Below are positions 1-64,000 of a stretch of DNA of 64,000 nt, in pieces; positions within the stretch are counted from its first letter, which is position 1, and the number at the start of each line of letters is the position of its first letter. Under the pieces are notes generated by a model. That model searched no databases and had not been told where the DNA came from. It was given only the letters and a program-made list of their open reading frames with translations. Origin of the DNA: an uncultured bacterium. GTDB taxonomy: Bacteria > UBA8481. The position numbers were made by a program, and so were the translations under genes. The stretch covers positions 45,217 through 109,216 of the forward strand of contig CAZCME010000013.1 in assembly GCA_964499705.1 (NCBI GenBank). The letters are read 5' to 3'.

Positions 1-738
1 ACGATGTCGGCCCCTTCCTCGATATCCAGAGCGATCTCCTTCATGGCCTCGCGCGCGTTCCGGAAATCCATCTGGTAGGACTTCCGGTCGCCGAACTGCG
101 GAGGACTCTGCGCAGCGTCGCGGAACGGGCCGTAGAACGCGGAAGCGTATTTCGCGCTGTATCCCATGATGCCGGTGGTCGAATGGCCGGCGGAATCGAG
201 CCCGCGCCGGATCGCTCCGACGGTACCGTCCATCATGCCCGAGGGCGCGACGAAATCGGCGCCCGCTTTCGCATAGGCGACGGAGGCCTTGACGTAACCC
301 TCCACCGCGGCGTCGTTGTCGACCTCCTTCGACGCCGTGATCGGACCGCAATGTCCATGATCCGTGTACTCGCAGAGGCAGACATCGGCGAAGACGAACA
401 TCCCGGGCAGCTTCGTCTTCAAGGCGCGGATCGCCATCGGAACGATACCATCCTCCGCCCACCCGGCCGAACCGGACGCGTCCTTCCGGTCGGGAATACC
501 GAAGAGCATGACCGCCCGGAGGCCATACGAATAAAGTTCCTCCGCGTCCGCCAGGAAGGTATCGATGGAGAACTGTTGGATGCCCGGCATGGAGACGATC
601 GGCTGGCGAACGCCGCTGCCGAACCGGATGAAATAGGGATACACGAGGTGATCGGCCGTCAGGGACGATTCCGCGACCAGGTCCCGCAGCGCGGGCGTGG
701 TCCTCAGCCGCCGGGGGCGTTGTGTCAGATTCAGCATG
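1..738 (-). CDS. hemB: Porphobilinogen synthase (delta-aminolevulinic acid dehydratase), partial; 3' end beyond window start
   Basis: Minus-strand reading frame from ATG at 736-738 is open to coordinate 1 (not in the ORF track because no stop is inside the window). My translation: MLNLTQRPRRLRTTPALRDLVAES...VSMPGIQQFSIDTF...LFGIPDRKDASGSAGWAEDGIV...FADVCLCEYTDHGHCG..., the characteristic ALAD pattern. Confidence 0.85.
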
Positions 739-848
739 GGAGAAGGATACGGTCTGTCACCGGAGCGGACAAGGGACGTGTGAGGGAGTGAAGCAGGTGT
801 CACTTTCAACTTTTGTTCGGAGGCTCTCTCCTGTAAATTGGTTTTCTC

Positions 849-2198
849 ATGGAAACCACCTACCAGCAGATCAGGAAACGGGACGGCTCGATCGTGCCGT
901 TCACGCCCATCCGGATCACCAACGCGATCTACAGGGCGGCCATCGCCGTCGGTGGACGCGATCGAACAACCGCGGAAAGCCTGACCGGGAAAGTCGTCGC
1001 CTATCTCCGCAGCCGGCACGCGGACGATATCCCGGCCGTGGAGATGGTCCAGGATGCGATCGAGAAGGTTCTCATCGAGAACGGCCACGCGAAGACGTCG
1101 AAGGCGTTCATCCTCTATCGCGACGAGCGGACCCGCAAGCGGCAGGGACGGATCGGCGACATGGCCGGACCGAACCAGCAGGGCGAATGCATTCCGTGGA
1201 AGAAGATCTGGAACATCCTCAACTGGGCCGTCGATCACCGCGTCGCGACCGTCGGGCAGCTGAACGAGCGGATCCTGGACGGTTCCTTCTTCGATCTCGT
1301 CAAGGAAAGCGAGGAAGCGTATTCGCTCGACATCGCCCGCGCCGCCGACGCCATCCTGAAGCGGCGCCATGAAGTGCGCGTCGTCATCGTCGCCGGCCCT
1401 TCCTCCTCGGGCAAGACGACGACGACCATCAAGATCGCGGAACATCTCCGCAACGAGGGTTTCGAGTTCGTGCCGTTCCACGTCGACAATTACTTCTTCA
1501 ACCTGGAGGACCATCCCAAGGATGAGTTCGGTGACTACGACTACGAGACACCGCAGGCCCTCGACCTTCCGCTCATCAACGATCATCTGAAGCGATTACT
1601 CGCGGGCGAGGGAGTCGACGTGCCCTATTTCAACTTCATGTCCGGCAAGCGGGAGGGATCTCACGAGCATCTCAAGATCAACGATCAGCAGATTCTGCTC
1701 ATCGATTCCCTGCATGGCCTCTACGGAGCCATGACCGAGGGAATACCCGTGACGGCGAAGTTCCGGCTCTATATCGAGACGCTTCTGCAGATGCGCGGGA
1801 CCGACGGAACATTCATTCGATGGACGGATCTGCGGCTCATCCGCCGCATGGTCCGCGATTCCCGGTCGCGGAACATGACGCCGACGAAGACTCTGGAGCA
1901 CTGGCACTATGTGCGCCGGTCGGAACTGGAGCATATCTGTCCGTTCGTCACGACCGTCGATTACGTTGTGAACGGCGCCCTGCCGTACGAGCTCCCCATC
2001 TGGGCCGCGCGCATGAGGGATAACTTCCAGAAATGGGCGAAAGAATACGAGGGAAATCATCACAAGACCGACGCCTTCCGCCGCGCCACCCGCGTCGCCA
2101 ACATGCTCGAATCCATAACCCCCTGGACCGATGAAACGATCGTCCCGGAAAATGCCCTGATGCGCGAATTCATAGGCGGCTCGTCGTACAAATACTAG
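849..2198 (+). CDS. ATP-cone domain fused to uridine kinase/phosphoribulokinase-like P-loop kinase
   Basis: ORF 849..2198. N-terminus (QQIRKRDGSIVPF...ITNAIYRA...AFILYRDER) resembles an ATP-cone; central Walker A VVIVAGPSSSGKTTTT and downstream HVDNYFF / YDYETPQALDL resemble uridine kinase family proteins. Confidence 0.7.
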   Translation: METTYQQIRKRDGSIVPFTPIRITNAIYRAAIAVGGRDRTTAESLTGKVVAYLRSRHADDIPAVEMVQDAIEKVLIENGHAKTSKAFILYRDERTRKRQGRIGDMAGPNQQGECIPWKKIWNILNWAVDHRVATVGQLNERILDGSFFDLVKESEEAYSLDIARAADAILKRRHEVRVVIVAGPSSSGKTTTTIKIAEHLRNEGFEFVPFHVDNYFFNLEDHPKDEFGDYDYETPQALDLPLINDHLKRLLAGEGVDVPYFNFMSGKREGSHEHLKINDQQILLIDSLHGLYGAMTEGIPVTAKFRLYIETLLQMRGTDGTFIRWTDLRLIRRMVRDSRSRNMTPTKTLEHWHYVRRSELEHICPFVTTVDYVVNGALPYELPIWAARMRDNFQKWAKEYEGNHHKTDAFRRATRVANMLESITPWTDETIVPENALMREFIGGSSYKY

Positions 2199-2200
2199 GG

Positions 2201-2228
2201 GGGGACATTCTCCAACATTCCAACATTG
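2201..2228 (-). repeat. 28-bp REP-like repeat, copy 1 (reverse orientation of CAATGTTGGAATGTTGGAGAATGTCCCC)
   Basis: Exact GGGGACATTCTCCAACATTCCAACATTG immediately after the stop of the kinase-like gene; inverted partner lies 67 bp downstream. Confidence 0.8.
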
Positions 2229-2295
2229 GCAATATTGAAGTTCACAATCCTTCCATGGAACTTTCCTTCGCAAAAGCACGTAACTCCTTCTGACA

Positions 2296-2323
2296 CAATG
2301 TTGGAATGTTGGAGAATGTCCCC
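2296..2323 (+). repeat. 28-bp REP-like repeat, copy 2 (CAATGTTGGAATGTTGGAGAATGTCCCC)
   Basis: Exact reverse complement of copy 1; together they form an inverted doublet with a 67-bp spacer (2229..2295). Confidence 0.8.
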
Positions 2324-2433
2324 TGTCTCCACTTCGCGACAGTCTGTTCGGATTCCAACGACACTAAAACTTACATAAACCAAGTTTGACCCATTGAAAT
2401 TACACCATTTGCGCGAATCCCATCCATGGCACA

Positions 2434-2766
2434 ATGATTGCTCTTATGTCCTGCATGATGCTCAAACAGACCCTGGAGGGACATGACATGATTCTCAATC
2501 CACCGCTCGATTCCTTTTCGCACACGCACGCCTCGGACCATGCAGAACGCCAAAACCTGTATCGCGAGCTTCTGACCGTCACGTGCGGCATCGATCTGAT
2601 CGGCGTCATCCTCATCATCGCGGGGCTCGTGAAGTGGTCGTATTTTCCGAGCCCGCATCTTCTGGAGACGCTCTTTCTGGGAGCCTGCGTCTTCTTCTCG
2701 GCGGGGGTCGCGCTCTGGGCGCTGGGAAATCGAAATACGGAATTCGAAAAGCTCACAGAGGTTTGA
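2434..2766 (+). CDS. Hypothetical small membrane protein
   Basis: ORF 2434..2766 with a hydrophobic stretch (IDLIGVILIIAGLV...LGACVFFSAGVALWAL); no recognisable motif; start uncertain. Confidence 0.35.
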   Translation: MIALMSCMMLKQTLEGHDMILNPPLDSFSHTHASDHAERQNLYRELLTVTCGIDLIGVILIIAGLVKWSYFPSPHLLETLFLGACVFFSAGVALWALGNRNTEFEKLTEV

Positions 2767-2807
2767 ATCGCCGGGGGGCGGAGACGTTCTTCGCCTCCCG
2801 CGGTTCC

Positions 2808-3341
2808 TTAGCGCGGTACCATGATGAATGGCAGGTTGCGATAGCGTTCCTGCCAGTCTAGACCGTACCCCACGACGAACTTGTCCTCGATGACGAATCC
2901 CGTGTAGTCCACCTTGACGTCCGTCTTGCGGCGGCTCGGCTTGTCGAGAAGCGAGCAGATCCTGATGGATTCCGGATTTCGGACGGACAGGATCTGCTTC
3001 AGGTAAGACCATGTGAGGCCGGTATCGACCACGTCCTCGACCATGAGAAGATGCCTGTTCTCCAGCGGCACGACGATGTCCTTGATGATCCGGACAACGC
3101 CGGAGGATTTCGTGGAGATGCCATAGGACGAGACGGAAATGAAATCGATCTCGATGGGAAGATGAATTTCGCGGACGAGATCCGCGAGAAAAACCGAGGC
3201 GCCCCTCAAGATGCCGACGACGAGGAGATCCTTGCCGCGGTATTCCTGGGTGATCGTTTCTCCCAACCTCTTGACGGCACCCCTGATCTGATCCTCGGTG
3301 ATGAGGACTTCTCCGATGACGTCATCCGCCCAACTCACCAT
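2808..3341 (-). CDS. hpt: Hypoxanthine phosphoribosyltransferase
   Basis: ORF 2808..3500 trimmed to the internal Met at 3341 (MVSWADDVIGEVLITEDQI...). PRTase motif LLMVEDVVDTGLT and overall Hpt-like sequence; lies downstream of tilS as in many bacteria. Confidence 0.85.
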   Translation of the reverse strand: MVSWADDVIGEVLITEDQIRGAVKRLGETITQEYRGKDLLVVGILRGASVFLADLVREIHLPIEIDFISVSSYGISTKSSGVVRIIKDIVVPLENRHLLMVEDVVDTGLTWSYLKQILSVRNPESIRICSLLDKPSRRKTDVKVDYTGFVIEDKFVVGYGLDWQERYRNLPFIMVPR

Positions 3342-3423
3342 GTTTGTCGCCTCCAGGATTGAAGTATGGAGGATGAAGGGCGACGAAGACAATGCCTCTT
3401 TTCTTCCTTCCAACGTGACTTCA

Positions 3424-4866
3424 TCACGCCGCGTCCGGACTCTCCGACTCGACCGGAGCCCGCTCCACATCGATACGCAACACCCGCGTCGTCGTCTCAT
3501 GGATCCGGGTCCGCTCGTCCTGCTTCAGGCCGATGACCCAGAGGATTCCTTCCTCGTCGCACAGGATCGGCCAGCGGTCCCGTTCAAGGAGCGAAATCTT
3601 CTCGTCGATGAAGATATCGTGCAGCTTCTTGGATCCCTGCATGCCGAAGGGCCGGATGCGATCGCCCTCGCGGCGCGTCCGGACGACCAGTCCGCCGCGA
3701 ATCGCGGAGCGATCGAAGAAAGCCGAGTCGCGGAGCACGCCCTCGGAAACGACGCGGAGCGAGCGGGGGCGGAATTCCTTCACGCCCGGGCTGTGCGACG
3801 CAAGTGAACACGTCACACTCAGAGAAAGCGGCGCGATCCGCGTGAGACCGTTCTCCTCCACGGGGAATACACCTTTCACGAGCGGCGAGACCTCAGGTGG
3901 ATGACCGATGACGAACGTCCTGCGGAAACGGCCTTCGACGTAGGCGAATAATTCGCCGGCCACGCTGACGCGTTTTTCATCGGCAACGACCCCGGCGAGA
4001 AGTTCAAGGAGCTCATATCCCGGAGCGACGCCGAACTTGACGAGGACGAGCTGGAAGACCCTGGCCCGAAGCGCGGGATGCAATTGCCGCAGGGATTCCA
4101 GTTCCCGCTCCAGTCGGCCGCCCGCCTCCCGCCACTTCCCCAGCTCCTCCGCCGCATGCGCCTCCAGGTAATCGTCCTCCCCGCGGATGATCTCCGCGGT
4201 CCGGCAAAGCCCGTCGATCAACTGGGGATTGCCGTGCTCCATCAGGAACGGCAGCACCTGGTGGCGGATCCTGTTCCGGGCGAAGACGATTTCCGCGTTG
4301 GTCGGATCGTCTCGGTGCGACACGCCCTGCGCTTCCGCGTAGCGGATGATCTCCGCGCGGCGCACCGAGAGGAGCGGCCGGAGAATAAGGAGCCCTCCGG
4401 AATTCCGGACGGGCGGAATGCCGGCCAGGCCGCGGATTCCCGTTCCCCGCAGGAGGCGGAAGAGCACGGTCTCCGCCTGGTCATCGGCATGATGCGCGGT
4501 CACGACCGCATCGAGGGCAAGCTTCCGAGCGGCGCGCTCCAGAAAGGCATATCGCGCCTTCCGCGCCCATTCCTCCACGGATCCTTCCCGCGACTCGAGC
4601 GTTCTCTTCTCGGAATGAACTTCCAGGCCGCATTCCCGCGCCGCCTTCTCGACGAATTTCCTGTCTTCGTCGGATCCGGGCCGCAGGTCATGGTCGAAAT
4701 GGAGCACAACGGGGATGAACAAGGATCGGGAGGCGAGGCGCCGGACGACATGCAGGAGCGTCATCGAGTCGATGCCGCCGGAGACCGCCACGCCCAGGCG
4801 CGCCGGCTTTCCATCGGGCAGATGCTCCGCCAGAAACGCCTCCACGATCTCGACCATGCCCTTCAT
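3424..4866 (-). CDS. tilS: tRNA(Ile)-lysidine synthetase
   Basis: ORF 3424..4866; N-terminal PP-loop motif VAVSGGIDSM and HHADDQAETVLFRLLRG region typical of TilS. Confidence 0.85.
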   Translation of the reverse strand: MKGMVEIVEAFLAEHLPDGKPARLGVAVSGGIDSMTLLHVVRRLASRSLFIPVVLHFDHDLRPGSDEDRKFVEKAARECGLEVHSEKRTLESREGSVEEWARKARYAFLERAARKLALDAVVTAHHADDQAETVLFRLLRGTGIRGLAGIPPVRNSGGLLILRPLLSVRRAEIIRYAEAQGVSHRDDPTNAEIVFARNRIRHQVLPFLMEHGNPQLIDGLCRTAEIIRGEDDYLEAHAAEELGKWREAGGRLERELESLRQLHPALRARVFQLVLVKFGVAPGYELLELLAGVVADEKRVSVAGELFAYVEGRFRRTFVIGHPPEVSPLVKGVFPVEENGLTRIAPLSLSVTCSLASHSPGVKEFRPRSLRVVSEGVLRDSAFFDRSAIRGGLVVRTRREGDRIRPFGMQGSKKLHDIFIDEKISLLERDRWPILCDEEGILWVIGLKQDERTRIHETTTRVLRIDVERAPVESESPDAA

Positions 4867-4943
4867 CCCTGATGATCATATCACGTTCTTTATCGCTCCA
4901 AGTCAACATGGCGCGAGCGCGGAGAATCCCTATAATCGACCCG

Positions 4944-6185
4944 ATGAGACATCCCCTCGGCAATCTTCTCCTGACCCTCTTCTGTTTCACGCCGATGGTT
5001 CCCGCGCACGCGGCCGACACGGTCACCATCTCGCTCTGGCATTCCTTTCGCGGGCAGGAAGCGATGGCCCTGGAGACCGTCGTCGCCACCTTCAACGAGC
5101 AGCATGCCGACAGGCTTGTGACACGGCAGATCGACGGGCATCGCTTCAACGACATCGTCGAGGAGGCATTCCAGAAGAACGGCGGTCCCGACATCGTGGT
5201 CTGGGCGCACGACAAGGTCGGGCCGTGGGCGAACCGCGGCTTCATCCTGCCCCTCGACGATCTCGTCGACACCGATACGCTCGATCTCTACATCCCGAAC
5301 TGCCTCGATGCCGTCCGAAGTTCCGGACGGCTGTACGGCCTGCCCCTCTCCTTTGAAACGCTCATCCTCTATTACAACCGCAACCTTGTCTCCCGTCCTC
5401 CCGCAACCACCGATGAACTGATCGAGATCGCCCGCGGGATTTCCAATCCGGCGGAAAAACGGTACGGCCTTGTTTACGAACGCGGCAATTTCTACTTCCA
5501 CGCGATCTGGCTGCACGGCTTCGGAGGCCGCGTCTTCGACGAAGCGGGCCGGTTCGACGTCCGATCGCCCGCGATGATCCGCTCCCTGGAATTCGCGCGC
5601 GACCTGTCCGCGACGCACCGGATCATCCCGGACACCGTCGACTGGAATGTCGAGATCGACCTCTTCAATGCCGGTCGCGCCGGCATGCTCATCAGCGGCC
5701 CCTGGGCCTGGGGCAGTCTCGACTGGGACAGCGTTCCAGTCGGCATCGCGGCAATGCCCGTCGTCTCCGCGACGAACCGGTTCGCCGCGCCGTTTCTCGG
5801 AGTCAAAGGCTTCTACATCAATGCCAGGTCCGCGCATCCCCGATCCAGCCTGGCCGCGATGACGCACCTCACGTCCGCCTTCAGCGGATGCCTCATGAAC
5901 GTGATGGCCGGCTATCTCCCCGCGAACCGGTTCGCGTATGAATTCAACGCGCTCGCGGAGCATCCCATCACGGCGAAGTGCGAGGAGCAGGTCGATTCGA
6001 CGGTGCTGATGCCGTCGAGCCGGGAGATGGGGTATGTGTGGCAGGTGATGATCCACGACAATGCCACGAACCACCCGGGATGTCTTGACAGGATTTTCCT
6101 GGAAGGAGTATCCGCGGAAGACGCGGCGCAGGAAGCATGGAATCGCTACCAGGCGCTGGCGGAAGCCGATCAGCGCGGAAAGTGA
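4944..6185 (+). CDS. ABC transporter substrate-binding protein (family 1 solute-binding, sugar type), orphan
   Basis: ORF 4872..6185; start placed at Met 4944 giving a signal peptide MRHPLGNLLLTLFCFTPMVPAHAAD; mature part resembles MalE-type binding proteins. No permease or ATPase genes adjacent. Confidence 0.65.
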   Translation: MRHPLGNLLLTLFCFTPMVPAHAADTVTISLWHSFRGQEAMALETVVATFNEQHADRLVTRQIDGHRFNDIVEEAFQKNGGPDIVVWAHDKVGPWANRGFILPLDDLVDTDTLDLYIPNCLDAVRSSGRLYGLPLSFETLILYYNRNLVSRPPATTDELIEIARGISNPAEKRYGLVYERGNFYFHAIWLHGFGGRVFDEAGRFDVRSPAMIRSLEFARDLSATHRIIPDTVDWNVEIDLFNAGRAGMLISGPWAWGSLDWDSVPVGIAAMPVVSATNRFAAPFLGVKGFYINARSAHPRSSLAAMTHLTSAFSGCLMNVMAGYLPANRFAYEFNALAEHPITAKCEEQVDSTVLMPSSREMGYVWQVMIHDNATNHPGCLDRIFLEGVSAEDAAQEAWNRYQALAEADQRGK

Positions 6186-6366
6186 GCGCATTCGGGCGGG
6201 CGGAAAAAGAAAAACCCCCGGAAGCGAGCGTCGCTCCGAGGGTTTCCTTGTCCCGGAATCCTTGACCCTTTTCAGGGGGCGTTCCGATTCCGAGCTTTAA
6301 ACCTCTGTTCGATTTCAGCGACCTGCTTTACCTTTTAGAAGGGCGGCCGCAACCTGTCCGAACGCG

Positions 6367-6585
6367 TCAGGCTCCCTGCTGGACCGCGAACGCCTCCAGG
6401 AGATCGGTCTTCCTGAAGCGGCGATGTCCCATGCGGGAGAAACGGTAGCACTTCAGCCTGTTCGATGAAGTCATGCGCCGGATCGTCGCCTGGGAGACAC
6501 CAAGAAATTTGGCGGCCTCGTCAATGCCGATGAATCCGTCGCGACCGTCGCTGATCCTGGGGGAAACCTCTTGAACCTGTTCCAT
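6367..6585 (-). CDS. Helix-turn-helix DNA-binding protein (excisionase/MerR-like HTH)
   Basis: 72-aa ORF with AAKFLGVSQATIRRMTSSNRLKCYRFSRMGHRRFRKTDL, an excisionase-type HTH pattern. Confidence 0.6.
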   Translation of the reverse strand: MEQVQEVSPRISDGRDGFIGIDEAAKFLGVSQATIRRMTSSNRLKCYRFSRMGHRRFRKTDLLEAFAVQQGA

Positions 6586-6753
6586 CTTCCTTCTCCTTTA
6601 GCGTATGATCTATATCGATCCCGATTTCGCCGGAAGCGAAGGCGGGACGGAGTATTTCGAGCCGATGCTCTTGAGCGCCGGAGGACTCTTTCGAGCCCTT
6701 TCCAACCGCTCCATCAAAGTAATCGGTTGGCTATAGCCAGACTTTAATATTTA

Positions 6754-6963
6754 TTGTTAGATTTTTTACCGGGAGGCTATTTTTACAGGCATATGGAACA
6801 ACATGGTGAGAATCGGATGAGCGAAGATGAGAAAACCATCCTCAAGTTCGACTCCGGAGCGGGAGGATTCGAGTACATGATCATCATCCTCGTCGTTCTC
6901 GCCGTTTTCATGCTCCTGGCGGGCGGTTACTTCCTCTGGACGTGGCAGCCGCCGGGCACCTGA
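6754..6963 (+). CDS. Hypothetical small membrane protein
   Basis: ORF 6754..6963 with a single hydrophobic helix (MIIILVVLAVFMLLAGGYFLW); weak support. Confidence 0.3.
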   Translation: MLDFLPGGYFYRHMEQHGENRMSEDEKTILKFDSGAGGFEYMIIILVVLAVFMLLAGGYFLWTWQPPGT

Positions 6964-7359
6964 TCATTCATCGTACGAAACCGCGGTGTGATGGCTGTAT
7001 TCGCCTATATGCGGCGGAAGCGACCAGCCCCGGCATCGCGCGTGACAACGATAGCAGACGGCAAGCTGGGGGACACGGCGGTAGAGCAACCAGTCGATGA
7101 GAGCCGCGACGGGAAGAGAGAGGCCGTATGTGGACGGCACGAGACCGATCGCAACGAGCATGATGGCGCATCCCAAGGCGGTGTTGAAATCGCGCTGGAG
7201 GTAGAAGTGCGGGCAATCGCAGAGCGGGCAATGTTCGAATGAGAATTCCGCATCGGGCAGGCTGAATGTTTTTCCGCACGCGGAACATTTCAAATTGCCG
7301 TCCGTGACGCAGATCGATGCCTTGCAGCCCGGACAATGACCGTCGATCGAACGGCTCAA
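6964..7359 (-). CDS. Zinc-ribbon membrane protein, hypothetical
   Basis: ORF with CPGC...CSAC and CPLCDC...CYRCHARC cysteine pairs flanking a hydrophobic segment; overlaps the stop of the upstream membrane protein gene by 4 nt (7356..7359). Confidence 0.5.
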   Translation of the reverse strand: MSRSIDGHCPGCKASICVTDGNLKCSACGKTFSLPDAEFSFEHCPLCDCPHFYLQRDFNTALGCAIMLVAIGLVPSTYGLSLPVAALIDWLLYRRVPQLAVCYRCHARCRGWSLPPHIGEYSHHTAVSYDE

Positions 7360-8129
7360 AGCGCGAGCCCATACCGGATGAGATAGTACTTGTAGGCCAG
7401 CTCACCCATCAGCATCGAAATGAGAACGACGTACAGAAGACCCGTCGCGGACTGCGTTGATTCGATCTTCACGGTGCCGAGGACGAAGAAGCCGACGATG
7501 AGCGGGAAGACCGTGCCGAAGATGAGCGCAATCCAGAGCAGGAATCCTTCGTAGGTCTGGAGATATTCCGACATCGGGATGAGCATGTCGCCCTCGAACA
7601 CGACCGGCCTGAACGCAAAGGCGTAAGCGTCCCAGATGAGACGCAGAACGAGGAGCGCGACGAGAACTCTCGCTGCATTTCGGAGAGGCCGGATCGAGAG
7701 CTTCTGGACGCTCAGATACCAGTGCCCGAGAACGACGGCATAAATGGAAGCGCAGAGAAGGAGCCCGCCGAGAACGGATGCCAGGAAGGATCCCGCATCC
7801 ATGGGTCTCACGTGACGTTGAAACGCCACGAGAACAAGAAGTCCCGCCGTCGCCGGAACAATAAAGAGAGAATCGCGGATGATCTCCCTCTTCCACGAAA
7901 CAGCCGTCACGGCCAGTGCAAGGACCATCCAAATGCCGATGAGAATCTTTGTTTCCTCCGGAATGCCCTGGAACCAGAGAATGAGGAGGACCACTCCCGC
8001 CGGAACATAGGCCATGCCGATGTTGAACCGGTAGAAGTCGGGATCGACAACATCCTTCGTGTGGCAGAAGAAGAAGAGCGGGTAGAGCGCTCCGATCAGG
8101 ATGAAGTCGAGATAGAGAATGGAGGACAT
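7356..8129 (-). CDS. Polytopic membrane protein, hypothetical (last gene of the bc-complex operon)
   Basis: 257-aa ORF with multiple hydrophobic helices, directly downstream of the multihaem cytochrome c gene on the same strand. Confidence 0.55.
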   Translation of the reverse strand: MSSILYLDFILIGALYPLFFFCHTKDVVDPDFYRFNIGMAYVPAGVVLLILWFQGIPEETKILIGIWMVLALAVTAVSWKREIIRDSLFIVPATAGLLVLVAFQRHVRPMDAGSFLASVLGGLLLCASIYAVVLGHWYLSVQKLSIRPLRNAARVLVALLVLRLIWDAYAFAFRPVVFEGDMLIPMSEYLQTYEGFLLWIALIFGTVFPLIVGFFVLGTVKIESTQSATGLLYVVLISMLMGELAYKYYLIRYGLAL

Positions 8130-8163
8130 AGGAGAAGTATGAAGTATGAAATACTTCGTACTT

Positions 8164-11031
8164 CTATTGCGCCGTCACAAGGTAATCGCGAAGTGCCTGG
8201 AGCTGCTTTTCCTCGTCCGGCGTTCCGCCGTCGAGGTTGGCGGGCATCCGGACTCCGGGATAGAAGGCGGCCGGGTTGCGGATCCATTTAACGATCCAGT
8301 CCGCGCGGAGCCTCTTTCCGGCGAGCGCCAGGTCGGGAGCCCATGTGTTGGATCCGCTGAGCGGCGTCTTCGCGCCGATGATGTGGCACGTAGTCGCGCA
8401 TCCCAGGTCGTCGACCAGTTGTCGGCCTGCCGCGACTTCCGCGGAAGAGGGATCGGGATGGCGAAGTTCGCTGAGGATCATGGTCGGCGTTTCCACGGCG
8501 GCGAAATAGTAGACGAGCGTGTTCAGCTCCGCGTCCCTGAATCCGAACGACGGCATGCGTACATTCAGCCACGGCCGCGGTCTCGCCATCGCCGGATCAC
8601 GGATGAAGTCGTAGAGCCACTCCGCCCGGATCTTCTGGCCGGTGCTGATGAGATTCGGAGGATTGACGTTCGTGAGCCACGGAGCATCGAAAACATCCGA
8701 TTCGACGCCTTCGTATTTCATCACGGCTTCGCGTATAACGGGCCGGATCGAGCCGCCGCGTCCTTCGATGATATGGCAACCCTGGCAGTTGTATTCGCGG
8801 ACGAGCCGCTGGCCCTGTTCCACGACGAGGTTCTTCGGGGTTCTCGGGAACATCTTCTCCGCCTTCACGCTGGGCTTCACGAATCCGACGATGGCCGTCA
8901 CGACCGCGTCGATCTCGGTGTCGGAGAGATCGAAGTTCGGCATCCGGAGCTTATCCAGCGGCGCAAGAACCCGCTCACGGTCGAAGATCCTCGGCTCCTT
9001 CAGCTTCTGCGTGAACCAGTCGTAGTTGTTATGGCCGATGTCATGAATGTAGCCGAAATCGAGCTTGGAAACCGGCTTGGAACCTTCCTCCGTCAATTCG
9101 GTGCCGATCGGCATCGCGGTGTCGAATCCGGGGATCTCGTGGCAGCCGAAGCAGCCATACGTGCCTATCAGTTTCCGGCCGGTGAACTCGAGCTTCTGCG
9201 CCTGAGAACTCTTTTCGATCGTCTCTTTCGCCTGGGCGTTCGTCATGTTCTTCGCGAGAAACTCCAGCATGATTCCATTCAGGATCTTCTCATCGAGGGG
9301 AGGAATCTCCGTGTTGAACTCCTCGTTCCTGTTCTGCATCAGGTACGCCGTGACATCAGCCGCTTCCTGATCCGTCAGTCTCAGATCGGGCATCCTCGTA
9401 TTGGGCGAGAACGCATGAGGATTCCTGATCCAGTTGTAGACCCAGTCGGCGGAGGTCTTCGTCGCCAGTCCCGTCAGCTCCGGCCCCTGCATTCTCCGTA
9501 TCATGTCCGACGTCGTGTTCGTCCTTATGAAGGCCGATCGATCCTTGTCAAAGTGCGTCTTGTCTTCCTGCAGGTGGCATCCGTAGCAGCCAGTCGTCGC
9601 GAGGATCTTTTCGCCGCGGGCCGGATCGCCGGGCATCGCCATCGAAGCCATCGCATGCGTATCGCTGAACTGGAAGAGGTAGGCGACCATCGCGTGGATT
9701 TCCTGGCGGGATCGAGCCTTCTGTTCGTCGGAGCTGTTGTTCGACTGATCGAAGAACCGCGGCATCCACGTGTTATGGCGGAAGCTCTTCGGGTTCAGGA
9801 TCCACCGGTACGTCCAATCCTTGGACGTCTTCGCGGCGATCTTCCTCAGCGACGGGCCCGGCTTCGACCGGCCCAGGTAGCGGGAGATGTTATGGCAGCC
9901 GTAGCATCCGGCCTTCTCGATGACCTGGAGGCCCAGGTTCAGTTTCTCCGCGCCGCGCAGTTCCGTGGCGTGCGAATGACAGTTCAGGCATCCCGCTTCC
10001 GTGTACTTCGTCGGAAGCATCGGAGTCTCCCAATAGTGATAGAGATACCAGCCGTATTTCGCCTTCCATTCCTCTTCCTGCTCATGTGACGACGGCCTGT
10101 GAATCGACATCAGGAAGCTCGTGCCGCGTCCGCGGCCCAGGTGGCAGCTCGCGCAGCCGAACTCCTCGACCGGATGCGGGGAGGCGCTCGAAAGAAACAG
10201 ATCCAGCTTCGGATGCGTCTTGAAGGGCTGGGCATCTTCCGCGAATTCGGGCCTCATGAGGCCCTGGTGGCAGGTCTGGCACCGGTCGACGCTCGGGACG
10301 CGGAGAAAGTTCAGGTTGTCGGTGACGTCAGGAACGACGACTTGTTCGATCTTGTAGGACGGGTTGAGGAAATCGAGAAGCGGCATGTCGCGAATGGCGT
10401 TGCCGATCTTCGCGAGGAGGCTCATGTTCTCCGGATCCATGTTCGCCAGTTTCCTCTGGAGAACGGCGGCCTTCCTGGCCAGCGCGGCGGCGGAATCGTT
10501 CAGAGCGCGGATGGCGTCCTGCTTCTTCATCATCTCGGCGGAGGCGCTCTCCAGGTCCGTCGCGGCCTTCTCGTTCTTCAGGCGCAATGCTTCCATCTCG
10601 CCGAAGAGCTTGTCCATCTCCGCCTTCTGCTTCTGCCCCTCATGCCCGTGGCCGCGTTGGTTCTCGTAGCGATATTTCGCGGCTTCGTACTCCGATTTGC
10701 GGAACTGGTAATCCTGGTTCGCCTTGTCGCTGACGGCCTTCAATTCCGTGATGGTTTTCGCAAACTCCTGGCTCACCATCTTCCGGATTTCCAGGTCCGC
10801 CTCCACCTGAGCGACCGCGTCGACCGCGTTCTGCAGGTCGGCGCTGGAGAGGACATCGCGCGTCTTGGAGATATCGAGCTTCCTGAATTCGCGCTGAAAG
10901 TGTTTCCATTCGCGGTCGTAGTCGTCCACGAACATCCAGATGAACGTGGCGAACATGATGATGCTCGATATCGCGAAGACCCGGTTCACCCGGGACATCA
11001 CGTAATATCTCTGCTCGCCCTTCTCCGCCAC
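8164..11031 (-). CDS. Multihaem c-type cytochrome (about 8 haem-binding sites), bc-complex associated
   Basis: 955-aa ORF with CxxCH motifs CQTCH, CASCH, CLNCH, CYGCH (twice), CFGCH, CQGCH and one CxxxCH (CATTCH); N-terminal TM segment followed by a coiled-coil-like region. Confidence 0.8.
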   Translation of the reverse strand: MAEKGEQRYYVMSRVNRVFAISSIIMFATFIWMFVDDYDREWKHFQREFRKLDISKTRDVLSSADLQNAVDAVAQVEADLEIRKMVSQEFAKTITELKAVSDKANQDYQFRKSEYEAAKYRYENQRGHGHEGQKQKAEMDKLFGEMEALRLKNEKAATDLESASAEMMKKQDAIRALNDSAAALARKAAVLQRKLANMDPENMSLLAKIGNAIRDMPLLDFLNPSYKIEQVVVPDVTDNLNFLRVPSVDRCQTCHQGLMRPEFAEDAQPFKTHPKLDLFLSSASPHPVEEFGCASCHLGRGRGTSFLMSIHRPSSHEQEEEWKAKYGWYLYHYWETPMLPTKYTEAGCLNCHSHATELRGAEKLNLGLQVIEKAGCYGCHNISRYLGRSKPGPSLRKIAAKTSKDWTYRWILNPKSFRHNTWMPRFFDQSNNSSDEQKARSRQEIHAMVAYLFQFSDTHAMASMAMPGDPARGEKILATTGCYGCHLQEDKTHFDKDRSAFIRTNTTSDMIRRMQGPELTGLATKTSADWVYNWIRNPHAFSPNTRMPDLRLTDQEAADVTAYLMQNRNEEFNTEIPPLDEKILNGIMLEFLAKNMTNAQAKETIEKSSQAQKLEFTGRKLIGTYGCFGCHEIPGFDTAMPIGTELTEEGSKPVSKLDFGYIHDIGHNNYDWFTQKLKEPRIFDRERVLAPLDKLRMPNFDLSDTEIDAVVTAIVGFVKPSVKAEKMFPRTPKNLVVEQGQRLVREYNCQGCHIIEGRGGSIRPVIREAVMKYEGVESDVFDAPWLTNVNPPNLISTGQKIRAEWLYDFIRDPAMARPRPWLNVRMPSFGFRDAELNTLVYYFAAVETPTMILSELRHPDPSSAEVAAGRQLVDDLGCATTCHIIGAKTPLSGSNTWAPDLALAGKRLRADWIVKWIRNPAAFYPGVRMPANLDGGTPDEEKQLQALRDYLVTAQ

Positions 11032-11046
11032 GTTCCGTCTTCCTCT

Positions 11047-12162
11047 CTAAATGTTGAAGAAATACTCGGGGATCGCCACGAGGTATTTCAGGTTGAATGT
11101 CCAGCGCAGGTACATCTTGATCGGAATGAGGATCGCCCACAGGAGCATCACGATGAAGGTGCTGTAGCGGATCGGCCCCAGGCCGGCGTACATCTTCTTC
11201 AGCCAGGTCTTCGCCAGGAGAGGCGGCATCACCGCGAAATATCCTCCGACGAATAGAATGCCCCACATCTCCCGCAGGAGAATGTTCTTCGGCAATCCGA
11301 TGTTCAGGCCCTTCATGTAGATGTATTCGGACAGGTTGACGTTCGTCAGCGCTTCGAGCTTATGCAGGTCCCACGCCTCGAACGGGCCGAAGAAGTTCCA
11401 GTTCGGGCCGCGGAGAAATGTCCCGATGAAGATGAGGTAGACCCAGAGGATGAGCCAGCCGAACATGAAGAGCGAGATCGCAAGGCGCCGCTGCTTGTAG
11501 CTGTAATACCCGACGCCCTTTTCATTGTTGTCGATGAAGGGAATCGCGGCGATGCCTCCGAGGACAAGCGTCGGGAGGATGACGCCGGCGATCCAGGGAT
11601 CGAAATAGACGAGAAGCTCCTGGAGACCGAGGAAGTACCACGGGGCCTTGGCCGGATTGGGCGAGAGCGTCAAGTTCGCGGGTTCCTCCACGGGTGCCGG
11701 GAGATAGATCGACCAGACGATGAGAAACGCGGTGCAGAGAATAAGGGAGATGAACTCGATGTAGACGAGGTCCGGCCAGACAAGCACTTTATCCTTCGGA
11801 TCATGGATTTCGGTCGGCTTCATCCCGCTCGCGAGCTTCGCGTCGTTCTCCACGGCCTGCTTCATCGCGAGCCAGAGGAAGAAGTATGTCAGGAATGCGA
11901 GCCCCGCGATCGGCACGTTATCGGGCTTTGTCAGAATGAGGCTGCAGTTCTCGTCGGCCAGTCCAATGAGAAAGAAGAGCGTCATCAGGGCGAAGACCGT
12001 GACCGCGCCCTTGTTGGTCCAGAGGAACGGGATCTTCAGCCGTGCGTTCCACTTCTCGAACCAGTCGTTCGGCGGAAAGACGAAGAAGAGACCGCCCGCC
12101 AGGACTGTGAATGTAATGCGCGGGTCCGAGAGGAAGTTGACGAATTCCTTGAGGTAATGCAT
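11047..12162 (-). CDS. Cytochrome b C-terminal domain protein (subunit IV-like, split cytochrome b)
   Basis: 371-aa polytopic membrane ORF containing PWYFLGLQELL, which resembles the conserved PEWY region of cytochrome b C-terminal domains; start overlaps the stop of the cytochrome b N-terminal gene by 1 nt. Confidence 0.75.
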   Translation of the reverse strand: MHYLKEFVNFLSDPRITFTVLAGGLFFVFPPNDWFEKWNARLKIPFLWTNKGAVTVFALMTLFFLIGLADENCSLILTKPDNVPIAGLAFLTYFFLWLAMKQAVENDAKLASGMKPTEIHDPKDKVLVWPDLVYIEFISLILCTAFLIVWSIYLPAPVEEPANLTLSPNPAKAPWYFLGLQELLVYFDPWIAGVILPTLVLGGIAAIPFIDNNEKGVGYYSYKQRRLAISLFMFGWLILWVYLIFIGTFLRGPNWNFFGPFEAWDLHKLEALTNVNLSEYIYMKGLNIGLPKNILLREMWGILFVGGYFAVMPPLLAKTWLKKMYAGLGPIRYSTFIVMLLWAILIPIKMYLRWTFNLKYLVAIPEYFFNI

Positions 12163-12974
12163 CAGGTCGGCCCCGATATTCCGCCGTCCTTGCGGACGCG
12201 CCAGAAGTGCACCGCCATCATGATCATGATGACAAAGGGAAGACCGATGCAGTGGAGCACATAGAACCGCAGGAGCGTCGCTTCGCCGACGAACCTACCG
12301 CCGAGAAGCGCGAACCGGACGTCGGAACCCTGGTGGACGAAGTTGATGTCACCGAGCGCCAGGAACGCCGTTCCCGGGCCCTGCGCTCCCATGAACGGTG
12401 TCGCACCGCCCATGTTGGATCCGACCGTGATGGCCCAGATCGCGAGCTGATCCCACGGCAGGAGATAACCCGTGAAGGAGAGAAGCATGGTGAGAAGGAG
12501 GAGAACGACGCCGACGACCCAGTTGAATTCGCGCGGCGGTTTGTACGAACCGGTCATGAAGACACGGAACATATGGAGCCAGACGGTGATGACCATCAGG
12601 TGAGCGCCCCAGCGGTGAATCTCGCGCATGATCCCCAGCGGCACCTGTTCGCCCAGGTCGACGATGTCACCGTAGGCGTATTCGACGGTCGGGCGGTAAT
12701 AGAACATGAGGAGAATACCGGTGATGGTGAGGACGAGGAAGATGAAGAACGTGAGTCCTCCCATGCACCAGGTGTATTTCACCTTCACGGCGTGAGTCGG
12801 GAGCTGGACGGGATGGAGGTGCAGAAAGACGTTGTTCAAAACGACCATCATCCGGTCGCGCCGCGTGGAGGGCGGGCCGCCGCCCTGGCGAAAGAGCGAC
12901 CGCCAGATTGGCGAATCGGCGATATACTTCCACACATCCGCCGGAGTGATCATCTTCTTCTGTTCGTCAGCCAT
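12162..12974 (-). CDS. Cytochrome b N-terminal domain protein (b6-like)
   Basis: 270-aa ORF with haem-ligand-bearing helices ([31 protein letters not shown]) typical of cytochrome b/b6. Confidence 0.85.
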
Positions 12975-12994
12975 CGTTTACCTTCCTGTTGTCA

Positions 12995-13897
12995 TCAGAC
13001 GCGGAGATAGGACTCGGGATTTTCCCATTCGCCCTTCTCCTGCTGAAACTTTCTCGTCTTGTCCACGAAGATCTGCCCGTCGTCCGCCATGACAATCTTG
13101 TAGCGTTCGAGCGGACGGGGGGCCGGCCCCTCGAAGTTGATGCCCGTTCTGCGAAATCCGCTGCCATGGCACGGGCACTTGAATTTTCCTTCGCCGGCCA
13201 GCCAGTTCGGCGTGCATCCCAGGTGCGTGCAGACCGTGGAGAGCGCGAACATGTTGCTGCCATCGCGGACGATCCAGACGCCGTATTTCTCCTTCCAGCG
13301 CTCGGAGACACCGGCGTCGTATTCGTCGGGGAAACCGGCTTTGAACGATTGCGGCGGCTCGAAGAGGACATTCGGGAACATGAAGCGCTGCATCATCGCG
13401 AGCGAGCCGGCGGTCGCGGCGGAGAAGGCGAACCAGCCGACGGAGAGCGCGGATATGAACGCGCGGCGGTCGACGCCTTCACCGTCGGGCATGAGGGCGG
13501 CGACGGGAGTCTTCTTCGGATCGAATTCGATGGCGTGAGCTTTCCCATAAATCTGATCGCGAGCGATGACGACCTGGCCGGGACCGATCGAAGCGGGAAG
13601 ATATTCGAGCGGCTTGGCTTCAGCAGGTTTCGCAGCAGCCGCAGGAACCGGTTTTGCAGCGGCGACAGCGGGTTTGGCAGCGCCGGCTGTCGCGGGCGTT
13701 GCTGCGGTGGTTACGGGCTTGGCGGCGGGCGAGGAGGATGCCGCCGATACGGACGCGGCTTTTTCAATGACGGGCGCGGAGCCTGCGACGGGCGAGGCCT
13801 TAGGAGCCACTTTCACTGCGGGCTTCTGGACTGAGGCGGCGGCTTCTTTTTTTTCCGGCTCCACGGAAGGAGCCGACTCTCTGTTTGATTCCGTCAT
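12995..13897 (-). CDS. Rieske [2Fe-2S] protein of the bc-type complex
   Basis: C-terminal CTHLGC...CPCHGS Rieske boxes; twin-arginine/TM anchor DRRAFISALSVGWFAF. The ~135 N-terminal residues are Ala/Pro/Lys-rich low complexity; an alternative start at Met 13492 (MPDGEGVDRRAF...) would remove it. Confidence 0.8.
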   Translation of the reverse strand: MTESNRESAPSVEPEKKEAAASVQKPAVKVAPKASPVAGSAPVIEKAASVSAASSSPAAKPVTTAATPATAGAAKPAVAAAKPVPAAAAKPAEAKPLEYLPASIGPGQVVIARDQIYGKAHAIEFDPKKTPVAALMPDGEGVDRRAFISALSVGWFAFSAATAGSLAMMQRFMFPNVLFEPPQSFKAGFPDEYDAGVSERWKEKYGVWIVRDGSNMFALSTVCTHLGCTPNWLAGEGKFKCPCHGSGFRRTGINFEGPAPRPLERYKIVMADDGQIFVDKTRKFQQEKGEWENPESYLRV

Positions 13898-14017
13898 ACG
13901 TAGCTGGATACACCTTGCGCGACTGAATTTAAGCGTCGGGGATTGTAATCATCCCATGTGAGTTTAATCAAGTGAAAATCTACACACACTCCTTTAATTT
14001 CTCTCCTCATTCGTCCT

Positions 14018-14926
14018 TCACCTGCCGGATGCTTCCATCGCGGCATGGCGAACTTTCATGTTCGGATCCTCTTTCGCCAATCTAGCGGTGGCCGCCTGTA
14101 AATCCGTATCCTGCAGCCCTTTGGACACTTCGATCACGACCTTGATCGCCTCATTCACTTCCTCGGAGCTGACCTCGGGAAATTCAGAGTAATAGTTCCG
14201 ATCCAGCAATTTCAGGAGCTGATCTTTCCCGGAAGGGTCCTTCATTTTTGCCAGCGCGATAGCCGCATCCCATCGGATGTTCGGCTCCGCATCATTAAGG
14301 GCTCCGCGCAGCACCTCGATCGAGGAAGAGTCGCCGATATTCCCGAGAGCGATGATCGCATTCAGGCGAATCCTCCCGTCCGGATGCGCGCTCGCCGTCA
14401 TGAGCGGCGGCACGGCGCGCGGATCGCGGATCGTCCCGAGCGCATGAATGAGGGAAGGCTTATTCTCATCGGGATCTTTTCCCAGAGCCGCGATGAGCGG
14501 CTCCACAAATGCGATGTTGCCCGTTCTTCCCATCGCCAGAGCGAGGTATTGCCGGACACGATTGTCGTCATGTTCCGCGTGTTCGAAAGCCGCGATCATC
14601 TCCGCGACAAATCGTTCTTCCTTCGGAACCAGCTCGGAATTGGCGAGAATCCGCGACAGCTCGAACGCCGCCTGCCAACGTTTCGTGGCCGCGCCCGTCT
14701 TGATGTCGTTCAGGTAATCGTATGTGGTGTGCTGCTCCATGGTGATGATCCGCACGATGAGATAGATGAGCACTGCGAAGACGGCGATGAGAAAAGGGAC
14801 AACGAAGAAGGAATGCACGATGACGCGGAGCAGGGACGGTTTTTTTTCAGGAGACGCGTTCGCCTGAGGCAGACTGGCCTGGGACACGTCGGACGTCGGG
14901 GGACCGGATGAGTGGGAATTTTCCAT
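14018..14926 (-). CDS. HEAT/PBS-lyase-like repeat protein with N-terminal membrane anchor
   Basis: 302-aa ORF; TM helix near the N-terminus, then repeated alpha-helical units (LIAALGKDPDENKPSLIHALGTIRDPRAVPPLM..., AIIALGNIGDSSSIEVLRGALND...) of HEAT-like type. Confidence 0.6.
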   Translation of the reverse strand: MENSHSSGPPTSDVSQASLPQANASPEKKPSLLRVIVHSFFVVPFLIAVFAVLIYLIVRIITMEQHTTYDYLNDIKTGAATKRWQAAFELSRILANSELVPKEERFVAEMIAAFEHAEHDDNRVRQYLALAMGRTGNIAFVEPLIAALGKDPDENKPSLIHALGTIRDPRAVPPLMTASAHPDGRIRLNAIIALGNIGDSSSIEVLRGALNDAEPNIRWDAAIALAKMKDPSGKDQLLKLLDRNYYSEFPEVSSEEVNEAIKVVIEVSKGLQDTDLQAATARLAKEDPNMKVRHAAMEASGR

Positions 14927-15045
14927 CGATGTGATTGCGGATTAAAACGGCCTGCGCGGATCAAGTCAATGCTCATGAAAATCCTGCGAGAGTCAAATCG
15001 GGTCAAGAGCGCCGTGATAACTATCTCCCTGCCCCCGGGCAGGAA

Positions 15046-15492
15046 TCAGGCGGCGGGAATGTTCAGAGCAGGACCGCCGTCCTCGGGGAAATCAGCGCGG
15101 CGTGAATTGGCGTCGTAGAGCATCTCGTAGATCCGGTGTGTCATCGGATTGGCTCCCTGGTTCGCCGCGTTCTTGGCGTAATCGTCAAGCACCATGGAGC
15201 GGAACGTCTCCTCGGTGGTGCCGCCGTCGAGAAATCCCGTCCGTTGCACGGCCTTGTCCATCTCCTTGAACATCATGCCGAAGAGGATGGAAACGAACTC
15301 GGAAGCGGTCTCCTTCATCTTCACTTCCTGCGGCGTGGATGCGGATTCGAAGAGCTTCCTGGACTTGTCGATCGAGCGGATGACCTTCTGGCCGAATTCC
15401 GGAGCGGAATTCCGGAGGTTTTCGAGTTGCTGCTCGCGGGCACGGTCGGCGGTCATGTCGCCGACCTTCAGGAGGGAGCCAAGACCAATCAT
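15046..15492 (-). CDS. Flagellar rod-binding protein (FlgJ N-terminal domain-like)
   Basis: ORF 15046..15621 trimmed to Met 15492 to avoid overlap with flgI; ASEFVSILFGMMFKEMDKAV...GGTTEETFRSMVLDDYAKNAA resembles rod-binding domains. Start uncertain (Met 15456 also possible). Confidence 0.55.
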   Translation of the reverse strand: MIGLGSLLKVGDMTADRAREQQLENLRNSAPEFGQKVIRSIDKSRKLFESASTPQEVKMKETASEFVSILFGMMFKEMDKAVQRTGFLDGGTTEETFRSMVLDDYAKNAANQGANPMTHRIYEMLYDANSRRADFPEDGGPALNIPAA

Positions 15493-15577
15493 AAAGCCGG
15501 ACCGACGACCCCCACGGATGGGGGAACGGCCTTGGCCGGCAGTGCCGCGAGAGTCCAGGGATGGACGGAGCGGCACA

Positions 15578-16699
15578 TCAGATGAACTCCAGTTCCGCGT
15601 GCAGTGCTCCGGCGGAGGCAATCGCCTGCAGCACCGCGATGATGTCCTTCGGCGTGGCGCCGACGGCGTTCAAGGCGCGGACCAGCTCCCGGACATTCGT
15701 GCCCTCGGGAAGCGTCACCGTATTCTCCGGTTGCTCCTCGATCGTCTGCTCCGTGGCGGCCGTGGCTCCGCCGCCCGTGCCCGCATTCGCGGCGGTCGTA
15801 CTCTTGATCGAGAGCGACAATTCGCCGTGCGAGATCGCGACGGTGGAAATGCGGGCGTTCTCTCCGAAGACGATCGTACCCGTCCGCTCGTTGATGATGA
15901 TCTTCGCCACCGCGTCGGGCTGCAGAAGGATATCCTCGATCTTCGCGATGAAGGGGACGGGATTATCGCGATAGTTGGCCGGCAGGATGACTTTGACGCG
16001 CTCCGCGTTTTCAGCGCGCGCCAGGGGCGGACGAAAGGCCGCGTTGACCGCGTCCGCGAGGCGCGAGGCCGTCGCGAAATCGGGGCGCTTCAGGACCCAG
16101 GTGAGCGAACCGTCCGCGTCGATCATGTCGGATGCGATGGAATTTTCGACGATCGCGCCGTTCGGAATCCGCGCCGTCGTCTTGTGGCTCTCCGCCGTCC
16201 GCGCTCCGGCCGCCCCCGACGAGAGCGATGCGCCGCCGCCCAGGGAGATCTGGCCCTGCGCCACGGCGTAGACCTTGCCGTCGGCTCCGACGAGCGGAGT
16301 CTGGAGGAGCACTCCGCCTTCGAGACTCTCAGCGTCGCCGATGGAGGAGACCGTGATATCAAGCTTCTGGCCGGCGGAGATGAACGGAGGAACCTGCACC
16401 GTCACGATGACCGCCGCGAGATTTTTCGGATCGAGCGTCTGCTGATCGAGCCGGATGCCGAACTTGCCGAGCATCGCGAGGACGGACTGGATCGTGAAGC
16501 GCGAACGGGCCGAATCACCCGTGCCCCGAAGGCCGACGACGATGCCGTAGCCGACGAGCTGGTTCTCCCGGACACCCACGAGCTTGGCGACATCCTTGAT
16601 GCGAACCGCCGGAGCGGAAGAAGCGGAGATGCCAAGCGCCATGATGAGCGCTAGAGCGGTGCCGCGATGGGCGGCGTGCAGAATGCGTGAGAGGCTCAA
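15578..16699 (-). CDS. flgI: Flagellar P-ring protein
   Basis: 373-aa ORF with signal peptide and overall FlgI-like sequence (IKDVAKLVGVRENQLVGYGIVVGLRGTGD...LGGGAS...); start overlaps the flgH stop by 4 nt. Confidence 0.9.
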   Translation of the reverse strand: MSLSRILHAAHRGTALALIMALGISASSAPAVRIKDVAKLVGVRENQLVGYGIVVGLRGTGDSARSRFTIQSVLAMLGKFGIRLDQQTLDPKNLAAVIVTVQVPPFISAGQKLDITVSSIGDAESLEGGVLLQTPLVGADGKVYAVAQGQISLGGGASLSSGAAGARTAESHKTTARIPNGAIVENSIASDMIDADGSLTWVLKRPDFATASRLADAVNAAFRPPLARAENAERVKVILPANYRDNPVPFIAKIEDILLQPDAVAKIIINERTGTIVFGENARISTVAISHGELSLSIKSTTAANAGTGGGATAATEQTIEEQPENTVTLPEGTNVRELVRALNAVGATPKDIIAVLQAIASAGALHAELEFI

Positions 16700-17505
16700 A
16701 AGAAGATCCCCGTCACGAAGGCGAAGGCCTTTTCCAGGAAGCTGGGGCGCTCGTCGTTCGTATAGCGGAGCGTCCCGTTCACCTTGATCGAAGCGTTCGC
16801 GACGGCATTGGACGAGACGATGTTGCTCGCGGAGACGTCATCAGGACGGATGTGGCCCGTCAGTTCGATGAGCTGTTCCTCGGAGTTCACGCGCATGATC
16901 TTGCGGGCGATGACCTGGAGATTGCCGTTCGGAAGAACGTTCAGGACTTCCGCGGCGACCGTCGCCGTCAGGGACGTGCGGCGGTCGGACTGGTTATCGC
17001 TGGAGAGCTTGCCCTCGTAATCGAGATTGATGAACGGCACGAACCGGCCGAAGAGATTCTTCGTTCCGGCTCCGTTGCCCGTCGGAGCGACCGTGCCATC
17101 AGCAGTCACTTCCTTTTCGCGCTCCGTCTTCCACTGGTGATTGGCGTCCGTCGTCTCGTCGATCCGGATCGTGATGATGTCGCCGGTCTTGAAGGAACGC
17201 TTGCCGGCGTTGAAGAGCCCGCCGCCGTTGCCCTGCTGCCACAGCGACACGGCGGACGCCTGGAAAGTCAGTGCGACGACGAGGCTCATGCCCATGATGA
17301 CCTTGGCCGCCAGTCCCGGCCCCCGCTTGCGGCGACTGCGCTTTCGCTTCTGGGGTGTCGGGTTCGCGGAAACGGGACGCGCCGATGGCGCCACGCTCGG
17401 CTCGCTCTGAAGCGCGGGCGCCGAATCGCCGACGAACGCGATCGCGGGCTGCGAAAACAGATCGAGCTGCAAGGGTTCTGCGTTTGTTTCTTCGTTCCTG
17501 TTCAT
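16696..17505 (-). CDS. flgH: Flagellar L-ring lipoprotein
   Basis: 269-aa ORF; C-terminal region (GDIITIRIDETTDANHQ...VLPNGNLQVIARKIMRVNSEEQLIELTGHIRPDDVSASNIVSSNAVANASIKVNGTL) is FlgH-like. N-terminal start may be internal. Confidence 0.85.
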   Translation of the reverse strand: MNRNEETNAEPLQLDLFSQPAIAFVGDSAPALQSEPSVAPSARPVSANPTPQKRKRSRRKRGPGLAAKVIMGMSLVVALTFQASAVSLWQQGNGGGLFNAGKRSFKTGDIITIRIDETTDANHQWKTEREKEVTADGTVAPTGNGAGTKNLFGRFVPFINLDYEGKLSSDNQSDRRTSLTATVAAEVLNVLPNGNLQVIARKIMRVNSEEQLIELTGHIRPDDVSASNIVSSNAVANASIKVNGTLRYTNDERPSFLEKAFAFVTGIFF

Positions 17506-17532
17506 GGCCTCATCCTTTTTTTCATTGCCGAA

Positions 17533-18510
17533 CTATTCGATGCTGACTTCGCCCGCTCCCGTGATCCGTCCCGAAATGATCCTGTTCGACGAAACGTTCC
17601 GGACCTTGATGATCTTGCCGATTCCGCCCGGCTCGAAGGCTTCCCCGATGGACGTGATCTCGAGCCCGCGACCGCGCACGATCATCCGGATCCGGTCTCC
17701 GCGCTTGACGAGAGTCTCCTGCTCGATGACCGACGAAGTCACGACCACGCCCGGAAGGACCGGCCTCGTGAGGACTCGACCGACCGCGGCTTCCAGGCTG
17801 CCGACCGCATCGCGCGGCTGCTCGAAGAGGTCGCGCGTCTCGACGCCGAGATCCTCGGCCCGGAGAATCGCTCCGCGTTCCGCGCGCTTGAGAGCGACAA
17901 CGACGGCTCCCGGCCGCACGGCTTTCAGGGTGACATTCTCCTTCTGCACTTCATCTCCGACCGAAAGCTCGATCGTGACAAAGAACTGCCCTTCCATCCG
18001 CCTCGGTTTCGAAACGGACAGCTCGACGTCGCCGAGCGGCAACGCCGGGATCGAAGGAGCGCGAACGACCTCAATTCGCACGTCGGCCGGTGCCTGCTTC
18101 TTCAGTTCGGCGACGACGGCCTCCATGATCCATTCGGATGAAACGTTCTGCCCCTTGCGGGAGACGACGATCTGCTCCTCGCCGCGGAGCGTGATCTGCT
18201 GGGGAAGAAATCCCTCCTGCAGAAGCCGCATGCGGATGTGATCCGAGGAAACGACCCGGCTGCGTCCCGGCGGAGGAGCGAATCCGACCGAAAGCAATTC
18301 GAGACGCTTCGCCTCGTCGGCGTTGATGCCGGAGATCGCGCAGACGTCTCCGAGCGAGATGAACTTCCCGTCGACCTCGGCTCCGTGCATCGTGGCCGTC
18401 AGTGCCGTCGCCGGCGCGGCGCAGATGAGAAAGCTCGCCACGACGCGGCTCAGGAGGCTGGGACGGAAGAGTCCCAGCTCATGGACGATCACGCGAACGA
18501 GGCTGCTCAT
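17533..18510 (-). CDS. flgA: Flagellar basal-body P-ring formation protein FlgA (SAF domain)
   Basis: 325-aa ORF with signal peptide and C-terminal SAF-like region (GVVVTSSVIEQETLVKRGDRIRMIVRGRGLEITSIGEA...GKIIKVRNVSSNRIISGRITGAGEV). Confidence 0.75.
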   Translation of the reverse strand: MSSLVRVIVHELGLFRPSLLSRVVASFLICAAPATALTATMHGAEVDGKFISLGDVCAISGINADEAKRLELLSVGFAPPPGRSRVVSSDHIRMRLLQEGFLPQQITLRGEEQIVVSRKGQNVSSEWIMEAVVAELKKQAPADVRIEVVRAPSIPALPLGDVELSVSKPRRMEGQFFVTIELSVGDEVQKENVTLKAVRPGAVVVALKRAERGAILRAEDLGVETRDLFEQPRDAVGSLEAAVGRVLTRPVLPGVVVTSSVIEQETLVKRGDRIRMIVRGRGLEITSIGEAFEPGGIGKIIKVRNVSSNRIISGRITGAGEVSIE

Positions 18511-18543
18511 GAAACGCTCGATGCCATGGAAGAGGTCATCGGA

Positions 18544-19329
18544 TTACCGTTTCAGGCTGGACGCTGTCGAGAGGATCGAATCCTGGGTCTGGATCGACTT
18601 GGAATTAACCTCGTAGGCGCGCTGGGCGACGATAAGGTCGATGAGTTCCTCCGCGACGTTCACGTTGGAGATCTCGATGAATCCCTGGCGCAACGCGCCG
18701 GTGCCGTTCTGGCCGGGATTTCCGGTCAAGGGCGGACCCGAGGCCGCGGTTTCGCGGTACGTGTTGGTGCCGAGCGCCTGGAGACCGGCGGGATTGACGA
18801 AGTTGGTGAGCTGGATCGTTCCGACACCCTGAAGAGTGCCGTCCGCGAGCTGCTGCGTCACGATCCCCTGCTGGTTGATCTCGATGTTGACAGCGGTCGG
18901 ATCGACCTGGATCGCGGGCTGCAGAAGGAATCCGGAGTGCGTCACGATCTGACCCGTCGAGTCGCGCTCGAAGGAACCGTCGCGCGTGTAGGCGACCGAA
19001 CCGTCCGGAAGCTGGATCTGGAAGAAGCCGGAACCCTCGATGGCGATGTTGAACTGGTTCTCCGTCTGGCGGAAGGACCCCTGCGTGAAGATCCGCTCCG
19101 TGGAGACGATGCTCGTGCCGTGTCCGACCTGCACGCCGGAAGGAACCTGCGTGCCGACCGAAGACGGCGTGCCTGCGAGATGGACCGTCTGGTAGAGAAG
19201 ATCCTGGAAGTGCGCGCGGGCGCGCTTGAAGCCGGTCGTGTTGACGTTGGCAAGATTATTCGCGATGACGTCGGTGTTGAATTGCTGCGCGGCCAGGCCG
19301 GTCGCGGCCGTGTAGAGGGCTCGGGTCAT
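18544..19329 (-). CDS. flgG: Flagellar basal-body rod protein FlgG
   Basis: 261-aa ORF; N-terminal MTRALYTAATGLAAQQFNTDVIANNLANVNTTGFK and C-terminal LIDLIVAQRAYEVNSKSIQTQDSILSTA are rod-protein signatures; AAGGAG Shine-Dalgarno upstream. Confidence 0.9.
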   Translation of the reverse strand: MTRALYTAATGLAAQQFNTDVIANNLANVNTTGFKRARAHFQDLLYQTVHLAGTPSSVGTQVPSGVQVGHGTSIVSTERIFTQGSFRQTENQFNIAIEGSGFFQIQLPDGSVAYTRDGSFERDSTGQIVTHSGFLLQPAIQVDPTAVNIEINQQGIVTQQLADGTLQGVGTIQLTNFVNPAGLQALGTNTYRETAASGPPLTGNPGQNGTGALRQGFIEISNVNVAEELIDLIVAQRAYEVNSKSIQTQDSILSTASSLKR

Positions 19330-19414
19330 CTAAGGCTCCTTGGTACTGCGATCGCGGCGAATCGGTCGGTCATCGCCGCGCGGGCTTCTCCAAAGAGACC
19401 AGCCCGTAAGTTAT

Positions 19415-19440
19415 TTATCGACCTTTCCAAACTAAACTAA
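19415..19440 (-). promoter_or_regulatory. Candidate sigma-28 (FliA)-type promoter upstream of flgG
   Basis: Minus-strand sequence TTTAGTTT-N11-GTCGATAA resembles the TAAAGTTT-N11-GCCGATAA class; located ~85 nt upstream of the flgG ATG. Pattern match only. Confidence 0.3.
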
Positions 19441-19462
19441 AGGGAACATTTTCGAACAATTA

Positions 19463-20308
19463 TCAGCCGACCCGGCCGACGTCGTTGACGGCCTGACCGA
19501 GGAGCGTGTCATGGGTCTGGACAACCTTGGCGGAAGTCTCGTAGGCGCGCTGCGATTTGATGAGATCGATCATCTCGCGGACAAGATTGACATTGGATTG
19601 CTCGAGCATGCCGGTCCGGAGCTTGGTGCCGAAGAGAAGCTTCTGGGGAGGACCGGACTCGTCCGTGGCGCGAAAAAGGGTATACCCGACCTTTTCCAGG
19701 CCATGGACATTCTCGAAGGATACCAATCTCAGCGCGTCGGCCGTCACCGGATCCTGCCAGAGGTTGACGCCTTCTCCGGTGTAGGTCGGATTCGTGATGA
19801 TCCGACCGTCCGGTTCGAATCGGATATTGGAGGCGTCGACCTTCACGGGACCGTTTTCCCCGAGGACGAGGGCTCCAGCCTGCGTCGCGAGGTATCCTTC
19901 GGAATTGACGATGAAATTTCCGGCGCGCGTGTACATCTTGCCCTGGGGAGTCAGAACCTCGAAGAAACCATAGGATCGCGCCACGCCGGGGATGCCCTCG
20001 ATCGCCATATCGAAGAGATTCCCGGTGTTGATGGTAGCCGGAGAAACCTCGTGAGTGGTGACGATGTCGTCCACCTGGACGCCCGTTCCCACTCGTCCCA
20101 CCGGCGGAGTGAGATCGAATTCGCGCATCGGAGTCACGAGCTTTTCATCGTGCATCCTGTGGGCGAGCATGGACGGGAAATCGCGGTACACGACCGTATC
20201 CTGCTTGAAACCGACCGTGTTGCCGTTCGCGAGGTTGTTGGCGATGACTTCCATCTCCACGCCCCGCGCGATCATCGCCATCGCACCCGTATAAAGTCCT
20301 CGATCCAT
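19463..20308 (-). CDS. flgF: Flagellar basal-body rod protein (FlgF-like)
   Basis: 281-aa ORF; rod-protein N-terminal motif VIANNLANGNTVGFK and C-terminal MIDLIKSQRAYETSAKVVQTHDTLLGQAV. Confidence 0.85.
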   Translation of the reverse strand: MDRGLYTGAMAMIARGVEMEVIANNLANGNTVGFKQDTVVYRDFPSMLAHRMHDEKLVTPMREFDLTPPVGRVGTGVQVDDIVTTHEVSPATINTGNLFDMAIEGIPGVARSYGFFEVLTPQGKMYTRAGNFIVNSEGYLATQAGALVLGENGPVKVDASNIRFEPDGRIITNPTYTGEGVNLWQDPVTADALRLVSFENVHGLEKVGYTLFRATDESGPPQKLLFGTKLRTGMLEQSNVNLVREMIDLIKSQRAYETSAKVVQTHDTLLGQAVNDVGRVG

Positions 20309-20355
20309 GTTTCTCGAATATCGGGATAGATTTGATATAACATGACAAGAAAATT

Positions 20356-20961
20356 ATGACCATCCGTCCTCCCGCCTTCGAACGCCTCGTCGATGCCCTG
20401 TCGAGATTCCCCTCGATCGGCCCCAAGACTGCCGCGCGGATCGCGCTCTGGCTTTTGAACCAGCCGCCGGAAGCCAGCGAGCGGATCGCGCGGGCCATCA
20501 CGGAAGCGCGGCAGACAATCAGAAGATGCAGGATCTGTTTCCAGTACGCGGAGGACGAGCTGTGTCCGGTCTGCGCCGATCCGGCGCGGGACAAATCCAT
20601 TCTTTGCGTCGTGGAGGAAGCCGTGGACGTCTGGAGCTTTGAGCGGACCGGGCGATATCGAGGAACCTACCATGTCCTCGGCGGCGCGATTTCTCCATTG
20701 GACGGAATCGGTCCCGACGAGCTGACAGTCCAGGCTCTCTTGGAACGAGTCGCGGATCCCGCGCAGGGAATAGCGGAAGTCATTCTCGCGACCGATCCCG
20801 ACACGGAGGGCAACGCCACCGCGCTCTTCATCGCAGACCACCTGCCGCGGAGCCGCGTCAAGGTAAGCCGACTCGCGCACGGGCTGCCCGTGGGCGGCGA
20901 ACTAGCCTATTCCGACGATGCGACTCTGGCGGAAGCTCTGGCGGGTCGACGGATTTTATGA
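20356..20961 (+). CDS. recR: Recombination protein RecR
   Basis: 201-aa ORF with C4 zinc finger (CRICFQYAEDELCPVC) and Toprim-like region (LCVVEEAVDVWSFERTGRYRGTYHVLGG); divergent from flgF. Confidence 0.9.
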   Translation: MTIRPPAFERLVDALSRFPSIGPKTAARIALWLLNQPPEASERIARAITEARQTIRRCRICFQYAEDELCPVCADPARDKSILCVVEEAVDVWSFERTGRYRGTYHVLGGAISPLDGIGPDELTVQALLERVADPAQGIAEVILATDPDTEGNATALFIADHLPRSRVKVSRLAHGLPVGGELAYSDDATLAEALAGRRIL

Positions 20962-21142
20962 ATCGACACCGGAAGCGAAACTGGCGGACGCAAGGGCCTG
21001 CGCACTTCTCCCTGGGCCTCTGCACCGAGTGGGCTCGATCTCTTTCGTCCGCAATTTTCATGAGACGAGGAGACACGCGTCTTGTGCGCCGGTTTCACCT
21101 CATATAGGATCGATTCTCGTTCAGCAGGGAGGAAAAAGTAGA

Positions 21143-23584
21143 ATGAGAAACAACGCTTCATGTTCGACGTTCCGAATTCGATATTTATTTCTGTCAGGTT
21201 ACTTACTCGCCCTATTCGCAGCGAGTGATACATCCGCCGCCGCGCTGATCTTTCCGGATTCGCCAGGACCGGTTGCCGACAAGGTATTCGGGCAGCCGGG
21301 TTTCATAACCAACACCGCCGGAACATCTCTCGATCAGATGTCTGGCCCTTCTGATATTCTTTTCGACTCCGTCGGTCGGATGTACATTGCGGACCTGAAC
21401 AACGACCGTATTCTAATCTTCGCAAACCAAGACGATACAAGGGCCGATTTTGTGATAGGCGGGCCAATCAGTGGCGCGTTGCCAGGTCTTACCGGGGTTC
21501 CTTCTGGCGCGGGGGCCGATAGGCTGAATGCTCCAACGTTTCTCGCTCTCTTTGACGGCCCGGACACCTCCGTGTTGTTTGTATCCGAACAGTTGAACCA
21601 GAGGGTTCTCGGTTACATCTTAAGGCAACCTGGGTTTTCATTTCTCAGCGACACGCTGGCAGACTATGTCTTTGGGCAACCCACGTTTGATACAAACGTT
21701 ATTTCCAACAATGGCACAGGGGCCTCGTTACTTTCTGCCGTTGGACTTCGGAATCCGGCCGGACTTTCAATCCTGGATACTGGAGCTTCCACGATTTCGC
21801 TTTTCGTTGCGGATAGAACCAACTTGCGTGTTCTCCGGTATGACATCAATAAATCCCTTTTTGGTCTCCCCAATAGCAGCATGGATACAATTCCGGATGA
21901 GTTGTGGGGACAACCCGATTTTATGACTTCCGAACTAACTTTTGCCGTTTCGCGAGAAATCATTAGAGGGCCGCTCGGTGTAGCTTCAACGCCGGACAGG
22001 TTATTCATTGCCGCGGTACAGCCGAGGGTCGTAGTCGAATCTCTCACCGATCCCGACACTTCTTTTGACGGAGTTTATGGTCAGCCCGATTTTACATCTC
22101 AGACTGCCGGAAATGACACCACCTCGCTCGCTTCGCTTTTCTTATCGGTGGCGATAGGTCCAACAAAAAATGTATTAGCGATCATAGACAGGCAAAATCA
22201 TCGTATTCTACTGCACACCGATACTTCAGGCGCAGATATCATTCCCGATGATATTATCGGCGATACGAACTTCGTGGCACCCGTTCTTACCGGACCAAGC
22301 GCACAGTCGCTGCGTCTCCCAACCGCAGCTTATTTCCGATCCGACTCTGAAGTTTGGGTCACCGATTTCGGCAATAATCGCGCCCTGAGATTTGACCGCG
22401 GCTCCAACAACACGCCTGTTGGAAATAATGTGAACGTGACGGAATCGTTTGCAGTCCAAGGATTCCTGGTTACTGTGAAATTCGCATCAGTTTCGCAGGC
22501 GGGCAACACCGAGATCAGGTTACTCGACTCGATCCCACCGCTCGGAACAGATTTCCGCCTGACGAGCGATTCACTCTGTCCATCTTCCGATAATATGATC
22601 TTCCAGATCGGAACGACTGCGATCTTCACAACGGCTCAAGTGACGATCAATTTCAATGATAATGCCTGCCTGAAAAGCCTTTCGGTTCCCAATAAACTGA
22701 GCCTTGAGATGTTGCATTTTGACCTAATCCCGCCAGACCCGGACACCGTGACGTTCGGTAATGCTAATCCGGGAACAAATGAGATCAAAAGCATCGATCT
22801 CACCACGCTTTCGCCCTTTGTCGTCGCGGAGAAGATCTTTCGCGATCTCACACCGCCGACTATCACAATCGAAATCGAGAGCGGACATGTTTTTCATAAC
22901 TACGACGAGCCGGTTTTCAAGCCCAAGTCATTTGTGACGCTCAGCGCGACGGACAGCTCCGGAGTTTCCACGTTTGAGTGGCGGATCGATGATGGCGAAT
23001 TCCAAAGCTACTCCGAACCGTTCCAGATTGGCGAGAGCGTCGCGCGATCGAAGGGGGCGAATCCGAAGTCTGAAACGCACGTTCTGACAGCGCGAGCAAG
23101 CGACGTCTTCGGTAATACAGAGGAAACGCATCTCATATTCCGACTTGCGTCAAACGGACAACCGCGCGTTGATCGCAGCGTGCAGAACCTCACTATCCAA
23201 AGGGGAACTCTTCACATTTTCTCGATGCTCGAAAGCATTCAATTCGACCTCGGAGAGGAGATCGTTCTCACCATTGTATATGAGAATTCGCAGGATGTTT
23301 ACCGGCCTAACAATCCAAACCCGACGCCCGATGGAGGACAAACGATCGTCAGCATTTTAGATTCCCTTGGTCGCGAAGTCCATTCGCAAAGACGACACCC
23401 CGATCCTGATCCCGCGAAAGTCACGATCGGTATGGGCGAGAAATTAACCTACTCCTATTCCGTCATTTCGAAGATGTTTCCAAATGGTCTGCCTGCGGGT
23501 CGATACACCCTTGTGATTCAGTTCCGCGGCGAGTTTGCCGGACATCATGCATTCGAGGTAATGGACGATGACAGCGTCAAATAA
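21143..23584 (+). CDS. Secreted NHL-repeat beta-propeller protein with C-terminal beta-rich extension
   Basis: ORF 20918..23584 trimmed to Met 21143 (GGGAGG Shine-Dalgarno 10 nt upstream; signal peptide MRNNASCSTFRIRYLFLSGYLLALFAASDTSAAA). Repeated GQPGF/GQPTF/GQPDF and (A/S)DxxNxR(I/V)L motifs; gene is visibly lower in GC than its flanks. Confidence 0.75.
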   Translation: MRNNASCSTFRIRYLFLSGYLLALFAASDTSAAALIFPDSPGPVADKVFGQPGFITNTAGTSLDQMSGPSDILFDSVGRMYIADLNNDRILIFANQDDTRADFVIGGPISGALPGLTGVPSGAGADRLNAPTFLALFDGPDTSVLFVSEQLNQRVLGYILRQPGFSFLSDTLADYVFGQPTFDTNVISNNGTGASLLSAVGLRNPAGLSILDTGASTISLFVADRTNLRVLRYDINKSLFGLPNSSMDTIPDELWGQPDFMTSELTFAVSREIIRGPLGVASTPDRLFIAAVQPRVVVESLTDPDTSFDGVYGQPDFTSQTAGNDTTSLASLFLSVAIGPTKNVLAIIDRQNHRILLHTDTSGADIIPDDIIGDTNFVAPVLTGPSAQSLRLPTAAYFRSDSEVWVTDFGNNRALRFDRGSNNTPVGNNVNVTESFAVQGFLVTVKFASVSQAGNTEIRLLDSIPPLGTDFRLTSDSLCPSSDNMIFQIGTTAIFTTAQVTINFNDNACLKSLSVPNKLSLEMLHFDLIPPDPDTVTFGNANPGTNEIKSIDLTTLSPFVVAEKIFRDLTPPTITIEIESGHVFHNYDEPVFKPKSFVTLSATDSSGVSTFEWRIDDGEFQSYSEPFQIGESVARSKGANPKSETHVLTARASDVFGNTEETHLIFRLASNGQPRVDRSVQNLTIQRGTLHIFSMLESIQFDLGEEIVLTIVYENSQDVYRPNNPNPTPDGGQTIVSILDSLGREVHSQRRHPDPDPAKVTIGMGEKLTYSYSVISKMFPNGLPAGRYTLVIQFRGEFAGHHAFEVMDDDSVK

Positions 23585-23729
23585 TGGCAGTGAAACTTCT
23601 TACATAACAATTGCGGACCAGATAGATCCTGTATTATACTGGTTTCGGATAAAGGGCATCAGTCGTTACTGACCCTTATCCTTGTTCCAGGATTCCATTG
23701 ACTGTGAACAATATTGCATCGGAGCTGAA

Positions 23730-24788
23730 ATGAAGCGCGTCGAACCCGCCTTGGTCAACGTGAAATTCGCGAAATTCCCGACGCCAACTGCTGCCGTTCT
23801 TGAGCTGACGAACAGATGCAACGAACAATGCATTCACTGCATTCGCGAATCACCCGATCTACGATTCGACGACGAACTTGCGACCGCCGAATGGCTGAAG
23901 GTCGTTGATGATCTTGCGGACATCCGTACTTTTTCCGTATGTCTGACGGGTGGAGAGTGCACGATCCACCCCGGGTTCCTGGAAATCATCGACCGATGCC
24001 GAAGCCATCGCATTAATGTGTCGATAAAGACAAATGCACTTTCGTTGGCGCGAATCGCGCCGATGCTAGCGCGCAAGGGAGTCGGATTCATTGAAATCTC
24101 GCTGTACGGCGCGACACCGGAATCGCACGATCGGTGCACCCGGATTTCCGGTTCATTCCAGCGTCTCGTCGAGGGTGTCAAGGCGGCGAGAAAAAACGGT
24201 ATTCCAGTCTCCATGAACGCGATTGTCTTTCGATGGAATGCTCATGAGGCTCTTGCGATGCGCCGGCTTGGCCAGGAACTGGATTGCCCGATCAAACGCG
24301 ACTTCATGCTCTCGACCACCGATCTTGGCAGGCACCTCGATCTGGAATTGGTGACGTCTGCCCAGATTCGAGAAATCGAGTCGATCTGGCCCATGAACAC
24401 GCTGCCGGGCGCGCAGAACCGTCTTTCCCGGGTAAAAATCTGTACTCAGGGCATGAACACAGTCTGCGTAACCGCGCGTGGCGAAGTACTTTCATGCGTC
24501 ACGATCCGCAAGCCGCTCGGCAACGTCAGAAAAAATGGCCTCGCCGATACCTGGCTCACCACGACGGGAGGTCACAGCGGTGCAGCCCGGCGAGCGCATG
24601 ACGTGGACTACGGGAATTTCACTCGCTGCGAAGCGTGCAAGCATCTTCCGGTCTGCAGCGTCTGCCTGGGACAAAACTTCGCCGCCACCGGCAGCTTTTA
24701 CGAACCTCCCCTTGAAAGATGCTTTATTACCATGTCATTATTCGGTAACAAGGAAGGGATGGAAAATGGAAAGGAAGTCCATGCGTAA
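23730..24788 (+). CDS. Radical SAM enzyme with C-terminal SPASM/twitch-like cysteine cluster (putative peptide maturase)
   Basis: ORF 23682..24788 (TTG) trimmed to ATG 23730 with GGAG upstream. CNEQCIHC (Cx3Cx2C) radical SAM cluster near the N-terminus; C-terminal CEACKHLPVCSVC auxiliary-cluster motif. Confidence 0.8.
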   Translation: MKRVEPALVNVKFAKFPTPTAAVLELTNRCNEQCIHCIRESPDLRFDDELATAEWLKVVDDLADIRTFSVCLTGGECTIHPGFLEIIDRCRSHRINVSIKTNALSLARIAPMLARKGVGFIEISLYGATPESHDRCTRISGSFQRLVEGVKAARKNGIPVSMNAIVFRWNAHEALAMRRLGQELDCPIKRDFMLSTTDLGRHLDLELVTSAQIREIESIWPMNTLPGAQNRLSRVKICTQGMNTVCVTARGEVLSCVTIRKPLGNVRKNGLADTWLTTTGGHSGAARRAHDVDYGNFTRCEACKHLPVCSVCLGQNFAATGSFYEPPLERCFITMSLFGNKEGMENGKEVHA

Positions 24789-24996
24789 GTTATATGAAAA
24801 GCCGGAGCTGATCTGCTACAGCGGAATCAAGGTCGGAGTCTATTCCGTCTCCAACTCCAACGCCAATTGTCAGGCGGATTGCGCCGCCACTGTCTGTTCA
24901 TTTGTCGCGACAGCGTCGGCGGCTCCATGCGACACCTGCGATAACGACAATTCCCAGTGCGCTACCGGCCTGAATCCCGTGGTGGACTGCCTCTAA
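24766..24996 (+). CDS. Cys-rich small peptide, candidate RiPP precursor (76 aa, 8 Cys)
   Basis: ATG 24766 preceded by AAGGAAGGG about 8 nt upstream; overlaps the last 23 nt of the radical SAM gene in another frame. Sequence MERKSMRKLYEKPELICYSGIKVGVYSVSNSNANCQADCAATVCSFVATASAAPCDTCDNDNSQCATGLNPVVDCL. Confidence 0.5.
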   Translation: MERKSMRKLYEKPELICYSGIKVGVYSVSNSNANCQADCAATVCSFVATASAAPCDTCDNDNSQCATGLNPVVDCL

Positions 24997-25045
24997 TCCG
25001 GCGCGCTTTCTTGCGCCTTCCCCACGCCTCCGATAACATCCTCGA

Positions 25046-25705
25046 ATGCCCTACTACGTCAGCATCGGTGGACAGAATTACGGACCGGCCGAGCCGGACG
25101 AGCTCCAGAAATGGCACAAGGCGGGTTCCTTCAATCCCACTGACTTCGTATGGAATGAAGACGCCAACGAGTGGACCGAGGCGGCCCGGTTCGCGCCGCT
25201 GGCGCACCACTTCGATACGGCGGCGGCACCGGCCGTGGGCATCGAGGAGATCGACGAGCTTCCGCGCGAACAGAGCGCGCTTCAGCCGGCCGCGGGTCCC
25301 GAAACCGAAAGCTGGTGCGCGAACCATGAGACGAACAGAGCGACGGCGGTCTGCCCCCATTGCCGGAAATCCTTCTGCGCCCAATGCATGGTCTCGACGG
25401 GAGGAATCTCCGTCTGCATCGACTGCGTCAGCTCCGAAAAGGGCTCCGCGACTAAAAGTCCGAAGCGCACGGTCCTTCTGATCGGCGCCGTCATCGTCCT
25501 CATCGGCATCGCCGTCGGATCCTATCTCTTCTTCGCTCCGAAGCCCATCGAGCAGCCGGCCACGCCGGAGCTGATCGAACTGAAGCGAGGAGATGCGCCG
25601 GCCTCTCTGGCGGCGCCGGACAAGGCCGCCCCTCCCGCTGAAACTCCGGACACATCCGATTCGTCGGCCGGAGCCGTTGCTCCTTCAGATACTTCCACAC
25701 CATGA
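25046..25705 (+). CDS. DUF4339-like N-terminal domain / zinc-finger / single-pass membrane protein
   Basis: N-terminus MPYYVSIGGQNYGPAEPDELQKWHKAGSFNPTDFVWNEDANEWTEA; Cys/His cluster CANHETNRATAVCPHCRKSFCAQCMV...CIDC; TM helix VLLIGAVIVLIGIAVGSYLFF; Pro/Ala-rich C-terminus. Stop overlaps the glnD start (ATGA). Confidence 0.6.
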   Translation: MPYYVSIGGQNYGPAEPDELQKWHKAGSFNPTDFVWNEDANEWTEAARFAPLAHHFDTAAAPAVGIEEIDELPREQSALQPAAGPETESWCANHETNRATAVCPHCRKSFCAQCMVSTGGISVCIDCVSSEKGSATKSPKRTVLLIGAVIVLIGIAVGSYLFFAPKPIEQPATPELIELKRGDAPASLAAPDKAAPPAETPDTSDSSAGAVAPSDTSTP

Positions 25706-28020
25706 AAGGTTTCATCGCGCCGCTCATTCCTCCAAGCGAGCCCGAGGAGCTGGCACTCTGGGGCTCCAATCTCACGAAAGCTCTCACCGACCTGACGGAG
25801 AAGCTGACCTCGCCGGCCTTTGCCGAGCTCGATCCCGCGCGCGTCAGCGCATACGCCGTCGGCGGATACGGGCGCCGCGAGCTCGTTCCCTTCTCGGACG
25901 TCGACATTCTCTTCGTCGTGAAAAAGGACAAGGAAGTCGACCTCTCGAAGTCGATCTCCTTCCTATGGAGCCTGGGACTGAAACCGAGCGTCCTCATCCG
26001 GAATCTCGACAACCTGAAGGCCGCGGTCGCTGACGATCTGCTCTTCGCAACGACTCTCATCGACGCGCGGCACCTTTTCGGTTTCGAAGCGGAGCTCCTG
26101 TCCGGCCCGAAGACGTGGATCCGGTCGATCCGTCCGAAATTCGCGGAGGAGCACGAGAAGGAGAGAATGATCCGGCACCTGAAATATCTCGGCGCGGGCC
26201 ATCAGGAGCCCAACGTCCGGGATGGTCGCGGAGGCCTGCGCGATCTCCAGGATCGCCGGTGGATCGGCGCCATGGACAACTGGGAGAAACGCGACGAGGC
26301 GCTCTCCCCGGGGCAATGGGAGGATTACCGCAGGCTCCTCGCCGCCCGCGCGATCATCCACTGCGCGCTGGAGAAGCGCGAGGACCGGCTGCTGCTGGAA
26401 GAACAACAGACGATCAACGACTGGCTCGGATGGCCCATCGGAAAAAATTTCGCGAAGGAAACGCTCAGCACGATGAAACGCGTCGTCCGATCCTTCGATC
26501 CGGCGCCGCCCGACCCCGAATCCCGCGTCACCATCACGGAATTTCTGAACCGCATCGGAGCCGCAGACGAGAAGCCGCCGGCGACTTACCTGCGAAGGTG
26601 CGACGAAACAGGCGACCTGGGCCGACTCATCCCGGAATGGACGCGCATCGAATGCCTCACGAGGAACGATCCGATCCACCTCTTCACGCCCGAGGAACAT
26701 ACGCTCCGGGCCGTGGAACACCTGGATGCGATGCTCGCCGAAGGCCGCTTCCCGATCGACATCGCCGCCCTGAAGCGCCGCGATCTCCTGACGCTCGCGC
26801 TCCTCTTCCACGACATCGGCAAGGGATCCGGCAGGGACCACGAGGTGCGCGGACGGGAAATCGCGGAGGAGACGATGGAACGATGGGGTTATCCGCCGGG
26901 CGACATCGCGCTCGTCGCGTTCCTCGTGAACGAGCATCTGCTTCTCTCGTCGAACGCGTTCATGCGGGACGTTCACGATCCGAGCCTCATCCATGATGTC
27001 GCGAAGCGGATCGGCGACATCGAAAAGCTGACGATGCTCTATCTCCTAACGGTCGCCGACATCCGTGCCGTCAACGTGGAGTCGTTTTCGGAATGGAAAG
27101 CGAACCTCCTCAATACTCTGACGCGCCGCCTGTACCGCCAATGCCAGGCTTACCTCCCGACCGCCAAGCTCGCGGCGGACATACTCCGGCGTCGTCACGA
27201 GGCCGTGCTGCGACTCCCAGGGATGGGAGGAGTGTCGCGGGAGTCCACGGAGGGACGGAGCGACCCGCTCATGGCCAGCGATGCTCTCGACATGGACATC
27301 GAACGGCACTTCGCCAACATCGACGCGCGGTACGCCCTTGCTCATTCGCCCGAGCAGATCGCCAGCCACATCAAGCTGATCCCGAGATTGACGGCCGAGA
27401 AGACGGTGATCGAGCACCACTCCCATCCGGAAATGGGCTACACGGAAGTCCTGGTCATCACTCAGACCCATCACGGCCTCTTCGCCGAGATCGCCGGCAC
27501 CCTGTCCGCGAAGGGCTTCAATATTCTCGAAGCGGACATTTCCACCCGGACCGACGGCATCGCGATCGACTCCTTCAAGGTGAGCGACACATTCGATCCG
27601 GACCGCTGGAAATCCTTCGACCGTGACCTGATGCGCCTTCTTTCTAAGGAGATTTCGGCGGCGGCGCTGATCGCGGAACGCATGCCCTACGCCCGCCGGA
27701 ACGACCGCAAGGGGTCAGCGGCCGGCCGCAAGAAAACCGCGATCCTCATCGATAACCAGAGTTCCAAGACAAACACCGTCGTCGAGGTGATGGCGCCGGA
27801 CGAGATGGGCATTCTATACAGAATCGCCAAGACATTTCGTGATTGCGAGATAGGCATCAATTCGGCTATCGTATCGACAACATCGGATCAGGTAGTCGAC
27901 GTCTTCTACGTCACCACCCGGTCCGGAGAGAAGATCACGGACAAGACGGGCATGGAACGAATGGAATACCTGTTGCGCCAGATTATTTCGACCGAGAATT
28001 CAGGAGCCGCCATAGCATGA
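25702..28020 (+). CDS. glnD: [Protein-PII] uridylyltransferase/uridylyl-removing enzyme
   Basis: 772-aa ORF with nucleotidyltransferase motif (AVGGYGRRELVPFSDVDILFV), HD domain (LLFHDIGKG) and C-terminal ACT-like repeats. Confidence 0.85.
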   Translation: MKGFIAPLIPPSEPEELALWGSNLTKALTDLTEKLTSPAFAELDPARVSAYAVGGYGRRELVPFSDVDILFVVKKDKEVDLSKSISFLWSLGLKPSVLIRNLDNLKAAVADDLLFATTLIDARHLFGFEAELLSGPKTWIRSIRPKFAEEHEKERMIRHLKYLGAGHQEPNVRDGRGGLRDLQDRRWIGAMDNWEKRDEALSPGQWEDYRRLLAARAIIHCALEKREDRLLLEEQQTINDWLGWPIGKNFAKETLSTMKRVVRSFDPAPPDPESRVTITEFLNRIGAADEKPPATYLRRCDETGDLGRLIPEWTRIECLTRNDPIHLFTPEEHTLRAVEHLDAMLAEGRFPIDIAALKRRDLLTLALLFHDIGKGSGRDHEVRGREIAEETMERWGYPPGDIALVAFLVNEHLLLSSNAFMRDVHDPSLIHDVAKRIGDIEKLTMLYLLTVADIRAVNVESFSEWKANLLNTLTRRLYRQCQAYLPTAKLAADILRRRHEAVLRLPGMGGVSRESTEGRSDPLMASDALDMDIERHFANIDARYALAHSPEQIASHIKLIPRLTAEKTVIEHHSHPEMGYTEVLVITQTHHGLFAEIAGTLSAKGFNILEADISTRTDGIAIDSFKVSDTFDPDRWKSFDRDLMRLLSKEISAAALIAERMPYARRNDRKGSAAGRKKTAILIDNQSSKTNTVVEVMAPDEMGILYRIAKTFRDCEIGINSAIVSTTSDQVVDVFYVTTRSGEKITDKTGMERMEYLLRQIISTENSGAAIA

Positions 28021-28042
28021 TGATGAGACAGGGCCCCGCCCT

Positions 28043-28924
28043 GTGAAGGTCCATTTCTACGGTGTCCGAGGTTCCCTGCCGACACCCGGCCCCTCGACGG
28101 TAAAGTACGGGGGCAACACATCCTGCGTCGAGGTCAGCGTTCCTGAAAGCGACAACATCTTCATCATCGACGCCGGCACCGGGATCCGCGAGCTCGGCGG
28201 CAAGCTCGCTTCCAAGCGCGACAAGGTCATCAACCTCTTCATCTCCCATACGCACTGGGATCACATCCAGGGCTTTCCCTTCTTCGTGCCGATCTACATG
28301 CCCCATCACAAGGTCAAGGTCTTTGGCCCCACCAACGATTCGCTCGACCTCTCCCTGCACGACGTCCTCACAAAGCAGATGGACTACTCCGTCTTCCCCG
28401 TCCGCTACGGCGAGCTCCAGGCGACGCTCTCGTACACGGCCATGAAGAAGGAGACGCTGATGATCGGCGAAGTCGAAGTGACGGCGCGCCCCCTGAATCA
28501 TCCCGTCCTGACGCTCGGATATTCCATCGCTCACAAGGGAAAGAAGGTCGTGTATCAGTCGGATCACGAACCTTTCTACAATCTTTTTTCCGACGGCGCG
28601 GAGGAGGCGGATTCCTTTATCAACGAGTTGAACCAGGAGATCGTGGATTTCGCCGCCGGAGCGGATCTTCTGATCGCCGACGCGATGTACACGGCCGAGG
28701 AATACGACAAGCACCGCGGCTGGGGACACTCCTCCGTTCTGCACGTCCTCGACCGCGCCATCGCCGCCAAATGCCGGAAGCTCGCCATCTTCCATCATGA
28801 CCCCCTGCACAACGACGCGTTCATGGATAAGATCTACGAGGATCTCATGGCGGAAAAAGCCAGGCGGGATGCGGGCGACCTGGAAATCTTCATAGCGGCG
28901 GAAGGTCTCGAGATTACTCTTTGA
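28043..28924 (+). CDS. MBL-fold metallo-hydrolase
   Basis: 293-aa ORF with the metallo-beta-lactamase motif ISHTHWDHIQGFP and downstream His/Asp ligands. Confidence 0.75.
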   Translation: MKVHFYGVRGSLPTPGPSTVKYGGNTSCVEVSVPESDNIFIIDAGTGIRELGGKLASKRDKVINLFISHTHWDHIQGFPFFVPIYMPHHKVKVFGPTNDSLDLSLHDVLTKQMDYSVFPVRYGELQATLSYTAMKKETLMIGEVEVTARPLNHPVLTLGYSIAHKGKKVVYQSDHEPFYNLFSDGAEEADSFINELNQEIVDFAAGADLLIADAMYTAEEYDKHRGWGHSSVLHVLDRAIAAKCRKLAIFHHDPLHNDAFMDKIYEDLMAEKARRDAGDLEIFIAAEGLEITL

Positions 28925-29292
28925 CCGGGGGAGGGGACATGATCTTCACGAGCAGATTCTTCAAGGTCATCGCCGGCCTTGCGATCCTGTTCTCGGCGGC
29001 CTGTTCGGCGCAACCCACGGGAATCGACCTGGAGAAGCTGGATGATGCGTCGCGGCACGCCGTGCGGCGCGCGGTCGAGCTCGTCATGGAAGCGAAGAAT
29101 GTCCGGGCGGAGGACGTGGAGGTGCTCTCGGCGGAAGCGGTCGACTGGCCGGACTCCTCCCTCGGACTGCCGGAACCGGGGATGATGTATGCCCAGGTGA
29201 TCACTCCTGGCCATCGCGTCAGGCTGAAGGCGAAAACGGACGAGATCCTCGAAGTGCATACGTCCGGAACGAGAGCAATCCTGAAACACTGA
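28921..29292 (+). CDS. Hypothetical small secreted protein or lipoprotein
   Basis: 123-aa ORF; N-terminal hydrophobic segment ending in SAAC; start overlaps the upstream stop. Confidence 0.4.
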   Translation: MTGGGDMIFTSRFFKVIAGLAILFSAACSAQPTGIDLEKLDDASRHAVRRAVELVMEAKNVRAEDVEVLSAEAVDWPDSSLGLPEPGMMYAQVITPGHRVRLKAKTDEILEVHTSGTRAILKH

Positions 29293-29367
29293 TTTGTTTC
29301 AGCCGGAAAATGGATTTTCGCGAACTGAAATCGTAAATCCTCAATCCTTATGATACAGTTTCACCCC

Positions 29368-32055
29368 ATGTTGACCTCTTCCGACATCCGCGAGTCGTTC
29401 CTCGGCTTCTTCGAGAAAAAAGGCCACCGCCGCGTGCCGTCGTCGCCCCTGCTGCCCGCGGAGGATCCGACCCTTCTGTTCACGAACGCGGGCATGAACC
29501 AGTTCAAGCTCGTTTTCACCGGCCGCGAATCGCGCGACTACAACCGGGCGGCTTCCTCGCAGCGTTGCGTGCGTGCGGGCGGCAAGCATAACGACCTGGA
29601 GAATGTCGGATACACGGCTCGCCACCACACCTTCTTCGAAATGCTGGGCAATTTCTCCTTCGGGGATTACTTCAAGGAAGGCGCCATCTCCTTCGCTTAC
29701 GATCTCCTCGTTCGAGAATGGAAGATGGATCCGGCGCGGCTCCTCTTCACGGTCTTCTCCGGCGAAGGCGGAATCCCGGCCGACGACGAGGCGCGCTCGT
29801 TGTGGAAGAAGATCGCGGGAGTCGGAGACGACCGCGTGCTGGGGCTGGGGATGCAGGACAATTTCTGGGCGATGGGCGACACGGGGCCGTGCGGACCGTG
29901 TTCCGAGATCCATTACCACCTGGGCGACGACATCGCGTGCGCGGAAGAGTCGGCCGGACGAAAATGCAAAGGTGTCGCGTGCGATTGCGACCGCTGGATG
30001 GAGATCTGGAACCTTGTCTTCATGCAGTACGAGCGATCGGGCGAAGGCGTGCTGACTCCCCTGCCTGCTCCCTCGATCGACACGGGCATGGGACTGGAGC
30101 GCGTCACCGCGGTCCTGCAGGGTAAACGCTCCAACTACGATACCGATCTTTTCCAGCGGATCATCGCGGAGATCGGATCGCGCATGAACAGGACCTATGG
30201 TCAGGAGGAGACGACCGACGTCTCCCTCAGGGTCGTCGCGGATCACCTCCGCGCCGCCGCGTTTCTCATCGCGGACGGCATCTATCCCTCGAACGAAGGG
30301 CGGGGCTATGTGCTGCGGAGGATCATGCGCCGTATGATCCGGCATGTCCGACTGATGGGTTCGCACGAACCCGTGGCCTTCACGCTCGTGCCCGTTCTCG
30401 TCGAGCTGATGGGCCAGGCTCATCCCGTCCTGGAAGAACGCGCGGCGATCATCACGCAGGCGATCCGCCGCGAGGAGGAGACATTCCTCGTCACGCTCGA
30501 TCGGGGCCTGTTGCTCCTGGACGAAGCCATCGCATCCCTGAAGGAGAAGACGATCCCCGGCAGCATCGTCTTCAAGCTGTATGACACATACGGATTTCCT
30601 CCGGACCTGACCGCCCTTCTCGCGCGCGACCGGAATCTCGCGATCGACCAGCCGGGATTCGACGCGGAAATGGCGGCTCAGCGGGATCGTTCGAGAAAGG
30701 CTTCGAGCTTCGAAGCGGCGGCGGAGATCGACACGGATGTGGAGACGCCGACGGAGTTCGTGGGATACGAGGAGCTCCGCGCGGATGCGCGCGTCCTCAC
30801 GGTCTTTCCCGAGGCGAACGGGAAGCATTGCGTCGTCCTCGATCGTTCGCCTTTCTACGCCGAGTCCGGCGGCCAGGTCGGCGATCAAGGCCTCATTTCG
30901 GGCGGAACAGCCCGCTTCCAGGTGGAGGGAACCATCAAGAATTCCCGGGGTGTTTATTTCCACACGGGCGTATTCGAATCCGGAATGCTCGACGTGGGCG
31001 CCCTAGTCCGCGCGGAGGTCAATCGCGGTGCGCGCGTGGCGACGGAGCGCCATCATACGGGAACGCATCTGCTTCACGCCGCGCTTCACGAAGTGCTGGG
31101 AGATCACGTACGGCAGGCCGGGTCGCTCGTGACGCCCGACAGGCTGCGCTTCGACTTCGCTCATTTCCAGGCCATGACTCCGGAAGAAATCCGAAAGGTC
31201 GAAGAAATCGCGAACGCCGCCGTGCTCGCCGACCTGGATGTCACGAAGCGGGTCTACCCCATAGAGGAAGCGAAGAAGATGGGGGCGAAGATGTTCTTCG
31301 GGGACAAGTACGGGGAACTGGTCCGCGTCGTCTCGATCGAAGGGCGCAGCGATTACGGCGAGAGCTCTTCGGCCGCTCGGGAAGTTGCATCGCGAGAGTT
31401 CTGCGGCGGCACTCATGTCCGGCGGAGCGGCGAGATCGGGATCATCAGGATCCTCTCGGAGTCGGCCATCTCGGCGGGAGTCCGGCGCATGGAAGCCGTG
31501 GCCGGAACGAAAGCGCTGGAGCATGTCGTCCGCCACGAGGAGATACTGCACACGGTCGGAGCCAGGCTAACTTCGACCGTGGCTGAGCTGCCGGAGCGGC
31601 TGGAGCGGGTGCTCGACGAGAGGAAAAAGCTCCAGAAGGAACTGGCGCGAGCGCGCGCGGAAAAGGCGATGCGGGAGGCGGATGAAGCCGTGAAGGGATT
31701 TCAGGACCTCGGCGGCGTCCGGCTGGGCGCGGCCTTCATCGAGGACATCGATCGCACCGCCATGCGACTGGTCGGAGACAAGCTCTTGCAATCCATCGGC
31801 AGCGGCGTCATCATCGTCGGCAGCAATCCCGCCGATGACGAAGGCCGCAGGAAAGCCGCGCTCTGCGTCCTCGTCTCCAAAGATCGGACGAACATCGTCA
31901 AGGCGGGTGACATCGTCGCGCGGCTGGCGAAGATATGCGGCGGCGGCGGCGGGGGACGACCTGAGATTGCCGAAGCGGGCGGCAAGGATGCGGCGAAGGT
32001 GCCCGAGGCGATCGATGCCGCGGCCGGAATCGTAAAGGAGCTGATGAAAGCATGA
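29368..32055 (+). CDS. alaS: Alanine--tRNA ligase
   Basis: ORF 29350..32055 trimmed to Met 29368 (MLTSSDIRESFLGFFEKKGH...); class II aaRS motifs and AlaS editing/C-terminal regions (HHTGTHLLH). Confidence 0.9.
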   Translation: MLTSSDIRESFLGFFEKKGHRRVPSSPLLPAEDPTLLFTNAGMNQFKLVFTGRESRDYNRAASSQRCVRAGGKHNDLENVGYTARHHTFFEMLGNFSFGDYFKEGAISFAYDLLVREWKMDPARLLFTVFSGEGGIPADDEARSLWKKIAGVGDDRVLGLGMQDNFWAMGDTGPCGPCSEIHYHLGDDIACAEESAGRKCKGVACDCDRWMEIWNLVFMQYERSGEGVLTPLPAPSIDTGMGLERVTAVLQGKRSNYDTDLFQRIIAEIGSRMNRTYGQEETTDVSLRVVADHLRAAAFLIADGIYPSNEGRGYVLRRIMRRMIRHVRLMGSHEPVAFTLVPVLVELMGQAHPVLEERAAIITQAIRREEETFLVTLDRGLLLLDEAIASLKEKTIPGSIVFKLYDTYGFPPDLTALLARDRNLAIDQPGFDAEMAAQRDRSRKASSFEAAAEIDTDVETPTEFVGYEELRADARVLTVFPEANGKHCVVLDRSPFYAESGGQVGDQGLISGGTARFQVEGTIKNSRGVYFHTGVFESGMLDVGALVRAEVNRGARVATERHHTGTHLLHAALHEVLGDHVRQAGSLVTPDRLRFDFAHFQAMTPEEIRKVEEIANAAVLADLDVTKRVYPIEEAKKMGAKMFFGDKYGELVRVVSIEGRSDYGESSSAAREVASREFCGGTHVRRSGEIGIIRILSESAISAGVRRMEAVAGTKALEHVVRHEEILHTVGARLTSTVAELPERLERVLDERKKLQKELARARAEKAMREADEAVKGFQDLGGVRLGAAFIEDIDRTAMRLVGDKLLQSIGSGVIIVGSNPADDEGRRKAALCVLVSKDRTNIVKAGDIVARLAKICGGGGGGRPEIAEAGGKDAAKVPEAIDAAAGIVKELMKA

Positions 32056-32225
32056 AGCAGAAAAGGAAGTCGGGAGAGACCACGGACGAAATGGAACAGG
32101 CGGAACTCGCGACCCTGGCTCCGGAGCTGGCGGCGAACGACAAGAGCGAAGAGAAAGCCTGGGGCATCAAGACCGACAAGGCGGCCTACAGCCGCCAGCG
32201 CATCGACATACCCGACCGCTGGTAA
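32052..32225 (+). CDS. Hypothetical 57-aa hydrophilic small protein
   Basis: ATG at 32052 overlaps the alaS stop (ATGA); my translation MKQKRKSGETTDEMEQAELATLAPELAANDKSEEKAWGIKTDKAAYSRQRIDIPDRW with genome-like GC-rich third positions. Below the ORF-track length cut-off. Confidence 0.25.
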   Translation: MKQKRKSGETTDEMEQAELATLAPELAANDKSEEKAWGIKTDKAAYSRQRIDIPDRW

Positions 32226-32241
32226 TTTCCGCTTCATCCCT

Positions 32242-32649
32242 TTGAGCAAGCCCTCGACCGTCCTCGCCGTCGACGCCGGCACGGTCCGGATCGGCTTGGC
32301 GATTTCCGACGAGACCGGCACGTTTGCATTTCCCCTCGAAGTCATCCCCGCAAAAAATGCGATTGCGCGAATCAAGGCGCTCTGCGAGGAGCGCACGGTG
32401 ACGCAGGTGATCGTGGGACTGCCGCTGACGATGAAGGGAGACATCGGCCCCGAAGCCGCGCGTGTGGAGAAGTTCATCCGGAAACTTCAGCGCGCTCTTC
32501 AACCCCTGCCCGTGACCGCCGTCGATGAACGGCTCAGTTCACTCGTGGCGGACCGTATTCTCGAATCCGGCAAGGGACACCCAAAGCGCGACGCCGTGGC
32601 GGCGGCGGTGATACTGGAGAGCTATCTGAAGACGATCAATGACAAATGA
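32242..32649 (+). CDS. ruvX: Putative pre-16S rRNA nuclease / Holliday junction resolvase-like protein (RuvX/YqgF)
   Basis: 135-aa ORF (TTG start in track) with VLAVDAGTVRIGLAISD... and VIVGLPLTMKGDIGPEA; canonical position downstream of alaS. Confidence 0.8.
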   Translation: MSKPSTVLAVDAGTVRIGLAISDETGTFAFPLEVIPAKNAIARIKALCEERTVTQVIVGLPLTMKGDIGPEAARVEKFIRKLQRALQPLPVTAVDERLSSLVADRILESGKGHPKRDAVAAAVILESYLKTINDK

Positions 32650-32719
32650 CGAATGAACAACGACTGATGAACAATTCCTGATTGTTCATCAGTCGTTGTT
32701 CATTCGTCATTTGTCATTG
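32637..32719. terminator. Perfect 39-bp inverted repeat with 5-nt loop; candidate bidirectional terminator
   Basis: Arms 32637..32675 and 32681..32719 are exact reverse complements (loop TCCTG). The arms contain the last codons and stops of convergent ruvX and asnB, so both proteins end in NDK. Confidence 0.5.
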
Positions 32720-34617
32720 GAACCCTGGTCCGCAAACTGACGGTGCCATAGCTCCAGCATCAGAAGCGCCCAGAGACGGAAGGCATTATTGCGGCGACCG
32801 GCCTTGTGGTCATCAATGAGGCGTTCGATGACTTCGCGCTTGAAGTAGCCGCGCGCGAGGGAACCCGAGTCCAGGAGGATCTCGCGAATATATCCGTGCA
32901 GCTCGCCCTGGAACCAATGCGAAAGCGGAACGCTGAAGCCCATCTTTCTTCGATAGAGAATCTCATACGGCAATATTCCGTGATGCGCTTCCTTCAAAAT
33001 TTTCTTCGACGAGAACGCTCCGACTTTCCACGTCCGCGGCAGGGAAGCGGCGAACTCCATGATCGACGTGTCGAGGAGAGGCGATCGGGTTTCGAGCGAG
33101 ACGGCCATGGAGGCGACATCGACCTTCACGAGAAGCGTATCCGGCAGGTACATGAGCGTATCGGAACGGAGAACGCGGTCGACGAGATCGGCCTTGCGGG
33201 GATTGTCCCAGCCGTCGGTCATGAGACGGAGGAGATAATCGTCGGCGGAGTGGTTGCCGAGCCGGGCGCGAAATTCGTCGGAGTACATCTGTTGCCGCGC
33301 CTCGGCGTCGAAGTATGCGAAGATGCTGAGATTGAACTTGTCCGGAGTGCATTGCGAGGCTCGCGCGAAGCGGCGGATCTTCCTCGCGAGCGATCGGTTT
33401 TGCACTCCCTCGGGAAGCCATGACGTCGCTTTTTCCGTGAGCGAGCGTATGCCGGAGGTCGTGAGGCTGGAATAAAGCCCGTGCATGAGGAGCGCGCGGT
33501 AGCGCTCGTAGCCACCGAAGTATTCGTCTCCCCCGTCGCCGTTCAACGCCACCGTGACGCGCTGGCGCGTCATGCGGCTGACGTAGTAGGTCGGCAGGGC
33601 GGACGAGTCGGCGTAGGGCTGGTCGTAGTGCCAGACGAGCTTCGGCAGGATCTCCATGGCGTCCGGTTCGACGATGAATTCCTCGTGCTGCGTGCCAAAC
33701 TTCTCCGCGACCATCCGGGCATACTGGGTCTCGTTGAAATCCCTGTTCGGAAATCCGATGGAAAACGTTTTGACCGGCGCGGAGGATACTTCCGCCATGG
33801 CGGAAACCACCGCCGAGGAATCGACGCCTCCGGAAAGAAACGCGCCGAGCGGAACGTCGGATATGAGCCGGGCTTTTGTGGCGTCGACGATCAATTCGCG
33901 TAGCCTGATTTTCGCGTCGTCGTACGAGAGATCGGTCTTCCGGACCCAATCCGCCTGCCAGTAGGTTTCGATCTTTGCGCTTTCGCCTGTCCAGACGAGT
34001 CGCGAAGCGGGAGGCAGGCGATGCACGCCATTGAAGATGGTTTTCGTTCCCGGAATCGACTGATATGTAAGATACAGATCGATCGACTCCGGATCGATTT
34101 CGCGCGGGCAGTTCGGAAGCGTCAGGAGCGCCTTGATCTCCGACGCGAAGTAGATCCCCTCGGCGTCCTCGAACCAGTACACCGGTTTTTTGCCCGCGCG
34201 ATCGCGCGCGATGAGGAGCGAGCGATCCCGCGTGTTCCAGATCGCGAACGCGAACATGCCCCTCAGTTTTTCCGGAACGCGCGCGCCGAGTTCCTCATAG
34301 AGATGAACGATCGCCTCCGTGTCGGAATGCGTCCGAAATCGATGACCCCTGGATTCCAGATCCGGCCGCAGCTCGAGAAAGTTGTATACCTCCCCGTTGA
34401 ACGTGATCCAGACCGATTCGTCCTCGTTGGACAAGGGTTGCCTGCCGCCCTCGAGATCGATGATGGAGAGCCGGCGATGTCCAAGCCCACAGCCTTCCAG
34501 CGCGACGTGCCCTTCCCCGTCGGGACCGCGATGGACCAGCGTATCGGTCATACGTTTGAGAACGGAAACGTCGGGCTTGCGCCCATCTCGATAAACAATT
34601 CCAGCTATGCCGCACAT
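32707..34617 (-). CDS. asnB: Asparagine synthase (glutamine-hydrolysing)
   Basis: ORF 32707..34647 trimmed to Met 34617 so the protein begins MCGIAGIV (catalytic Cys2); PP-loop SGGVDSS; the upstream 10 codons of the track ORF are encoded by a repeat copy. Confidence 0.85.
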   Translation of the reverse strand: MCGIAGIVYRDGRKPDVSVLKRMTDTLVHRGPDGEGHVALEGCGLGHRRLSIIDLEGGRQPLSNEDESVWITFNGEVYNFLELRPDLESRGHRFRTHSDTEAIVHLYEELGARVPEKLRGMFAFAIWNTRDRSLLIARDRAGKKPVYWFEDAEGIYFASEIKALLTLPNCPREIDPESIDLYLTYQSIPGTKTIFNGVHRLPPASRLVWTGESAKIETYWQADWVRKTDLSYDDAKIRLRELIVDATKARLISDVPLGAFLSGGVDSSAVVSAMAEVSSAPVKTFSIGFPNRDFNETQYARMVAEKFGTQHEEFIVEPDAMEILPKLVWHYDQPYADSSALPTYYVSRMTRQRVTVALNGDGGDEYFGGYERYRALLMHGLYSSLTTSGIRSLTEKATSWLPEGVQNRSLARKIRRFARASQCTPDKFNLSIFAYFDAEARQQMYSDEFRARLGNHSADDYLLRLMTDGWDNPRKADLVDRVLRSDTLMYLPDTLLVKVDVASMAVSLETRSPLLDTSIMEFAASLPRTWKVGAFSSKKILKEAHHGILPYEILYRRKMGFSVPLSHWFQGELHGYIREILLDSGSLARGYFKREVIERLIDDHKAGRRNNAFRLWALLMLELWHRQFADQGSNDK

Positions 34618-34629
34618 GGGGGAAGAATA

Positions 34630-34657
34630 GGGGACATTCTCCAACATTCCAACATTG
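34630..34657 (-). repeat. 28-bp REP-like repeat, copy 3
   Basis: Exact GGGGACATTCTCCAACATTCCAACATTG; on the minus strand it ends 12 nt upstream of the asnB ATG. Confidence 0.8.
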
Positions 34658-34826
34658 AGGATGAAGGAGTTATGGAATTCATTCCTAAAGGAATCATGAA
34701 AAGTTCATCATCATCTCGCGGGAAAATGCATCTGGGATATTTTTCAAGGCTGGAATCGCTGAAAATAGGGTCCAACACGCGAATGCGTCTGAGTTTTCAT
34801 CGTTTCAACCCCGATAAAATCCAGAC

Positions 34827-35849
34827 CTAAACGACTAACTCCTGCTGCGTCAATGTTGGAATGTTGGAGAATGTCCCCCTGATTGCTTCGGCAAGGGCTC
34901 CTTTGCGCCTGTCTTTTCGCATGCGAGAAACGATCATCGAATAATAACCATTCGGGTGGCGATCGCCGTCCTCATGCTGGATACGGTCGTAGGTCCAGCG
35001 GGCCAGCTCATGCGCAATGTAGATCGTGAGTTCGCGGTGCATCGCCTCGATCGACGACCATGCCTGGCGGCGCATTTCGGATGTGGCCATGACGAACCGG
35101 TCGGCCATCTGCTGAAGATCGCTCCAGGACCACGACACGGCGTCGCGGTCCATCGTGCGTCGCTTTCTGGTTTCTTCGAACCGCTGACGGCGTTCCGTCT
35201 GGAGTTCGATACGCTTTCGAAATAGATGCGAGCTCATGAAACGGCCGTTATGGCCCTCGCGAAACAGTGTTTCGTTGGATTCTGCGTTGAGTTCATTGAA
35301 CCATCTGTCCAATACGCCCAACTGTTTAACATGATCGAAGGAGGAGATGTTCTTTCCGAAGAGTTGCTCGGCGAGCAGATGCCGGTCGACGCGATTTCTC
35401 TGGGTTCCCATGCCCAGCATTTCCCGCGCACTGCACCAAGGATAAAGAAGCGGATCGCGTACGAAACCGGCACGGACTGGATTGAGGATGATGTAGGCGA
35501 CGACGGTTTCAAAGTAGGACTCCGTCTCGATGACGAGCGACTTCGATCTGCCCTGGAAGAGGTGGCCGGTCCGGTCGTGGCGTCGGTTGAGTTCCTGAGA
35601 GGCGCGCGTCAAAAATCGCCGCAGGAATTCCGAAATGTCGCCGCCGGGCGTTCGAAGGCAGAAATGAAAATGATTCGGCATGAGACAATAGGCATACGTG
35701 ACGACGCGAAACATCTTTGCCGACTCGAAATAGAGATCGAGAAATCGACGGTAATCGGACTCGTGCTGGAAGAACGGGTGCTTGTCGACGAAGCGATTGA
35801 GGACGTGGTAGACGGCGTCCTTGTAGGCGATGCGTGGACCTCTGGACAT
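34827..35849 (-). CDS. IS200-like Y1 (HUH) transposase, REP-associated tyrosine transposase (RAYT)-like
   Basis: 340-aa ORF; HUH motif CLMPNHFHFCL and tyrosine motif VAYIILNPVRAGFV align by eye with the PEHMHCIW and YIYINPVK regions of E. coli RayT; N-terminal AVYHVLNR. C-terminal codons read through a repeat copy. Confidence 0.75.
   Translation of the reverse strand: MSRGPRIAYKDAVYHVLNRFVDKHPFFQHESDYRRFLDLYFESAKMFRVVTYAYCLMPNHFHFCLRTPGGDISEFLRRFLTRASQELNRRHDRTGHLFQGRSKSLVIETESYFETVVAYIILNPVRAGFVRDPLLYPWCSAREMLGMGTQRNRVDRHLLAEQLFGKNISSFDHVKQLGVLDRWFNELNAESNETLFREGHNGRFMSSHLFRKRIELQTERRQRFEETRKRRTMDRDAVSWSWSDLQQMADRFVMATSEMRRQAWSSIEAMHRELTIYIAHELARWTYDRIQHEDGDRHPNGYYSMIVSRMRKDRRKGALAEAIRGTFSNIPTLTQQELVV
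34851..34878 (+). repeat. 28-bp REP-like repeat, copy 4
   Basis: Exact CAATGTTGGAATGTTGGAGAATGTCCCC; inverted partner of copy 3 with a 193-bp spacer; lies inside the last ~17 codons of the transposase ORF. Confidence 0.8.
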
Positions 35850-35860
35850 GGCGATGTCTC

Positions 35861-36202
35861 CTATCGGCTTGCGGTGCGGTCGAAATAGTCGCGGACGATG
35901 TTACGGAAGCGTGTGGATCGATGAGGAAGTTCGGCGAGCCATCGCATGTATGTCGGGTCGCGCCGGCTGATCTCCTCGAGCGACCGGCCGCGATGCTTGC
36001 CGAACGCGATTCGATGCGACCTGCCGTGGGGAATCAAACCGGATCGCTTCCGTTCGAAGTTATCGCTGCAGGCGGCTGAATAGACCTCGTCGGCCTTCCG
36101 GAAGGCTTCGTCTTCCGATAGGCCGATACTTCTGAAAATTCCGAATGCACAGGCGCGATCCTGCTCCGGGCTGGTCACTTTCCGCCGATCCTGTTTCGCC
36201 AT
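35861..36202 (-). CDS. Small protein with exodeoxyribonuclease X C-terminal-like (DUF3820-like) motif
   Basis: ORF 35861..36373 trimmed to Met 36202 (MAKQDRRKVTSP...); IAFGKHRGRSLEEISRRDPTYMRWLAEL resembles the FGKYKG...DP.YL.WL motif of that family (recalled, not searched). Confidence 0.45.
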   Translation of the reverse strand: MAKQDRRKVTSPEQDRACAFGIFRSIGLSEDEAFRKADEVYSAACSDNFERKRSGLIPHGRSHRIAFGKHRGRSLEEISRRDPTYMRWLAELPHRSTRFRNIVRDYFDRTASR

Positions 36203-36286
36203 TGTGGTCTCCTTTCGTGATTGAGTGTCATACAGAGCAGAAGTTGTGCCGGCAGAAGTGCTTATTTTCCAGCAAGAGCATATCCG

Positions 36287-36332
36287 GAAAAGTGTCGAAT
36301 CCTGGACACATGTCCAGAATTCGACACTTTTC
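36287..36332. promoter_or_regulatory. 46-bp imperfect dyad symmetry, candidate operator
   Basis: GAAAAGTGTCGAAT-CCTGGACA-CA-TGTCCAGA-ATTCGACACTTTTC; 14-bp outer arms perfect, inner arms 7 of 8; located ~85 bp upstream of the small gene preceding the transposase. Confidence 0.3.
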
Positions 36333-36551
36333 ACGCACAGGATTCTCAGGATCAACAGGATGAAAACCGGCAAATCATATATTTTGAACGTTCATCCTAT
36401 CCTGTGGATCCTGCTCAATATTGAAGCGAAAATAATATTTGCAGTGGCTATAGAGCTCGGGTATTGACTACGGGGACAGATATTTCTTGGATTGGAGCGC
36501 AGCCAGGATTTTGACTGCCGGCTGCAAAAATGTGTTCTATGATGAAAATGG

Positions 36552-37496
36552 ATGAAAATGGGCCGTCCAATCACTTTTCAGTTGTTGATTGGATCTATTC
36601 TTTTACTTTTTGCCGACGAAGGTCCCGCCGGAATCTGCCTTCTCTATTTCAGTCAGAACATCGCTACTTTTGGTCGAATTGCGTTTCATTCACGATCCAG
36701 ACGAATGATCGCGCTCGGCCTCATTCTTATTTTGGTTCAGATATTTTTTTGCATGAAACTTTTCTTTGCTCTCACGCTAGACACATTCGAGTTGCTTCTT
36801 CGCAACAACTTTATTCCTGCCGTTTTCGTTTTCTTCCTCGAAGGTGCGACAGTCGATGAGGCAATGGCGAAGCGCGCCGGCTTTTGGATCTTTCTAATTA
36901 ACTGGGCGATTCTCTCGGCCGGTATGATTGCGTTTGCTCGACTAAAAGCTGAGCACCACCTTCAATTCGCTATCATTGCGTTGGTAGCTCTCTGCAAAGG
37001 ACTGTCGCAACTGGCGCCAACATTGCGTGAAAACCGCAAGCGAACTCCGTTTGGGCACGCGGCATACGGGGTACTCGTTCTGATAATGCTATTCGGTTTC
37101 TATCACACAATTGGAAGCGAGCGTCCATCTGTTGATTACGCGGGCGCGCTTGAACGTGCATTAACGACAGGCGATTCAGAACAAGCGATTGCGCTTTTGC
37201 AATTAACCAATCCTTCCGGGCAAATCGTGGTCGCCCACCAGGTCGACGGCACACCTGCAATCGAGCTCGCGCTGCAATCTCAGTTGCCGCAGGTTCGCAA
37301 AGCGGCAATTAGAACGTATGAGGTCTGGATGATCAACGCCGTCGATCGGGATCCATCCGATCGTGATGACCTTGAACGTCGCTACAAATCTCACATGACC
37401 CCGCTACTGTCCGATCCTGTATCAAGAATTCAAGAACTGGCGAGGGAAGCATATGAAAATCCAAAAGGCTATTCGGGATGGAGAAGCCCGTTCTAA
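36552..37496 (+). CDS. Hypothetical membrane protein with C-terminal helical-repeat region
   Basis: 314-aa ORF in an AT-richer stretch; several hydrophobic helices then a soluble C-terminal part (ALLQLTNPSGQIVVAHQVDGTPAIELALQSQLPQVRKAAIRTYEV); start uncertain. Confidence 0.45.
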   Translation: MKMGRPITFQLLIGSILLLFADEGPAGICLLYFSQNIATFGRIAFHSRSRRMIALGLILILVQIFFCMKLFFALTLDTFELLLRNNFIPAVFVFFLEGATVDEAMAKRAGFWIFLINWAILSAGMIAFARLKAEHHLQFAIIALVALCKGLSQLAPTLRENRKRTPFGHAAYGVLVLIMLFGFYHTIGSERPSVDYAGALERALTTGDSEQAIALLQLTNPSGQIVVAHQVDGTPAIELALQSQLPQVRKAAIRTYEVWMINAVDRDPSDRDDLERRYKSHMTPLLSDPVSRIQELAREAYENPKGYSGWRSPF

Positions 37497-37627
37497 TTTT
37501 CGTGACTGTGAAAGGAGATATTCTCTACATTCCTACATTTAAATAAATGAGTTGCAGAAGCGTCATTCCGGCGAATACAAAATTTGCATTTGCTCTGAAC
37601 AACTGCCTTCTCTAACTCCATCATCCT

Positions 37628-37655
37628 CAATGTTGGAATGTTGGAGAATGTCCCC
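37628..37655 (+). repeat. 28-bp REP-like repeat, copy 5
   Basis: Exact CAATGTTGGAATGTTGGAGAATGTCCCC ending 14 nt upstream of the STAS gene ATG. Confidence 0.8.
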
Positions 37656-37669
37656 CTATACTCCCTCTC

Positions 37670-38035
37670 ATGGAATTCGATCGCATACCGGGGGACACCG
37701 TCACTCGCTTCATTCTCTCAGGCTCCATGGAGACGGGGCGGTTCGAGCGGTTTCGCTTCGAGGCCAAGGATGCCGTCATCCCGCAGTCGCCCCACCTGAT
37801 GCTCGATGTGTCCGGCGTCGACTTCATCGATTCGTGCGGGATCGGGACGATGATCGAGCTCTTCAAGCACACGAAACTCCACGGCGGGGAGCTCATCATC
37901 GCGGGAATGCAGGAGCACCTCGTCAAGCTCTTCCAGATGCTGAAGCTCGATACGTTCTTCACCATGGTGCCCGACTTATCCGCCGGAGAAGCTCTGCTGG
38001 CGAAGATTCGCCGCAGGGATCAGGGCGTGTCATGA
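37670..38035 (+). CDS. STAS-domain protein (anti-sigma-factor antagonist-like)
   Basis: 121-aa ORF; LMLDVSGVDFIDSCGIGTMIELFKHTKLHGGELIIAGMQEHLVKLFQMLKLDTFF is a SpoIIAA/STAS pattern. Confidence 0.75.
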   Translation: MEFDRIPGDTVTRFILSGSMETGRFERFRFEAKDAVIPQSPHLMLDVSGVDFIDSCGIGTMIELFKHTKLHGGELIIAGMQEHLVKLFQMLKLDTFFTMVPDLSAGEALLAKIRRRDQGVS

Positions 38036-39477
38036 CGCCGGAGAACGACAAGGCTCCGGCGGAATCGGTTTTGCCCGGGTCCGCGTCCCCGAAAACCGCT
38101 CAGCTCGAATCGATCTTCTCCCAGCTCGACAAGATCCAGAAGCAGGTTTCACTGACGAGGCACGAGCGGCCGATGACGGAGATGTTCTTCGAAGTGCGCG
38201 AGCGGAAGTCGGTCCTCTTCGCCAACATATCCCGCGCCGTTCTGAAAAGCCTTTCCAGCCACGATCGTATGATGACAATGATCCGCAGCTCCATGTCGCG
38301 GGAGGAAAAATCGCGCGAATTGAAGGCGAGTTCCGCGGTCATTCTTCAGGATGTACTCTCCGCACTGGCAGCATCGCTGACGACGCGCGAGAAGGAACTC
38401 GTCCTCCTGGAGATCATCGACGAGGTCCTCGGCCTGGGCCCCATCGAGCAGCTGATCCGGGACCGGGAGATCGGGGAGATCATGATCAACGGGCCGGACT
38501 TCATTTTCATCGAGCGGCGCGGCAAGATCGAGCTTACTCCGCTGAAATTCCAGGATACCGAGCACCTCATGAAGACGGTGGAGAAGATCCTCTCGCCGGT
38601 GGGCCGCCGCGTGAACGAGTCGACTCCCTGTGTCGACGCGCGCCTGGCGGACGGCTCGCGCGTCCACGTCGCCATCGCTCCGGTCGCCCTGAACGGCCCT
38701 CTCGTGACGATCCGGAAATTCCCGGAGCGCGCATTGACGCTCGACGACTTGATCGACGCGGGCACGCTCTCTCCGGCCATGGCGGATTTCCTGAAATGCT
38801 GCGTGGAAGGACAGTTGAATATTCTCGTGTCCGGAGGAACCGGCAGCGGAAAAACCACGCTCTTGAATGTGCTCGGCATGTTCATCCCGAGCGGAGAGCG
38901 GATCGTCGTCATCGAGGATTCGGCGGAACTGCAGATCCACCGGATGCACGTCAACGTCGCGCGACTGGAATCCAAGCTGGCCAACATGGAAGGGCGGGGC
39001 GAGATCCCGATCCGCGAATTATTGAGGAACGCGCTCAGGATGCGGCCAGACAGGATCGTCATCGGCGAGGTACGCGGAGGCGAAGCGTTCGAGATGCTGC
39101 AGGCGATGAACACCGGGCATGACGGCTCTCTTTCCACGGCGCACGCGAATTCGCCGATGGACATGATCCACAGGCTGGAAGGGATGTGCCTGATGGCGGG
39201 GCTCGACCTTCCGATTCCTGTCATCCGGCGGATGATCGCGGGAGGCCTCAACCTCATCATCCAACAGAACCGCCTGAAGGATGGAACTCGCCGAATGGTG
39301 GAAATCTCCGAGGTTGCCGGCATGGAGGACGGTCACGTCAAACTCCAGTCGCTCTGGAAATTCCGTTCGACCGGAACCGACGCGCGGGGAAGAATCGCGG
39401 GAGCGTTCGATCGATCGGCTCACCAGCCCAAGTGTCTCGACAAGCTCGTCTCGGCGGCGACGGAACTGAACCTGTAG
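38032..39477 (+). CDS. CpaF/TadA/VirB11-family secretion ATPase, orphan
   Basis: ATG 38032 overlaps the STAS stop (ATGA); Walker A VSGGTGSGKTTLLN, Walker B/Asp box IVVIEDSAEL, His box GHDGSLSTAHANS. The upstream 160 codons of track ORF 37552..39477 are out-of-frame read-through. Confidence 0.8.
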   Translation: MTPENDKAPAESVLPGSASPKTAQLESIFSQLDKIQKQVSLTRHERPMTEMFFEVRERKSVLFANISRAVLKSLSSHDRMMTMIRSSMSREEKSRELKASSAVILQDVLSALAASLTTREKELVLLEIIDEVLGLGPIEQLIRDREIGEIMINGPDFIFIERRGKIELTPLKFQDTEHLMKTVEKILSPVGRRVNESTPCVDARLADGSRVHVAIAPVALNGPLVTIRKFPERALTLDDLIDAGTLSPAMADFLKCCVEGQLNILVSGGTGSGKTTLLNVLGMFIPSGERIVVIEDSAELQIHRMHVNVARLESKLANMEGRGEIPIRELLRNALRMRPDRIVIGEVRGGEAFEMLQAMNTGHDGSLSTAHANSPMDMIHRLEGMCLMAGLDLPIPVIRRMIAGGLNLIIQQNRLKDGTRRMVEISEVAGMEDGHVKLQSLWKFRSTGTDARGRIAGAFDRSAHQPKCLDKLVSAATELNL

Positions 39478-39535
39478 TTCCCGGTCATGGCTCATCATTT
39501 CCCGTCGTCAATTCCGCGAAAGCGGGACTGACGAA

Positions 39536-40237
39536 TTATTCCATCAGGTTGTACTTCACGATGTGCCGGAACGCGGCGACGCCGTCTTTCCACGTGATCT
39601 TCTTGCCTTCGTCGTAAGTCCGGCCGAAGTAGGAGATCGGGATTTCGAAGATCCGGGCTCGCGCTTTCGCCACCTTGGCGGTCAGTTCGGGCTCAATGCC
39701 GAAACGGTTTTCCTTCAGGTTCAAACTCTTCAAAAGCGGCGCGCGGAACGCCTTGTAGCCGGTCTCCATGTCGGTAAGGTTGATGTTCGAGAATGCGTTC
39801 GACATGAGCGTCAGGAACATGTTACCGAGATAATGCCAGAAGTACAGGACACGGTGGGGACCTCCGAGAAAGCGCGAGCCGTACACGACGTCGGCGTCGT
39901 TGTTGAGAATGGGAGCGATGAGCGCGGCAATGTCCTTGGGATCGTATTCGAGATCGGCGTCCTGGATGACGATGATATCGCCCGACGCCAGGGCGATGCC
40001 TTCGCGAAGGGCCGCCCCTTTCCCGCGGTTGACGGGGCAGTATTTCGTCACGAGTTTCGCGACCGGATGCGCTTCCGTGTATTCGCGGATCCGGTCCGGA
40101 GTGCCGTCCTGCGACGCATCGTCGACGATGATGATCTCGGTGTCGTCCGCTCCAGTCTTGACCGCGCGGACCCGATCGAGGATCGTATGAATCGTATCGT
40201 GCTCGTTGTAAACGGGTATGACGATGGAAAGTTTCAT
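39536..40237 (-). CDS. Family 2 glycosyltransferase (Dpm1-like)
   Basis: ORF 39536..40273 trimmed to Met 40237 (MKLSIVIPVYNE...); IIVDDASQDGT and VIQDADLEYDP motifs. Confidence 0.8.
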   Translation of the reverse strand: MKLSIVIPVYNEHDTIHTILDRVRAVKTGADDTEIIIVDDASQDGTPDRIREYTEAHPVAKLVTKYCPVNRGKGAALREGIALASGDIIVIQDADLEYDPKDIAALIAPILNNDADVVYGSRFLGGPHRVLYFWHYLGNMFLTLMSNAFSNINLTDMETGYKAFRAPLLKSLNLKENRFGIEPELTAKVAKARARIFEIPISYFGRTYDEGKKITWKDGVAAFRHIVKYNLME

Positions 40238-40247
40238 GGCCATGCTC

Positions 40248-41003
40248 CTAGATCGATCCATTCGCCGGCGCAAAATGCCGGTCCGTCGCCACCCCGATGC
40301 GATGCATCGAGAAGCGTAAAAGGCGCCACAAGATGTTGAGGCCGTATTTCACGGAGCGTTGGAAATTGATCTGCGACGCTTCGTCGAAATAGCGCGTCTC
40401 GATGGGGATCTCGACGAAACGCATTCCCGCCTGGATGCCCTGCAGGATGATCTCCGTGTCGAATATGAAGTCGTCGGAATTTTCGTCCATGCGGATCGCC
40501 TCGAGATATTTCCGCGTGTACGCGCGGAACCCGGAGTGGATCTCCGTCAGGTACACGCAACACGTGATGTTGAAGATCGCGGTCAGGGCGACATTCGCGA
40601 CGAATTTCCACTTCGGCATGCCTCCCTCGTTGAAGCGGCCACCCAGCATGCGGGAACCGAACGCGGCGTCGGCGCGACCTTCCTTCAAGGGAGCCAGCAG
40701 ATCGGGGATCATGCGGGGATCATACTGGTGGTCGGGATGGACCATCACGACGATGTCGGCGCCGCGATCCAGCGCGGTCCGGTAACACGTCTTCTGATTC
40801 CCTCCATAGCCGCGGTTTCTGGGATGGACCGTCACTTCGATTCCCAGGGATCGGGCCTTCTCCACGGTCTTGTCCCGCGAAGCGTCGTCGACACAGAGCA
40901 CATGATCAAAGTGGCCCTGCGGTAGGTCGTGGTACGTGCGCTCGATCGTCTTCTCCGCGTTGTACGCGGGCATCACGATCCAGACAACCGGGTTCCTGTC
41001 CAT
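40248..41003 (-). CDS. Family 2 glycosyltransferase
   Basis: 251-aa ORF with VWIVMPAYNAEKTI, LCVDDASRD and VVMVHPDHQYDP motifs. Confidence 0.8.
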   Translation of the reverse strand: MDRNPVVWIVMPAYNAEKTIERTYHDLPQGHFDHVLCVDDASRDKTVEKARSLGIEVTVHPRNRGYGGNQKTCYRTALDRGADIVVMVHPDHQYDPRMIPDLLAPLKEGRADAAFGSRMLGGRFNEGGMPKWKFVANVALTAIFNITCCVYLTEIHSGFRAYTRKYLEAIRMDENSDDFIFDTEIILQGIQAGMRFVEIPIETRYFDEASQINFQRSVKYGLNILWRLLRFSMHRIGVATDRHFAPANGSI

Positions 41004-41012
41004 TCAGGAAAT

Positions 41013-42509
41013 CTAGCGACTCGGCGACTTCGGAGCAAGGGGGACGAGATCGGGGGGCAGGGACTTGTACACGACGAAAAGAATGCGACTGTCGAGATCG
41101 TGGGAGGCGAAGTCAATATTCCTGGCTACAAGGAGCCGTTCCCAATTTCTCGTGTTCGCGTCATCCGGCAATAAGACCGCGGGGCGCTCCGCACGCCGCA
41201 ACTGTTCCGTCCACACAGGACGTCGGTCACTGGAATTGGGAGGCATTGTCGCGGACACGGGGATCCGCCCCAGCAGGCGAAATCCGATCGGATAACCGAG
41301 ATCGTAGTCCGCATACAACCCGTCCGCGCCCGCCCGTAGGATGATGTCCGCGGCGCGGCCGACAACGGGATGGGGGGCGAACGCGGCAATCATGCGGACA
41401 TCCGCATACAACGAGACCACGACGAGCGGAATCAGAACGCAGCGCGCGCCGTACTTGCCGAAAGCCTGAACGGCGACGACGAGCGCGATCGCTACCGTGG
41501 TCCACTGGCGATCGCGCGTCAGATTACCCGCAAGATTGAATAGAAGCAGCGCGACGAGGAAGGAAAGAACAAGGATGCCCCATTCGCTCCCCTGCCTGTG
41601 AAGGAGAACGCCGCCCCAGACAGCCAGTCCCAGAAGGATAACGGCTCCAGCGAGACCTCCGCAGGGCGAGAACAGATTCGACAGCCCCAGCATCGTCTCC
41701 ATGATCCACTGAGGCACCTGGCCGACGCGGCCCATCATCGCGTCCCACAGATTCGACTGGGCCGTCGCGTCCAGCGATCGCCCTCCCAAGCGCCGGAATG
41801 TGGCGCCCGGAGCGATGGAGAGATTATATATCCAGAACGGCAGGCTCCCCGCCATGAAGCCCGCGCACATCGACAAGCAACCCTTCACGTGGAGGGAGCG
41901 CTTCCAGAGGAGAAGCACAAGACCTGAAATAAGAAAGGGCAGGCCAAGCCAGAGGATCATGAAAGACGCTCCCATTAGAAAGCCCGCGGCCAGGAAATCG
42001 CGCGAGCGAAGGGAGCGGGAAGCCGCGATGCACATGATCCAGATGGCGAAACCCAGGCAATACGTCTCGGGATAGCCTCCGTGGGCTGTTGTCGAGAGCA
42101 AGAACATGGTGGGAAGCGAAGCCGCCATCGCCATGGCGGCCAGGTAGGAATTGAAAGTATCGAACGCGCGACGCAGTGACAAGAACACAAGGGGAGCCAG
42201 CACGGCGTCATAGAGGAGCGTAGGCAGACGAAAAGAGAAGGGGCTCGGTCCATACCAGGCCATGAACGGTATGCTCAGGTAGGAAATGAGCGCCGACGCA
42301 TAATGCGCGCCCCAGCAATAGAGGGGATATTCCTCCCCTCGCGCGATCGCGAATGCCATGAGACCGAATACGCTTTCGTCTCCGGACAATTCGCTGCGGG
42401 AAATGAGCGGCAGGCGGAGTAGAATCGCGAACGCTCCGGTCACCAGGGCGGGAAACATCAGATTGGAGGATGGATCACGCGCGGTTTCGGGAGAAGGAGA
42501 AGCGCTCAC
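41013..42509 (-). CDS. Polytopic membrane glycosyltransferase-like protein (ArnT/PMT-like)
   Basis: 498-aa ORF, about 12 hydrophobic helices, located with the two GT2 genes; family assignment by architecture only. Confidence 0.5.
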   Translation of the reverse strand: MSASPSPETARDPSSNLMFPALVTGAFAILLRLPLISRSELSGDESVFGLMAFAIARGEEYPLYCWGAHYASALISYLSIPFMAWYGPSPFSFRLPTLLYDAVLAPLVFLSLRRAFDTFNSYLAAMAMAASLPTMFLLSTTAHGGYPETYCLGFAIWIMCIAASRSLRSRDFLAAGFLMGASFMILWLGLPFLISGLVLLLWKRSLHVKGCLSMCAGFMAGSLPFWIYNLSIAPGATFRRLGGRSLDATAQSNLWDAMMGRVGQVPQWIMETMLGLSNLFSPCGGLAGAVILLGLAVWGGVLLHRQGSEWGILVLSFLVALLLFNLAGNLTRDRQWTTVAIALVVAVQAFGKYGARCVLIPLVVVSLYADVRMIAAFAPHPVVGRAADIILRAGADGLYADYDLGYPIGFRLLGRIPVSATMPPNSSDRRPVWTEQLRRAERPAVLLPDDANTRNWERLLVARNIDFASHDLDSRILFVVYKSLPPDLVPLAPKSPSR

Positions 42510-42590
42510 GCGCCGATAATACAGTGTCAGGCCGCCTCATTGCCATATTCAATGTGGTCATGTGACGGCCCGGCATCGTAGAATGCCGGC

Positions 42591-44138
42591 ATGAAATGGA
42601 ACAGCTACGATTTCGTTCTCTCCGCTGACGCCCAGTGGAACGGCGCGAGCCAGGATTATATCCGCGACCTCCGGGAGTATCGCCGCGCCGATCTGAAGAG
42701 CGAATACCAGACGATCGTCTCTCCGGAACTGCATCGACTGTTGCCTCGACGGGCCGGACGAACGTTCGAGTCGGCCGACCAGAGCACATGCGTCCGGGTC
42801 AGGGCGATCGACCAGCGGATCGGATTCCCGGCGGAGTTCTTCCAGTGCATGCTCCAGAAGCCCCAGCACTACGTCGACTACCACAGCCGGCATCCGGCAT
42901 TCATGAGCCTCGTGCGGAACAATCACGCGAAGCTGAACGAAATCCTGGACGCGGGATTCCGCGCCTATTACGCGCGCGGCGTCTCTCCCGATCATGCGAT
43001 CTACGACGAGATCGACCGGCTCTTCCGCAGTGAAGACGCGGAAATGCGCGGGATGCTGAAGGGATACCTCACGCAGAAGCCGCAGCGCGCGATCTTCCTC
43101 ATCGACGTGGAGTCGGCACCGGCATCGCTGCCGTGGCTGGAGCCCGTCTACCAGACGATCAAGCACCACCTGCTGAACTGGGGGATCGACCACATCGCGG
43201 TCCTGACCGGAAAAGGTTATCACTTTGTTACGCAGGTTCCGCTGTATGCGGAACGCGGCATCCACGACGGCAAGGCGCATCTGAACTATGCAATGCTGAA
43301 CCTCATGGCGCGCGGCGGTCCCGTCAAACCCGAGACGCTCGACGGGCTCGTGTCCGTCCGCTGGGGCAGCCGTAAGCAGTCTCCGACGCCCCTCCTGTCG
43401 CAACGCTCCTACCAGGGCATGTGGAAGCTGCAGCAGTTTTTTCTCGTCAACATCGCCGACGACATCCGGCGCCAGCTCTCTCGCGCGAGGATGAATCCGT
43501 GGGTCAACTTCAGCGACACGGAGAAGGAGACCGTCATCCTGGACACGACGAGCATGCTGCGGCAGGTGGAGATGGGCGTCTTCGGCAGCGTCGGAAGCCT
43601 GTACAACAAGAAGAGAAATCCGCCGAAGGTCCGGATCATCCGCAGCCGGAACGGGCACGAATTCTTCCGGAACGACCTGAACTGGATGCTCTCCACGCGA
43701 ACCGATCTCGGCGCCGTGAAGCACCACCTCGTCCACACCGGTGGCCGCATCCCCGACGGCTCGCGTGGCATCGAGAACATGATCCACGGGTATGATTCCA
43801 GCCGGATGAAACGCGAACTGCACGACCCCTGCGACCGACCGCTCTCGCCGGAATGGATCTCCGAGATCTTTCAGTCGAACTACCGCATCATCTGGCAGCG
43901 GTGCCCGGAGATCCTCTCCCACATCGAGCACGCCCAGCCGAATTTCCTGAATCCGTCATGTCTCTCTTATGTCTATCGCCGCCTGGCCGCGCGCGGATTC
44001 TCCGTGCCGGAGATGATGACGATCACGAAGGCGGTGTACTGCGATCCGGCCAAGAACGTTCAGATCGACGGCAAGTATTCAAAGGACGAATGGTGCCGGT
44101 GGCCCGAGCTGCTGCTGGGAGAGTGGTTCAAGGGGTAG
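42591..44138 (+). CDS. Hypothetical protein, 515 aa, no recognisable domain
   Basis: Long ORF with genome-typical codon usage and non-repetitive composition; several His-rich segments (WGIDHIAVLTGKGYHF, HHLVHTGGRIPDG) but no motif I can assign. Confidence 0.55.
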   Translation: MKWNSYDFVLSADAQWNGASQDYIRDLREYRRADLKSEYQTIVSPELHRLLPRRAGRTFESADQSTCVRVRAIDQRIGFPAEFFQCMLQKPQHYVDYHSRHPAFMSLVRNNHAKLNEILDAGFRAYYARGVSPDHAIYDEIDRLFRSEDAEMRGMLKGYLTQKPQRAIFLIDVESAPASLPWLEPVYQTIKHHLLNWGIDHIAVLTGKGYHFVTQVPLYAERGIHDGKAHLNYAMLNLMARGGPVKPETLDGLVSVRWGSRKQSPTPLLSQRSYQGMWKLQQFFLVNIADDIRRQLSRARMNPWVNFSDTEKETVILDTTSMLRQVEMGVFGSVGSLYNKKRNPPKVRIIRSRNGHEFFRNDLNWMLSTRTDLGAVKHHLVHTGGRIPDGSRGIENMIHGYDSSRMKRELHDPCDRPLSPEWISEIFQSNYRIIWQRCPEILSHIEHAQPNFLNPSCLSYVYRRLAARGFSVPEMMTITKAVYCDPAKNVQIDGKYSKDEWCRWPELLLGEWFKG

Positions 44139-45037
44139 TGCTCACCACGATCACGTTCAGCTCCCGCGACCGGGAGACGGTTCAGGACCTGGACGAACGC
44201 TTCCATCGATCCGATGCCTGCGACCCCTGGGTCAAATCCTTCTTTATCCACGCTTATCGCGATCTCTTCGACGACATCAGGAGCGTCGCGCCGGCGGTCG
44301 CCGTGCCGTACAACTGCGGAACGCTCATCGCCGCTCCCAACGGCAAGCTCGTCGGCATCGACCTGACGCTTCTGGAGAATTATTACGGCGGTCGCGACTG
44401 GAATGTGCCGGGCTGGCTGTACGATCTCATCTCCGACCGTCTCGACGTCCTCATCGTCTCGCACGGGCACTGGGATCATTGCTGGGTGGAACTCATCTGG
44501 AGCATGATCCGGAAGGGCAAGACCGTGATCGTGCCGGAGGGAATCCGCACCTGCGCGCCCAAGTTCCTGCCGCAGGGGTGTCGCGGTGTAGCGGACGACG
44601 CGCGCTTCTGGTGGAACGGGCTCCATTTCGCCTTTCACCACAACAGGCACGTGTACGACGGCGGACGCGGCATGAATGTCCTGACGACGCGCATCTGGGA
44701 CGGCCGGAACGTCTACCTGCACACATCTGATGCGGACCCCACCGACGAGGAGCGATTCCGCTGGCACGATCCTCATCCTGTCGATGTGCTCCTCTTCAAG
44801 TTCGGCGGCGTCTCCCCCTTCGTCTCCGACTACGACGCCCTGGTCCGGACCGTGGACCTGATCTCCCCCCGAAAGCTCCTGCTGCCCATTCACCTGAACG
44901 AATTCGGCCATCGGGGCACGGGAGCCGCTCTGCCGTATGGGCACACGTATGACGTCTTCGAGAGGTATCGCGCGGAGGGTCGGCTCGGGTCGAGGCGGTA
45001 TGCCGTCCTCTTCGGGAACAGGATAGTCCGTCTGTAG
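44138..45037 (+). CDS. MBL-fold metallo-hydrolase-like protein
   Basis: Reading frame of ORF 43853..45037; contains VLIVSHGHWDHCW (HxHxDH) before the first internal ATG, so the start must be the GTG at 44138 overlapping the upstream stop (AAGGGG just 5'). Start uncertain. Confidence 0.5.
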   Translation: MLTTITFSSRDRETVQDLDERFHRSDACDPWVKSFFIHAYRDLFDDIRSVAPAVAVPYNCGTLIAAPNGKLVGIDLTLLENYYGGRDWNVPGWLYDLISDRLDVLIVSHGHWDHCWVELIWSMIRKGKTVIVPEGIRTCAPKFLPQGCRGVADDARFWWNGLHFAFHHNRHVYDGGRGMNVLTTRIWDGRNVYLHTSDADPTDEERFRWHDPHPVDVLLFKFGGVSPFVSDYDALVRTVDLISPRKLLLPIHLNEFGHRGTGAALPYGHTYDVFERYRAEGRLGSRRYAVLFGNRIVRL

Positions 45038-45040
45038 GGA

Positions 45041-45069
45041 GGGGAAATTCTATGTTGGAGAATGTCCCC
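45041..45069 (+). repeat. Degenerate hairpin copy of the 28-bp repeat family, copy 6
   Basis: GGGGAAATTCT-ATGTTGG-AGAATGTCCCC: the right half matches the family consensus (ATGTTGGAGAATGTCCCC), the left arm is its near-complement. Confidence 0.6.
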
Positions 45070-45283
45070 TTGACGCTGCGGCTTTCTCTTCGATATAGTT
45101 TCTCCTGAAGGATCCCTGATCCTTCCAAGCAGAGGCACCCGCCTCTCACCTCGCAGCCTGCCGCTGTTTCCGGCGCGGACTTGCGCGACCGAGGTTTTCG
45201 TGTTTTGCCTGTGACGACGTGTGTCCAGGGGGCGGGTATCCAAGGATCGGCCGGACAGCGCAGTTGAACAAGGAGACCGCGGA

Positions 45284-45796
45284 ATCAGCAAAGGAAAGCT
45301 CAGAATCAACGAGGACATCAACGTTCGCGAAGTGAGGCTGATCGGGGAAAATTCCGAGCAGCTCGGAATCGTCAGCAAGGAAGAGGCTCTGGCAAAGGCT
45401 CGCGCCGCCGGCCTCGATCTCTGCGAAATCGCAGCGAATGCGAAGCCGCCCGTCTGCAAGCTCATGGATTTCGGGAAATACAAGTACGAAATGCAGAAGA
45501 AGCTGAAGGAAGCGCGGAAGAAGCAGAAGGTGATCCACGTCAAGGAAGTCAAGCTCTCCCCCAAGATCAACGAACACGACTACCTCAACAAGTACAACGC
45601 GGTGGAACGGTTCATATCCGAGGGAGACAAGGTGAAGGTGACGATGGTATTTCGAGGCCGCGAGGGAGCACATCCCGAGTTCGGCGCGAAGATCATCAAC
45701 AGGCTGGTCGAACAGATCAAGACAACGGCTCAGATCGACCGCATGCCCAAGCAGGAAGGCAACCAACTCTCGGTGATCCTCTCCCCGATGCCCTAG
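45284..45796 (+). CDS. infC: Translation initiation factor IF-3, probable non-AUG (AUC) start
   Basis: ORF 45221..45796 (GTG in track) is IF-3-like (KLRINEDINVREVRLIGENSEQLGIV...PPVCKLMDFGKYKYE...). A strong AAGGAG at 45270..45275 sits 8 nt before an in-frame ATC at 45284; no Shine-Dalgarno precedes the GTG. Confidence 0.75.
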   Translation: MSKGKLRINEDINVREVRLIGENSEQLGIVSKEEALAKARAAGLDLCEIAANAKPPVCKLMDFGKYKYEMQKKLKEARKKQKVIHVKEVKLSPKINEHDYLNKYNAVERFISEGDKVKVTMVFRGREGAHPEFGAKIINRLVEQIKTTAQIDRMPKQEGNQLSVILSPMP

Positions 45797-45857
45797 GCTC
45801 GGATGAAGGCATCGCCCGGGAACCGGCGCTGCCTTGTGGAAGAGGAGAAAGAAGAGT

Positions 45858-46049
45858 ATGCCCAAATTGAAATCGCACAGCGGAGCCAAGAAGAGGTTCC
45901 GCGTCACCGCGAGCGGGAAAGTCACCAGCAAGAAGGCCGGCCGGAAGCACAACCTTTCCCATAAAGCCCGGAACCGCATGCGCAAATTGAGGACCGGACT
46001 TGTTCTGGCGCCCGTCGAGACGAAAAAGGTTCTCGGCGTTCTGAAATAA
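45858..46049 (+). CDS. rpmI: 50S ribosomal protein L35
   Basis: ORF 45834..46049 trimmed to Met 45858: MPKLKSHSGAKKRFRVTASGKV... Confidence 0.9.
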   Translation: MPKLKSHSGAKKRFRVTASGKVTSKKAGRKHNLSHKARNRMRKLRTGLVLAPVETKKVLGVLK

Positions 46050-46061
46050 GGAGACACTACA

Positions 46062-46451
46062 ATGCCAAGAGCCAAGGGCGCTTCATCGCGCCAGAAGAGA
46101 CACAAGATATTCAAACTCGCGGAAGGAATGCGCGGAGGCCGGTCGAAGCTGTACAAGACGGCCAAGGAATCGGTCATTCGAGCGCTCTCGTTCTCATACC
46201 GCGACCGCAAGACGAAGAAGCGCGAGTACCGCGCTCTCTGGATCGCCCGCATCAACGCAGCGACCCGCAACTCCGGAATGAGCTACAGCCGCTTCATCGA
46301 CGGGCTTAAAAAAGCCGGCGTCGATATCAACCGCAAGATGCTTTCCGAGCTGGCGGTCAACAGTCCGGACGCGATGAACAACCTCATCGAGATCGCCCGT
46401 TCGCAGCAGGCAGCGGAGAATCCGGTCGCGACTTCTGCACAGCAGGGATAG
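46062..46451 (+). CDS. rplT: 50S ribosomal protein L20
   Basis: MPRAKGASSRQKRHKIFKLAEG...YRDRKTKKREYRALWIARINAA is L20-like. Confidence 0.9.
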   Translation: MPRAKGASSRQKRHKIFKLAEGMRGGRSKLYKTAKESVIRALSFSYRDRKTKKREYRALWIARINAATRNSGMSYSRFIDGLKKAGVDINRKMLSELAVNSPDAMNNLIEIARSQQAAENPVATSAQQG

Positions 46452-46499
46452 AGGCGGAACCATTTCCACCTGGCGTACCGGAGCCGGGATCACACGCGC

Positions 46500-47603
46500 A
46501 TGAATGAGCGGTTGCGCGCGCTCCGGGACGAAGCGCTCGGCCGGATCGAGGCGGCATCGGCCGCGGAGCTGGAGAACCTGCGCGTCAGCTATCTGGGCCG
46601 CAAGAGCGAGCTGAAGTCCCTCTTGAAGACGCTCGGGTCCCTCTCCCCGGAAGAACGCCCCGCGTTCGGAGCCGCCGTCAACGCGGCGGTGCGGGAGATC
46701 GAGGGGCGGATCGAGGCGCGCCTGGAGCAGCTCTCCACGACCTCGAGCGGGCCGCTCATCGATTTCACGCGCCCCGGGTTCGCGCGTCGCCAGGGACTTC
46801 CGCACCCCATTATTTCCACGATCGAACAGATCACTCAAATCTTCGTCCGGCTCGGATACGGCGTCGCCGACGGACCCGACATCGAGGATGACGCGCACAA
46901 TTTCCGCGACCTGAATTTCCCTCCGGATCATCCCGCGCGCGACGCTCAGGATACATTTTTCGTCAAGCGACATCCGATCGGCGACAATCCCCTGCTGCTC
47001 CGCACGCATACCTCGCCTGTCCAGATCCGCGTCATGGAGGCGATGACTCCTCCCCTGTCCATCATCATCCCGGGCCGGACCTACCGCGCGGATGCCCAGG
47101 ACGCGACGCACTCCCCGATCTTCCACCAGGTCGAAGGGCTCGTCGTCGGATACCACATCTCGATGGCCGATCTGAAGGGGACGCTGGAACATTTCGCGCA
47201 GGAATTCTTCGGCCCGAAATTCCACGTCCGGTTCCGGCCGTCGTTCTTTCCCTTCACCGAACCGTCCGCCGAAGTCGATGTCTCCTGCGTCGCCTGTCGC
47301 GGCGACGGTCGTTCCGTTCCTCCCTGGACGTCCCCGGCGTCTCCCGCGCACGCGGGAGCGGGCGCCTCATGCCGCGTCTGCCGGGGCACCGGTTGGCTGG
47401 AAATTCTCGGCGCGGGCATGGTGGATCAGAACGTCTTCGAAGCGGTCTGCGCCAGGCGCGGCGACCGCGTCTACGACCCTGAAAAAATCTCCGGATTCGC
47501 CTTCGGAATGGGAGTGGAACGCGTGACGATGCTCCGCCACGGCGTCGACGACCTGCGGCTCTTCTTCGAAAACGATCCGCGATTTCTCGCGATGCTGGCA
47601 TGA
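46500..47603 (+). CDS. pheS: Phenylalanine--tRNA ligase alpha subunit
   Basis: Class II aaRS motifs (FRPSFFPFTEPSAEVDV, GFAFGMGVERVTMLRHGVDDLR); carries an extended double-CxxC insertion between them. Confidence 0.9.
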   Translation: MNERLRALRDEALGRIEAASAAELENLRVSYLGRKSELKSLLKTLGSLSPEERPAFGAAVNAAVREIEGRIEARLEQLSTTSSGPLIDFTRPGFARRQGLPHPIISTIEQITQIFVRLGYGVADGPDIEDDAHNFRDLNFPPDHPARDAQDTFFVKRHPIGDNPLLLRTHTSPVQIRVMEAMTPPLSIIIPGRTYRADAQDATHSPIFHQVEGLVVGYHISMADLKGTLEHFAQEFFGPKFHVRFRPSFFPFTEPSAEVDVSCVACRGDGRSVPPWTSPASPAHAGAGASCRVCRGTGWLEILGAGMVDQNVFEAVCARRGDRVYDPEKISGFAFGMGVERVTMLRHGVDDLRLFFENDPRFLAMLA

Positions 47604-47613
47604 GCGATCCGCG

Positions 47614-49650
47614 ATGAGAATTCTCCGTTCGTGGCTGTCGGAATTCGTCGACCTCGACAGCATCCATGATGACGACACGCTCGCGGCGCTCTTTTCCCGC
47701 GCGGGCATCGAGGTGGCGGCGCGCATGCCCTCGGAAACCGGCACGATCTTCGAGGTCGAGGTGACGGCCAACCGACCGGACCTGCTCTGCCACAGGGGCG
47801 TCGCCCGGGAACTGGCCGCGCTGATGGAGACTCCGATGAAGCCGTCGACGGCCGGAGCCGAACTCGATTCCGGAGGCACCTATCCGATCCAGATTCTCGC
47901 TCCCCAGTGTTCCCGTTACAGCGGCGTCGTCCTGAGAAACATCACGGTGACGGAGGCGCCGTCGTGGATGGCCGATCGGATCAGCGCCATGGATCTGAAA
48001 CCGATCTCCAACGTCGTCGACGCCACCAACTACGCGCTCTTCGAGCTGAATCATCCGCTGCACGCCTTCGATCTCGACAAGCTCGACGGCGAGATCCAGG
48101 TCCGCCACGCGCGCGACGGAGAACGGATCGCTCTCCTCGACGGAACCGACCGGCTCCTGACGCGCGACGACCTCGTGATCGCGGATTCGAGGCGCGCCGT
48201 CGCCCTCGCGGGCGTGATGGGCGGCGCGGACACGGCCGTGACGACGGAGACGAAGAATCTCCTCCTGGAGGCCGCCTGGTTCGATCCGGCCGCCGTCCGG
48301 AAGACCGCGCGACGGCTCGGCATCTCCACCGATTCGTCGTATCGCTTCGAGCGCGGCGCCGATCCGGAGGGAACGATCCCCGCGTTGAAACTGCTCGTCT
48401 CGCTCATCCAGAACACGGCCGGAGGCGAGATCGAGCATGGCGTCCACGATGTCCGTCGCGAGCCGGTGCAGGCGCGATTCGCCGCGATGCGGCCCGGAAG
48501 AATCCGGGACATGCTCGGCCATGACGTGGAGCGATGGGAAGGCAAGCTCAACGCCATCGGCGTCACCGTCGCCGGCGGCCAGGCCATCCTGCCTTCATGG
48601 CGTCCCGATCTCTCGCGGGAAATCGATCTCATCGAGGAACTCGCGCGCCTCGACGGATACGACAAGATCCGAGCGACGCTCCCGTTTCGCGCGGGGCGCA
48701 CGCGCGATTTCCATTACGAGCATGCCGATGCGTCGCGGTATCGCTCCCTGAAGGAATCCATCGCCGATTTCGCGACCGCGCAGGGATTCGATCGATGCCT
48801 CAATTTTTCCTTCGATCGCCCCGAAGGAGGCGACGTCGAGCTTCTCAATCCCATCAACGCCGAAGAATCCGTGCTCCGCGGCTCGCTCCTGCCGTCCCTC
48901 CTCCGGACCGCCGGACTTCGCGCCGACCGCGCGGGCGAGAATTCCGCGTTTCTTTTCGAGATGGACAAGATCTTCAGAAACGGGGATGCGGCGCCCGAGG
49001 AGCGGGATTGCGCCGCGTTCCTTTTGTCCGGCCGCGCGGAGGATCGCCGCTATGACGGCCGTGCGGCCGACGAGATCACGATCGATCATCTGCTCGGAAT
49101 CCTCCGCGCTCTCTCGAACACGCTCCGGGTGCGGATCGAATATCGCCCTGGAAATTCCGACGGTCTCTTCCAGGCTCGATTCGCCGGAGCCCTGTTCCAG
49201 ACGTTCGCCGCGATTCTCGCGAACGATGCTCCCTGCGGAATCGCGGGAGAAATCCGGTCGAACGGAGGAGCGAAAGTCTACGGCGCGGAGCTCGATCTGT
49301 ATGCGCTGCACGGGATCGTCGCGGAGTTCGCGCCACCGCGCTACGAGCCACTGCCCCGCTATCCGGGTTCTACGAGGGATCTGGCTTTCTGGATCGCTTC
49401 CGACACGCTTGTCGGTTCCCTCGTGGATGCCGCGCGCGCGGCCGGAGTGGATATCCTGGAGAGTTGCGAGATATTCGACGTCTTCACGGCGAAGGCCGCC
49501 GCCGGCGCGGTCCCGAGGAAATCGGTCGCGCTCCGGCTGAGCTTCCGTTCGAAAGACCGGACGCTGACGGAGGAGGAAGTGGCGGAGGGCACGCGTCGGA
49601 TCAAGGAGAGGATCTGCGCCGCATGCGGCGGGGAGCTTCGCGCGTCATGA
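47614..49650 (+). CDS. pheT: Phenylalanine--tRNA ligase beta subunit (short form)
   Basis: 678-aa ORF with B3/4 and B5-like regions and C-terminal FDVF...RLSFRSKDRTLTEEEV anticodon-binding-like end; directly follows pheS. Confidence 0.85.
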   Translation: MRILRSWLSEFVDLDSIHDDDTLAALFSRAGIEVAARMPSETGTIFEVEVTANRPDLLCHRGVARELAALMETPMKPSTAGAELDSGGTYPIQILAPQCSRYSGVVLRNITVTEAPSWMADRISAMDLKPISNVVDATNYALFELNHPLHAFDLDKLDGEIQVRHARDGERIALLDGTDRLLTRDDLVIADSRRAVALAGVMGGADTAVTTETKNLLLEAAWFDPAAVRKTARRLGISTDSSYRFERGADPEGTIPALKLLVSLIQNTAGGEIEHGVHDVRREPVQARFAAMRPGRIRDMLGHDVERWEGKLNAIGVTVAGGQAILPSWRPDLSREIDLIEELARLDGYDKIRATLPFRAGRTRDFHYEHADASRYRSLKESIADFATAQGFDRCLNFSFDRPEGGDVELLNPINAEESVLRGSLLPSLLRTAGLRADRAGENSAFLFEMDKIFRNGDAAPEERDCAAFLLSGRAEDRRYDGRAADEITIDHLLGILRALSNTLRVRIEYRPGNSDGLFQARFAGALFQTFAAILANDAPCGIAGEIRSNGGAKVYGAELDLYALHGIVAEFAPPRYEPLPRYPGSTRDLAFWIASDTLVGSLVDAARAAGVDILESCEIFDVFTAKAAAGAVPRKSVALRLSFRSKDRTLTEEEVAEGTRRIKERICAACGGELRAS

Positions 49651-49889
49651 GCGTTGTGAATCTCGACGATCTCGAGAATGCCGTGGAGCGTCTGATCGGC
49701 GCGCTCGTCGCGGAACGGTCGCGGAAGAAGGAACTGATGATCCGGCTCGCGGAGCAGGAAGCGCGCCTGGAGAAGGAACCGTTCGAGGTCGAGACGCTGC
49801 GGAAGGAAAACGCCCGCCTGAAGCGGAACTGCTCGATCGCGGCGGAGAAGATCGAGGAGCTCCTCGCCAAAATGGATACGCCCACATGA
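49647..49889 (+). CDS. Small coiled-coil protein (ZapB-like), hypothetical
   Basis: ATG 49647 overlaps the pheT stop; 80-aa heptad-rich MSVVNLDDLENAVERLIGALVAERSRKKELMIRLAEQEARLEKEPFEVETLRKENARLKRN...; the longer track ORF 49464..49889 is out of frame upstream. Confidence 0.45.
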   Translation: MSVVNLDDLENAVERLIGALVAERSRKKELMIRLAEQEARLEKEPFEVETLRKENARLKRNCSIAAEKIEELLAKMDTPT

Positions 49890-50167
49890 AGCAGACGGTC
49901 CATGTCATGGGGCAGAACGTGACGGTCAACACCGCCTCCACCGATCCCGTCTATGCTCACGATGTGGCTCAGCACGTGAACCAGGTCTCCGCTCGTATTG
50001 CGGCCCAGCTTCCGAAGATCTCCCGGGAGATGCTCGCCATCATGACCGCGATGGAAATATCGGATGAACTCTTCCGGCAGACATCCAGCGCCCTTCCGGA
50101 AGGCCGCCGGCCGAAGGCGCGGATCGAGACCCTCCTGAAGCGGATCAACGACGCGATAGGAAACTGA
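49886..50167 (+). CDS. zapA: Cell division protein ZapA
   Basis: 93-aa ORF; VHVMGQNVTVNTASTDPVYAHDVAQHVNQ...MLAIMTAMEISDELF fits the ZapA pattern; start overlaps the upstream stop. Confidence 0.65.
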   Translation: MKQTVHVMGQNVTVNTASTDPVYAHDVAQHVNQVSARIAAQLPKISREMLAIMTAMEISDELFRQTSSALPEGRRPKARIETLLKRINDAIGN

Positions 50168-50225
50168 TCTCTTCGGTTGCTAACCCCTTGACCATCACGC
50201 GCCGGATGATTACGCTCGCGGCAGG

Positions 50226-51605
50226 ATGAATCATTCGGGCCGATCGCTTCTCCTTCTCTTCCTCCTGATCCTCTTCTCCTCCTGTACCCCCACAAGGCTC
50301 GCTGTCACTTCGACGCCGACCGGCGCCGTGGAAATCGACGGTCGCGAGCGAGGCATGACTCCTGTCACCATCGAAACCGAGTCGGGCCGGACGCACGACA
50401 TCGTCGTTTCGGCGGCGGGATACGAGAACTGGCGTTCCCGCGTCCGCGTCGAGCGGGACCAGGAAGTTCATGCGATCCTGACGCGCACACCTCCGCCCGT
50501 GACCGTCAAGGAAACCGTCGAAGTGCCGACCGCGTCCCGGACAAGGCTCGCGGTCTTCGTCGAACCGGACGGGGGCGAGGTCTGGGTCGATGGAAAGAGT
50601 CGCGGCATGGCCCGGGCCGACCGGCCTGTCGAGGTCGTGTACACGACGAATCCGACGCTGGCCGACGTGGTCGTGACGCGCGAGGGCTTCCGGAAATGGA
50701 CGCGGTCCGTGGATCTCGAATCGGGCCGCGAGAACCGCGTCATCATCCGCATGGAACCGCTCGCGGCCTGGTACACGTTCACCTCCGACGCGGAGATGCT
50801 CCGCAACACCGTCAGCCAGGTCGTATCCTCCACGGCGAACCTGCCATCCCTCGACCGATCTTCGAAAATCGCCGTGCTCTCCATCGCTCACGGCGAAGGC
50901 TCCGACGAGCCGCTGCAATCGCTCCTCGACGACGCCTTCATAACCACGCTCGCCCAGGCGGGATTTTCTCCGGCGGAAAACGACGACCACATGCTGGTGC
51001 AGCTGGCGCATTCCGCTTCCGGAGATTCCATCCCCATCAACGTGATCACGGACAACAAGGGCCCTGACCGGCCGTTCGTTTACGACGCGGAAATCGCGAC
51101 GAAGAGAACCGAGCGCGCGGTGGACGCCCTCCCGGTCACGATCACATCGAGCGTGAGAACGACAACCGAGGATGACGACGTGACGACGGAATCGACGACG
51201 ATCCGGACGGAAACGGTGATGAAGGAGCGGACGCGGCAGATTCCCATCACGGCTTACATTCCCACGGCCGACCAGTTCCTGGCGTATCGCGTCCTGGATT
51301 GCGGGATCTCCAAGACGCCGATCGAGGAGGGAGAAGCGCGCGAGGAGAACATGCTGTATCGCCGCGCCGAATTGCGCGTTCACCTGCGCGTCATCAACGC
51401 CAAGACAGGGATCATCACGTGGGCCGGATTCCTGACCGGGAGAACCGCGGATGAAATTCCCGTGCGCGTCAGCATGGACCTGGCGAATCCGCCGAACCGC
51501 ATGTATGCCGATCCGCTTCCGGACTCGTGGCAGAAATTGCGTCACCCTCCGTCCCGAAGGGTGAACATGGATGTACCGGCCGTCGTCTCCCCCACGCCGC
51601 GCTGA
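50226..51605 (+). CDS. PEGA-domain lipoprotein, paralog 1
   Basis: Signal/lipobox-like N-terminus (LLLLFLLILFSSCTPTRLA) then two PEGA-like beta modules (AVEIDGRERGMTPVT..., EVWVDGKSRGMAR...) and a C-terminal domain sharing blocks with the downstream paralog (KGPDRPFVYDA). Confidence 0.6.
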   Translation: MNHSGRSLLLLFLLILFSSCTPTRLAVTSTPTGAVEIDGRERGMTPVTIETESGRTHDIVVSAAGYENWRSRVRVERDQEVHAILTRTPPPVTVKETVEVPTASRTRLAVFVEPDGGEVWVDGKSRGMARADRPVEVVYTTNPTLADVVVTREGFRKWTRSVDLESGRENRVIIRMEPLAAWYTFTSDAEMLRNTVSQVVSSTANLPSLDRSSKIAVLSIAHGEGSDEPLQSLLDDAFITTLAQAGFSPAENDDHMLVQLAHSASGDSIPINVITDNKGPDRPFVYDAEIATKRTERAVDALPVTITSSVRTTTEDDDVTTESTTIRTETVMKERTRQIPITAYIPTADQFLAYRVLDCGISKTPIEEGEAREENMLYRRAELRVHLRVINAKTGIITWAGFLTGRTADEIPVRVSMDLANPPNRMYADPLPDSWQKLRHPPSRRVNMDVPAVVSPTPR

Positions 51606-51612
51606 ACTTTCT

Positions 51613-53151
51613 TTGAAAGTACTGCATCGCTCTCTTCCGGCACTTCTTCTTCTCGCGGCGTCATGCACTCCCACGCAACTCGCGATCTACTCCCGGCCGG
51701 GCGGAGCGGAGGTTTACATCGACGACAGGCTGTATGCGCGGACGGTGAACGAAGCGACGCCCGTGACGCTGGAAGTGCGGAGCGGAAAATATGGAGTGAG
51801 CATTCTGAAGGACGGGTATCACCCCTGGGCGCGGACCGTGGACGCCAAGCCCTACTCCGTCACTCCCGTCCTGGCCGACCTGGTCCCGATCGAACCCATC
51901 CGGACCTATGTGCCGATCGGGGCCGTCGAGATCCGCATTCATCCGGCGGGAGCGCGCGCCTGGCTAGACGGACAACTCCTGTCACAGCTACCGGAGAACG
52001 CGGGAGAACCCTTCATCATCGAGGGGTTGACGCCGGAGGCGCACGTCCTCCGGGTCGAACGGCAGGGATACGAGTCGGAGGAAACCCGGTTTGAAATCTT
52101 CTCGCAGCTCGTTTCGAACGTCACCCTGAGGCTGGAGCCTTTGAAGCCGTACTATGTCTACCCTTCGAACGACGATCTCCTGAGGAACGCGGCGGTACGC
52201 GCGCTTCGGGGAATCGCTCATCTGCCCGGGATGCGTTCCACGAAGACGATCGGCCTTGTGAGCCTTGACGGGGAAGCGGACGAACTGGACGGGCTCCGGC
52301 CGCTCGTGGAGGACGTGATGATCGCGGAGCTCGCCCGCAACGGCCGGGGCGTGGTCGAAAGGGAGAATCATCTCCTCGTGCGCCTCGCGCAGGAATCGGC
52401 GCGTTCCGATTCCTTCTCGCTCGAAGTGCTCACGAAGCACGGCGGGCCCGACCGGCCGTTCCTGTATGACGCGCGCCTCAAGTCAGCCGCGGACGCGATC
52501 GCGATGCTGGCGACGGACACGGCGGGGCGGGCGCGGCAGATCATCGTCCGCAATCGCGTCGAAGAACCGCTCGCGCATCTGAAGACCGCGGACCAGATCA
52601 TCGGCTATCGCATCGTGGAACGTTCGCTGCGATCCGATCCGATCGACGATCCCGGCTCGCCCGAGCCGATGATCCGGCGCGAAGCGATCATCCGCCTCTT
52701 CATCCGCTTCCTCGACGCGAAAACCGGAATTGTGCAATGGGCGGAACGTTTCGAGGCGTCAGTCGCGGACCGTGTGCCGCAGCGTGTGTACCGCTGGCTC
52801 GAGCATCCGCCCTCGCGCACGTACGCCTACGAGATGAAGCAGAAGCCCGGAAGGGACGCGCGCGAATCCCGGGATACCGCGGCGGCATCGCCCCCGATCG
52901 AATATTTCACCGAGGACGACCTGGGCGGCATCGGCGACCAGGATATCCTCTTCTGGTACTGGCGGAACATGGGCGAAGCCTATCTCCGTGCCGGCCGCTT
53001 CGGCGACGCCGCGCGCCACCTGCGGGAGGCCGTGGCGATCCGGCCGCTGGACTACGAATCAAGGATGCTCTACGCCGAATCGCTCCTGAAGAACGGTCAA
53101 TTGAACGAGGCGGGCCGTGAATACATCCAGGCCATGCGACGCATGGAATGA
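51613..53151 (+). CDS. PEGA-domain lipoprotein, paralog 2, with C-terminal TPR-like tail
   Basis: Track ORF 51571..53151 overlaps paralog 1; in-frame TTG at 51613 gives lipoprotein N-terminus LKVLHRSLPALLLLAASCTPTQLA. Shares CTPT(R/Q)LA, PEGA modules and HGGPDRPFLYDA with paralog 1. Confidence 0.6.
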   Translation: MKVLHRSLPALLLLAASCTPTQLAIYSRPGGAEVYIDDRLYARTVNEATPVTLEVRSGKYGVSILKDGYHPWARTVDAKPYSVTPVLADLVPIEPIRTYVPIGAVEIRIHPAGARAWLDGQLLSQLPENAGEPFIIEGLTPEAHVLRVERQGYESEETRFEIFSQLVSNVTLRLEPLKPYYVYPSNDDLLRNAAVRALRGIAHLPGMRSTKTIGLVSLDGEADELDGLRPLVEDVMIAELARNGRGVVERENHLLVRLAQESARSDSFSLEVLTKHGGPDRPFLYDARLKSAADAIAMLATDTAGRARQIIVRNRVEEPLAHLKTADQIIGYRIVERSLRSDPIDDPGSPEPMIRREAIIRLFIRFLDAKTGIVQWAERFEASVADRVPQRVYRWLEHPPSRTYAYEMKQKPGRDARESRDTAAASPPIEYFTEDDLGGIGDQDILFWYWRNMGEAYLRAGRFGDAARHLREAVAIRPLDYESRMLYAESLLKNGQLNEAGREYIQAMRRME

Positions 53152-53162
53152 AATCCACGCAA

Positions 53163-53194
53163 CCAAATCCCAAATCCCAAATCCCGAATCCCAA
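53163..53194. repeat. Tandem heptanucleotide repeat (CCAAATC, ~4.5 copies, one variant)
   Basis: CCAAATC CCAAATC CCAAATC CCGAATC CCAA in the intergenic region; an inverted complement TTGGGATTTGGATT occurs at 53267..53280 abutting the HD-GYP gene start. Confidence 0.7.
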
Positions 53195-53257
53195 CTTCTC
53201 CATACGGAAGCGGAAACGGGCCGGGCAATCTTCCTGCCTTGATGGTCGGAAACGGAA

Positions 53258-54427
53258 ATGTGTATTTTGGGATTTGGATTAATGTACACAGTCGAAGTGC
53301 GCGACGCGAAGGCGGGCATGACGCTCTCGCGGCCGGTCTTCACCCGGAACGGAAACCTGCTCCTCGATGCCGGCACCCGCCTCTCCGATCATACCCTCGA
53401 CCTGCTCGATCTCTGGGGCATCTTCGACATCCAGGTCGATTCGATCGACTCGCCTTCCGGTCACGCGCCCGCTCCCCGGCAGAAGAAAAAGTTCGATCCT
53501 GTGAAGCGCGAGGCCGAGAAGAAGCGAGTGGAGGATGTGGGCGGCTGGGTGCGCGATGAGATCGAGGGTCTCATGAAGCAGATGAATTCCGGGGGAAGGG
53601 ACATCGACATGGAGCGGCTCAAGGGAGTCGCGGAGTCGATCGTGGAGGAATCCATGAAGGACAACGAGCTGATGGTCTCCCTGACGACGCTCATGGACTT
53701 CGACAGCTATCTCTTCTCGCACGCCGTCCACGTCTCGATTCTCTCCGTCGTGATCGGCATCGCGATGGGCCTCACGCAGAAGGAAATCCAATCGCTGGCC
53801 ATCGGAGGAGCGCTCATCGATCTCGGAATGCTTAAGGTGGACCGGAAAATATGGGATAAGGACGGCGTCCTGTCGGAAGCCGAGTTCAACTTCGTGAAAC
53901 AGCATCCGCTCCTGGGATTGAAGGACGCCGAGCCGCACTGCCGGGGCGATGTGGCTTCTCTCCGGATCATCGCGGAGCATCACGAGCGGCTGGACGGATC
54001 GGGCTATCCCCGGAAGCTGCGGGACAAGGCGATTCATCCTCTGGCGAAGATCGTCGCCGTCTGCGACATCTATGACGCGATGCAGCAGCCCCGCGCCTAC
54101 AGGAAGAAGTGGCTCCCCTACCAGGTCATGGGCCATCTGCTCGTCTCGTCCACGGAGACCCTGGACGCGCAGGTTGTGAAGACTTTTCTCCGCACGATGT
54201 CCGCGTATCCCATCGGATCGTTCGTGAAGATGGATACCGGCCAGGTCGGCGTCGTCGTCTCCTCCAATCCCGCCAGCCCGATCCGACCTGTCGTGAAGCT
54301 CTTCCTGCTGGCTTCGGGAGAGACCATGGAGAAGCCGGAATTCGCGGATCTTTCCGCCGATAAGAGATTCATCATCGGACCGATCGATCCCCGCCAGATC
54401 CACGTCAAACCCTTCGATGTTTTCTAA
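53258..54427 (+). CDS. HD-GYP domain phosphodiesterase (c-di-GMP-type)
   Basis: HD motif (HAVHVS) and EHHERLDGSGYPRKL GYP signature. Alternative start at Met 53282 (MYTVEVRD...) would place the inverted heptamer segment in the 5' leader. Confidence 0.8.
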   Translation: MCILGFGLMYTVEVRDAKAGMTLSRPVFTRNGNLLLDAGTRLSDHTLDLLDLWGIFDIQVDSIDSPSGHAPAPRQKKKFDPVKREAEKKRVEDVGGWVRDEIEGLMKQMNSGGRDIDMERLKGVAESIVEESMKDNELMVSLTTLMDFDSYLFSHAVHVSILSVVIGIAMGLTQKEIQSLAIGGALIDLGMLKVDRKIWDKDGVLSEAEFNFVKQHPLLGLKDAEPHCRGDVASLRIIAEHHERLDGSGYPRKLRDKAIHPLAKIVAVCDIYDAMQQPRAYRKKWLPYQVMGHLLVSSTETLDAQVVKTFLRTMSAYPIGSFVKMDTGQVGVVVSSNPASPIRPVVKLFLLASGETMEKPEFADLSADKRFIIGPIDPRQIHVKPFDVF

Positions 54428-54439
54428 AGCGACGACGGG

Positions 54440-55966
54440 ATGAATTCTCATTCCGGGATCGCGCGGTGCCGGACCGCGGTCCTGTCCGGGATAGACGCTC
54501 TTCCGGTGGATGTGGAAGTGGATATCGGGCGCGGATTGCCGGGCCTCAAGTGCGTCGGGTTGCCGGGCGCCAGCGTGAAGGAATCGGAGGAGCGGGTCAA
54601 ATCGGCGATCCGGAAATCGGGCTTCGACTGGACGAGGAAGCGGATCACGGTCAATCTCGCGCCCGCCGACCTGCGAAAGGAAGGCTCCGGTCTCGACCTC
54701 CCCATCGCCCTCGGAATTCTCGCCGCTTCCGGAGCGCTGCCTCACGAAGCGCTGGAAGGATGGATGGTCCTCGGGGAATTATCGCTGGACGGCCAGCTCC
54801 GCCCGGTCCGCGGCGCCTTGAATTTCGCGATGCTGGCCCGCCGCTCGGGCGTCAGGCGATTGCTGGTTCCGCAGGAAAATGTCGCGGAAGCCTCGCTCTG
54901 CCATGACGTGGATGTCCACTCCGCGCGGAATCTTGCTGAAGCGGCTGCGCTGTTGCCGGCCCCCGGTGCTGTTCCACCTCGTGCGCCCGCGTCGGCGATT
55001 CCGGAAAGCGACCTGGACTTCGCGGATGTCCGCGGACTTTCGACACCGCGCCGGGCCGCGCTTGTCGCCGCGGCGGGCGGCCACAATATTCTCATGATCG
55101 GGCCGCCCGGTTCCGGGAAGACGATGATCGCGCGACGCTTTCCGACGATCCTGCCGGCGCTGGAATTCGACGACGCCCTGGAGATGCTCCGGATCCATTC
55201 CGCGGTCGGCCTGACCCTGAACGGCACGCTCCCGTCGATTCCTCCATTCCGCGCCCCCCACCATACGACCTCCGCGGTCGGCATGATCGGCGGCGGCCAT
55301 CCGATGCGGCCCGGCGAAGTGTCGCTGGCGCACCGTGGCATTCTCTTCCTGGACGAGCTGCCGGAATTCCGCCGCGATCTCCTGGAGTCGCTGCGTCAGC
55401 CGATCGAGGACGGGCACGTCACGGTGACGCGTGCGTCGGGATCGGCGAATTTCCCCGCGAAGTTCATGCTCGTCGCCGCCATGAATCCCTGCCCCTGCGG
55501 CCAGCTCGGCTCGGACATCCCGTGCGAATGCGCGCCGTCGCAAGTCGGCAAGTACATGCGCCGCATCTCCGGTCCGCTCCTGGACCGCATCGATATCCAC
55601 CTGGAGGTTCCGCGCCGGCCGTACCGCGAGACATCCGCGAACGCGCCCGGCGAAACATCCGCTTCGCTGCGGCAGCGGGTGACCGAGGCGAGAACGCGCC
55701 AGAATCTGAGATATGCGAAGGCTCGATATCGCACCAACGCGCAGGTTTCCGCGAAGGCGTTTCGGCAGTCCTTCGAAGCGGAGGAGGCCGCGCACGAACT
55801 GCTGCGGGAATCGGTCGACGGGCTCGGATTGTCCGCGCGCGCCGCGGAGAAGGTGGAGCGCCTGGCGCGGACCGTCGCGGACCTGGCGGGGCGGGACCTG
55901 GTCACGGAAGACGATGTCGCCGAAGCGGTCGGCTACAGGACGCTCGACAGGCGTTGCCGCGCATGA
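54440..55966 (+). CDS. comM: YifB/ComM-family Mg-chelatase-like AAA+ ATPase
   Basis: N-terminal Lon-protease-like domain, Walker A MIGPPGSGKTMIA, Walker B ILFLDELPEF, and Cys cluster NPCPCGQLGSDIPCEC typical of the family. Confidence 0.85.
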   Translation: MNSHSGIARCRTAVLSGIDALPVDVEVDIGRGLPGLKCVGLPGASVKESEERVKSAIRKSGFDWTRKRITVNLAPADLRKEGSGLDLPIALGILAASGALPHEALEGWMVLGELSLDGQLRPVRGALNFAMLARRSGVRRLLVPQENVAEASLCHDVDVHSARNLAEAAALLPAPGAVPPRAPASAIPESDLDFADVRGLSTPRRAALVAAAGGHNILMIGPPGSGKTMIARRFPTILPALEFDDALEMLRIHSAVGLTLNGTLPSIPPFRAPHHTTSAVGMIGGGHPMRPGEVSLAHRGILFLDELPEFRRDLLESLRQPIEDGHVTVTRASGSANFPAKFMLVAAMNPCPCGQLGSDIPCECAPSQVGKYMRRISGPLLDRIDIHLEVPRRPYRETSANAPGETSASLRQRVTEARTRQNLRYAKARYRTNAQVSAKAFRQSFEAEEAAHELLRESVDGLGLSARAAEKVERLARTVADLAGRDLVTEDDVAEAVGYRTLDRRCRA

Positions 55967-57933
55967 AGAAGGAGGATATTCGAAACCAGCTGCGAGGATT
56001 GCAGGCTCTGCAGGGGCTCGCGCCGTCGTTCCTCGACGAGATCGCGGAACTGGGGGTGGAAAGAACATACGCGCGCGATTCGATCGTCATATCCGAAGGG
56101 CAGGTCGTGGAACATTTCTTCGTGATACTCGGAGGACGGCTGCTGGCTCACTATGGCGACAAGGTTGTTTCGCACATGGAGCGAGGCGACACGTTCGGCC
56201 AGCTGAGCCTGATGGCGGAAGTGCCGTCGCTCGTCACCGTGAAGGTGCGGCACGACGCGCGGCTCCTGCACGTTCCGCGCAATCTCTTCCGGAAAGCGCT
56301 GGCATCGAGCCCGGAGTTCGCGGCGCAGATCTTCAAGGGTTCCGCCGCGCGCCTCGCGACGATCAACCAGGAGACGAGGACGCGCCAGCCCGTCATCGTC
56401 GCCGTGCATTCGGCGCCCGCGGGAGTCGGCAAGACGAAGTTCGCCATCAACCTGGCGTGCGCCATGGCCGCGGAAAATGCCGGCCGCGTGCTTCTTGTCG
56501 ATGTCGCCACGGAGAAAAAGCGCTTCATCGACATCTTCGGTTTCGGAGGATCTCTGCCTCTTGTCGATCTGCGGGACATCGAGACATCGAGCCGGGACGC
56601 GGTGCGGGAAAAAACGCGAAAGCACGATGCCGGGTTCGAGATACTCCGCCTGGCCCATCGCGGGAGCTCCGCGAGCGCGGACCAGACGCGCGAGGACGAG
56701 GCGGTCGCGCCGCTGCTTTCATCGCTGTCCCGGACATTCCATTACATCGTGACCGATCTGCCTCCGGTCATGGACGCGACCGTCTGGAAATTCCTGACGC
56801 ACGCCGATACCGCGATCATCCTGACGTCGGCCGAGCCGGTCCATCTCGCGCAAACAGCCAATCTCCTCGGAAAGCTGCCCGGCAAGGCCAGGGTCCTTGT
56901 GACGCGGGCCACGACCGAGCTCGAAGCCAAACGAGAAACGATCGACACCGCGCTCGGACAGCGCGTGGACGAATTCCTCGAGGAGCTCCCGGAAGGCGAT
57001 GAAATCGCTTTCATCTCCCGCCCGGGATCCCGCTACGCCTCGGCGGTACGCCGCCTCGCTCGCGGCATCCTCGGCCGGCTCGTGGGCCTGGCGCTCTCCG
57101 GAGGCGCCGCGAGAGGGATGGCTCACATCGGCGTCCTGAAGGTGCTGGAAGAGGAAGGCATCCGGCCCGATATCATCGCCGGAACTTCGATGGGGGCCCT
57201 GATCGGCGGGATGTGGGCGTCCGGGAGCAACGCGGCCGTATTGGAAAGGATCGCGCGGAGGATCCGACGGAGCGAGTTCTTCAGCATCTTCGACCTGGCC
57301 CTGCCGCCTTCGTCAGGGCTCCTTCGCGGCACCAAGGTCGATCACTTCATCCGCGGCGTCTTCGGCCAGAAGCGCTTCTGCGACCTTCTGATTCCGCTCC
57401 GGGTCATCGCCACCGACATCGACACGGGAGATCACGTCGTCTTCGATCACGGTTCCGTGGCCGACGCCGTCCGGTCTTCCGTGGCCATCCCCGGAATCCT
57501 GAAGCCGAACATCGTCGACGGCAGGCGCCTGACGGACGGCGCCGTCATCGCTCCCGTTCCCGTCGATACGCTGCGGGAGGCGGGCGTGTCCCGGATCATC
57601 GCCGTCAACGCGATTCCCACCGCCGAATGCTTCCGCGATTACAGCCGTTCGGCGATCCAGCCCGCGGCGGGACGGAGCGATTTTCTCGCGCGCCTCTTCC
57701 ATTTCAGCACCCGCGACGTGCCAAGCCTTCTCGATATCATCGTCCGCTCGAACCAGTTCATGGAGGCGGCGATCGCGGAACATTCCTGCCAGGGCGCCTC
57801 GGTCATCATCCGCCCGTGGCTCCCGGAACTGCACTGGATGGATTTCGACTCCGCGCCGCGCTTCATCGAGTCCGGCGTCAAGGCCGCCAGGGAGGCGATG
57901 CCGGAGATCAGGGAGATGATGAATGGGGGATAA
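55963..57933 (+). CDS. Three-domain fusion: cNMP-binding domain / ParA-MinD-like P-loop domain / patatin-like phospholipase
   Basis: ATG 55963 overlaps the comM stop (ATGA); the upstream part of track ORF 55522..57933 is out of frame. cNMP-binding (ISEGQVVEHFFVILGGRL...GDTFGQLSLM); P-loop AVHSAPAGVGKTKFAINLA with Walker B IVTDLPP; patatin motifs SGGAARG, GTSMG, TDGAV. Confidence 0.75.
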   Translation: MKKEDIRNQLRGLQALQGLAPSFLDEIAELGVERTYARDSIVISEGQVVEHFFVILGGRLLAHYGDKVVSHMERGDTFGQLSLMAEVPSLVTVKVRHDARLLHVPRNLFRKALASSPEFAAQIFKGSAARLATINQETRTRQPVIVAVHSAPAGVGKTKFAINLACAMAAENAGRVLLVDVATEKKRFIDIFGFGGSLPLVDLRDIETSSRDAVREKTRKHDAGFEILRLAHRGSSASADQTREDEAVAPLLSSLSRTFHYIVTDLPPVMDATVWKFLTHADTAIILTSAEPVHLAQTANLLGKLPGKARVLVTRATTELEAKRETIDTALGQRVDEFLEELPEGDEIAFISRPGSRYASAVRRLARGILGRLVGLALSGGAARGMAHIGVLKVLEEEGIRPDIIAGTSMGALIGGMWASGSNAAVLERIARRIRRSEFFSIFDLALPPSSGLLRGTKVDHFIRGVFGQKRFCDLLIPLRVIATDIDTGDHVVFDHGSVADAVRSSVAIPGILKPNIVDGRRLTDGAVIAPVPVDTLREAGVSRIIAVNAIPTAECFRDYSRSAIQPAAGRSDFLARLFHFSTRDVPSLLDIIVRSNQFMEAAIAEHSCQGASVIIRPWLPELHWMDFDSAPRFIESGVKAAREAMPEIREMMNGG

Positions 57934-58018
57934 ATACGAAGACACGAAGTTTGATATTCAACACAATTCTTTTGCTTTTCTCTTCGCGTCCTGGTGTCTT
58001 CGTGGTTAAATCCCACTC

Positions 58019-59506
58019 ATGATCTCCAACTGGAGCCGATTCACGGCGTGGCCGGCGCGCGAAATGAAGCGCCTCCAGGACCGGCTCCTCGTGGATTTCC
58101 TTCGCGAAGACCTCGTCCCGTTTTCCTCCTACTACGCGAAGCTTTTCGACGAGCAGGATATCGACGTGGATGAGATCAACGCGGTGTCCGACCTCGCGGG
58201 TCTTCCCTTCACGACGAAGTCGGATCTCATCGCGGCATTGGACGAAGATCCGCTCGCCTTCGTCCTCCGGCCGACCGCGGACCTGATCCGGGCTCACTGG
58301 CCCCTTGCGAGAAAGTTACCGCTCCTGGCGCGGAAGCTCTTCAAGGGCGAAGCCGATGTGAAGCGCGTCCTGGAGAAGGAATACCTGCCGATCTTCATGA
58401 CGGCAACGACGGGACGCGCGGCGAAACCCGTGTCGTTTCTTTACACGCGAGCGGACATGTATCGACTTCGCACGGCGGGGCGTCGCACCGCTGATGTCAT
58501 TGGCCTGACATCCGCGGATCGCTGCATCAACCTCTTCCCTTATGCTCCGCATCTCGCCTTCTGGCAGGTCGCCTTCGCGGGTTTCGAATCGGGCATCTTC
58601 ATGCTCTCCACGGGCGGCGGGAAGACCATCGGCACGGCGGGAAATATCCGCGCGATGGAAAAAGTGAAGCCCACGTGCCTCCTCGGCGTCCCGAGCTACG
58701 TGTATCACATCCTCCGATGCGCGGAGAAGGAAGGATTGAAGCTGTCGTCGATCAACACGATCGTGCTGGGCGCCGAAAAGGTGCCGCCCGGCCTGAAGGA
58801 ACGTCTCTCCGACCTGGTCGTTCGCCTGGGAGGAAAGCCGCCGCGCGTCGTGGGGACATATGGATTCACCGAAGCCAAGATGGCGTGGTCGGAATGCGAT
58901 GGCGGCACCCAGGGCAGGGAAAGTTCCGGTTACCATCTCTATCCCGACATGGAAATCATCGAGATCGTCGAACCGGAAACAGGCCGCGTCGTCGGCGAAG
59001 GCGAAAGCGGCGAGATCGTCTACACGTCGCTCGATGGGCGCGGCACGGCCGTGCTGCGGTATCGAACGGGAGACTACTGCGAGGGCGGAATCACGTATGG
59101 CCCGTGTCCTCATTGCGGCAAGACCCTTCCCCGTCTCTCCTCGAACATCACGCGTCTTTCGAACGTGAAGGATGTCAGCCTCACCAAGGTCAAGGGCACG
59201 CTCGTCGATCTGAATCACATCGCCTCGCTCCTGTCGGACGCAAGCGAGATCGAGGAGTGGCAGCTTGAGATATCGAAACTGAATGACGATCCGTCCGAGG
59301 TGGACGTCATGACGCTCTCCTTCACGCCCGTCGCGGGAGCGCGGATCGAGCCGAAGGAAATCTCCCGCAGGATCTTTGACGCCACGGAAGTGGCCTTGAA
59401 CAAGGTCGAAGTCCTGGCGCTTCCGGAGATGGTCGCGAAGCTGGGGCTCGAAACCGAATTGAAGGAGAAACGAATCATCGACCGCAGAGCGGAAGCGAAG
59501 AAGTAG
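58019..59506 (+). CDS. Phenylacetate-CoA ligase-like adenylate-forming enzyme (PaaK / F390 synthetase family)
   Basis: 495-aa ORF; N-terminal LAGLPFTTKSDL motif, TTGRAAKPV (AMP-binding P-loop-like), and C-terminal domain typical of PaaK-like ligases. Confidence 0.7.
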   Translation: MISNWSRFTAWPAREMKRLQDRLLVDFLREDLVPFSSYYAKLFDEQDIDVDEINAVSDLAGLPFTTKSDLIAALDEDPLAFVLRPTADLIRAHWPLARKLPLLARKLFKGEADVKRVLEKEYLPIFMTATTGRAAKPVSFLYTRADMYRLRTAGRRTADVIGLTSADRCINLFPYAPHLAFWQVAFAGFESGIFMLSTGGGKTIGTAGNIRAMEKVKPTCLLGVPSYVYHILRCAEKEGLKLSSINTIVLGAEKVPPGLKERLSDLVVRLGGKPPRVVGTYGFTEAKMAWSECDGGTQGRESSGYHLYPDMEIIEIVEPETGRVVGEGESGEIVYTSLDGRGTAVLRYRTGDYCEGGITYGPCPHCGKTLPRLSSNITRLSNVKDVSLTKVKGTLVDLNHIASLLSDASEIEEWQLEISKLNDDPSEVDVMTLSFTPVAGARIEPKEISRRIFDATEVALNKVEVLALPEMVAKLGLETELKEKRIIDRRAEAKK

Positions 59507-59523
59507 GAACTACGCGGCTTCCT

Positions 59524-60057
59524 TCAAATTCCGCCCTCTTCGACCCGATCGAGCTTCTGAACGGTTCCATCCGGAGCCGAAATCTCGAAAGGAAACCAGA
59601 GATCGCGCGAGTCGTCGTCCATGCGACACGAGAGCTCCTCGATTCCGCCCCCGACATCCGTGACGCGAATTTTCACATCGGCATCGAGATCCTTCGACGG
59701 ACCGGGAGCCCAGTATCGGACGGCGACGCGCCAGGAACCTGTTTCGCGGGCCGGAACGAAGCGGAGTTCCTCGTCGCCGGAGAGTCCGGAGACACGCTCG
59801 GTCGCGGCGGTTTTTTTCGCGAGCACGCGCACGTTGGAATCGCCGGATGATGCGGCCATCTGCCAGAGCTCGACATCGAGGTCGGCATCATTATCCCAGG
59901 AGAGCCGGATCAGTACTCCCTGCTGTTGCGGCTCGCCACAACCCAGGATGGTCGCCGCGACAAAAAGCGCGGTAGCCAGAACCTTGACGAAGCCGGCGTG
60001 CCCGCGTACGATTTCAGAGGAAATGAATTTGTCCGGCCGCATCATCCCGGCCATCAT
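59524..60057 (-). CDS. Hypothetical lipoprotein
   Basis: 177-aa ORF; lipobox-like LFVAATILGCGEP; rest hydrophilic, no motif. Confidence 0.5.
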   Translation of the reverse strand: MMAGMMRPDKFISSEIVRGHAGFVKVLATALFVAATILGCGEPQQQGVLIRLSWDNDADLDVELWQMAASSGDSNVRVLAKKTAATERVSGLSGDEELRFVPARETGSWRVAVRYWAPGPSKDLDADVKIRVTDVGGGIEELSCRMDDDSRDLWFPFEISAPDGTVQKLDRVEEGGI

Positions 60058-60092
60058 ATTCCAAAACCGGTTATCTGATATTCGAATTCACC

Positions 60093-60165
60093 GGGCGCGT
60101 AACTCAGCGGCTAGAGTGCCACCTTCACACGGTGGAAGTCGCAGGTTCAATCCCTGCCGCGCCCA
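60093..60165 (+). tRNA. tRNA-Val (anticodon CAC)
   Basis: 73-nt cloverleaf folded by hand: acceptor GGGCGCG/CGCGCCC, D-stem ACTC/GAGT, anticodon stem CCACC/GGTGG with loop TTCACAC (anticodon CAC), T-stem GCAGG/CCTGC with loop TTCAATC, discriminator A; CCA not encoded. Confidence 0.85.
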
Positions 60166-60266
60166 GGATCAGCGGCTGCCATCCATCAGCGGGAGGAAAT
60201 TCGTGTGAATCGGAAGCGCGAAGATTTTTCAGAATATCGGCCCATCGCTCGCGACTTCATGGTGCC

Positions 60267-60791
60267 ATGACGACCACCCCCATCAACAATCTCGCTGCCG
60301 TCCCCTTCCTGGCGCTCCTGGACGACAACGAATGCCGGGCTCTGGGAGCGCGCCTGCAATCCAAATCCTATCAAGCCGGCGAGGAAATATTCGCGCAGGG
60401 GCAGCCGGGGGATTCGTTCTACATCGTGAAAAGCGGTCGCGTGAAGATCTTCATCGAGAGCGGGGACGGAGAAGAGATCGTCTTGACGGAGAGCAAGGCG
60501 GGCGACGCGTTCGGCGAAATCTCGCTCTTCGACGGAGGTCCGCGCACCGCCACCGCCGTCGCCGCATCGCAGGCCGAATTGCTCTGGCTCGATCGAGGAC
60601 GCCTCCTCGATTTTCTCTCCGACTTCCCGCATGCCGCGCTCGACCTCATGGCGTTCATGGGTCGCAGGCTTCGCGAGACGGACGAATTGCTCCGCGTCAT
60701 CATCGCCCGCAAGCCCGAGAGCAAGGCGGCCGAAGAAAACTCCACCTTCGATCAGATCTCCAGGAGCATCAGGAAGTTCCTGTCGGCCTGA
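60267..60791 (+). CDS. Stand-alone cyclic-nucleotide-binding domain protein (Crp-like effector domain, no obvious HTH)
   Basis: ORF 60132..60791 trimmed to Met 60267 (MTTTPINNLAAVPFLALL...); motifs GDSFYIVKSGRVKIF and AGDAFGEISLFDGGPRTATAVA; C-terminus too short for a Crp-type DNA-binding domain. Confidence 0.7.
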   Translation: MTTTPINNLAAVPFLALLDDNECRALGARLQSKSYQAGEEIFAQGQPGDSFYIVKSGRVKIFIESGDGEEIVLTESKAGDAFGEISLFDGGPRTATAVAASQAELLWLDRGRLLDFLSDFPHAALDLMAFMGRRLRETDELLRVIIARKPESKAAEENSTFDQISRSIRKFLSA

Positions 60792-60838
60792 TGCGCGCCA
60801 TGGACGAAGCCGCGGCCGTGCGATAACCTCCGTCGCGG

Positions 60839-63800
60839 ATGGCCTCCAAGGGAACCAAGGGTAAGGAAGCGAAAAAGAGCTCCGCCGCGTCCAAGCGCCT
60901 GCGTGCTCTTCTGTGGGGTTTCCTCATCGGCATCCTCGTCTGCGCTTTCACGCTGGCCGTCGGTACGACGAATTTCGCGAAGAAGACGGAGCTGATCACG
61001 CTCGATCTCCGCTATCGCCAGAGGCCTCCCGTACGTTTTCATCCCGATGTCGGATATATCGACTTCGACGACTCTTCCATCGCGCTCTTCGGCCGCTGGG
61101 TCTGGCCGCGACACCGGATGGTGGCGCTCGTTCGAACGCTCGATCGATACGACGCGCGCGCGGCCGGATACGACGTCTTCTTCACGGAAAAAAACGACGT
61201 TGTCCTGGCCACGGACCGGCTCGCGAGAGAATCCTCCGACACGGGCACCGCGCCTCCTCCCGTGGAGAAGGTCACGGCGGCCTTCCGGGACTACGACATG
61301 GAATTCGAGGAGGCGATCCGCGACGCGGGCAACATGTATCTGGGCCAGTTCATGCCTCAGCCCGACGCGGAAATGGCCGCGGGAAGCCCGACGGAGAGAC
61401 GGGCCAAGATCCAGAACTACATCGACTCCCAGTTCATGCCCACGCGCACGCCGGATCAACTGGCGGCGCTCGTGGTGGCCGAGCAATTCGCCGTCGACGC
61501 CGATTCCGCGATGGACGAGCATCTCTACAAGGCCATCGGCATCACGACGGTGCTGCCCGAACTCTCTCTCGCCGCGGCGGGCGTGGGCTACGCCCAGATC
61601 ATCGAGGATCTCGATCCCGCCGTCCGACTGTATCCCCTCTTCATGTATTTCAACCGAAAGGCCTACCCTTCCATCGCCGTCGTCATGCTCTGCCGGCTCC
61701 TCGATGTGCCGGTGCAGAACATCCGCATCGTGCCGGGCGAGTTCATCGAGTTCCCGAACGCGCTGACCGAGCCTCCGGACCAGTCGGTGCTCGCCGATCC
61801 GGAACACCCCGTCCGGAAGGAAGCGCCCCGCGGGACGATTCGCATCCCCGTGGATCAGCATGGCCAGATGCTCGTCAACTGGGCGGGCTCCTTCATGGAA
61901 CGGGGCCTCCATATATCTTTTCGCAGCATATCAGCCTTCCATGCGCTCGCGCGCTCCAAGGAGATCGCCGGGCGCTACGCCCCCGTGCCCGACTCCTATG
62001 CGCCACTCCGTGACGAAATCTGGACGGCCATCAGCGAGGACAAGCTGGTGACGGACGAGGAAGGCAGGAGACTAGCCGAGGAGATCGCTCTGGCTCACGT
62101 CGTGGAGCCGATGCTGGACGCGGGCGTTTCGCCGGTGGACGCATGGACGACGGTGACATCGGGCCCGGAGCCCATCTGCCCGCCCGAGCCGAACTTGAAG
62201 GACGTCATCACCGCGCTCGACGTCGCTCATCGCGCCCGGGACGGGCAGGACACGACCAGCCCCCTCGGCGAAACCTGGAATCGGGAGATCAGCCGCAACA
62301 TCGCCTTCTTCGCGAAACGCGATCGCCTCCAGGAAGTATCGCCTCTTTATTTTCCACGGCCCTCCTCCGCCATGTGGGACGGAGAGATGAAGGAATTCTC
62401 GCCGGTCGACCTGGAAAACAAGATGCTCATGATCGGACTGACCGGGATCGGCACGATCGATCTGAACCCGATGCCATTCGAGCGCGCCTGTCCGATGGTG
62501 GCGCTGCACACCAACGCCCTGAACACGATTCTCACGAAGCAGTTCCTCCAGTTCCCCGAAAAATCCGACCGTTACATCGCCGTGCTCATCCTGGGGCTGG
62601 GCGCGTCCCTTCTCTGCGCTTTCCTCTCGCCCTCGCAGGCCTTCCTGCTCTGCCTCGCCATGGGAGGCGGCTACACATGGCAGGTCTGGTCCTACTGGCG
62701 CAACGACGGCCGCTGGGTCCCGCTCGTGGAGCCGCTCCTTGCGCTTTCGCTCACCTACGTCATCCACGTCGTCATCGAATTCATCCGCGCGCTCCGCGCC
62801 AAGCAGCAGATCCGCGGCCTCTTCTCGACGATGGTCTCCCCGAACGTCCTGAAGCTCATGGAGCAGAATCCGGACAAGTTCTCCCTGACCGGCGAACGAA
62901 AGCCCGGCACGATGTTCTTCTCCGGGATCGAGGGATTCGGCAAGGTGACGCAGGGTGTCGCTCCGGAGGATCTCTCCGCGATCCTCGGCATGTATCTCAC
63001 GCCGACGAGCGAGATCATCATGGATTACGACGGTTACATCGACAAGTACGAGGGCCATATCATCATGGCCGATTTCGGAGTTCCGCTGGACGATCCGGGC
63101 CACCCGTGGAAGTGCTGCTACTCCGCGATCGAGCAGCAGCAGGATATCGAGGCCTTCCGCGTCTTCGTCGCGGCGCGCTACGGCGAGGACGTCACGGTCG
63201 CCATGGGAATCAACAGCGGTTACGTCTCCGCGGGGAACATGGGCTCGGAGAAAAAAATGCAGTACACTGTGATGGGCGACGCCGTGAACGTGTCGGCCCG
63301 GTTCCGTCCCGCGAACATCATCTACAACACGGGAGTCATCACCGGCGAAGCCACGGAACCGCTCATTCGCGACACGGTCGAGCTCCGCATGCTCGACAAG
63401 CTCCTCCTGAAAGGCAAGACCAAGCCCACGACCATCTATGAAGTGATGGGGTGGAAGGAAGAGAGCTATCTGAAGACGAAGGCGGGAAAACCCGTGCCGC
63501 CGTCGCTCTTTGTCCGCTGGCGAACCTGCCCGCCGGAGAAGGTCTTCGGATATATCCTCTTCTGGCGCAGGCGTGAAAAGGACCACGGAGTCGCTCTCTG
63601 CGGCGAGATCGCGGCGTTCTTCGAATCGGTGGTCCCGATCGCGGAAGAGATCATGATCCACTCCGCGACGCTCTCCATCAGCTCCCTGGATGCCGCCATC
63701 AACCGCGTCGAGGACGCCGTCAGGAGCATCGCTCCGGAATCCTGGTCCACGCCGGATGTTCCGCCGCGACAGGAAGGCGATCCGACATGGATGCAGAAGC

Positions 63801-64000
63801 TCCATCACTGGGCCATCCGCGTGGAGGCGATGGACAAGGTGCTGCACGACGCGCATCACCGCGGAGCCACCTCGCCGGACGGCGTGCCCGCGGTCGTGGA
63901 GCTTTTGATGCAGACCGTCTCTCTCGCCGGCAAGATCCAGCGGCTCCGCGAAAACCTGCCCAGGCAGTCCCGGCTCGGCATCGCCTCCATCAACCGCGCG
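60839..64000 (+). CDS. CHASE2 sensor domain-containing class III adenylate/guanylate cyclase, partial (3' end beyond window)
   Basis: Frame open from ATG 60839 to the window end (no such ORF in the track, consistent with no stop in the window). My translation: MASKGTKGK..., CHASE2-like ITLDLRYRQRPP...YIDFDDSSIALFGRWVWPRHRMVALVRTLDRYDARAAGYDVFF, TM helices, then cyclase domain MFFSGIEGFGKV...MADFGVPLDDPGH...YTVMGDAVNVSARF. Confidence 0.75.
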   Translation, partial: MASKGTKGKEAKKSSAASKRLRALLWGFLIGILVCAFTLAVGTTNFAKKTELITLDLRYRQRPPVRFHPDVGYIDFDDSSIALFGRWVWPRHRMVALVRTLDRYDARAAGYDVFFTEKNDVVLATDRLARESSDTGTAPPPVEKVTAAFRDYDMEFEEAIRDAGNMYLGQFMPQPDAEMAAGSPTERRAKIQNYIDSQFMPTRTPDQLAALVVAEQFAVDADSAMDEHLYKAIGITTVLPELSLAAAGVGYAQIIEDLDPAVRLYPLFMYFNRKAYPSIAVVMLCRLLDVPVQNIRIVPGEFIEFPNALTEPPDQSVLADPEHPVRKEAPRGTIRIPVDQHGQMLVNWAGSFMERGLHISFRSISAFHALARSKEIAGRYAPVPDSYAPLRDEIWTAISEDKLVTDEEGRRLAEEIALAHVVEPMLDAGVSPVDAWTTVTSGPEPICPPEPNLKDVITALDVAHRARDGQDTTSPLGETWNREISRNIAFFAKRDRLQEVSPLYFPRPSSAMWDGEMKEFSPVDLENKMLMIGLTGIGTIDLNPMPFERACPMVALHTNALNTILTKQFLQFPEKSDRYIAVLILGLGASLLCAFLSPSQAFLLCLAMGGGYTWQVWSYWRNDGRWVPLVEPLLALSLTYVIHVVIEFIRALRAKQQIRGLFSTMVSPNVLKLMEQNPDKFSLTGERKPGTMFFSGIEGFGKVTQGVAPEDLSAILGMYLTPTSEIIMDYDGYIDKYEGHIIMADFGVPLDDPGHPWKCCYSAIEQQQDIEAFRVFVAARYGEDVTVAMGINSGYVSAGNMGSEKKMQYTVMGDAVNVSARFRPANIIYNTGVITGEATEPLIRDTVELRMLDKLLLKGKTKPTTIYEVMGWKEESYLKTKAGKPVPPSLFVRWRTCPPEKVFGYILFWRRREKDHGVALCGEIAAFFESVVPIAEEIMIHSATLSISSLDAAINRVEDAVRSIAPESWSTPDVPPRQEGDPTWMQKLHHWAIRVEAMDKVLHDAHHRGATSPDGVPAVVELLMQTVSLAGKIQRLRENLPRQSRLGIASINRA

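Follow-up and report, generated by a model that had tools for sequence, protein, structure and literature searches.

A 28-bp sequence recurs at gene boundaries in a 64,000-nucleotide stretch of DNA from an uncultured bacterium (hereafter the window), with a single Y1 transposase-like gene lying among its copies, and the question raised by this locus is what kind of repeat these copies represent and how they relate to that gene. A previous sequence-only reading had taken them for a family with REP-like organization. The repeat is real but is of an already known kind in bacteria. It is probable that the 28-mer forms the core of a ~44–48-bp terminal inverted repeat (hereafter an arm) of a TIRtron, of the class that Di Nocera et al. 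(2013, PMC3733652) described, with the other copies representing non-autonomous pairs of such arms. TIRtrons are a large RAYT subclass, occurring in ~15% of strains, and their enzymes, the TIR-associated tyrosine transposases or TIRYTs, correspond to the TnpA-Y1 subclass 2.1 (Quentin et al., 2018, PMC6006769), a class which largely overlaps with RAYT group 1 of Bertels.

Exact matches to the 28-mer, CAATGTTGGAATGTTGGAGAATGTCCCC, were found at 2201(-), 2296(+), 34630(-), 34851(+), and 37628(+), the five sites previously reported, with no match in 100 dinucleotide shuffles (chance expectation 0), and so their number is indeed beyond chance. The degenerate hairpin copy listed at 45041–45069 was also confirmed, having its terminal 15–18 nt exact together with an inverted left arm of 11 nt, and folding as a small hairpin (-9.2 kcal/mol, z = -4.1). 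While all six of the copies originally claimed are real, a diverged arm at 37513–37540 is to be added to them, bringing the total to eight arms in four inverted pairs in the 64-kb window. This diverged arm pairs with that at 37628 in a 143-bp doublet, which leaves no copy without an inverted partner. Comparison of the copies indicates a repeat unit longer than 28 nt, of ~44–48 nt, with similarity between copies stopping within 44–60 nt. The two inverted doublets with spacers of 67 and 193 bp are present as described, and the spacers between 28-mers (67, 87, and 193 bp) have no likeness to one another beyond the arms. The copies are independent of one another, as neither their flanks nor their spacers are related. 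Arms of the window end in ...AGAATGTCCCC(T) on one side and in CAATG... on the other, and their tandem subterminal 8-mer is AATGTTGG; the diverged arm carries an identical A-to-T change in both of its 8-mers.

Distances to stop and ATG codons, checked at each site, support the placement of the copies at gene boundaries. The arm at 2201 begins within or just past the TAG stop of an ATP-cone/PRK gene, its doublet occupying the gap from this stop to a small ORF, at a distance of 32 kb from the cassette that holds the Y1 gene (Table 1). The arm at 34630 has its G-rich end outward, 12 nt before the ATG of asnB, and the end of that at 37628 is 14 nt from the ATG of a STAS-domain gene. The arm at 34851 overlaps the Y1 ORF, encoding its last ~17 codons, and the copy at 45041 occurs 4 nt past a stop codon, upstream of infC. 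Confinement of the repeat to this locus had been named as a point against its being a dispersed family, and this is answered in part, with two arm pairs lying 7 and 32 kb away from the cassette, within the 64-kb window; copy counts refer to the source genome as read, namely the window with ~3 kb of flank. Rfam gave no family for the repeats, reporting only a tRNA at 60093. An exact 19-mer scan of two large public collections of genome and metagenome contigs, from which the source genome is absent, gave 2 and 3 single matches to which the repeat did not extend, as expected by chance. A 23-nt match in L007 was also taken as chance, this contig being unrelated, low in GC, and devoid of a Y1 gene near the match.

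Table 1. Features of the repeat family and of the cassette, in window coordinates.
Feature	Coordinates	Strand	Remarks
Inverted doublet, 123 bp	2201..2323	.	Exact arms 2201–2228 and 2296–2323
Whole TIR-bounded cassette (probable TIRtron), 3026 bp	34630..37655	-	Holds Y1 gene plus two passenger ORFs; both ends carry an arm doublet
Outer arm, asnB side	34630..34677	-	Exact 28-mer 34630–34657
Probable TIRYT gene, 340-aa Y1/HUH tyrosine transposase-like protein	34827..35849	-	Pfam Y1_Tnp
Inner arm of 249-bp doublet	34835..34878	+	Exact 28-mer 34851–34878
Passenger ORF	35861..36373	-	Directly upstream of Y1 gene; small protein, ExoX-like C-terminal motif
Passenger ORF, 314 aa	36552..37496	+	GC 0.49
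Diverged partner arm	37513..37540	-	22/28 identical (own count); nhmmer E = 0.06
Outer arm, STAS-gene side	37608..37655	+	Exact 28-mer 37628–37655
Collapsed 29-bp palindrome	45041..45069	.	Two arm termini, 11 nt and 18 nt

The outer arms of the cassette are 48 nt each and 94% complementary. The cassette is among the two lowest-GC 3-kb stretches, with a GC content of 0.510 (window mean 0.601, sd 0.031). The passenger ORF next to the Y1 gene matches Pfam PF20600 (E = 1.3e-7), with the public gene call for this ORF, seen in L001, being 113 aa (35861–36202). No Pfam family match was obtained for the 314-aa ORF.

The Y1 protein matches its Pfam family with E = 2.4e-9, and its HUH-motif residues N59-H60-F61-H62 and Y119, the Tyr expected to be catalytic (within YIILNP, of the Y---NP form), are invariant across 26 homologs. 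Its best solved relative, both by sequence and by fold, is E. coli TnpA-REP (4er8); against the RAYT equivalog of NCBIfam (REP_Tyr_transpos) it scores 69.3 bits, under the cut-off of 80. The protein also possesses a C-terminal HTH domain which resembles DnaA domain IV, with Pfam Bac_DnaA_C not being detected in the window protein and matching just 2 of the 26 family members. An additional domain of this DnaA-IV-like type typifies the subclass for which an absence of REPs has been reported, and the C-terminal HTH of subclass 2.1 is related to Bac_DnaA_C, HTH_23, or HTH_28 (PMC6006769). Residues 329–340 have a pLDDT below 50 and do not align among homologs, this tail being a spurious, arm-encoded C-terminal extension of the ORF. 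The gene is present once in the window, its protein cluster has one member on two contigs, and no full-length homolog was found on 72,556 plasmids. In line with its having been noted as the sole transposase of the window, Pfam scans of ~45 further ORFs revealed no other transposase family.

The proposed tie between the repeats and the adjacent gene was upheld by homolog loci. Six of these were fetched (L008, L009, L011, L012, L023, and L024; Y1 identity 37–55%), and in all six a repeat family of its own lies beside the Y1 homolog. In five of them the arms flank the gene with the G-rich end outward; in L023 they occur as a doublet over the 3′ end of the gene, with no arm found upstream. A doublet overlapping the 3′ end of the Y1 gene is present in three loci, window included, and in the homolog loci further arms, single, in doublets, or clustered, occupy intergenic DNA close by. 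Each homolog cluster is a singleton on one to three contigs, amid housekeeping genes.

A right-anchored, ungapped comparison of eight arm families revealed that, counted from the outer end, positions 1, 2, 4, 6, 7, and 10 are invariant in all eight, giving a conserved terminus of GNNTGWCMCC. Positions 12–27 hold two period-8 repeats, again in 8/8 families, the 8-mer sequences being specific to each family. Gene and arms are linked in seven loci, and the arms follow one pattern of conserved terminus and variable 8-mers. When compared to the published outer-end motif of TIRtrons, GGGGWSAS (PMC3733652), the outer end of the window arm, GGGGACAT, agrees at 7/8 positions, the last base being T and not S, and those of L008 (GGGGACAG) and L009 (GGGGTCAC) agree at 8/8.

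Folding of the doublets, as had been suggested, yielded long hairpins with z = -7.4 and -8.2, the latter for the doublet at 2201..2323, and the 143-bp pair (37513/37628) gave z = -4.2. Among single arms folded alone, two of three were no better than shuffles (z = -0.18 and -0.29), and the third (z = -4.0) folded solely via pairing with its own flank. An AACTCC/GGAG pairing inside an arm and an apparent GTAG ahead of the 45041 copy were both dropped from consideration, neither being conserved over copies or families.

Three replicate samples, each assembled independently, yielded the sequence of the window again with 99.6–100% identity over the matched stretches, one short contig ending exactly at an arm. 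No strain variation was seen: wherever window proteins occurred on Hainich or Logan contigs, both the strain and the arms were the same. A relative in SRR22388345 has an AsnB 88% and a PRK-like protein 86% identical to those of the window. Gene order is kept at its PRK side and no arms follow the PRK stop codon; upstream of its asnB the cassette is missing. Gene order around asnB is not conserved in the 88% relative or in one of 77%, and the best local score between the PRK-side intergenic DNA of window and relative, 17, was matched by 80 of 300 shuffles. The comparison of flanks with relatives that had been proposed thus shows the arms to be absent from the 86–88% relative at both orthologous sites, but gives no exact boundary, as the intergenic sequences do not align. 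Among the asnB- and PRK-side relatives there was no empty site whose flanks could be aligned, and the difference could equally be due to loss in the relative.

Given these results, four other explanations of the repeats were weighed. Under a classical REP/REPIN-RAYT system, palindromic REP hairpins would be bound as ssDNA by the RAYT, with REPIN doublets replicating as units, and much here resembles this: the protein is closest to E. coli TnpA-REP, the gene behaves as single-copy, repeats flank it, and inverted doublets fold as long hairpins. The label proposed by the sequence-only reading is nevertheless improbable. The unit is not a palindrome, two of three single arms fold no better than shuffles, and no GTAG or CGTC tag is present (no GTAG being conserved in the sequences read), and for lack of a palindrome and of GTAG the arms are not classical REPs. 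Nor does the doublet spacing match REPIN behavior: there is no shared spacer, and as their spacers are unrelated and their lengths different, the three doublets are not copies of one REPIN. The sub-threshold RAYT score and the DnaA-IV-like domain of a REP-less subclass point the same way. It is quite improbable that the arms are instead regulatory DNA (promoter or operator modules, or arrays of transcription factor sites) kept identical by selection and not by transposition, even though two arms place TTGGAA 17–18 bp upstream of TATTCT or TATACT, with the ATG of asnB or of the STAS gene following 6–7 nt later, in an arrangement resembling a leaderless promoter. The tandem 8-mers look like repeated protein-binding sites, and in the relative the corresponding position ahead of asnB reads TTGGAT-17-TATCCT-6-ATG. 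Against this, five copies are identical at 28/28 positions amid unrelated flanks, several arms (2201, 34851, and 37513) are directed at convergent genes, into their 3′ ends, and a regulatory role would not account for the Y1 gene that accompanies the arms at each homolog locus. A promoter scan flagged one arm (TTGGAA-18-TATACT at 37633–37662), the regional number of promoter-like sites not being above that of shuffles. Under the TIRtron reading, the arms could still serve secondarily as promoters.

The doublets might also be MITEs of a DDE-type IS elsewhere in the genome (Correia-like or Tn3-derived), the Y1 gene being a bystander. They are short (123–249 bp), are found at gene boundaries, and have perfect TIRs of 28–48 bp starting with GGGG, like the ends of the Tn3 family. 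We consider this very unlikely, as no target-site duplication is visible at the border of any doublet in the sequences read, Pfam scans of ~50 window ORFs gave no DDE transposase, and arm sequence varies together with the adjoining Y1 homolog in six unrelated loci. Arms that change with a Y1 homolog and always adjoin it would not be expected if the gene were a bystander. The explanation with the least in its favor, to the point of being extremely improbable, is that of an artifact, either assembly chimeras or one duplicated block. The source is a metagenome-assembled genome and a contig does end at an arm, but the same arrangement is found in the replicate and Logan assemblies, and similarity ending so close to the arms, with unique flanks and spacers, speaks against the single larger duplicated segment that had been named as a possible refutation.

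Returning to the TIRtron reading, a mechanism may be proposed for the apparently single-copy RAYT-like Y1/HUH gene, bracketed as it is by inverted arms with their G-rich ends outward: the HUH/Tyr domain would cut at the conserved terminus (...GNNTGWCMCC, then T) and the DnaA-domain-IV-like C-terminal domain would read the two tandem subterminal 8-bp repeats. The 8-mers, differing between orthologous systems, would set specificity. Excision and insertion of arm pairs would take place in trans and, like single-strand transposition by HUH enzymes, leave no target-site duplication. We infer that the Y1 enzyme binds and cleaves the arms and mobilizes them. To our knowledge no TIRYT has been biochemically tested, and the literature found on the term reports none. 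A wider reading, possible but doubtful, would join three proposals: two-part end recognition by an HUH enzyme, with the catalytic domain on the conserved terminus GNNTGWCMCC and the DnaA-IV-like domain on the system-specific 8-bp pair as dsDNA; arms acting as portable -35 modules that drive leaderless transcription of asnB and the STAS gene; and the 3-kb cassette with its cargo as an autonomous TIR-bounded Y1 transposon. Two-part recognition, if true, has not been described before for HUH transposases.

The seven loci provide a testable end architecture, a conserved terminus and paired system-specific 8-mers beside a DnaA-IV-like domain, and this points to the DNA pieces and protein domains to be used in experiments. 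The arms are also of relevance to annotation, explaining the short perfect inverted repeats at gene boundaries in this MAG, contig breaks at arms, and protein termini that are spuriously extended at the N or C end, as in the asnB call of the public annotation, which starts MLENVP inside an arm.

Among known systems, members of IS200/IS605 (IS608, ISDra2) carry hairpins in a subterminal position, lack TIRs, occur in multiple copies, and encode a short transposase without a C-terminal domain. The window element differs in having TIRs and a gene that behaves as single-copy. Correia elements and other bacterial MITEs are alike in being short, TIR-bounded, located at gene boundaries, and able to supply promoters or terminators, but they need DDE transposases and leave target duplications, neither of which was seen in the window. 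REP/REPIN-RAYT systems (E. coli TnpA-REP, 4er8; Pseudomonas REPINs, PMC3116915), whose units are imperfect palindromes of 20–40 nt numbering tens to hundreds per genome, share the enzyme superfamily, the closest fold, a single-copy gene with its own flanking repeats, and extragenic inverted doublets that form hairpins, the window protein differing by its added domain of double-strand-DNA-binding type. With TIRtrons and TIRYTs the window has in common a RAYT-like Y1 gene flanked by TIRs and not by REP hairpins, a G-rich outer end, here close to GGGGWSAS, a C-terminal HTH related to DnaA domain IV, and TIRs that occur away from the gene as well, in published systems as singles, dimers, and groups; the gene, low-copy in TIRtrons, is present once in the window. 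The layout of paired 8-mers followed by a conserved 11-nt terminus does not appear to be spelled out in PMC3733652 and PMC6006769. When compared to published TIRtrons, that of the window departs from the outer-end motif at one position in eight, has a 3-kb cassette that holds two passenger ORFs and terminates in an arm doublet on either side, and comes from a new host phylum, Candidatus Hydrogenedentota (a MAG from groundwater), to which the locus extends the class.

The stretch belongs to a groundwater MAG (Hainich) of Candidatus Hydrogenedentota, and its repeat family is genuine. All five exact 28-mers reported by the sequence-only reading were recovered, far above chance, as none of 100 dinucleotide-preserving shuffles of the window contained a match. 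The degenerate hairpin copy is also real, with the terminal 15-mer of the 28-mer (45055-45069) and an 11-nt inverted left half forming a 29-bp palindrome. A repeat finder extended arm similarity to about 44-48 nt, with 8 variable bases inward of the 28-mer followed by a conserved TAACTCC. An nhmmer profile of the five arms identified a further diverged arm (E = 0.06), which by hand count on the sequence is identical to the 28-mer at 22 of 28 positions and has the same A-to-T change in both of its 8-mers. It is inverted relative to the 37628 arm, 87 bp away, which brings the window to eight arms, arranged as four inverted pairs, including the two doublets reported with 67- and 193-bp spacers. 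Independent assemblies of three replicate samples reproduced this arrangement at 99.6-100% identity, one short replicate contig terminating precisely at an arm. Pattern scans for the repeat in two large sequence collections gave chance matches only. A 23-nt stretch (ACAGGGGACATTCTCCAACATT) common to the 2296 arm with its flank and an unrelated low-GC metagenome contig (L007) was taken as chance rather than a true copy, as no Y1 gene lies nearby.

Positions of repeat arms, genes and other features in the window and in fetched loci
Feature	Position	Strand	Remarks
28-mer CAATGTTGGAATGTTGGAGAATGTCCCC	2201	-	exact
28-mer	2296	+	exact
28-mer	34630	-	exact
28-mer	34851	+	exact
28-mer	37628	+	exact
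Diverged arm	37513-37540	-	
Inverted pair	2201-2323		
Inverted pair	34630-34878		
Inverted pair	37513-37655		
Inverted pair, collapsed	45041-45069		palindrome
Cassette end arms	34630-34677, 37608-37655		
Y1 gene	34827-35849	-	340 aa; in cassette
Small protein gene	directly upstream of Y1 gene		ExoX-like C-terminal motif; in cassette
314-aa ORF		opposite to Y1 gene	no assignment; in cassette
GGAGTTA submotif and ORF	34672-34830		inside 249-bp doublet
asnB and STAS leaders	34618-34629, 37656-37669		outside arms
Perfect 39-bp inverted repeat	32637-32719		5-nt loop; between convergent ruvX and asnB
Second low-GC stretch	20918-24788		GC 0.51-0.55
tRNA gene	60093-60165		
pheS difference	47313-47334; L014 5252-5327		
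L007 match	61-83		
L008 arm CAATGTTGCAAATTTGCAGACTGTCCCCC			flanking gene, one solo copy
L009 arm CAATGATATGTTGATGGGGTGTGACCCCT			flanking gene, more copies
L011, two families			doublet at each side of gene
L012 arm ...TTTCCGCAGTCTGACACC	8995-9768		one pair around methyltransferase gene (9073-9669)
L023 arm ...GTCACTGCCTGACACC			cluster, 119-bp doublet, doublet over gene's 3' end
L024 arm GATTATTAGACGAATGACCCC			flanking gene
L021 upstream of asnB	630-800, 829-866		inverted doublet of (CGCCAAGR)x3; TTGGAT-17-TATCCT-6-ATG
L022 upstream of asnB	7247-7295		3.5 tandem copies of 14-mer GTCTTGACACGGGT

The copies do fall at gene boundaries, with arms at the stops or starts of the PRK, asnB, STAS and Y1 genes and the palindrome beginning 4 nt past a stop codon. 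The arm at the ATP-cone/PRK gene begins inside or immediately past the TAG stop, while the asnB-side and STAS-side arms end 12 and 14 nt from the respective ATG. An arm also supplies the last ~17 codons of the Y1 ORF, a tail that is not conserved among homologues and is modelled with pLDDT < 50. The end arms of the cassette (48 nt each) are 94% complementary. The 3026 bp that they bracket are low in GC, at 0.510 where the window averages 0.601 (sd 0.031). When about 50 ORFs spread over the window were scanned with Pfam, Y1 was the only transposase family detected, in agreement with the earlier claim. Inside the 249-bp doublet, the conserved arm submotif GGAGTTA makes AAGGAG ahead of the ATG of a 52-codon ORF (MEFIPKG...), and the submotif likewise precedes the Y1 gene start at L008; the arm may carry a ribosome-binding site here, or this may be chance.

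The window protein matches Y1_Tnp (E = 2.4e-9). In an alignment of 26 homologues, H60 and H62 of the HUH motif and Tyr119 (in YIILNP) were invariant, and a C-terminal block was conserved too. A profile search of PDB sequences gave E. coli TnpA-REP (4er8) as best match. By structure, the N-terminal domain matched TnpA-REP (4er8, 16.9) and IS608 TnpA (2vhg, 10.1), and the C-terminal domain matched DnaA domain IV (1j1v, 8.7; 2.5 A over 79 residues) and the DnaA DNA-binding domain (3pvp, 8.5). The protein therefore combines a predicted RAYT-type HUH nuclease with a fused domain of DnaA-box-binding type.

Homologues of this protein (37-55% identity) form singleton clusters on 1-3 contigs, located among housekeeping genes in differing contexts. 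The proposed tie between the repeats and the adjacent Y1 gene was borne out, as at each of the six fetched loci the gene has a repeat family of its own next to it. In five of the six the gene is flanked by arms with the G-rich end outward, and at L023 no arm was found upstream of the gene. Extra singles, doublets or clusters occur in intergenic DNA nearby. The methyltransferase gene enclosed at L012 is complete, indicating that arm pairs can bracket cargo, like the window cassette with its two passenger ORFs. When eight arm families were compared ungapped, anchored at the outer end, positions 1, 2, 4, 6, 7 and 10 were invariant in all eight (terminus GNNTGWCMCC). Positions 12-27 form two period-8 repeats in every family, identical at 4-8 of 8 positions within an arm, and their sequence varies from family to family. 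No target-site duplication was seen at any doublet in the sequences read.

Comparison of the flanks with a relative (SRR22388345; AsnB 88% identical, PRK-like protein 86%, the latter on L026) revealed presence or absence of arms and cassette between close relatives at both sites compared. The relative retains the gene order ALAD, PRK, small ORF, hpt, tilS, SBP. Downstream of PRK the two diverge inside the stop codon, AAATACT being followed by AGGGGGGGACATT in the window and by GAGCGCC in the relative, whose 162-nt intergenic region there has no arm. The 12 kb available from the relative gave no match to the terminal motif. Upstream of its asnB there is no cassette and no perfect arm. Its flanking DNA is too diverged to set insertion boundaries or to separate gain from loss. 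The region directly upstream of asnB is repeat-bearing in the window, in this relative (L021) and in another (L022), with differing repeats.

Arms may possibly have a side role as promoter modules, judging by the layout TTGGAA-17/18-TAT(T/A)CT-6/7-ATG upstream of asnB and the STAS gene. Such promoter-like sites were not enriched over shuffles. The armless counterpart in the relative, TTGGAT-17-TATCCT-6-ATG, is similar, which makes at least the -10 box and start codon older than the arm. This stretch of L021 is identical to the window arm and flank at 26 of 38 positions. The asnB and STAS leaders are alike (CCCCTATTCTTCCCCCATG vs CCCCCTATACTCCCTCTCATG) and lack a Shine-Dalgarno sequence; the -10-like box 6-7 nt from ATG suggests leaderless transcripts.

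Other features of the window were also recorded. The inverted repeat between ruvX and asnB consists of ~5.5 tandem 7-nt units (CAATGAC, AAATGAC, GAATGAA and so on), and each of its arms gives the final codons and stop of one gene, so that both proteins end in ...NDK*; AsnB of the 88% relative has a different ending. The repeat looks to be a palindromic element from a different family that has inserted here and serves as a bidirectional terminator. The second low-GC stretch is possibly acquired DNA; it encodes a radical-SAM/SPASM protein and a protein of 888 aa with a match to NHL repeats. The tRNA gene is followed by ~4 kb of ORFs without Pfam match up to 64000, with third-position GC of 0.59-0.66 vs about 0.8, and 60093-64000 may be an integrated element adjoining the tRNA. 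In one replicate assembly (L014), pheS contains ~54 extra bases that break it into two called ORFs. The gene is intact (367 aa) in the window and in a further replicate, and this is probably an assembly difference.

The REP-like organisation first proposed holds for the doublets and their link to Y1, but the REP/REPIN label does not hold. Folding gave long hairpins for the doublets (z = -7.4, -8.2 and -4.2). Of three arms folded singly, two showed no advantage over shuffles (z = -0.18 and -0.29) and the third (z = -4.0) folds solely through pairing with its own flank. The palindromic unit of classical REPs is thus missing, as are the GTAG tag and a common spacer; the protein scores 69.3 bits against the NCBIfam RAYT equivalog cut-off of 80, and Rfam gave no family match on the repeats. 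Di Nocera et al. (2013; PMC3733652) gave the name TIRtrons to RAYT-like genes with flanking TIRs rather than REPs, and TIRYTs to the encoded proteins, and observed the TIR families as single copies, dimers and groups. A TIRtron-type subclass carries a Bac_DnaA_C/HTH domain at the C-terminus and is without REP-like structures (Quentin et al., 2018; PMC6006769). We consider it likely that the window element is a TIRtron encoding a TIRYT, together with a general mode of action by nicking, 8-mer binding and movement in trans, each step being less certain than this joint reading. The HUH domain would nick the conserved arm terminus, the DnaA-IV-like domain would bind the paired 8-mers and set specificity, and arm pairs would move in trans without target duplication. 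The window has those published features of TIRtrons, and in the outer end of its arms, GGGGACAT, 7 of 8 positions fit the GGGGWSAS motif that their TIRs share (Di Nocera et al., 2013).

Follow-up and report, generated by a model that had tools for sequence, protein, structure and literature searches.

Does the AT-rich stretch of about 3.9 kb between recR (20356..20961) and glnD (25702..28020), the core gene for PII uridylyltransferase, represent a single recent import? It carries genes for an NHL-repeat protein, a radical SAM (rSAM) enzyme and a Cys-rich peptide, and the original prediction was that all three had been acquired horizontally, recently and as a unit. We examined this proposal by analysing the composition of the window, the 64-kb stretch of one genome that was available and the only sample of host composition behind all z-scores and percentiles, and by comparing the locus with its relatives (designated by L numbers). 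Coordinates of window genes and sites refer to the + strand.

The stretch is real, and its predicted limits were nearly right. A two-change-point likelihood fit placed a low-GC segment, to which no strand applies, at 21041..24870, with a GC content of 0.517 versus 0.616 in the surrounding 10 kb (2*dLL = 93). One-kilobase bins have a GC of 0.50-0.52 between 21 and 24 kb, 0.56 in the 24-25 kb bin, and about 0.60-0.65 in the flanks. Both 21100-25000 and 21037-23628 have the lowest GC of all equal-length stretches within the 64-kb window. The left edge is sharp and lies just past the stop codon of recR, a gene of host-like composition; the right edge is gradual. Another patch of the window, at 34.8-37.5 kb beside an IS200-like transposase, is more island-like.

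The dip is uneven and centred on the NHL gene (21143..23584). Codon usage was referred to 43 clean window genes of at least 100 aa, which have a third-position GC content (GC3) of 0.772 ± 0.044 and a minimum of 0.689. The NHL gene has a GC3 of 0.549 (z -5.1) and a Karlin codon bias B of 0.50, where genes of similar length peak at 0.31, and the composition-normalised tetranucleotide signature at 20.5-23.5 kb is the most deviant of the window (z -3.6); sliding-window GC, GC3, codon bias and tetranucleotides all place this gene outside the window norm. The rSAM gene (23730..24788) departs moderately, with a GC3 of 0.632 (z -3.2), a deficit that lies mostly in its 5' half, a borderline B of 0.36 against a maximum of 0.354, and a milder tetranucleotide deviation (z about -2). 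The peptide gene (24781..24996), with a GC3 of 0.694 (z -1.8), is inside the range of window genes. The predicted atypical composition and codon bias are borne out, if unevenly. Taken alone, the rSAM and peptide genes, hereafter the cassette, rank no lower than the 6.9th percentile for raw GC when set against stretches of that length in the 64 kb.

Gene order in the relatives separates the cassette from the NHL gene. The order recR-rSAM-peptide-GYF-glnD was found in every relative recovered, across genome GC contents from 43% to 69%; GYF is a GYF_2/B-box-like zinc-finger protein gene (25046..25705) that is the conserved right neighbour of the cassette, its stop codon overlapping the glnD start, and recR is the left neighbour throughout. 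The longer order flgF-recR-rSAM-peptide-GYF-glnD is present in L003, L008/L013, L009, L010, L012/L014 (Candidatus Hydrogenedentes, 43% GC), L015 and L022-L026, and on the shorter contigs of L007, L026 and L029 the cassette-GYF-glnD part was seen. Conservation holds even where glnD is only 48-53% identical and rSAM down to about 47%. With glnD as the yardstick, rSAM/glnD identities are 75/84% for the window and L007, 76/80% for L008 and L010, and 47-55/48-53% for deep pairs. Because rSAM divergence tracks glnD divergence, and because neighbour-joining trees of the two give the same sister pairs, we conclude that the rSAM-peptide pair is ancestral and has been vertically inherited at the same spot throughout a Hydrogenedentota clade.

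The rSAM gene of the window is orthologous to that of L007 along its whole length (5' half 79% identical, 3' half 71%), and there was no foreign replacement of the 5' half. Where the residues are identical, the window has a GC3 of 0.59 and L007 one of 0.84, and in four deep lineages (L003, L008, L010 and L012) rSAM GC3 is host-like, equal to that of the flanks. The deficit in the window would be a local effect beside the NHL module rather than a sign of foreign origin, a case in which local GC3 can drop in an orthologous gene that adjoins an accessory insert.

The NHL gene, by comparison, is a variable accessory, and only this one of the three genes behaves like an insertion. It is absent from the recR-glnD loci of L007, L008, L010, L014, L015 and L029, the contigs of L007 and L029 being short, so that an NHL gene could sit elsewhere in either genome. 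In L007, the window's nearest relative, a Phd/PIN toxin-antitoxin pair fills the slot. L003 has an NHL homolog (52% identical) that is inverted, frameshifted and placed beyond the cassette, between the peptide gene and GYF; its relative L029 (rSAM 84%, glnD 77%) has a 116-bp empty spacer at that position. In the window the gene lies between the arms of a 26-nt imperfect inverted repeat, the left one, GATCTCTTTCGTCCGCAATTTTCATG (21037..21062), in the recR-NHL spacer and the right one, CATAACAATTGCGGACCAGATAGATC (23603..23628), in the NHL-rSAM spacer. The arms are complementary at 21 of 26 bases, a score reached by 0/300 shuffles and 1/300 random segment pairs, and the exact 10-mer GTCCGCAATT occurs within the window only at the two arms. 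The left arm coincides with the left GC boundary, and the change point at 21041 falls within it. No transposase, integrase or tRNA was found at the NHL module or its locus, a target-site duplication was not apparent, and the NHL homologs of L003 and L020 have no similar inverted repeats around them. A shared regulatory site is another possible reading of the repeat.

Among 5.8 billion proteins, NHL homologs with more than 40% identity numbered only three, those of the window, L003 and L020; a cassette is no more than about 3.3 kb away in each case, and the genomic context in L020 is unrelated. Since all three close homologs adjoin a cassette of the same rare family, the association suggests a functional linkage; the role of the NHL protein cannot be essential, as most cassettes have no NHL gene, protease or transporter nearby. 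That the three genes recurrently go together is borne out by their co-occurrence in three highly dissimilar genomes, those of the window, L003 and L020; a joint recent import is not supported.

We consider it probable that the low-GC tract combines an ancestral rSAM-peptide cassette with a dispensable, cassette-associated NHL accessory. The rSAM and precursor genes (23730-24996) would already have been in place between recR and GYF-glnD when the sampled lineages split, and the NHL gene would be a 2.6-kb module in the variable recR-rSAM slot of the window's lineage, bounded by the inverted repeat and carrying the true compositional anomaly.

An unlikely alternative gives the NHL gene the same age at this locus as the cassette, with loss or rearrangement in most lineages. 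On this view the low GC3 of the gene and of the DNA beside it would be no trace of import but an equilibrium property, set by AT-biased mutation, together with GC-biased gene conversion or selection that is weak, in a surface-protein gene that is dispensable and rarely recombines. NHL and cassette identities match pairwise (52 vs 55% for the window and L003, 44 vs 44% for the window and L020, and 42 vs 49% for the third pair), which fits repeated loss equally well. In the two hosts of high GC the gene has a low GC3 (window 0.55 vs 0.77, L003 0.60 vs 0.80), but in L020, at 46% GC, it is host-like; the toxin-antitoxin genes in the L007 slot are likewise GC3-poor (0.74 vs 0.89), the orthologous 5' half of the window's rSAM gene lost GC3 in situ, and the L003 copy carries a frameshift. 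Against this, at least four independent losses would be needed inside the recR-glnD clade (L007, L029, the L008/L010 lineage and the L014/L015 lineage) versus two gains, position and orientation differ between the window and L003, and on the left the GC changes sharply just where the flanking inverted repeat lies.

Far less probable is the history first proposed, recent import of the three genes together into an original recR-glnD junction. One contiguous low-GC tract does span all three genes, the rSAM GC3 is the lowest among accepted window genes, and the three co-occur in L003 and L020. But the cassette is present at the same site in all relatives, not absent as an imported island would be; recR followed directly by glnD was never seen among the relatives recovered, and the gene order is conserved in distant ones, an outcome named beforehand as contrary to the prediction. 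The congruence of rSAM with glnD, the host-like cassette GC3 of other lineages, the full-length orthology with L007 and the unexceptional composition of the peptide gene also argue against it. Like a classical genomic island, the locus has atypical GC, GC3, codon bias and tetranucleotides, a sharp left edge, a flanking inverted repeat and a gene, NHL, that is absent in the nearest relative; unlike one, it has no integrase, transposase or tRNA target, and ancestral, syntenic genes make up two of its three. That the dip has no evolutionary meaning, and merely reflects a protein rich in Ser/Thr/Asn/Asp-type residues and AT-rich regulatory spacers (23585-23729 and around 24600-24900, the latter with a promoter-like match), can be dismissed as scarcely credible, for the NHL deficit is greatest at synonymous third positions and both the amino-acid-normalised B and the composition-normalised tetranucleotide signature are extreme.

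The NHL gene encodes a predicted secreted protein of 813 aa that matches MEK8023244.1 (Candidatus Hydrogenedentota) exactly. An N-terminal hydrophobic, signal-like helix precedes a six-bladed beta-propeller (about residues 41-420), which sequence and structural model assign to the NHL-repeat propellers: the Pfam NHL score is 26.7 bits (cutoff 20), AF2 pLDDT is 85-94 across residues 41-420, and Foldseek retrieves the NHL domains of TRIM2/3/71, Thin and Brat with target TM scores of 0.80-0.87. The C-terminal half contains an OmpL47-type/Ig-like module (NCBIfam OmpL47-type barrel, 39.5 bits against a cutoff of 40). A middle module, residues 423-577, is 61% identical to part of an FG-GAP surface protein, and no rSAM gene is among the five genes called in the 17-kb locus of that protein.

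The 352-aa product of the rSAM gene is a predicted peptide maturase. It scores 78.4 bits for Pfam Radical_SAM (cutoff 29.5) and 23.3 bits for SPASM (cutoff 21.5). Its CX3CX2C motif (C30/C34/C37) and its seven-Cys SPASM motif (C238-x12-G251-x4-C256, C300-x2-C303-x5-C309-x2-C312, C331) are invariant in 15 homologs, the last spacing being x2 versus x3 in the reference motif CX9-15GX4C ... CX2CX5CX3C ... C. By these motifs the enzyme belongs to the SPASM subgroup of the Radical SAM superfamily, with two predicted auxiliary clusters. The nearest folds to its model (pLDDT 82) are anSME, SuiB, PqqE, SkfB and CteB, and in fold and sequence alike it is closest to peptide-modifying SPASM enzymes. An N-terminal RRE domain is absent: the first core strand begins after only about 20 residues, and the alignable parts of SkfB and CteB start at their residues 108 and 97. 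About 15 enzymes of the family were recovered, with two tandem paralogs in the cassettes of L003, L004-6, L011 and L021, and no PqqD-like gene was seen in any cassette locus inspected.

The peptide gene, whose start overlaps the rSAM stop codon, encodes a predicted precursor of 71 aa with eight Cys. The match TTGAAA-18-CATTAT with an upstream TG (24712..24741), promoter-like by consensus, lies inside the rSAM 3' end, about 40 nt upstream of the peptide start and within the local GC dip at 24600-24900. An alignment of 10 homologs has a conserved N-terminal motif, Y-x-K-P-x-L-x-C-Y, and a core, C-Q-A-D-C...C...A-T...C-D-x-C-D...C...D-C, in which invariant Cys and Asp/Thr/Asn/Ser positions are compatible with Cys-S to C-alpha/beta/gamma thioethers. 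The peptide had no match among curated precursor families in Pfam (E <= 0.01) or NCBIfam (E <= 0.1), and only 5 cluster representatives were found among 1.84 billion. Judged by sequence, the cassette is an undescribed, RRE-less family of rSAM/SPASM enzyme and Cys-rich precursor, and most likely forms thioether cross-links in that precursor.

The family resembles the SCIFF/ranthipeptide systems (six-Cys-in-45; CteB, Tte1186; PapB/freyrasin) in being a two-gene unit of an rSAM/SPASM enzyme and a short conserved Cys-rich precursor, in often having no dedicated protease or transporter, in its lineage-wide rather than patchy distribution, and in conserved Cys and Asp/Thr residues that may form thioethers, a chemistry summarised for that class in PMC10114670. 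It differs in that the window's rSAM enzyme has no N-terminal RRE (a PqqD-like winged helix of about 80-100 aa), its core beginning at about residue 20, which sets it apart from the RRE-dependent synthases of the AlbA, SkfB, CteB and PapB type. The 71-aa precursor has another motif set and no Pfam or NCBIfam match, and no SCIFF-maturase model is among the best 25 NCBIfam matches of the rSAM enzyme, all of which score far below their own cutoffs. SCIFF hosts are usually Clostridia, whereas the cassette's are Hydrogenedentota.

A second comparison is with QhpD, an rSAM/SPASM enzyme that links Cys to Asp/Glu side chains in the small Cys-rich polypeptide QhpC (PMC10114670). No QhpD model is among the best 25 NCBIfam matches, the window's peptide has no sequence-family match, and the cassette is without genes for a heme subunit, protease or flavoenzyme. 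QhpC then works with the periplasmic beta-propeller subunit of quinohemoprotein amine dehydrogenase, a propeller partner that may serve as an analogy for the NHL association in the window, L003 and L020; however, NHL is missing from most cassettes, and the window's propeller is six-bladed whereas that of QhpB is seven-bladed. The SynChlorMet enzymes ScmE/ScmF (TIGR04250/TIGR04251) offer a third likeness, in that ScmE is the best named family and some cassettes have tandem rSAM paralogs; a weak precomputed ScmC hit beside the L004-L005 cassette was not reproduced at E <= 0.001. The ScmE score is only 105.7 bits against a cutoff of 400, the cassette has no PqqD-like gene, and no mention of an Scm cassette was found in the literature searched.

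Given that it has no RRE domain, the SPASM enzyme would bind the YxKPxLxCY N-terminal region of the precursor directly. Its radical-SAM cluster and two auxiliary clusters would then install intramolecular cross-links, most probably Cys-to-Asp/Thr/Asn thioethers like those of ranthipeptides, sactipeptides and QhpC, and the secreted NHL propeller, where present, may have the extracytoplasmic product as its substrate or ligand. A speculative extension, to which we give little credence at present, is that the cross-linked 71-aa product is a conserved, vertically inherited housekeeping peptide of the Hydrogenedentota clade (a dedicated ligand, cofactor-bearing subunit or signal) and not a diffusible antibiotic-type RiPP, paired in some lineages with a secreted NHL-propeller partner in a QHNDH-like manner that relies on an RRE-less SPASM enzyme, the partner gene having been repeatedly recruited beside the cassette.

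The locus is a warning for such readings: its unbroken low-GC tract was taken for one import, and yet two of the three genes are ancestral. It also reveals a very rare, unannotated candidate rSAM/SPASM-precursor family, fixed at one chromosomal position by glnD in a poorly known candidate phylum. This RRE-less family is recurrently accompanied by a specific secreted NHL propeller, and it would be a tractable target both for a new cross-linked peptide and for leader recognition without an RRE.

The AT-rich stretch reported for positions 21,100 to 25,000 is real and was accurately placed and described. A two-change-point likelihood fit across 18-28 kb delimits a low-GC segment at 21041-24870 (GC 0.517 versus 0.616, 2*dLL = 93), and no other window of equal length in the 64 kb scanned is as low. 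In 1-kb steps GC is 0.50-0.52 across 21-24 kb and 0.56 across 24-25 kb, with both flanks at about 0.60-0.65. Genes were called with an iteratively trained codon model, antisense shadow ORFs were discarded, and 43 clean genes encoding 100 aa or more, all from the 64-kb window, served as the reference set (GC3 0.772 ± 0.044, minimum 0.689). The atypical codon bias originally predicted for three genes holds for the NHL gene (21143-23584, plus strand; GC3 0.549, z = -5.1; codon bias B 0.50 versus a maximum of 0.31 at similar length) and for the radical SAM (rSAM) gene (23730-24788, plus strand; GC3 0.632, z = -3.2; B 0.36 versus a maximum of 0.354), but the precursor peptide gene (24781-24996, plus strand) deviates by only z = -1.8 (GC3 0.694; B 0.45, with no genes of comparable length). 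In composition-normalised tetranucleotide profiles the most deviant signature of the window lies at 20.5-23.5 kb (z = -3.6), the deviation of the rSAM gene being milder (z about -2); the raw GC of the rSAM and peptide genes together falls at the 6.9th percentile among equal-length windows. The compositional anomaly has its centre in the NHL gene.

A second low-GC patch, at 34827-37496, is stronger than the 21041-24870 tract and looks closer than it does to a classical mobile insertion. It carries an IS200-like Y1 transposase (34827-35849) and an ExoX-like_C protein (35861-36373), both on the minus strand, and an orphan 314-aa ORF (36552-37496; GC3 0.495, z = -6.4, B 0.68) with no Pfam match. 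An unusual fused respiratory module lies upstream of the flagellar genes (8164-13897, minus strand): a multi-haem cytochrome c of 955 aa, combining FixO-like and cbb3-type domains, is encoded beside cytochrome b and Rieske genes.

Relatives were gathered through the contexts of rSAM homologs, a glnD profile scan of species genomes and an rSAM profile scan of metagenomes. The order flgF-recR-rSAM-peptide-GYF-glnD is kept in every genome recovered with a window-type glnD: in full on a 488-kb contig (L003), at L008/L013, L009, L010, L015 and L022-L025, and in Candidatus Hydrogenedentes CG07 (L012/L014, 43% GC), and as the cassette-GYF-glnD part on the shorter contigs L007, L026 and L029. The identities of recR (20356-20961, plus strand) and glnD (25702-28020, plus strand) were borne out. 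Among the relatives recovered the two genes never adjoin directly; wherever the interval is seen, the rSAM, peptide and GYF genes lie between them. That order is conserved to glnD identities of 48-53%, which argues against import.

The rSAM gene has also diverged in step with glnD. Their respective protein identities are 75% and 84% between the window and its nearest relative, L007, 76% and 80% between L008 and L010, and 47-55% and 48-53% for deep pairs, and the neighbour-joining trees of the two agree in their sister pairs. The rSAM gene equals its neighbours in GC3 in L003, L008, L010 and L012. Conserved synteny, co-divergence and neighbour-like GC3 elsewhere together establish that the rSAM-peptide pair is ancestral in this clade and has been passed down vertically. 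The proposal that the NHL, rSAM and peptide genes were recently imported as a unit is therefore refuted, though the interpretation is otherwise partly supported: the tract does deviate in composition, and its three genes recur together (in the window, in L003 and in L020, a non-syntenic locus). Replacement of the cassette by a xenolog from a low-GC relative finds no support, the L014 lineage being the least similar to the window's rSAM (47-48%) and the trees congruent.

In the window, L003, L007, L008, L010, L014, L015 and L029 the peptide gene and glnD are separated by a GYF_2 and B-box-like zinc-finger gene, which is absent beside cassettes located elsewhere in the chromosome (L004, L011, L020, L028). 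The window's copy (25046-25705, plus strand) is separated from the peptide gene by 49 bp and its stop codon overlaps the glnD start; judging from this arrangement, the cassette may be co-transcribed with glnD, a nitrogen-signalling gene. On L001, a contig otherwise 100% identical to the window, glnD (7141-9441 versus window 25702-28020) is only 97.5% identical and is called shorter, at 700 aa, perhaps because strains differ here or because the 5' end of the gene was assembled differently.

Genomes differ in the additional genes carried around the cassette. In L007 the recR-rSAM slot (166-803) holds a Phd/YefM antitoxin and PIN toxin pair with a GC3 of 0.74 versus 0.89 in the flanks, and this slot seems to be a favoured site for accessory genes. 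The NHL homolog of L003 (52% identical over 567 aa; GC3 0.60 versus 0.80 for its neighbours) is inverted and lies between the peptide and GYF genes, so that position and orientation differ from those in the window. One frameshift (about 13760, minus strand) splits it into the called genes x169 and x808, and is either an assembly error or the mark of a decaying gene. In L029, a relative of L003 (rSAM 84%, glnD 77%), this position is an empty spacer of 116 bp. The window/L007 and L003/L029 comparisons thus provide two independent contrasts of NHL presence and absence between moderately close relatives.

Both spacers flanking the NHL gene of the window contain an arm (21037-21062 and 23603-23628) of an inverted repeat, the region's longest at 26 nt, with 21 of 26 positions complementary. 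Its quality was reached by none of 300 shuffles and by one of 300 random segment pairs, its exact 10-mer core occurs in the window at the two arms only, and the GC change-point at 21041 falls inside the left arm. No transposase, integrase or tRNA was found at this locus, and no similar repeats occur in L003 or L020. The 8-mer CCGCAATT, the core of the repeat, precedes the NHL start codon by 94 nt in the window (21049-21056) and by 83 nt in L003 (14248-14255); relative to the gene, the two genomes have it in opposite orientations, and it may have a regulatory role or be coincidental. As an NHL-specific motif it is no more than a lead: overall it shows no enrichment (8 found, 5.7 expected), the orientation is not kept, and nothing comparable is seen in L020.

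The NHL protein, of 813 aa, begins with a hydrophobic signal-like helix. Residues 41-420 are predicted to form a six-bladed NHL propeller (pLDDT 85-94), which TRIM-type NHL domains match at Foldseek target TM-scores of 0.80-0.87. Model quality is poor for the C-terminal half, which gives a borderline match to an OmpL47-type barrel. In a set of 5.8 billion proteins, no more than three NHL proteins exceed 40% identity to one another (window, L003 and P0042 in L020), and in all three genomes a cassette lies near the gene. Given the rarity of the cassette this co-location cannot be chance, and the NHL, rSAM and peptide genes probably form one functional unit. NHL and cassette identities per genome pair are 52/55%, 44/44% and 42/49%, a parallel divergence compatible both with an old companion that was often lost and with a module that was repeatedly re-inserted. 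The identical NHL protein, MEK8023244.1, and the identical peptide carry the NCBI label Candidatus Hydrogenedentota, and the window originates from a Hainich groundwater metagenome.

The middle module of the NHL protein (residues 423-577) is 61% identical to a module of an FG-GAP surface protein at L030 (10001-12028), which rules it out as a cassette-specific part; no rSAM is found among the five genes called on 17 kb there. Since the module occurs in a protein away from cassettes, the NHL protein is one of a class of secreted propeller proteins with modular architecture, and the shared sequence points to domain shuffling among surface proteins. The FG-GAP gene lies within a row of very large secreted beta-propeller genes (one of more than 3500 aa, plus SBBP and NHL proteins).

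A GC3 deficit in the rSAM gene is confined to the window and L007, and affects opposite halves: in the window's copy the 5' end has a GC3 of 0.55-0.62 and the 3' end one of 0.68-0.72, and in L007 GC3 falls from 0.75-0.88 to 0.42-0.53. A recombination breakpoint, with the NHL gene arriving beside a foreign 5' half, is ruled out because the two rSAM proteins are 79% identical in the 5' half versus 71% in the 3' half. At residues identical in both, GC3 is 0.59 in the window and 0.84 in L007; as the genes are orthologous, GC was lost locally, beside the accessory gene. Accessory DNA and its immediate flanks may be under weaker GC-favouring forces, that is, less homologous recombination or gene conversion and weaker codon selection, which would agree with the low GC3 seen in further cargo of the slot, for example the toxin-antitoxin genes of L007. 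In the window the 3' end of the rSAM gene contains, just upstream of the peptide start, a promoter-like sequence that includes an extended -10 (24712-24741), and the low GC3 of L007 spans about 1700-2053; this suggests that the enzyme gene harbours AT-rich signals for expression of the precursor. No Rfam match for a structured RNA was found in the spacers at E <= 1.

The rSAM protein (352 aa) carries the CX3CX2C motif, which is invariant, together with the full seven-Cys SPASM motif; as its core begins after only about 20 residues, it lacks an RRE domain. The nearest solved structures are SkfB and PqqE by sequence and, for the predicted fold, anSME (TM 0.67), SuiB, PqqE, SkfB and CteB. None of the NCBIfam matches listed reaches its cutoff, the best being ScmE (106 bits versus a cutoff of 400), and a precomputed hint of an ScmC gene beside the L004-L005 cassette was not reproduced at E <= 0.001. 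The papers searched do not mention SynChlorMet, and those listed for radical SAM enzymes and RiPPs in Hydrogenedentes do not use the name Hydrogenedentes. The family is tiny, with 13 homologs at 47-75% identity and the next ones at only 31%.

The precursor peptide has 71 aa with 8 Cys, and its start overlaps the stop codon of the rSAM gene. It matches no Pfam or NCBIfam model, a word-index search returned only the peptide itself, and an exhaustive HMMER search of every one of 1.84 billion proteins, in which small ORFs are under-called, yielded five cluster representatives; the family is extremely rare. Ten precursors align end to end, with Y5, P8, L10, Y13, G19, S22, N25, C30, D33, C34, C39, T44, C50, D54 and C60 invariant and K7, C12, S24, Q31, A43, D51, C53, G63, P66, D69 and C70 nearly so. 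The enzyme, lacking an RRE, probably recognises its precursor directly through the N-terminal YxKPxLxCY motif. The Cys/Asp/Thr pattern (CQADC, CDxCD, DC) suggests that it forms thioether cross-links, as in ranthipeptides, sactipeptides or QhpC (for this chemistry see PMC10114670).

At L020 (46% GC; 1777-12734), in an entirely different context, there is an rSAM gene whose product is 44% identical to the window's. After it come a peptide homolog missed by gene calling, a pair of ABC transporter genes and another rSAM/SPASM gene. About 3.3 kb separate the first rSAM gene from the NHL homolog, with a Wzy_C gene (900-aa protein) in between, and the NHL homolog is followed by a transposase fragment. 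An ABC_tran/ABC_tran_2 pair follows the rSAM-peptide genes at both L020 and L028 (959-4710), which are lower in GC and non-syntenic, and is 57-66% identical between them, a hint that at least some lineages export the product. Two rSAM genes of this family stand in tandem in L003 (8946-10004, the second copy upstream), L004 (7838-8785), L011 (4144-5136; its upstream copy is overlaid by minus-strand gene calls) and L021 (170-1386); upstream and downstream paralogs form separate tree clades, which implies an old duplication. A second cassette, of the two-rSAM type, is present in the window's own metagenome (L004-L006).

The system is predicted to be an rSAM/SPASM-modified Cys-rich peptide cassette, unusual in its lack of an RRE, its fixed position near glnD and its recurrent NHL-propeller companion. 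Like SCIFF-type housekeeping peptides, it comes without a protease or transporter at most loci, is inherited strictly vertically and encodes a peptide conserved over its whole length; in these respects it resembles such peptides more nearly than antibiotic gene clusters.

Follow-up and report, generated by a model that had tools for sequence, protein, structure and literature searches.

The window (the whole stretch of DNA analyzed, 64,000 nucleotides of a Candidatus Hydrogenedentota MAG) carries the following plus-strand genes in order: recR (20356–20961; TIGR00615, 230 bits); a gene for an NHL-repeat exoprotein of 813 aa (21143–23584, stop codon included); a gene for a radical SAM (rSAM)/SPASM enzyme of 352 aa (23730–24788); and an ORF for a Cys-rich precursor peptide of 76 aa (24766–24996), which overlaps the rSAM stop by 23 nt. 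The NHL gene model is supported by the ORF and its translation; by the Shine-Dalgarno motif GGAGG, 10 nt 5′ of the ATG at 21143; and by identity to a deposited protein, P0001, titled 'hypothetical protein AAB229_05485, Candidatus Hydrogenedentota'. A longer ORF starting at 20918 was rejected: it runs into the recR 3′ end, its extension has no homology, and both the homologues and the deposited annotation begin at 21143.

The first 33 residues of the NHL protein (21143–21241, plus strand; MRNNASCSTFRIRYLFLSGYLLALFAASDTSAAA) read as a Sec-type signal peptide whose n-region is basic, whose hydrophobic core spans 14 residues, and whose c-region is rich in Ala. Cleavage probably occurs after the SAA/AAA run. 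The AF2 model shows aa 5–33 as one helix, and the P0001 homologues have equivalent N-termini that align only with the 21143 start. The initial annotation had proposed an 813-aa secreted protein with a signal peptide, and the ORF, the ribosome-binding motif, the N-terminus, and the modeled helix all bear this out.

Residues ~40–420 (21260–22402, plus strand) form a six-bladed NHL β-propeller, identified by motifs, AF2, Foldseek, and the Pfam NHL model (PF01436), whose gathering threshold is passed (26.7 bits; cut-off 20). The motifs GQP(G/D/T)F and (A/S)DxxNxR(I/V)L had been noted as recurrent, and so they are, at five positions each: GQP(G/T/D)F or GDTNF at aa 50, 178, 256, 313, and 373; (A/S/T)(D/E)xxNxR(I/V/A)L or a near variant at aa 83, 148, 223, 349, and 407. 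Six motif repeats can be discerned in the propeller. The earlier figure of at least four blades was right as to the propeller and can be replaced by the six modeled by AF2 over aa 40–420, where pLDDT is mostly >90. Foldseek aligns the propeller with the NHL domains of TRIM71, Thin, and TRIM2 (TMt 0.84–0.87). Its neighbors by structure and by sequence belong to the binding type of NHL domain: TRIM71, Thin, Brat, and the Pizza designer proteins, the last derived from the PknD sensor domain. The propeller is the part common to P0001 and its close relatives, P0002 and P0003; no paralogue of the NHL protein is encoded within the 64-kb window. Several candidate identities were set aside. ScyF, the scytonemin NHL/PEP-CTERM protein (NF035926), scores 23 bits over 54 residues (cut-off 350), and the C-terminus of the NHL protein carries no PEP-CTERM; PAL, lactonase, and streptogramin lyase likewise find no support in Pfam or NCBIfam scores or among the top 50 structural matches.

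Distal to the propeller, aa ~421–813 are modeled as three tandem β-sandwiches (dedicated AF2 run, nine sequences, pLDDT 75; the full-length run modeled this part poorly, owing to a misaligned, repeat-rich alignment). A β-rich C-terminal region of ~300 aa ending in a His-rich tail had been described. The region is β-rich, and extends over ~390 aa; the tail is not His-rich, since the last 30 residues include two His and the entire protein 12 in 813 residues. (A GHH motif is common to the NHL protein and P0002.)

Domain 1 (aa ~423–590; 22409–22912, plus strand), delimited by homologues and AF2, is a shuffled module: aa 423–577 share 61% identity with the FG-GAP protein P0020, and 52% with P0136 (a non-NHL repeat protein, read as Kelch-like), and domain 1 is 41–43% identical to its counterparts in P0157 (read as a β-helix protein), P0159, and P0167. 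Domain 2 (aa 597–663; 22931–23131, plus strand) is Ig-like and may be of the OmpL47 type, from NCBIfam model NF047446 (39.5 bits over these residues, just below the cut-off of 40) and Foldseek; the same stretch matches repeated domains of many giant multi-repeat proteins. Domain 3 (aa ~683–813; 23189–23581, plus strand), again delimited by homologues and AF2, is common only to P0002 (33%) and to P0134 (56% over aa 568–808), which has no propeller. (When the C-terminal 394 aa were used as the query, only P0020 and one weak match were retrieved; P0134 and P0136 came from an exhaustive representative search.) The best Foldseek matches for the C-terminal domains are the SiiE BIg, RbmA, Sap S-layer, and GhpA domains, at the level of fold only (9–13% identity, whole-chain TM ~0.2–0.3, interdomain orientation unmodeled). 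A search for T9SS CTD, PEP-CTERM, LPXTG, and lipobox signals detected no recognized anchor, and no lipobox Cys lies past the hydrophobic core. The last two domains are present also on a propeller-less exoprotein, so attachment to the envelope through them is probable.

This architecture has counterparts among secreted NHL-repeat proteins with Ig-like/FN3 stalks (PF01436; the PknD sensor/Pizza type), which share the six-bladed propeller, the repeat motifs, the signal peptide, and the C-terminal Ig-like domains. The window protein differs from these in that its subfamily is narrow, with two relatives at >40% identity among 5.8 × 10⁹ proteins; in that its stalk includes two domains, 1 and 3, with no Pfam match; and in having no recognized anchor. 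The stalks of adhesins, biofilm scaffolds, and S-layer proteins (SiiE BIg, RbmA, Sap, GhpA; NF047446) are alike in their tandem β-sandwiches, here spread over the C-terminal 390 aa.

The adjacent enzyme combines Pfam Radical_SAM and SPASM domains, and belongs to a small, uncharacterized family of ~15 members (13 relatives at E ≤ 1e-40 among 5.8 × 10⁹ proteins). All of its NCBIfam matches fall far under cut-off; the best is ScmE, at 105.9 bits (cut-off 400). Each rSAM gene in the family is followed by one for a homologous peptide, with the leader Y-x-K-P-E-L-T-C-Y and the core SPSN...CQADC...PCDxCD. The pair resembles SynChlorMet and other two-gene rSAM/SPASM cassettes, in which a Cys-rich peptide is likewise encoded beside a short SPASM maturase that has no N-terminal RRE extension. 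It differs from SynChlorMet in its low ScmE score and in its peptide, which matches no Pfam or NCBIfam family. A weak ScmC-like neighbor is present in L013/L014. Cassettes of the L002 type have an ABC exporter gene directly 3′ of the peptide gene; the neighbors at the window locus include no exporter, leader protease, or heme subunit. Literature searches found nothing on rSAM enzymes from Hydrogenedentes, nor on any pairing of an rSAM peptide with an NHL repeat protein.

The cassette lies within a conserved block, recR-rSAM-peptide-GYF_2-glnD(-MBL), seen in seven lineages: the window, L001, L004, L005, L016, L017, and L019. In three of these (L004, L005, and L016), recR lies directly 5′ of rSAM, with a gap of 86–149 bp. 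Situated between recR and glnD and outside any island, the rSAM-peptide pair belongs to the core of a Hydrogenedentota clade and has been inherited vertically. Since the block is conserved without the NHL gene, the pair does not need that gene; the minimal system comprises two genes.

The NHL gene, by contrast with this ancestral locus from which it is absent, is a later, compositionally foreign insertion of 2.8 kb between recR and rSAM. Its GC content is 0.51 (GC3, 0.55), compared with 0.55 for the rSAM and peptide genes (GC3, 0.63 and 0.70) and 0.61–0.64 for the flanks (GC3, 0.73–0.80). Likewise in L001, the NHL gene has a GC3 of 0.60 against ~0.80 for its surroundings, and the rSAM genes there look native. 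An AT-rich spacer of 145 bp (23585–23729; GC 0.42 by composition) separates the NHL and rSAM genes; consensus scans scored no terminator-like or promoter-like site in it, which weighs little either way. The three genes had been assigned to one low-GC island on a single strand. They do share the strand, but strong deviation is confined, in essence, to the NHL gene.

The closest relative is L017 (amino acid identity of 82% for glnD and 95% for MBL). Nucleotide homology between the two starts exactly at the rSAM ATG, 23730, and the slot occupied here by the NHL gene holds, in L017, a toxin-antitoxin pair (PhdYeFM/PIN). Behind the inserted pair, 48 nt of the recR 3′ end are duplicated, which demonstrates that this end of recR is an integration site. 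No such att-like duplication surrounds the window NHL gene (local alignment scores of 18–20; shuffle maximum, 25). The gene is bracketed by an imperfect inverted repeat of 26 nt, with 81% complementary arms at 21037–21062 and at 23603–23628, the latter beginning 19 nt past the NHL stop. The 10-mer core of the repeat, GTCCGCAATT, is found in the 64 kb only at these two arms (0.19 expected), for a repeat that is short and was picked after the fact. Neither L001 nor any of the other loci contains this core, and the L001 NHL gene has no equivalent repeat around it.

Is the NHL protein a partner of the modified peptide, as was initially suggested? Co-occurrence was evaluated starting from the cassette and starting from the NHL protein, with conflicting outcomes. 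On the cassette side, 11 lineages were distinguished: the window, L001, L002, L004, the L005 group, L006, the L013 group, L016, L017, L018/L019, and L020. An NHL neighbor is present in three of them, and even L019, at ~80% nucleotide identity to L001, is without the L001 NHL gene. This refutes the idea of an obligate binding, processing, or receptor partner of the rSAM-peptide pair.

From the NHL side, the association is positive. Among the 5.8 billion proteins searched, the only close homologues are P0002 (52% identity) and P0003 (44–45%). Both were retrieved through NHL similarity alone, and both are encoded within ~3.3 kb of a cassette of this rSAM family, so that every known subfamily member (P0001, P0002, and P0003; a very small sample) adjoins one. 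Around the next-best match, P0006 (35%), a distance of 10 kb includes no cassette. By our own estimate, a random gene in a genome of ~4 Mb would fall within 4 kb of a given locus with a probability of roughly 0.002. The NHL protein is therefore linked non-randomly to the cassette, as an accessory that is not required and may be an optional partner. (No well-characterized, unrelated orthologue was found that would point elsewhere.)

The arrangement of the genes varies: the NHL gene lies upstream on the same strand in the window; downstream of the peptide gene on the opposite strand in L001, where a 1-nt frameshift in a T run interrupts it; and 3.3 kb off in L002, where it follows a Wzy_C gene in a divergent operon and the genomic context has a GC content of 0.46. 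Neither order nor strand relative to the cassette is conserved, and no operon layout is common to the three. The three proteins come from two unrelated genomic contexts; the window and L001 genes share a single chromosomal gap, which leaves L002 as the one strictly independent case.

These results suggest, with a confidence slightly above even, that the NHL protein is exported by the Sec route and functions at the envelope as a modular binding protein without enzymatic activity, encoded by a foreign insertion and optionally linked to the rSAM-peptide cassette. Once the signal peptide is removed, the six-bladed propeller would serve as a ligand-binding head. It would be carried on the three β-sandwich/Ig-like domains, in the manner of adhesin, biofilm scaffold, and S-layer protein stalks, with the last two domains presumably attaching the protein to the envelope. 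In the most economical mechanism, the cross-linked peptide would be exported and then bound by the propeller, either on the cell surface or within the periplasm. Direct peptide binding by the propeller is plausible but unproven; an enzymatic propeller would be compatible with the structural model taken by itself, and ligand binding is a prediction. As for the link to the cassette, the chances that it is real but optional seem about evenly divided, and this is more likely than coincidence. Against a link of any kind are the eight of 11 cassette lineages that do without the gene; the opposite strand and the frameshift of the L001 copy, and the divergent operon of the L002 copy; the integration site at the recR 3′ end; the window locus, which encodes neither exporter nor leader protease, such that its peptide may stay cytoplasmic; and the size of the subfamily, three known members.

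Coincidence is a rival reading, of less than even probability. Here, the NHL gene would be one among the many shuffled surface-protein genes of these bacteria, inserted beside recR at a hot spot for recombination or integration, and its proximity to the cassette would be functionally meaningless. The site evidently accepts mobile DNA, as witnessed by the toxin-antitoxin module and the recR duplication in L017; in composition, the NHL gene is foreign to its host genome in the window as in L001; an imperfect inverted repeat brackets it in the window; its protein shares domains with exoproteins that have no rSAM neighbor, for example in L003; and most cassette lineages lack it. Yet chance insertion leaves unexplained why both close homologues adjoin cassettes of the same rare family. 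Moreover, the L001 gene sits at a different position in the block, the L002 context is unrelated, and no duplication of the recR end is seen in the window.

The logic of quinohemoprotein amine dehydrogenase (QHNDH) provides a more specific, mechanistic, and rather doubtful version of the partnership initially suggested, in which the NHL protein would act outside the cytoplasm as a receptor or scaffold subunit dedicated to the matured peptide. In the QHNDH system (QhpA/B/C/D/E/F/G), a peptide cross-linked by an rSAM enzyme is exported to become a tightly bound subunit of a complex in the periplasm, of which the beta subunit, QhpB, is also part (PMC7876137). The window locus is similar in encoding an rSAM/SPASM enzyme and a small Cys/Asp-rich peptide of ~80 aa beside an exported β-propeller protein. 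QhpB is a seven-bladed propeller. The co-location of all three subfamily members with a cassette fits this analogy, as do the conserved Cys/Asp-rich peptide core (CQADC, PCDxCD), such as would be expected for thioether cross-links, and the ABC exporter gene directly after the peptide gene in L002-type cassettes. The differences are considerable, however. The window locus has no heme subunit (QhpA), QhpE protease, QhpF exporter, or QhpG; its peptide core has no Trp, which the quinone cofactor (CTQ) requires; its propeller is a six-bladed NHL type; and no qhp family is among the best 25 rSAM matches listed. The propeller gene is missing from most cassettes, those of the nearest relatives included, a conserved operon order is never seen, and the L001 copy is frameshifted.

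An alternative along the same lines, by analogy and in our view unlikely, is that the NHL gene might be a horizontally mobile, optional receptor module: the propeller, on its adhesin-like stalk, would capture the exported, thioether-cross-linked peptide and hold or display it at the envelope, in a propeller-peptide complex that recalls the logic of QHNDH, and gains and losses of the gene would not be tied to the cassette.

Finally, a tailoring or processing enzyme, with a catalytic propeller acting on the exported peptide in the manner of a PAL-like lyase (PAL is peptidyl-α-hydroxyglycine α-amidating lyase), a lactonase, or a streptogramin lyase, is highly improbable: some six-bladed NHL or related propellers are indeed enzymes, and automatic annotation labels many distant homologues 'sugar lactone lactonase YvrE' or 'streptogramin lyase', but no enzyme family scores on the NHL protein (Pfam finds NHL only, and ScyF falls short as above), neither PAL nor lactonase is among the top 50 structural matches of the propeller, the few His and only three Cys, taken as counts, argue against a three-His zinc site, and the cassette is independent of the NHL gene.

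The NHL protein itself is of an ordinary kind, that of secreted NHL-repeat proteins carried on Ig-like stalks. Of greater use is what was learned about the locus. The rSAM-peptide core is vertical and the NHL gene a later insertion, which redirects studies of the cassette to two genes. If the co-location holds in more genomes, then the NHL protein would provide a rare clue that the peptide acts outside the cytoplasm, together with a handle for pull-down.

The gene at 21143-23584 (+) is real: its ATG lies 10 nt past a GGAGG, and its 813-aa product is identical to a deposited protein, P0001 ("hypothetical protein", Candidatus Hydrogenedentota MAG). A longer open reading frame starting at 20918 was rejected; it runs into the end of recR, and its 75 additional residues are unmatched in homologues. 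The initial annotation had claimed a signal peptide, and the N-terminus indeed reads as a typical Sec signal, in which a basic n-region is followed by 14 hydrophobic core residues and an Ala-rich c-region. Residues 5-33 form a lone helix in the AlphaFold2 model. Neither a lipobox nor a known C-terminal sorting signal was found in this NHL protein.

At least four NHL blades had been proposed. The motifs listed are present (GQP(G/T/D)F or GDTNF at residues 50, 178, 256, 313, and 373; DxxNxR(I/V/A)L-type at residues 83, 148, 223, 349, and 407), and the Pfam NHL model scores 26.7 bits against a threshold of 20; AlphaFold2 corrects the count to six, in a propeller spanning residues ~40-420 with pLDDT mostly >90. 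Its top PDB matches by Foldseek are the NHL domains of TRIM71, Thin, TRIM2/3, and Brat, together with Pizza designer propellers (target-normalised TM 0.76-0.87), and a PDB sequence search returned the same families. The top 50 structural matches include no enzyme propeller, whether amidating lyase, lactonase, or any other.

The C-terminal region is beta-rich, as described, but measures ~390 rather than ~300 residues, and the His-rich tail attributed to it dissolves on inspection: the last 30 residues contain only two His. Misalignment in the repeat-rich alignment left this part poorly modelled in a first AlphaFold2 run. A second run on residues 420-813 (mean pLDDT 75) gave three Ig-like or beta-sandwich domains, at ~421-585, 597-668, and 683-807. 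Structurally they are closest to domains that serve surface proteins as stalks or scaffolds (SiiE BIg, RbmA, Sap S-layer, GhpA, and macroglobulin-type); the NCBIfam OmpL47-type model gives the middle domain 39.5 bits, just under its cut-off of 40.

When residues 420-813 were searched exhaustively with HMMER, these domains turned up in other settings. Residues 423-577 have counterparts of 52-61% identity in P0020, where they follow an FG-GAP propeller, and in P0136, a non-NHL repeat protein read as Kelch-like; P0157 (read as a beta-helix protein), P0159, and P0167 match them at 41-43%. Residues 568-808 recur at 56% identity in P0134, a protein without a propeller, and the Ig-like middle domain matches repeats of many giant proteins. 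These alignments show the C-terminal domains to be shuffled modules. Such sharing and shuffling mark the NHL protein as a modular exoprotein of the adhesin or surface type; it belongs to a known kind, the secreted NHL-repeat surface proteins. (On contig L003, at 1-16997, large secreted repeat proteins are clustered: one of >3500 aa, and FG-GAP, SBBP/DUF7948, and NHL members.) The FG-GAP member of that cluster is 61% identical to residues 423-577, which suggests recent domain shuffling among the surface proteins of these organisms.

The NHL gene lies between recR (20356-20961, +) and a two-gene cassette: a 352-aa rSAM/SPASM enzyme (23730-24788, +) and a 76-aa Cys-rich peptide (24766-24996, +) whose gene overlaps the rSAM stop. 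There follow a GYF_2/B-box membrane protein (25046-25705, +), glnD (25702-28020, +), and an MBL-fold hydrolase (28043-28924, +); the GYF_2/B-box gene and glnD overlap by 4 nt. No curated family fits the window rSAM (the highest-scoring model, ScmE, reaches 105.9 bits and has a cut-off of 400), and its own family is small, with 13 relatives at E<=1e-40 among 5.8 billion proteins. The enzyme is short (~350 aa), and has no N-terminal RRE-sized extension, since the rSAM domain begins near residue 25. A homologous peptide of 70-82 aa follows every rSAM relative that could be placed on a contig. Its leader reads Y-x-K-P-E-L-T-C-Y-x5-G-Y-x-S-P-S-N, and is presumably akin to the YxxPxL recognition motif of lasso-peptide leaders; its core reads C-Q-A-D-C ... 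P-C-D-x-C-D, and no NCBIfam or Pfam model covers it. Enzyme and peptide constitute an uncharacterised family. Whereas the window has one rSAM gene, two tandem paralogues (~51-55% identical to the window enzyme) precede a single peptide gene in L001 (12667-14786), L013 (7838-9828), L018 (4144-6221), and L019 (2-1239), all loci from other lineages.

Twenty loci, gathered through the rSAM family and then scanned by tblastn, show how the cassette is placed. The block recR-rSAM-peptide-GYF_2-glnD(-MBL) is common to seven lineages (the window, L001, L004, the L005 group, L016, L017, and L019, whose contig begins within the cassette and leaves its recR end out of view). In all seven, the gene right after the peptide gene encodes the GYF_2 and B-box-like zinc-finger membrane protein, which is absent from the non-syntenic cassettes L002, L013, L018, and L020; it could reflect plain synteny or be a lineage-specific cassette partner. 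Near cassettes outside recR-glnD, envelope-polysaccharide genes recur, for Wzy_C-type ligase/polymerase proteins and for Wza-like and Wzc-like export proteins (L002 7249-9951, L018 1413-2462, L014 3815-7513).

Co-occurrence in other genomes had been named as a check on the proposed partnership between NHL protein and modified peptide. From the cassette side it fails: only 3/11 cassette lineages have an NHL neighbour. L004, L005, and L016 have the same block with a recR-rSAM gap of only 86-149 bp. L017, the window's closest relative (amino acid identity 82% for glnD, 95% for MBL, and 75% for rSAM), has a PhdYeFM/PIN toxin-antitoxin pair in the recR-rSAM slot, and its nucleotide homology with the window begins exactly at the rSAM ATG. 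L019, ~80% identical to L001 in nucleotides, has a peptide-GYF_2 gap of 116 bp where L001 has its NHL gene. The NHL gene is likewise missing from cassettes outside the block: L013-15, by Wza/Wzc-like genes; L018; and L020, with an ABC exporter. Ancestrally, the cassette had two genes and no NHL gene beside it.

Base composition agrees only in part with the single low-GC island first described. NHL gene and cassette share a strand, and GC is low at the NHL gene and spacers, but it is mostly the NHL gene that deviates (GC 0.51, GC3 0.55): the rSAM and peptide genes both have GC 0.55, with GC3 of 0.63 and 0.70 respectively, and flanking genes have GC 0.61-0.64 and GC3 0.73-0.80. L001 shows GC3 of 0.60 in its NHL gene and ~0.80 in the flanks and the two rSAM genes; in L004, L016, and L019 the cassette is host-like in composition. 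From the contrast in the window and L001, the NHL gene looks acquired in both genomes, and the cassette native. The window's lowest-GC kilobase (0.476, at 36-37 kb) encodes a multi-pass membrane protein (36552-37496) and adjoins a 340-aa reading frame (34827-35849, -) that by eye resembles an IS200/RayT-type (Y1) transposase (HVLNR ... PNHFH motifs). The sole RNA gene detected in the window is tRNA-Val (CAC), at 60093-60165.

Around the NHL gene lies an imperfect 26-nt inverted repeat (21037-21062 and 23603-23628), its arms lying 81 nt ahead of the start codon and 19 nt beyond the stop; the 64 kb contain no further copy of its 10-nt core, GTCCGCAATT. The repeat may be what is left of a mobilising element, or due to chance. 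In L017 a second copy of 48 nt from the recR 3' end follows the toxin-antitoxin pair (L017 1-115 and 831-878; score 51, shuffle maximum 24); it encodes SDDARLAEALAGRR... and resembles an att-type target duplication. The recR 3' end is thus marked by L017 as an integration site.

From the NHL side, co-occurrence holds; the test thus gives opposite answers from its two sides, neither of which cancels the other, and the proposed partnership is partly supported. Queried by itself, the NHL protein has just two close relatives, P0002 and P0003, both beside cassettes; the cassette played no role in their retrieval, so there is no ascertainment bias. P0002 (52% identity) is encoded in L001, another genome, within the corresponding recR...GYF_2 gap, downstream of the peptide gene on the opposite strand and beside the duplicated rSAM. 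(One base missing in a TTTT run, L001 9960-9975, breaks its frame into products called as 169 and 808 aa, either an assembly or sequencing error or a pseudogene.) P0003 (44-45% identity, propeller only) is encoded on L002, a contig of GC 0.46 without recR or glnD synteny, 3.3 kb from a family rSAM (44% identity) and peptide (49%), in a divergent operon immediately after a 900-aa Wzy_C gene. No rSAM lies within 10 kb of the next-best homologue, P0006 (35%).

A hot spot for insertion at the end of recR would account for the NHL gene's position; L017 demonstrates insertion there, and this explanation covers the window, but it leaves L001 and L002 uncovered. Chance alone is hard to credit for the cassette-adjacency of a small subfamily in three arrangements and two contexts: we estimate a probability of ~0.002 that, in a genome of 4 Mb, a random gene sits no more than 4 kb from a given locus. 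The window and L001, sharing a chromosomal gap, may not be independent; L002 is. An obligate processing, binding, or receptor role is refuted, because the cassette does not need the NHL protein, whose gene was added late and is mobile, cargo beside a conserved two-gene core. The subfamily's cassette-adjacency, together with the hot spot's failure to cover L001 and L002, therefore favours an optional link.

In the simplest mechanism for such an optional link, the propeller would bind an exported, cross-linked peptide. What chiefly stands against this is the absence of an exporter and of a leader protease from the window locus; an ABC exporter occurs only in cassettes of the L002/L020 type. An intracellular product would also fit a two-gene, vertically inherited cassette. 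The QHNDH partner subunit QhpB is a beta-propeller. After export, the rSAM-cross-linked peptide of QHNDH becomes part of a periplasmic complex (PMC7876137). This system is a precedent for an exported rSAM-cross-linked peptide, although its defining features are all absent at the window locus. The locus is more informative than the NHL protein itself: its conserved core is the cassette, with just two genes.
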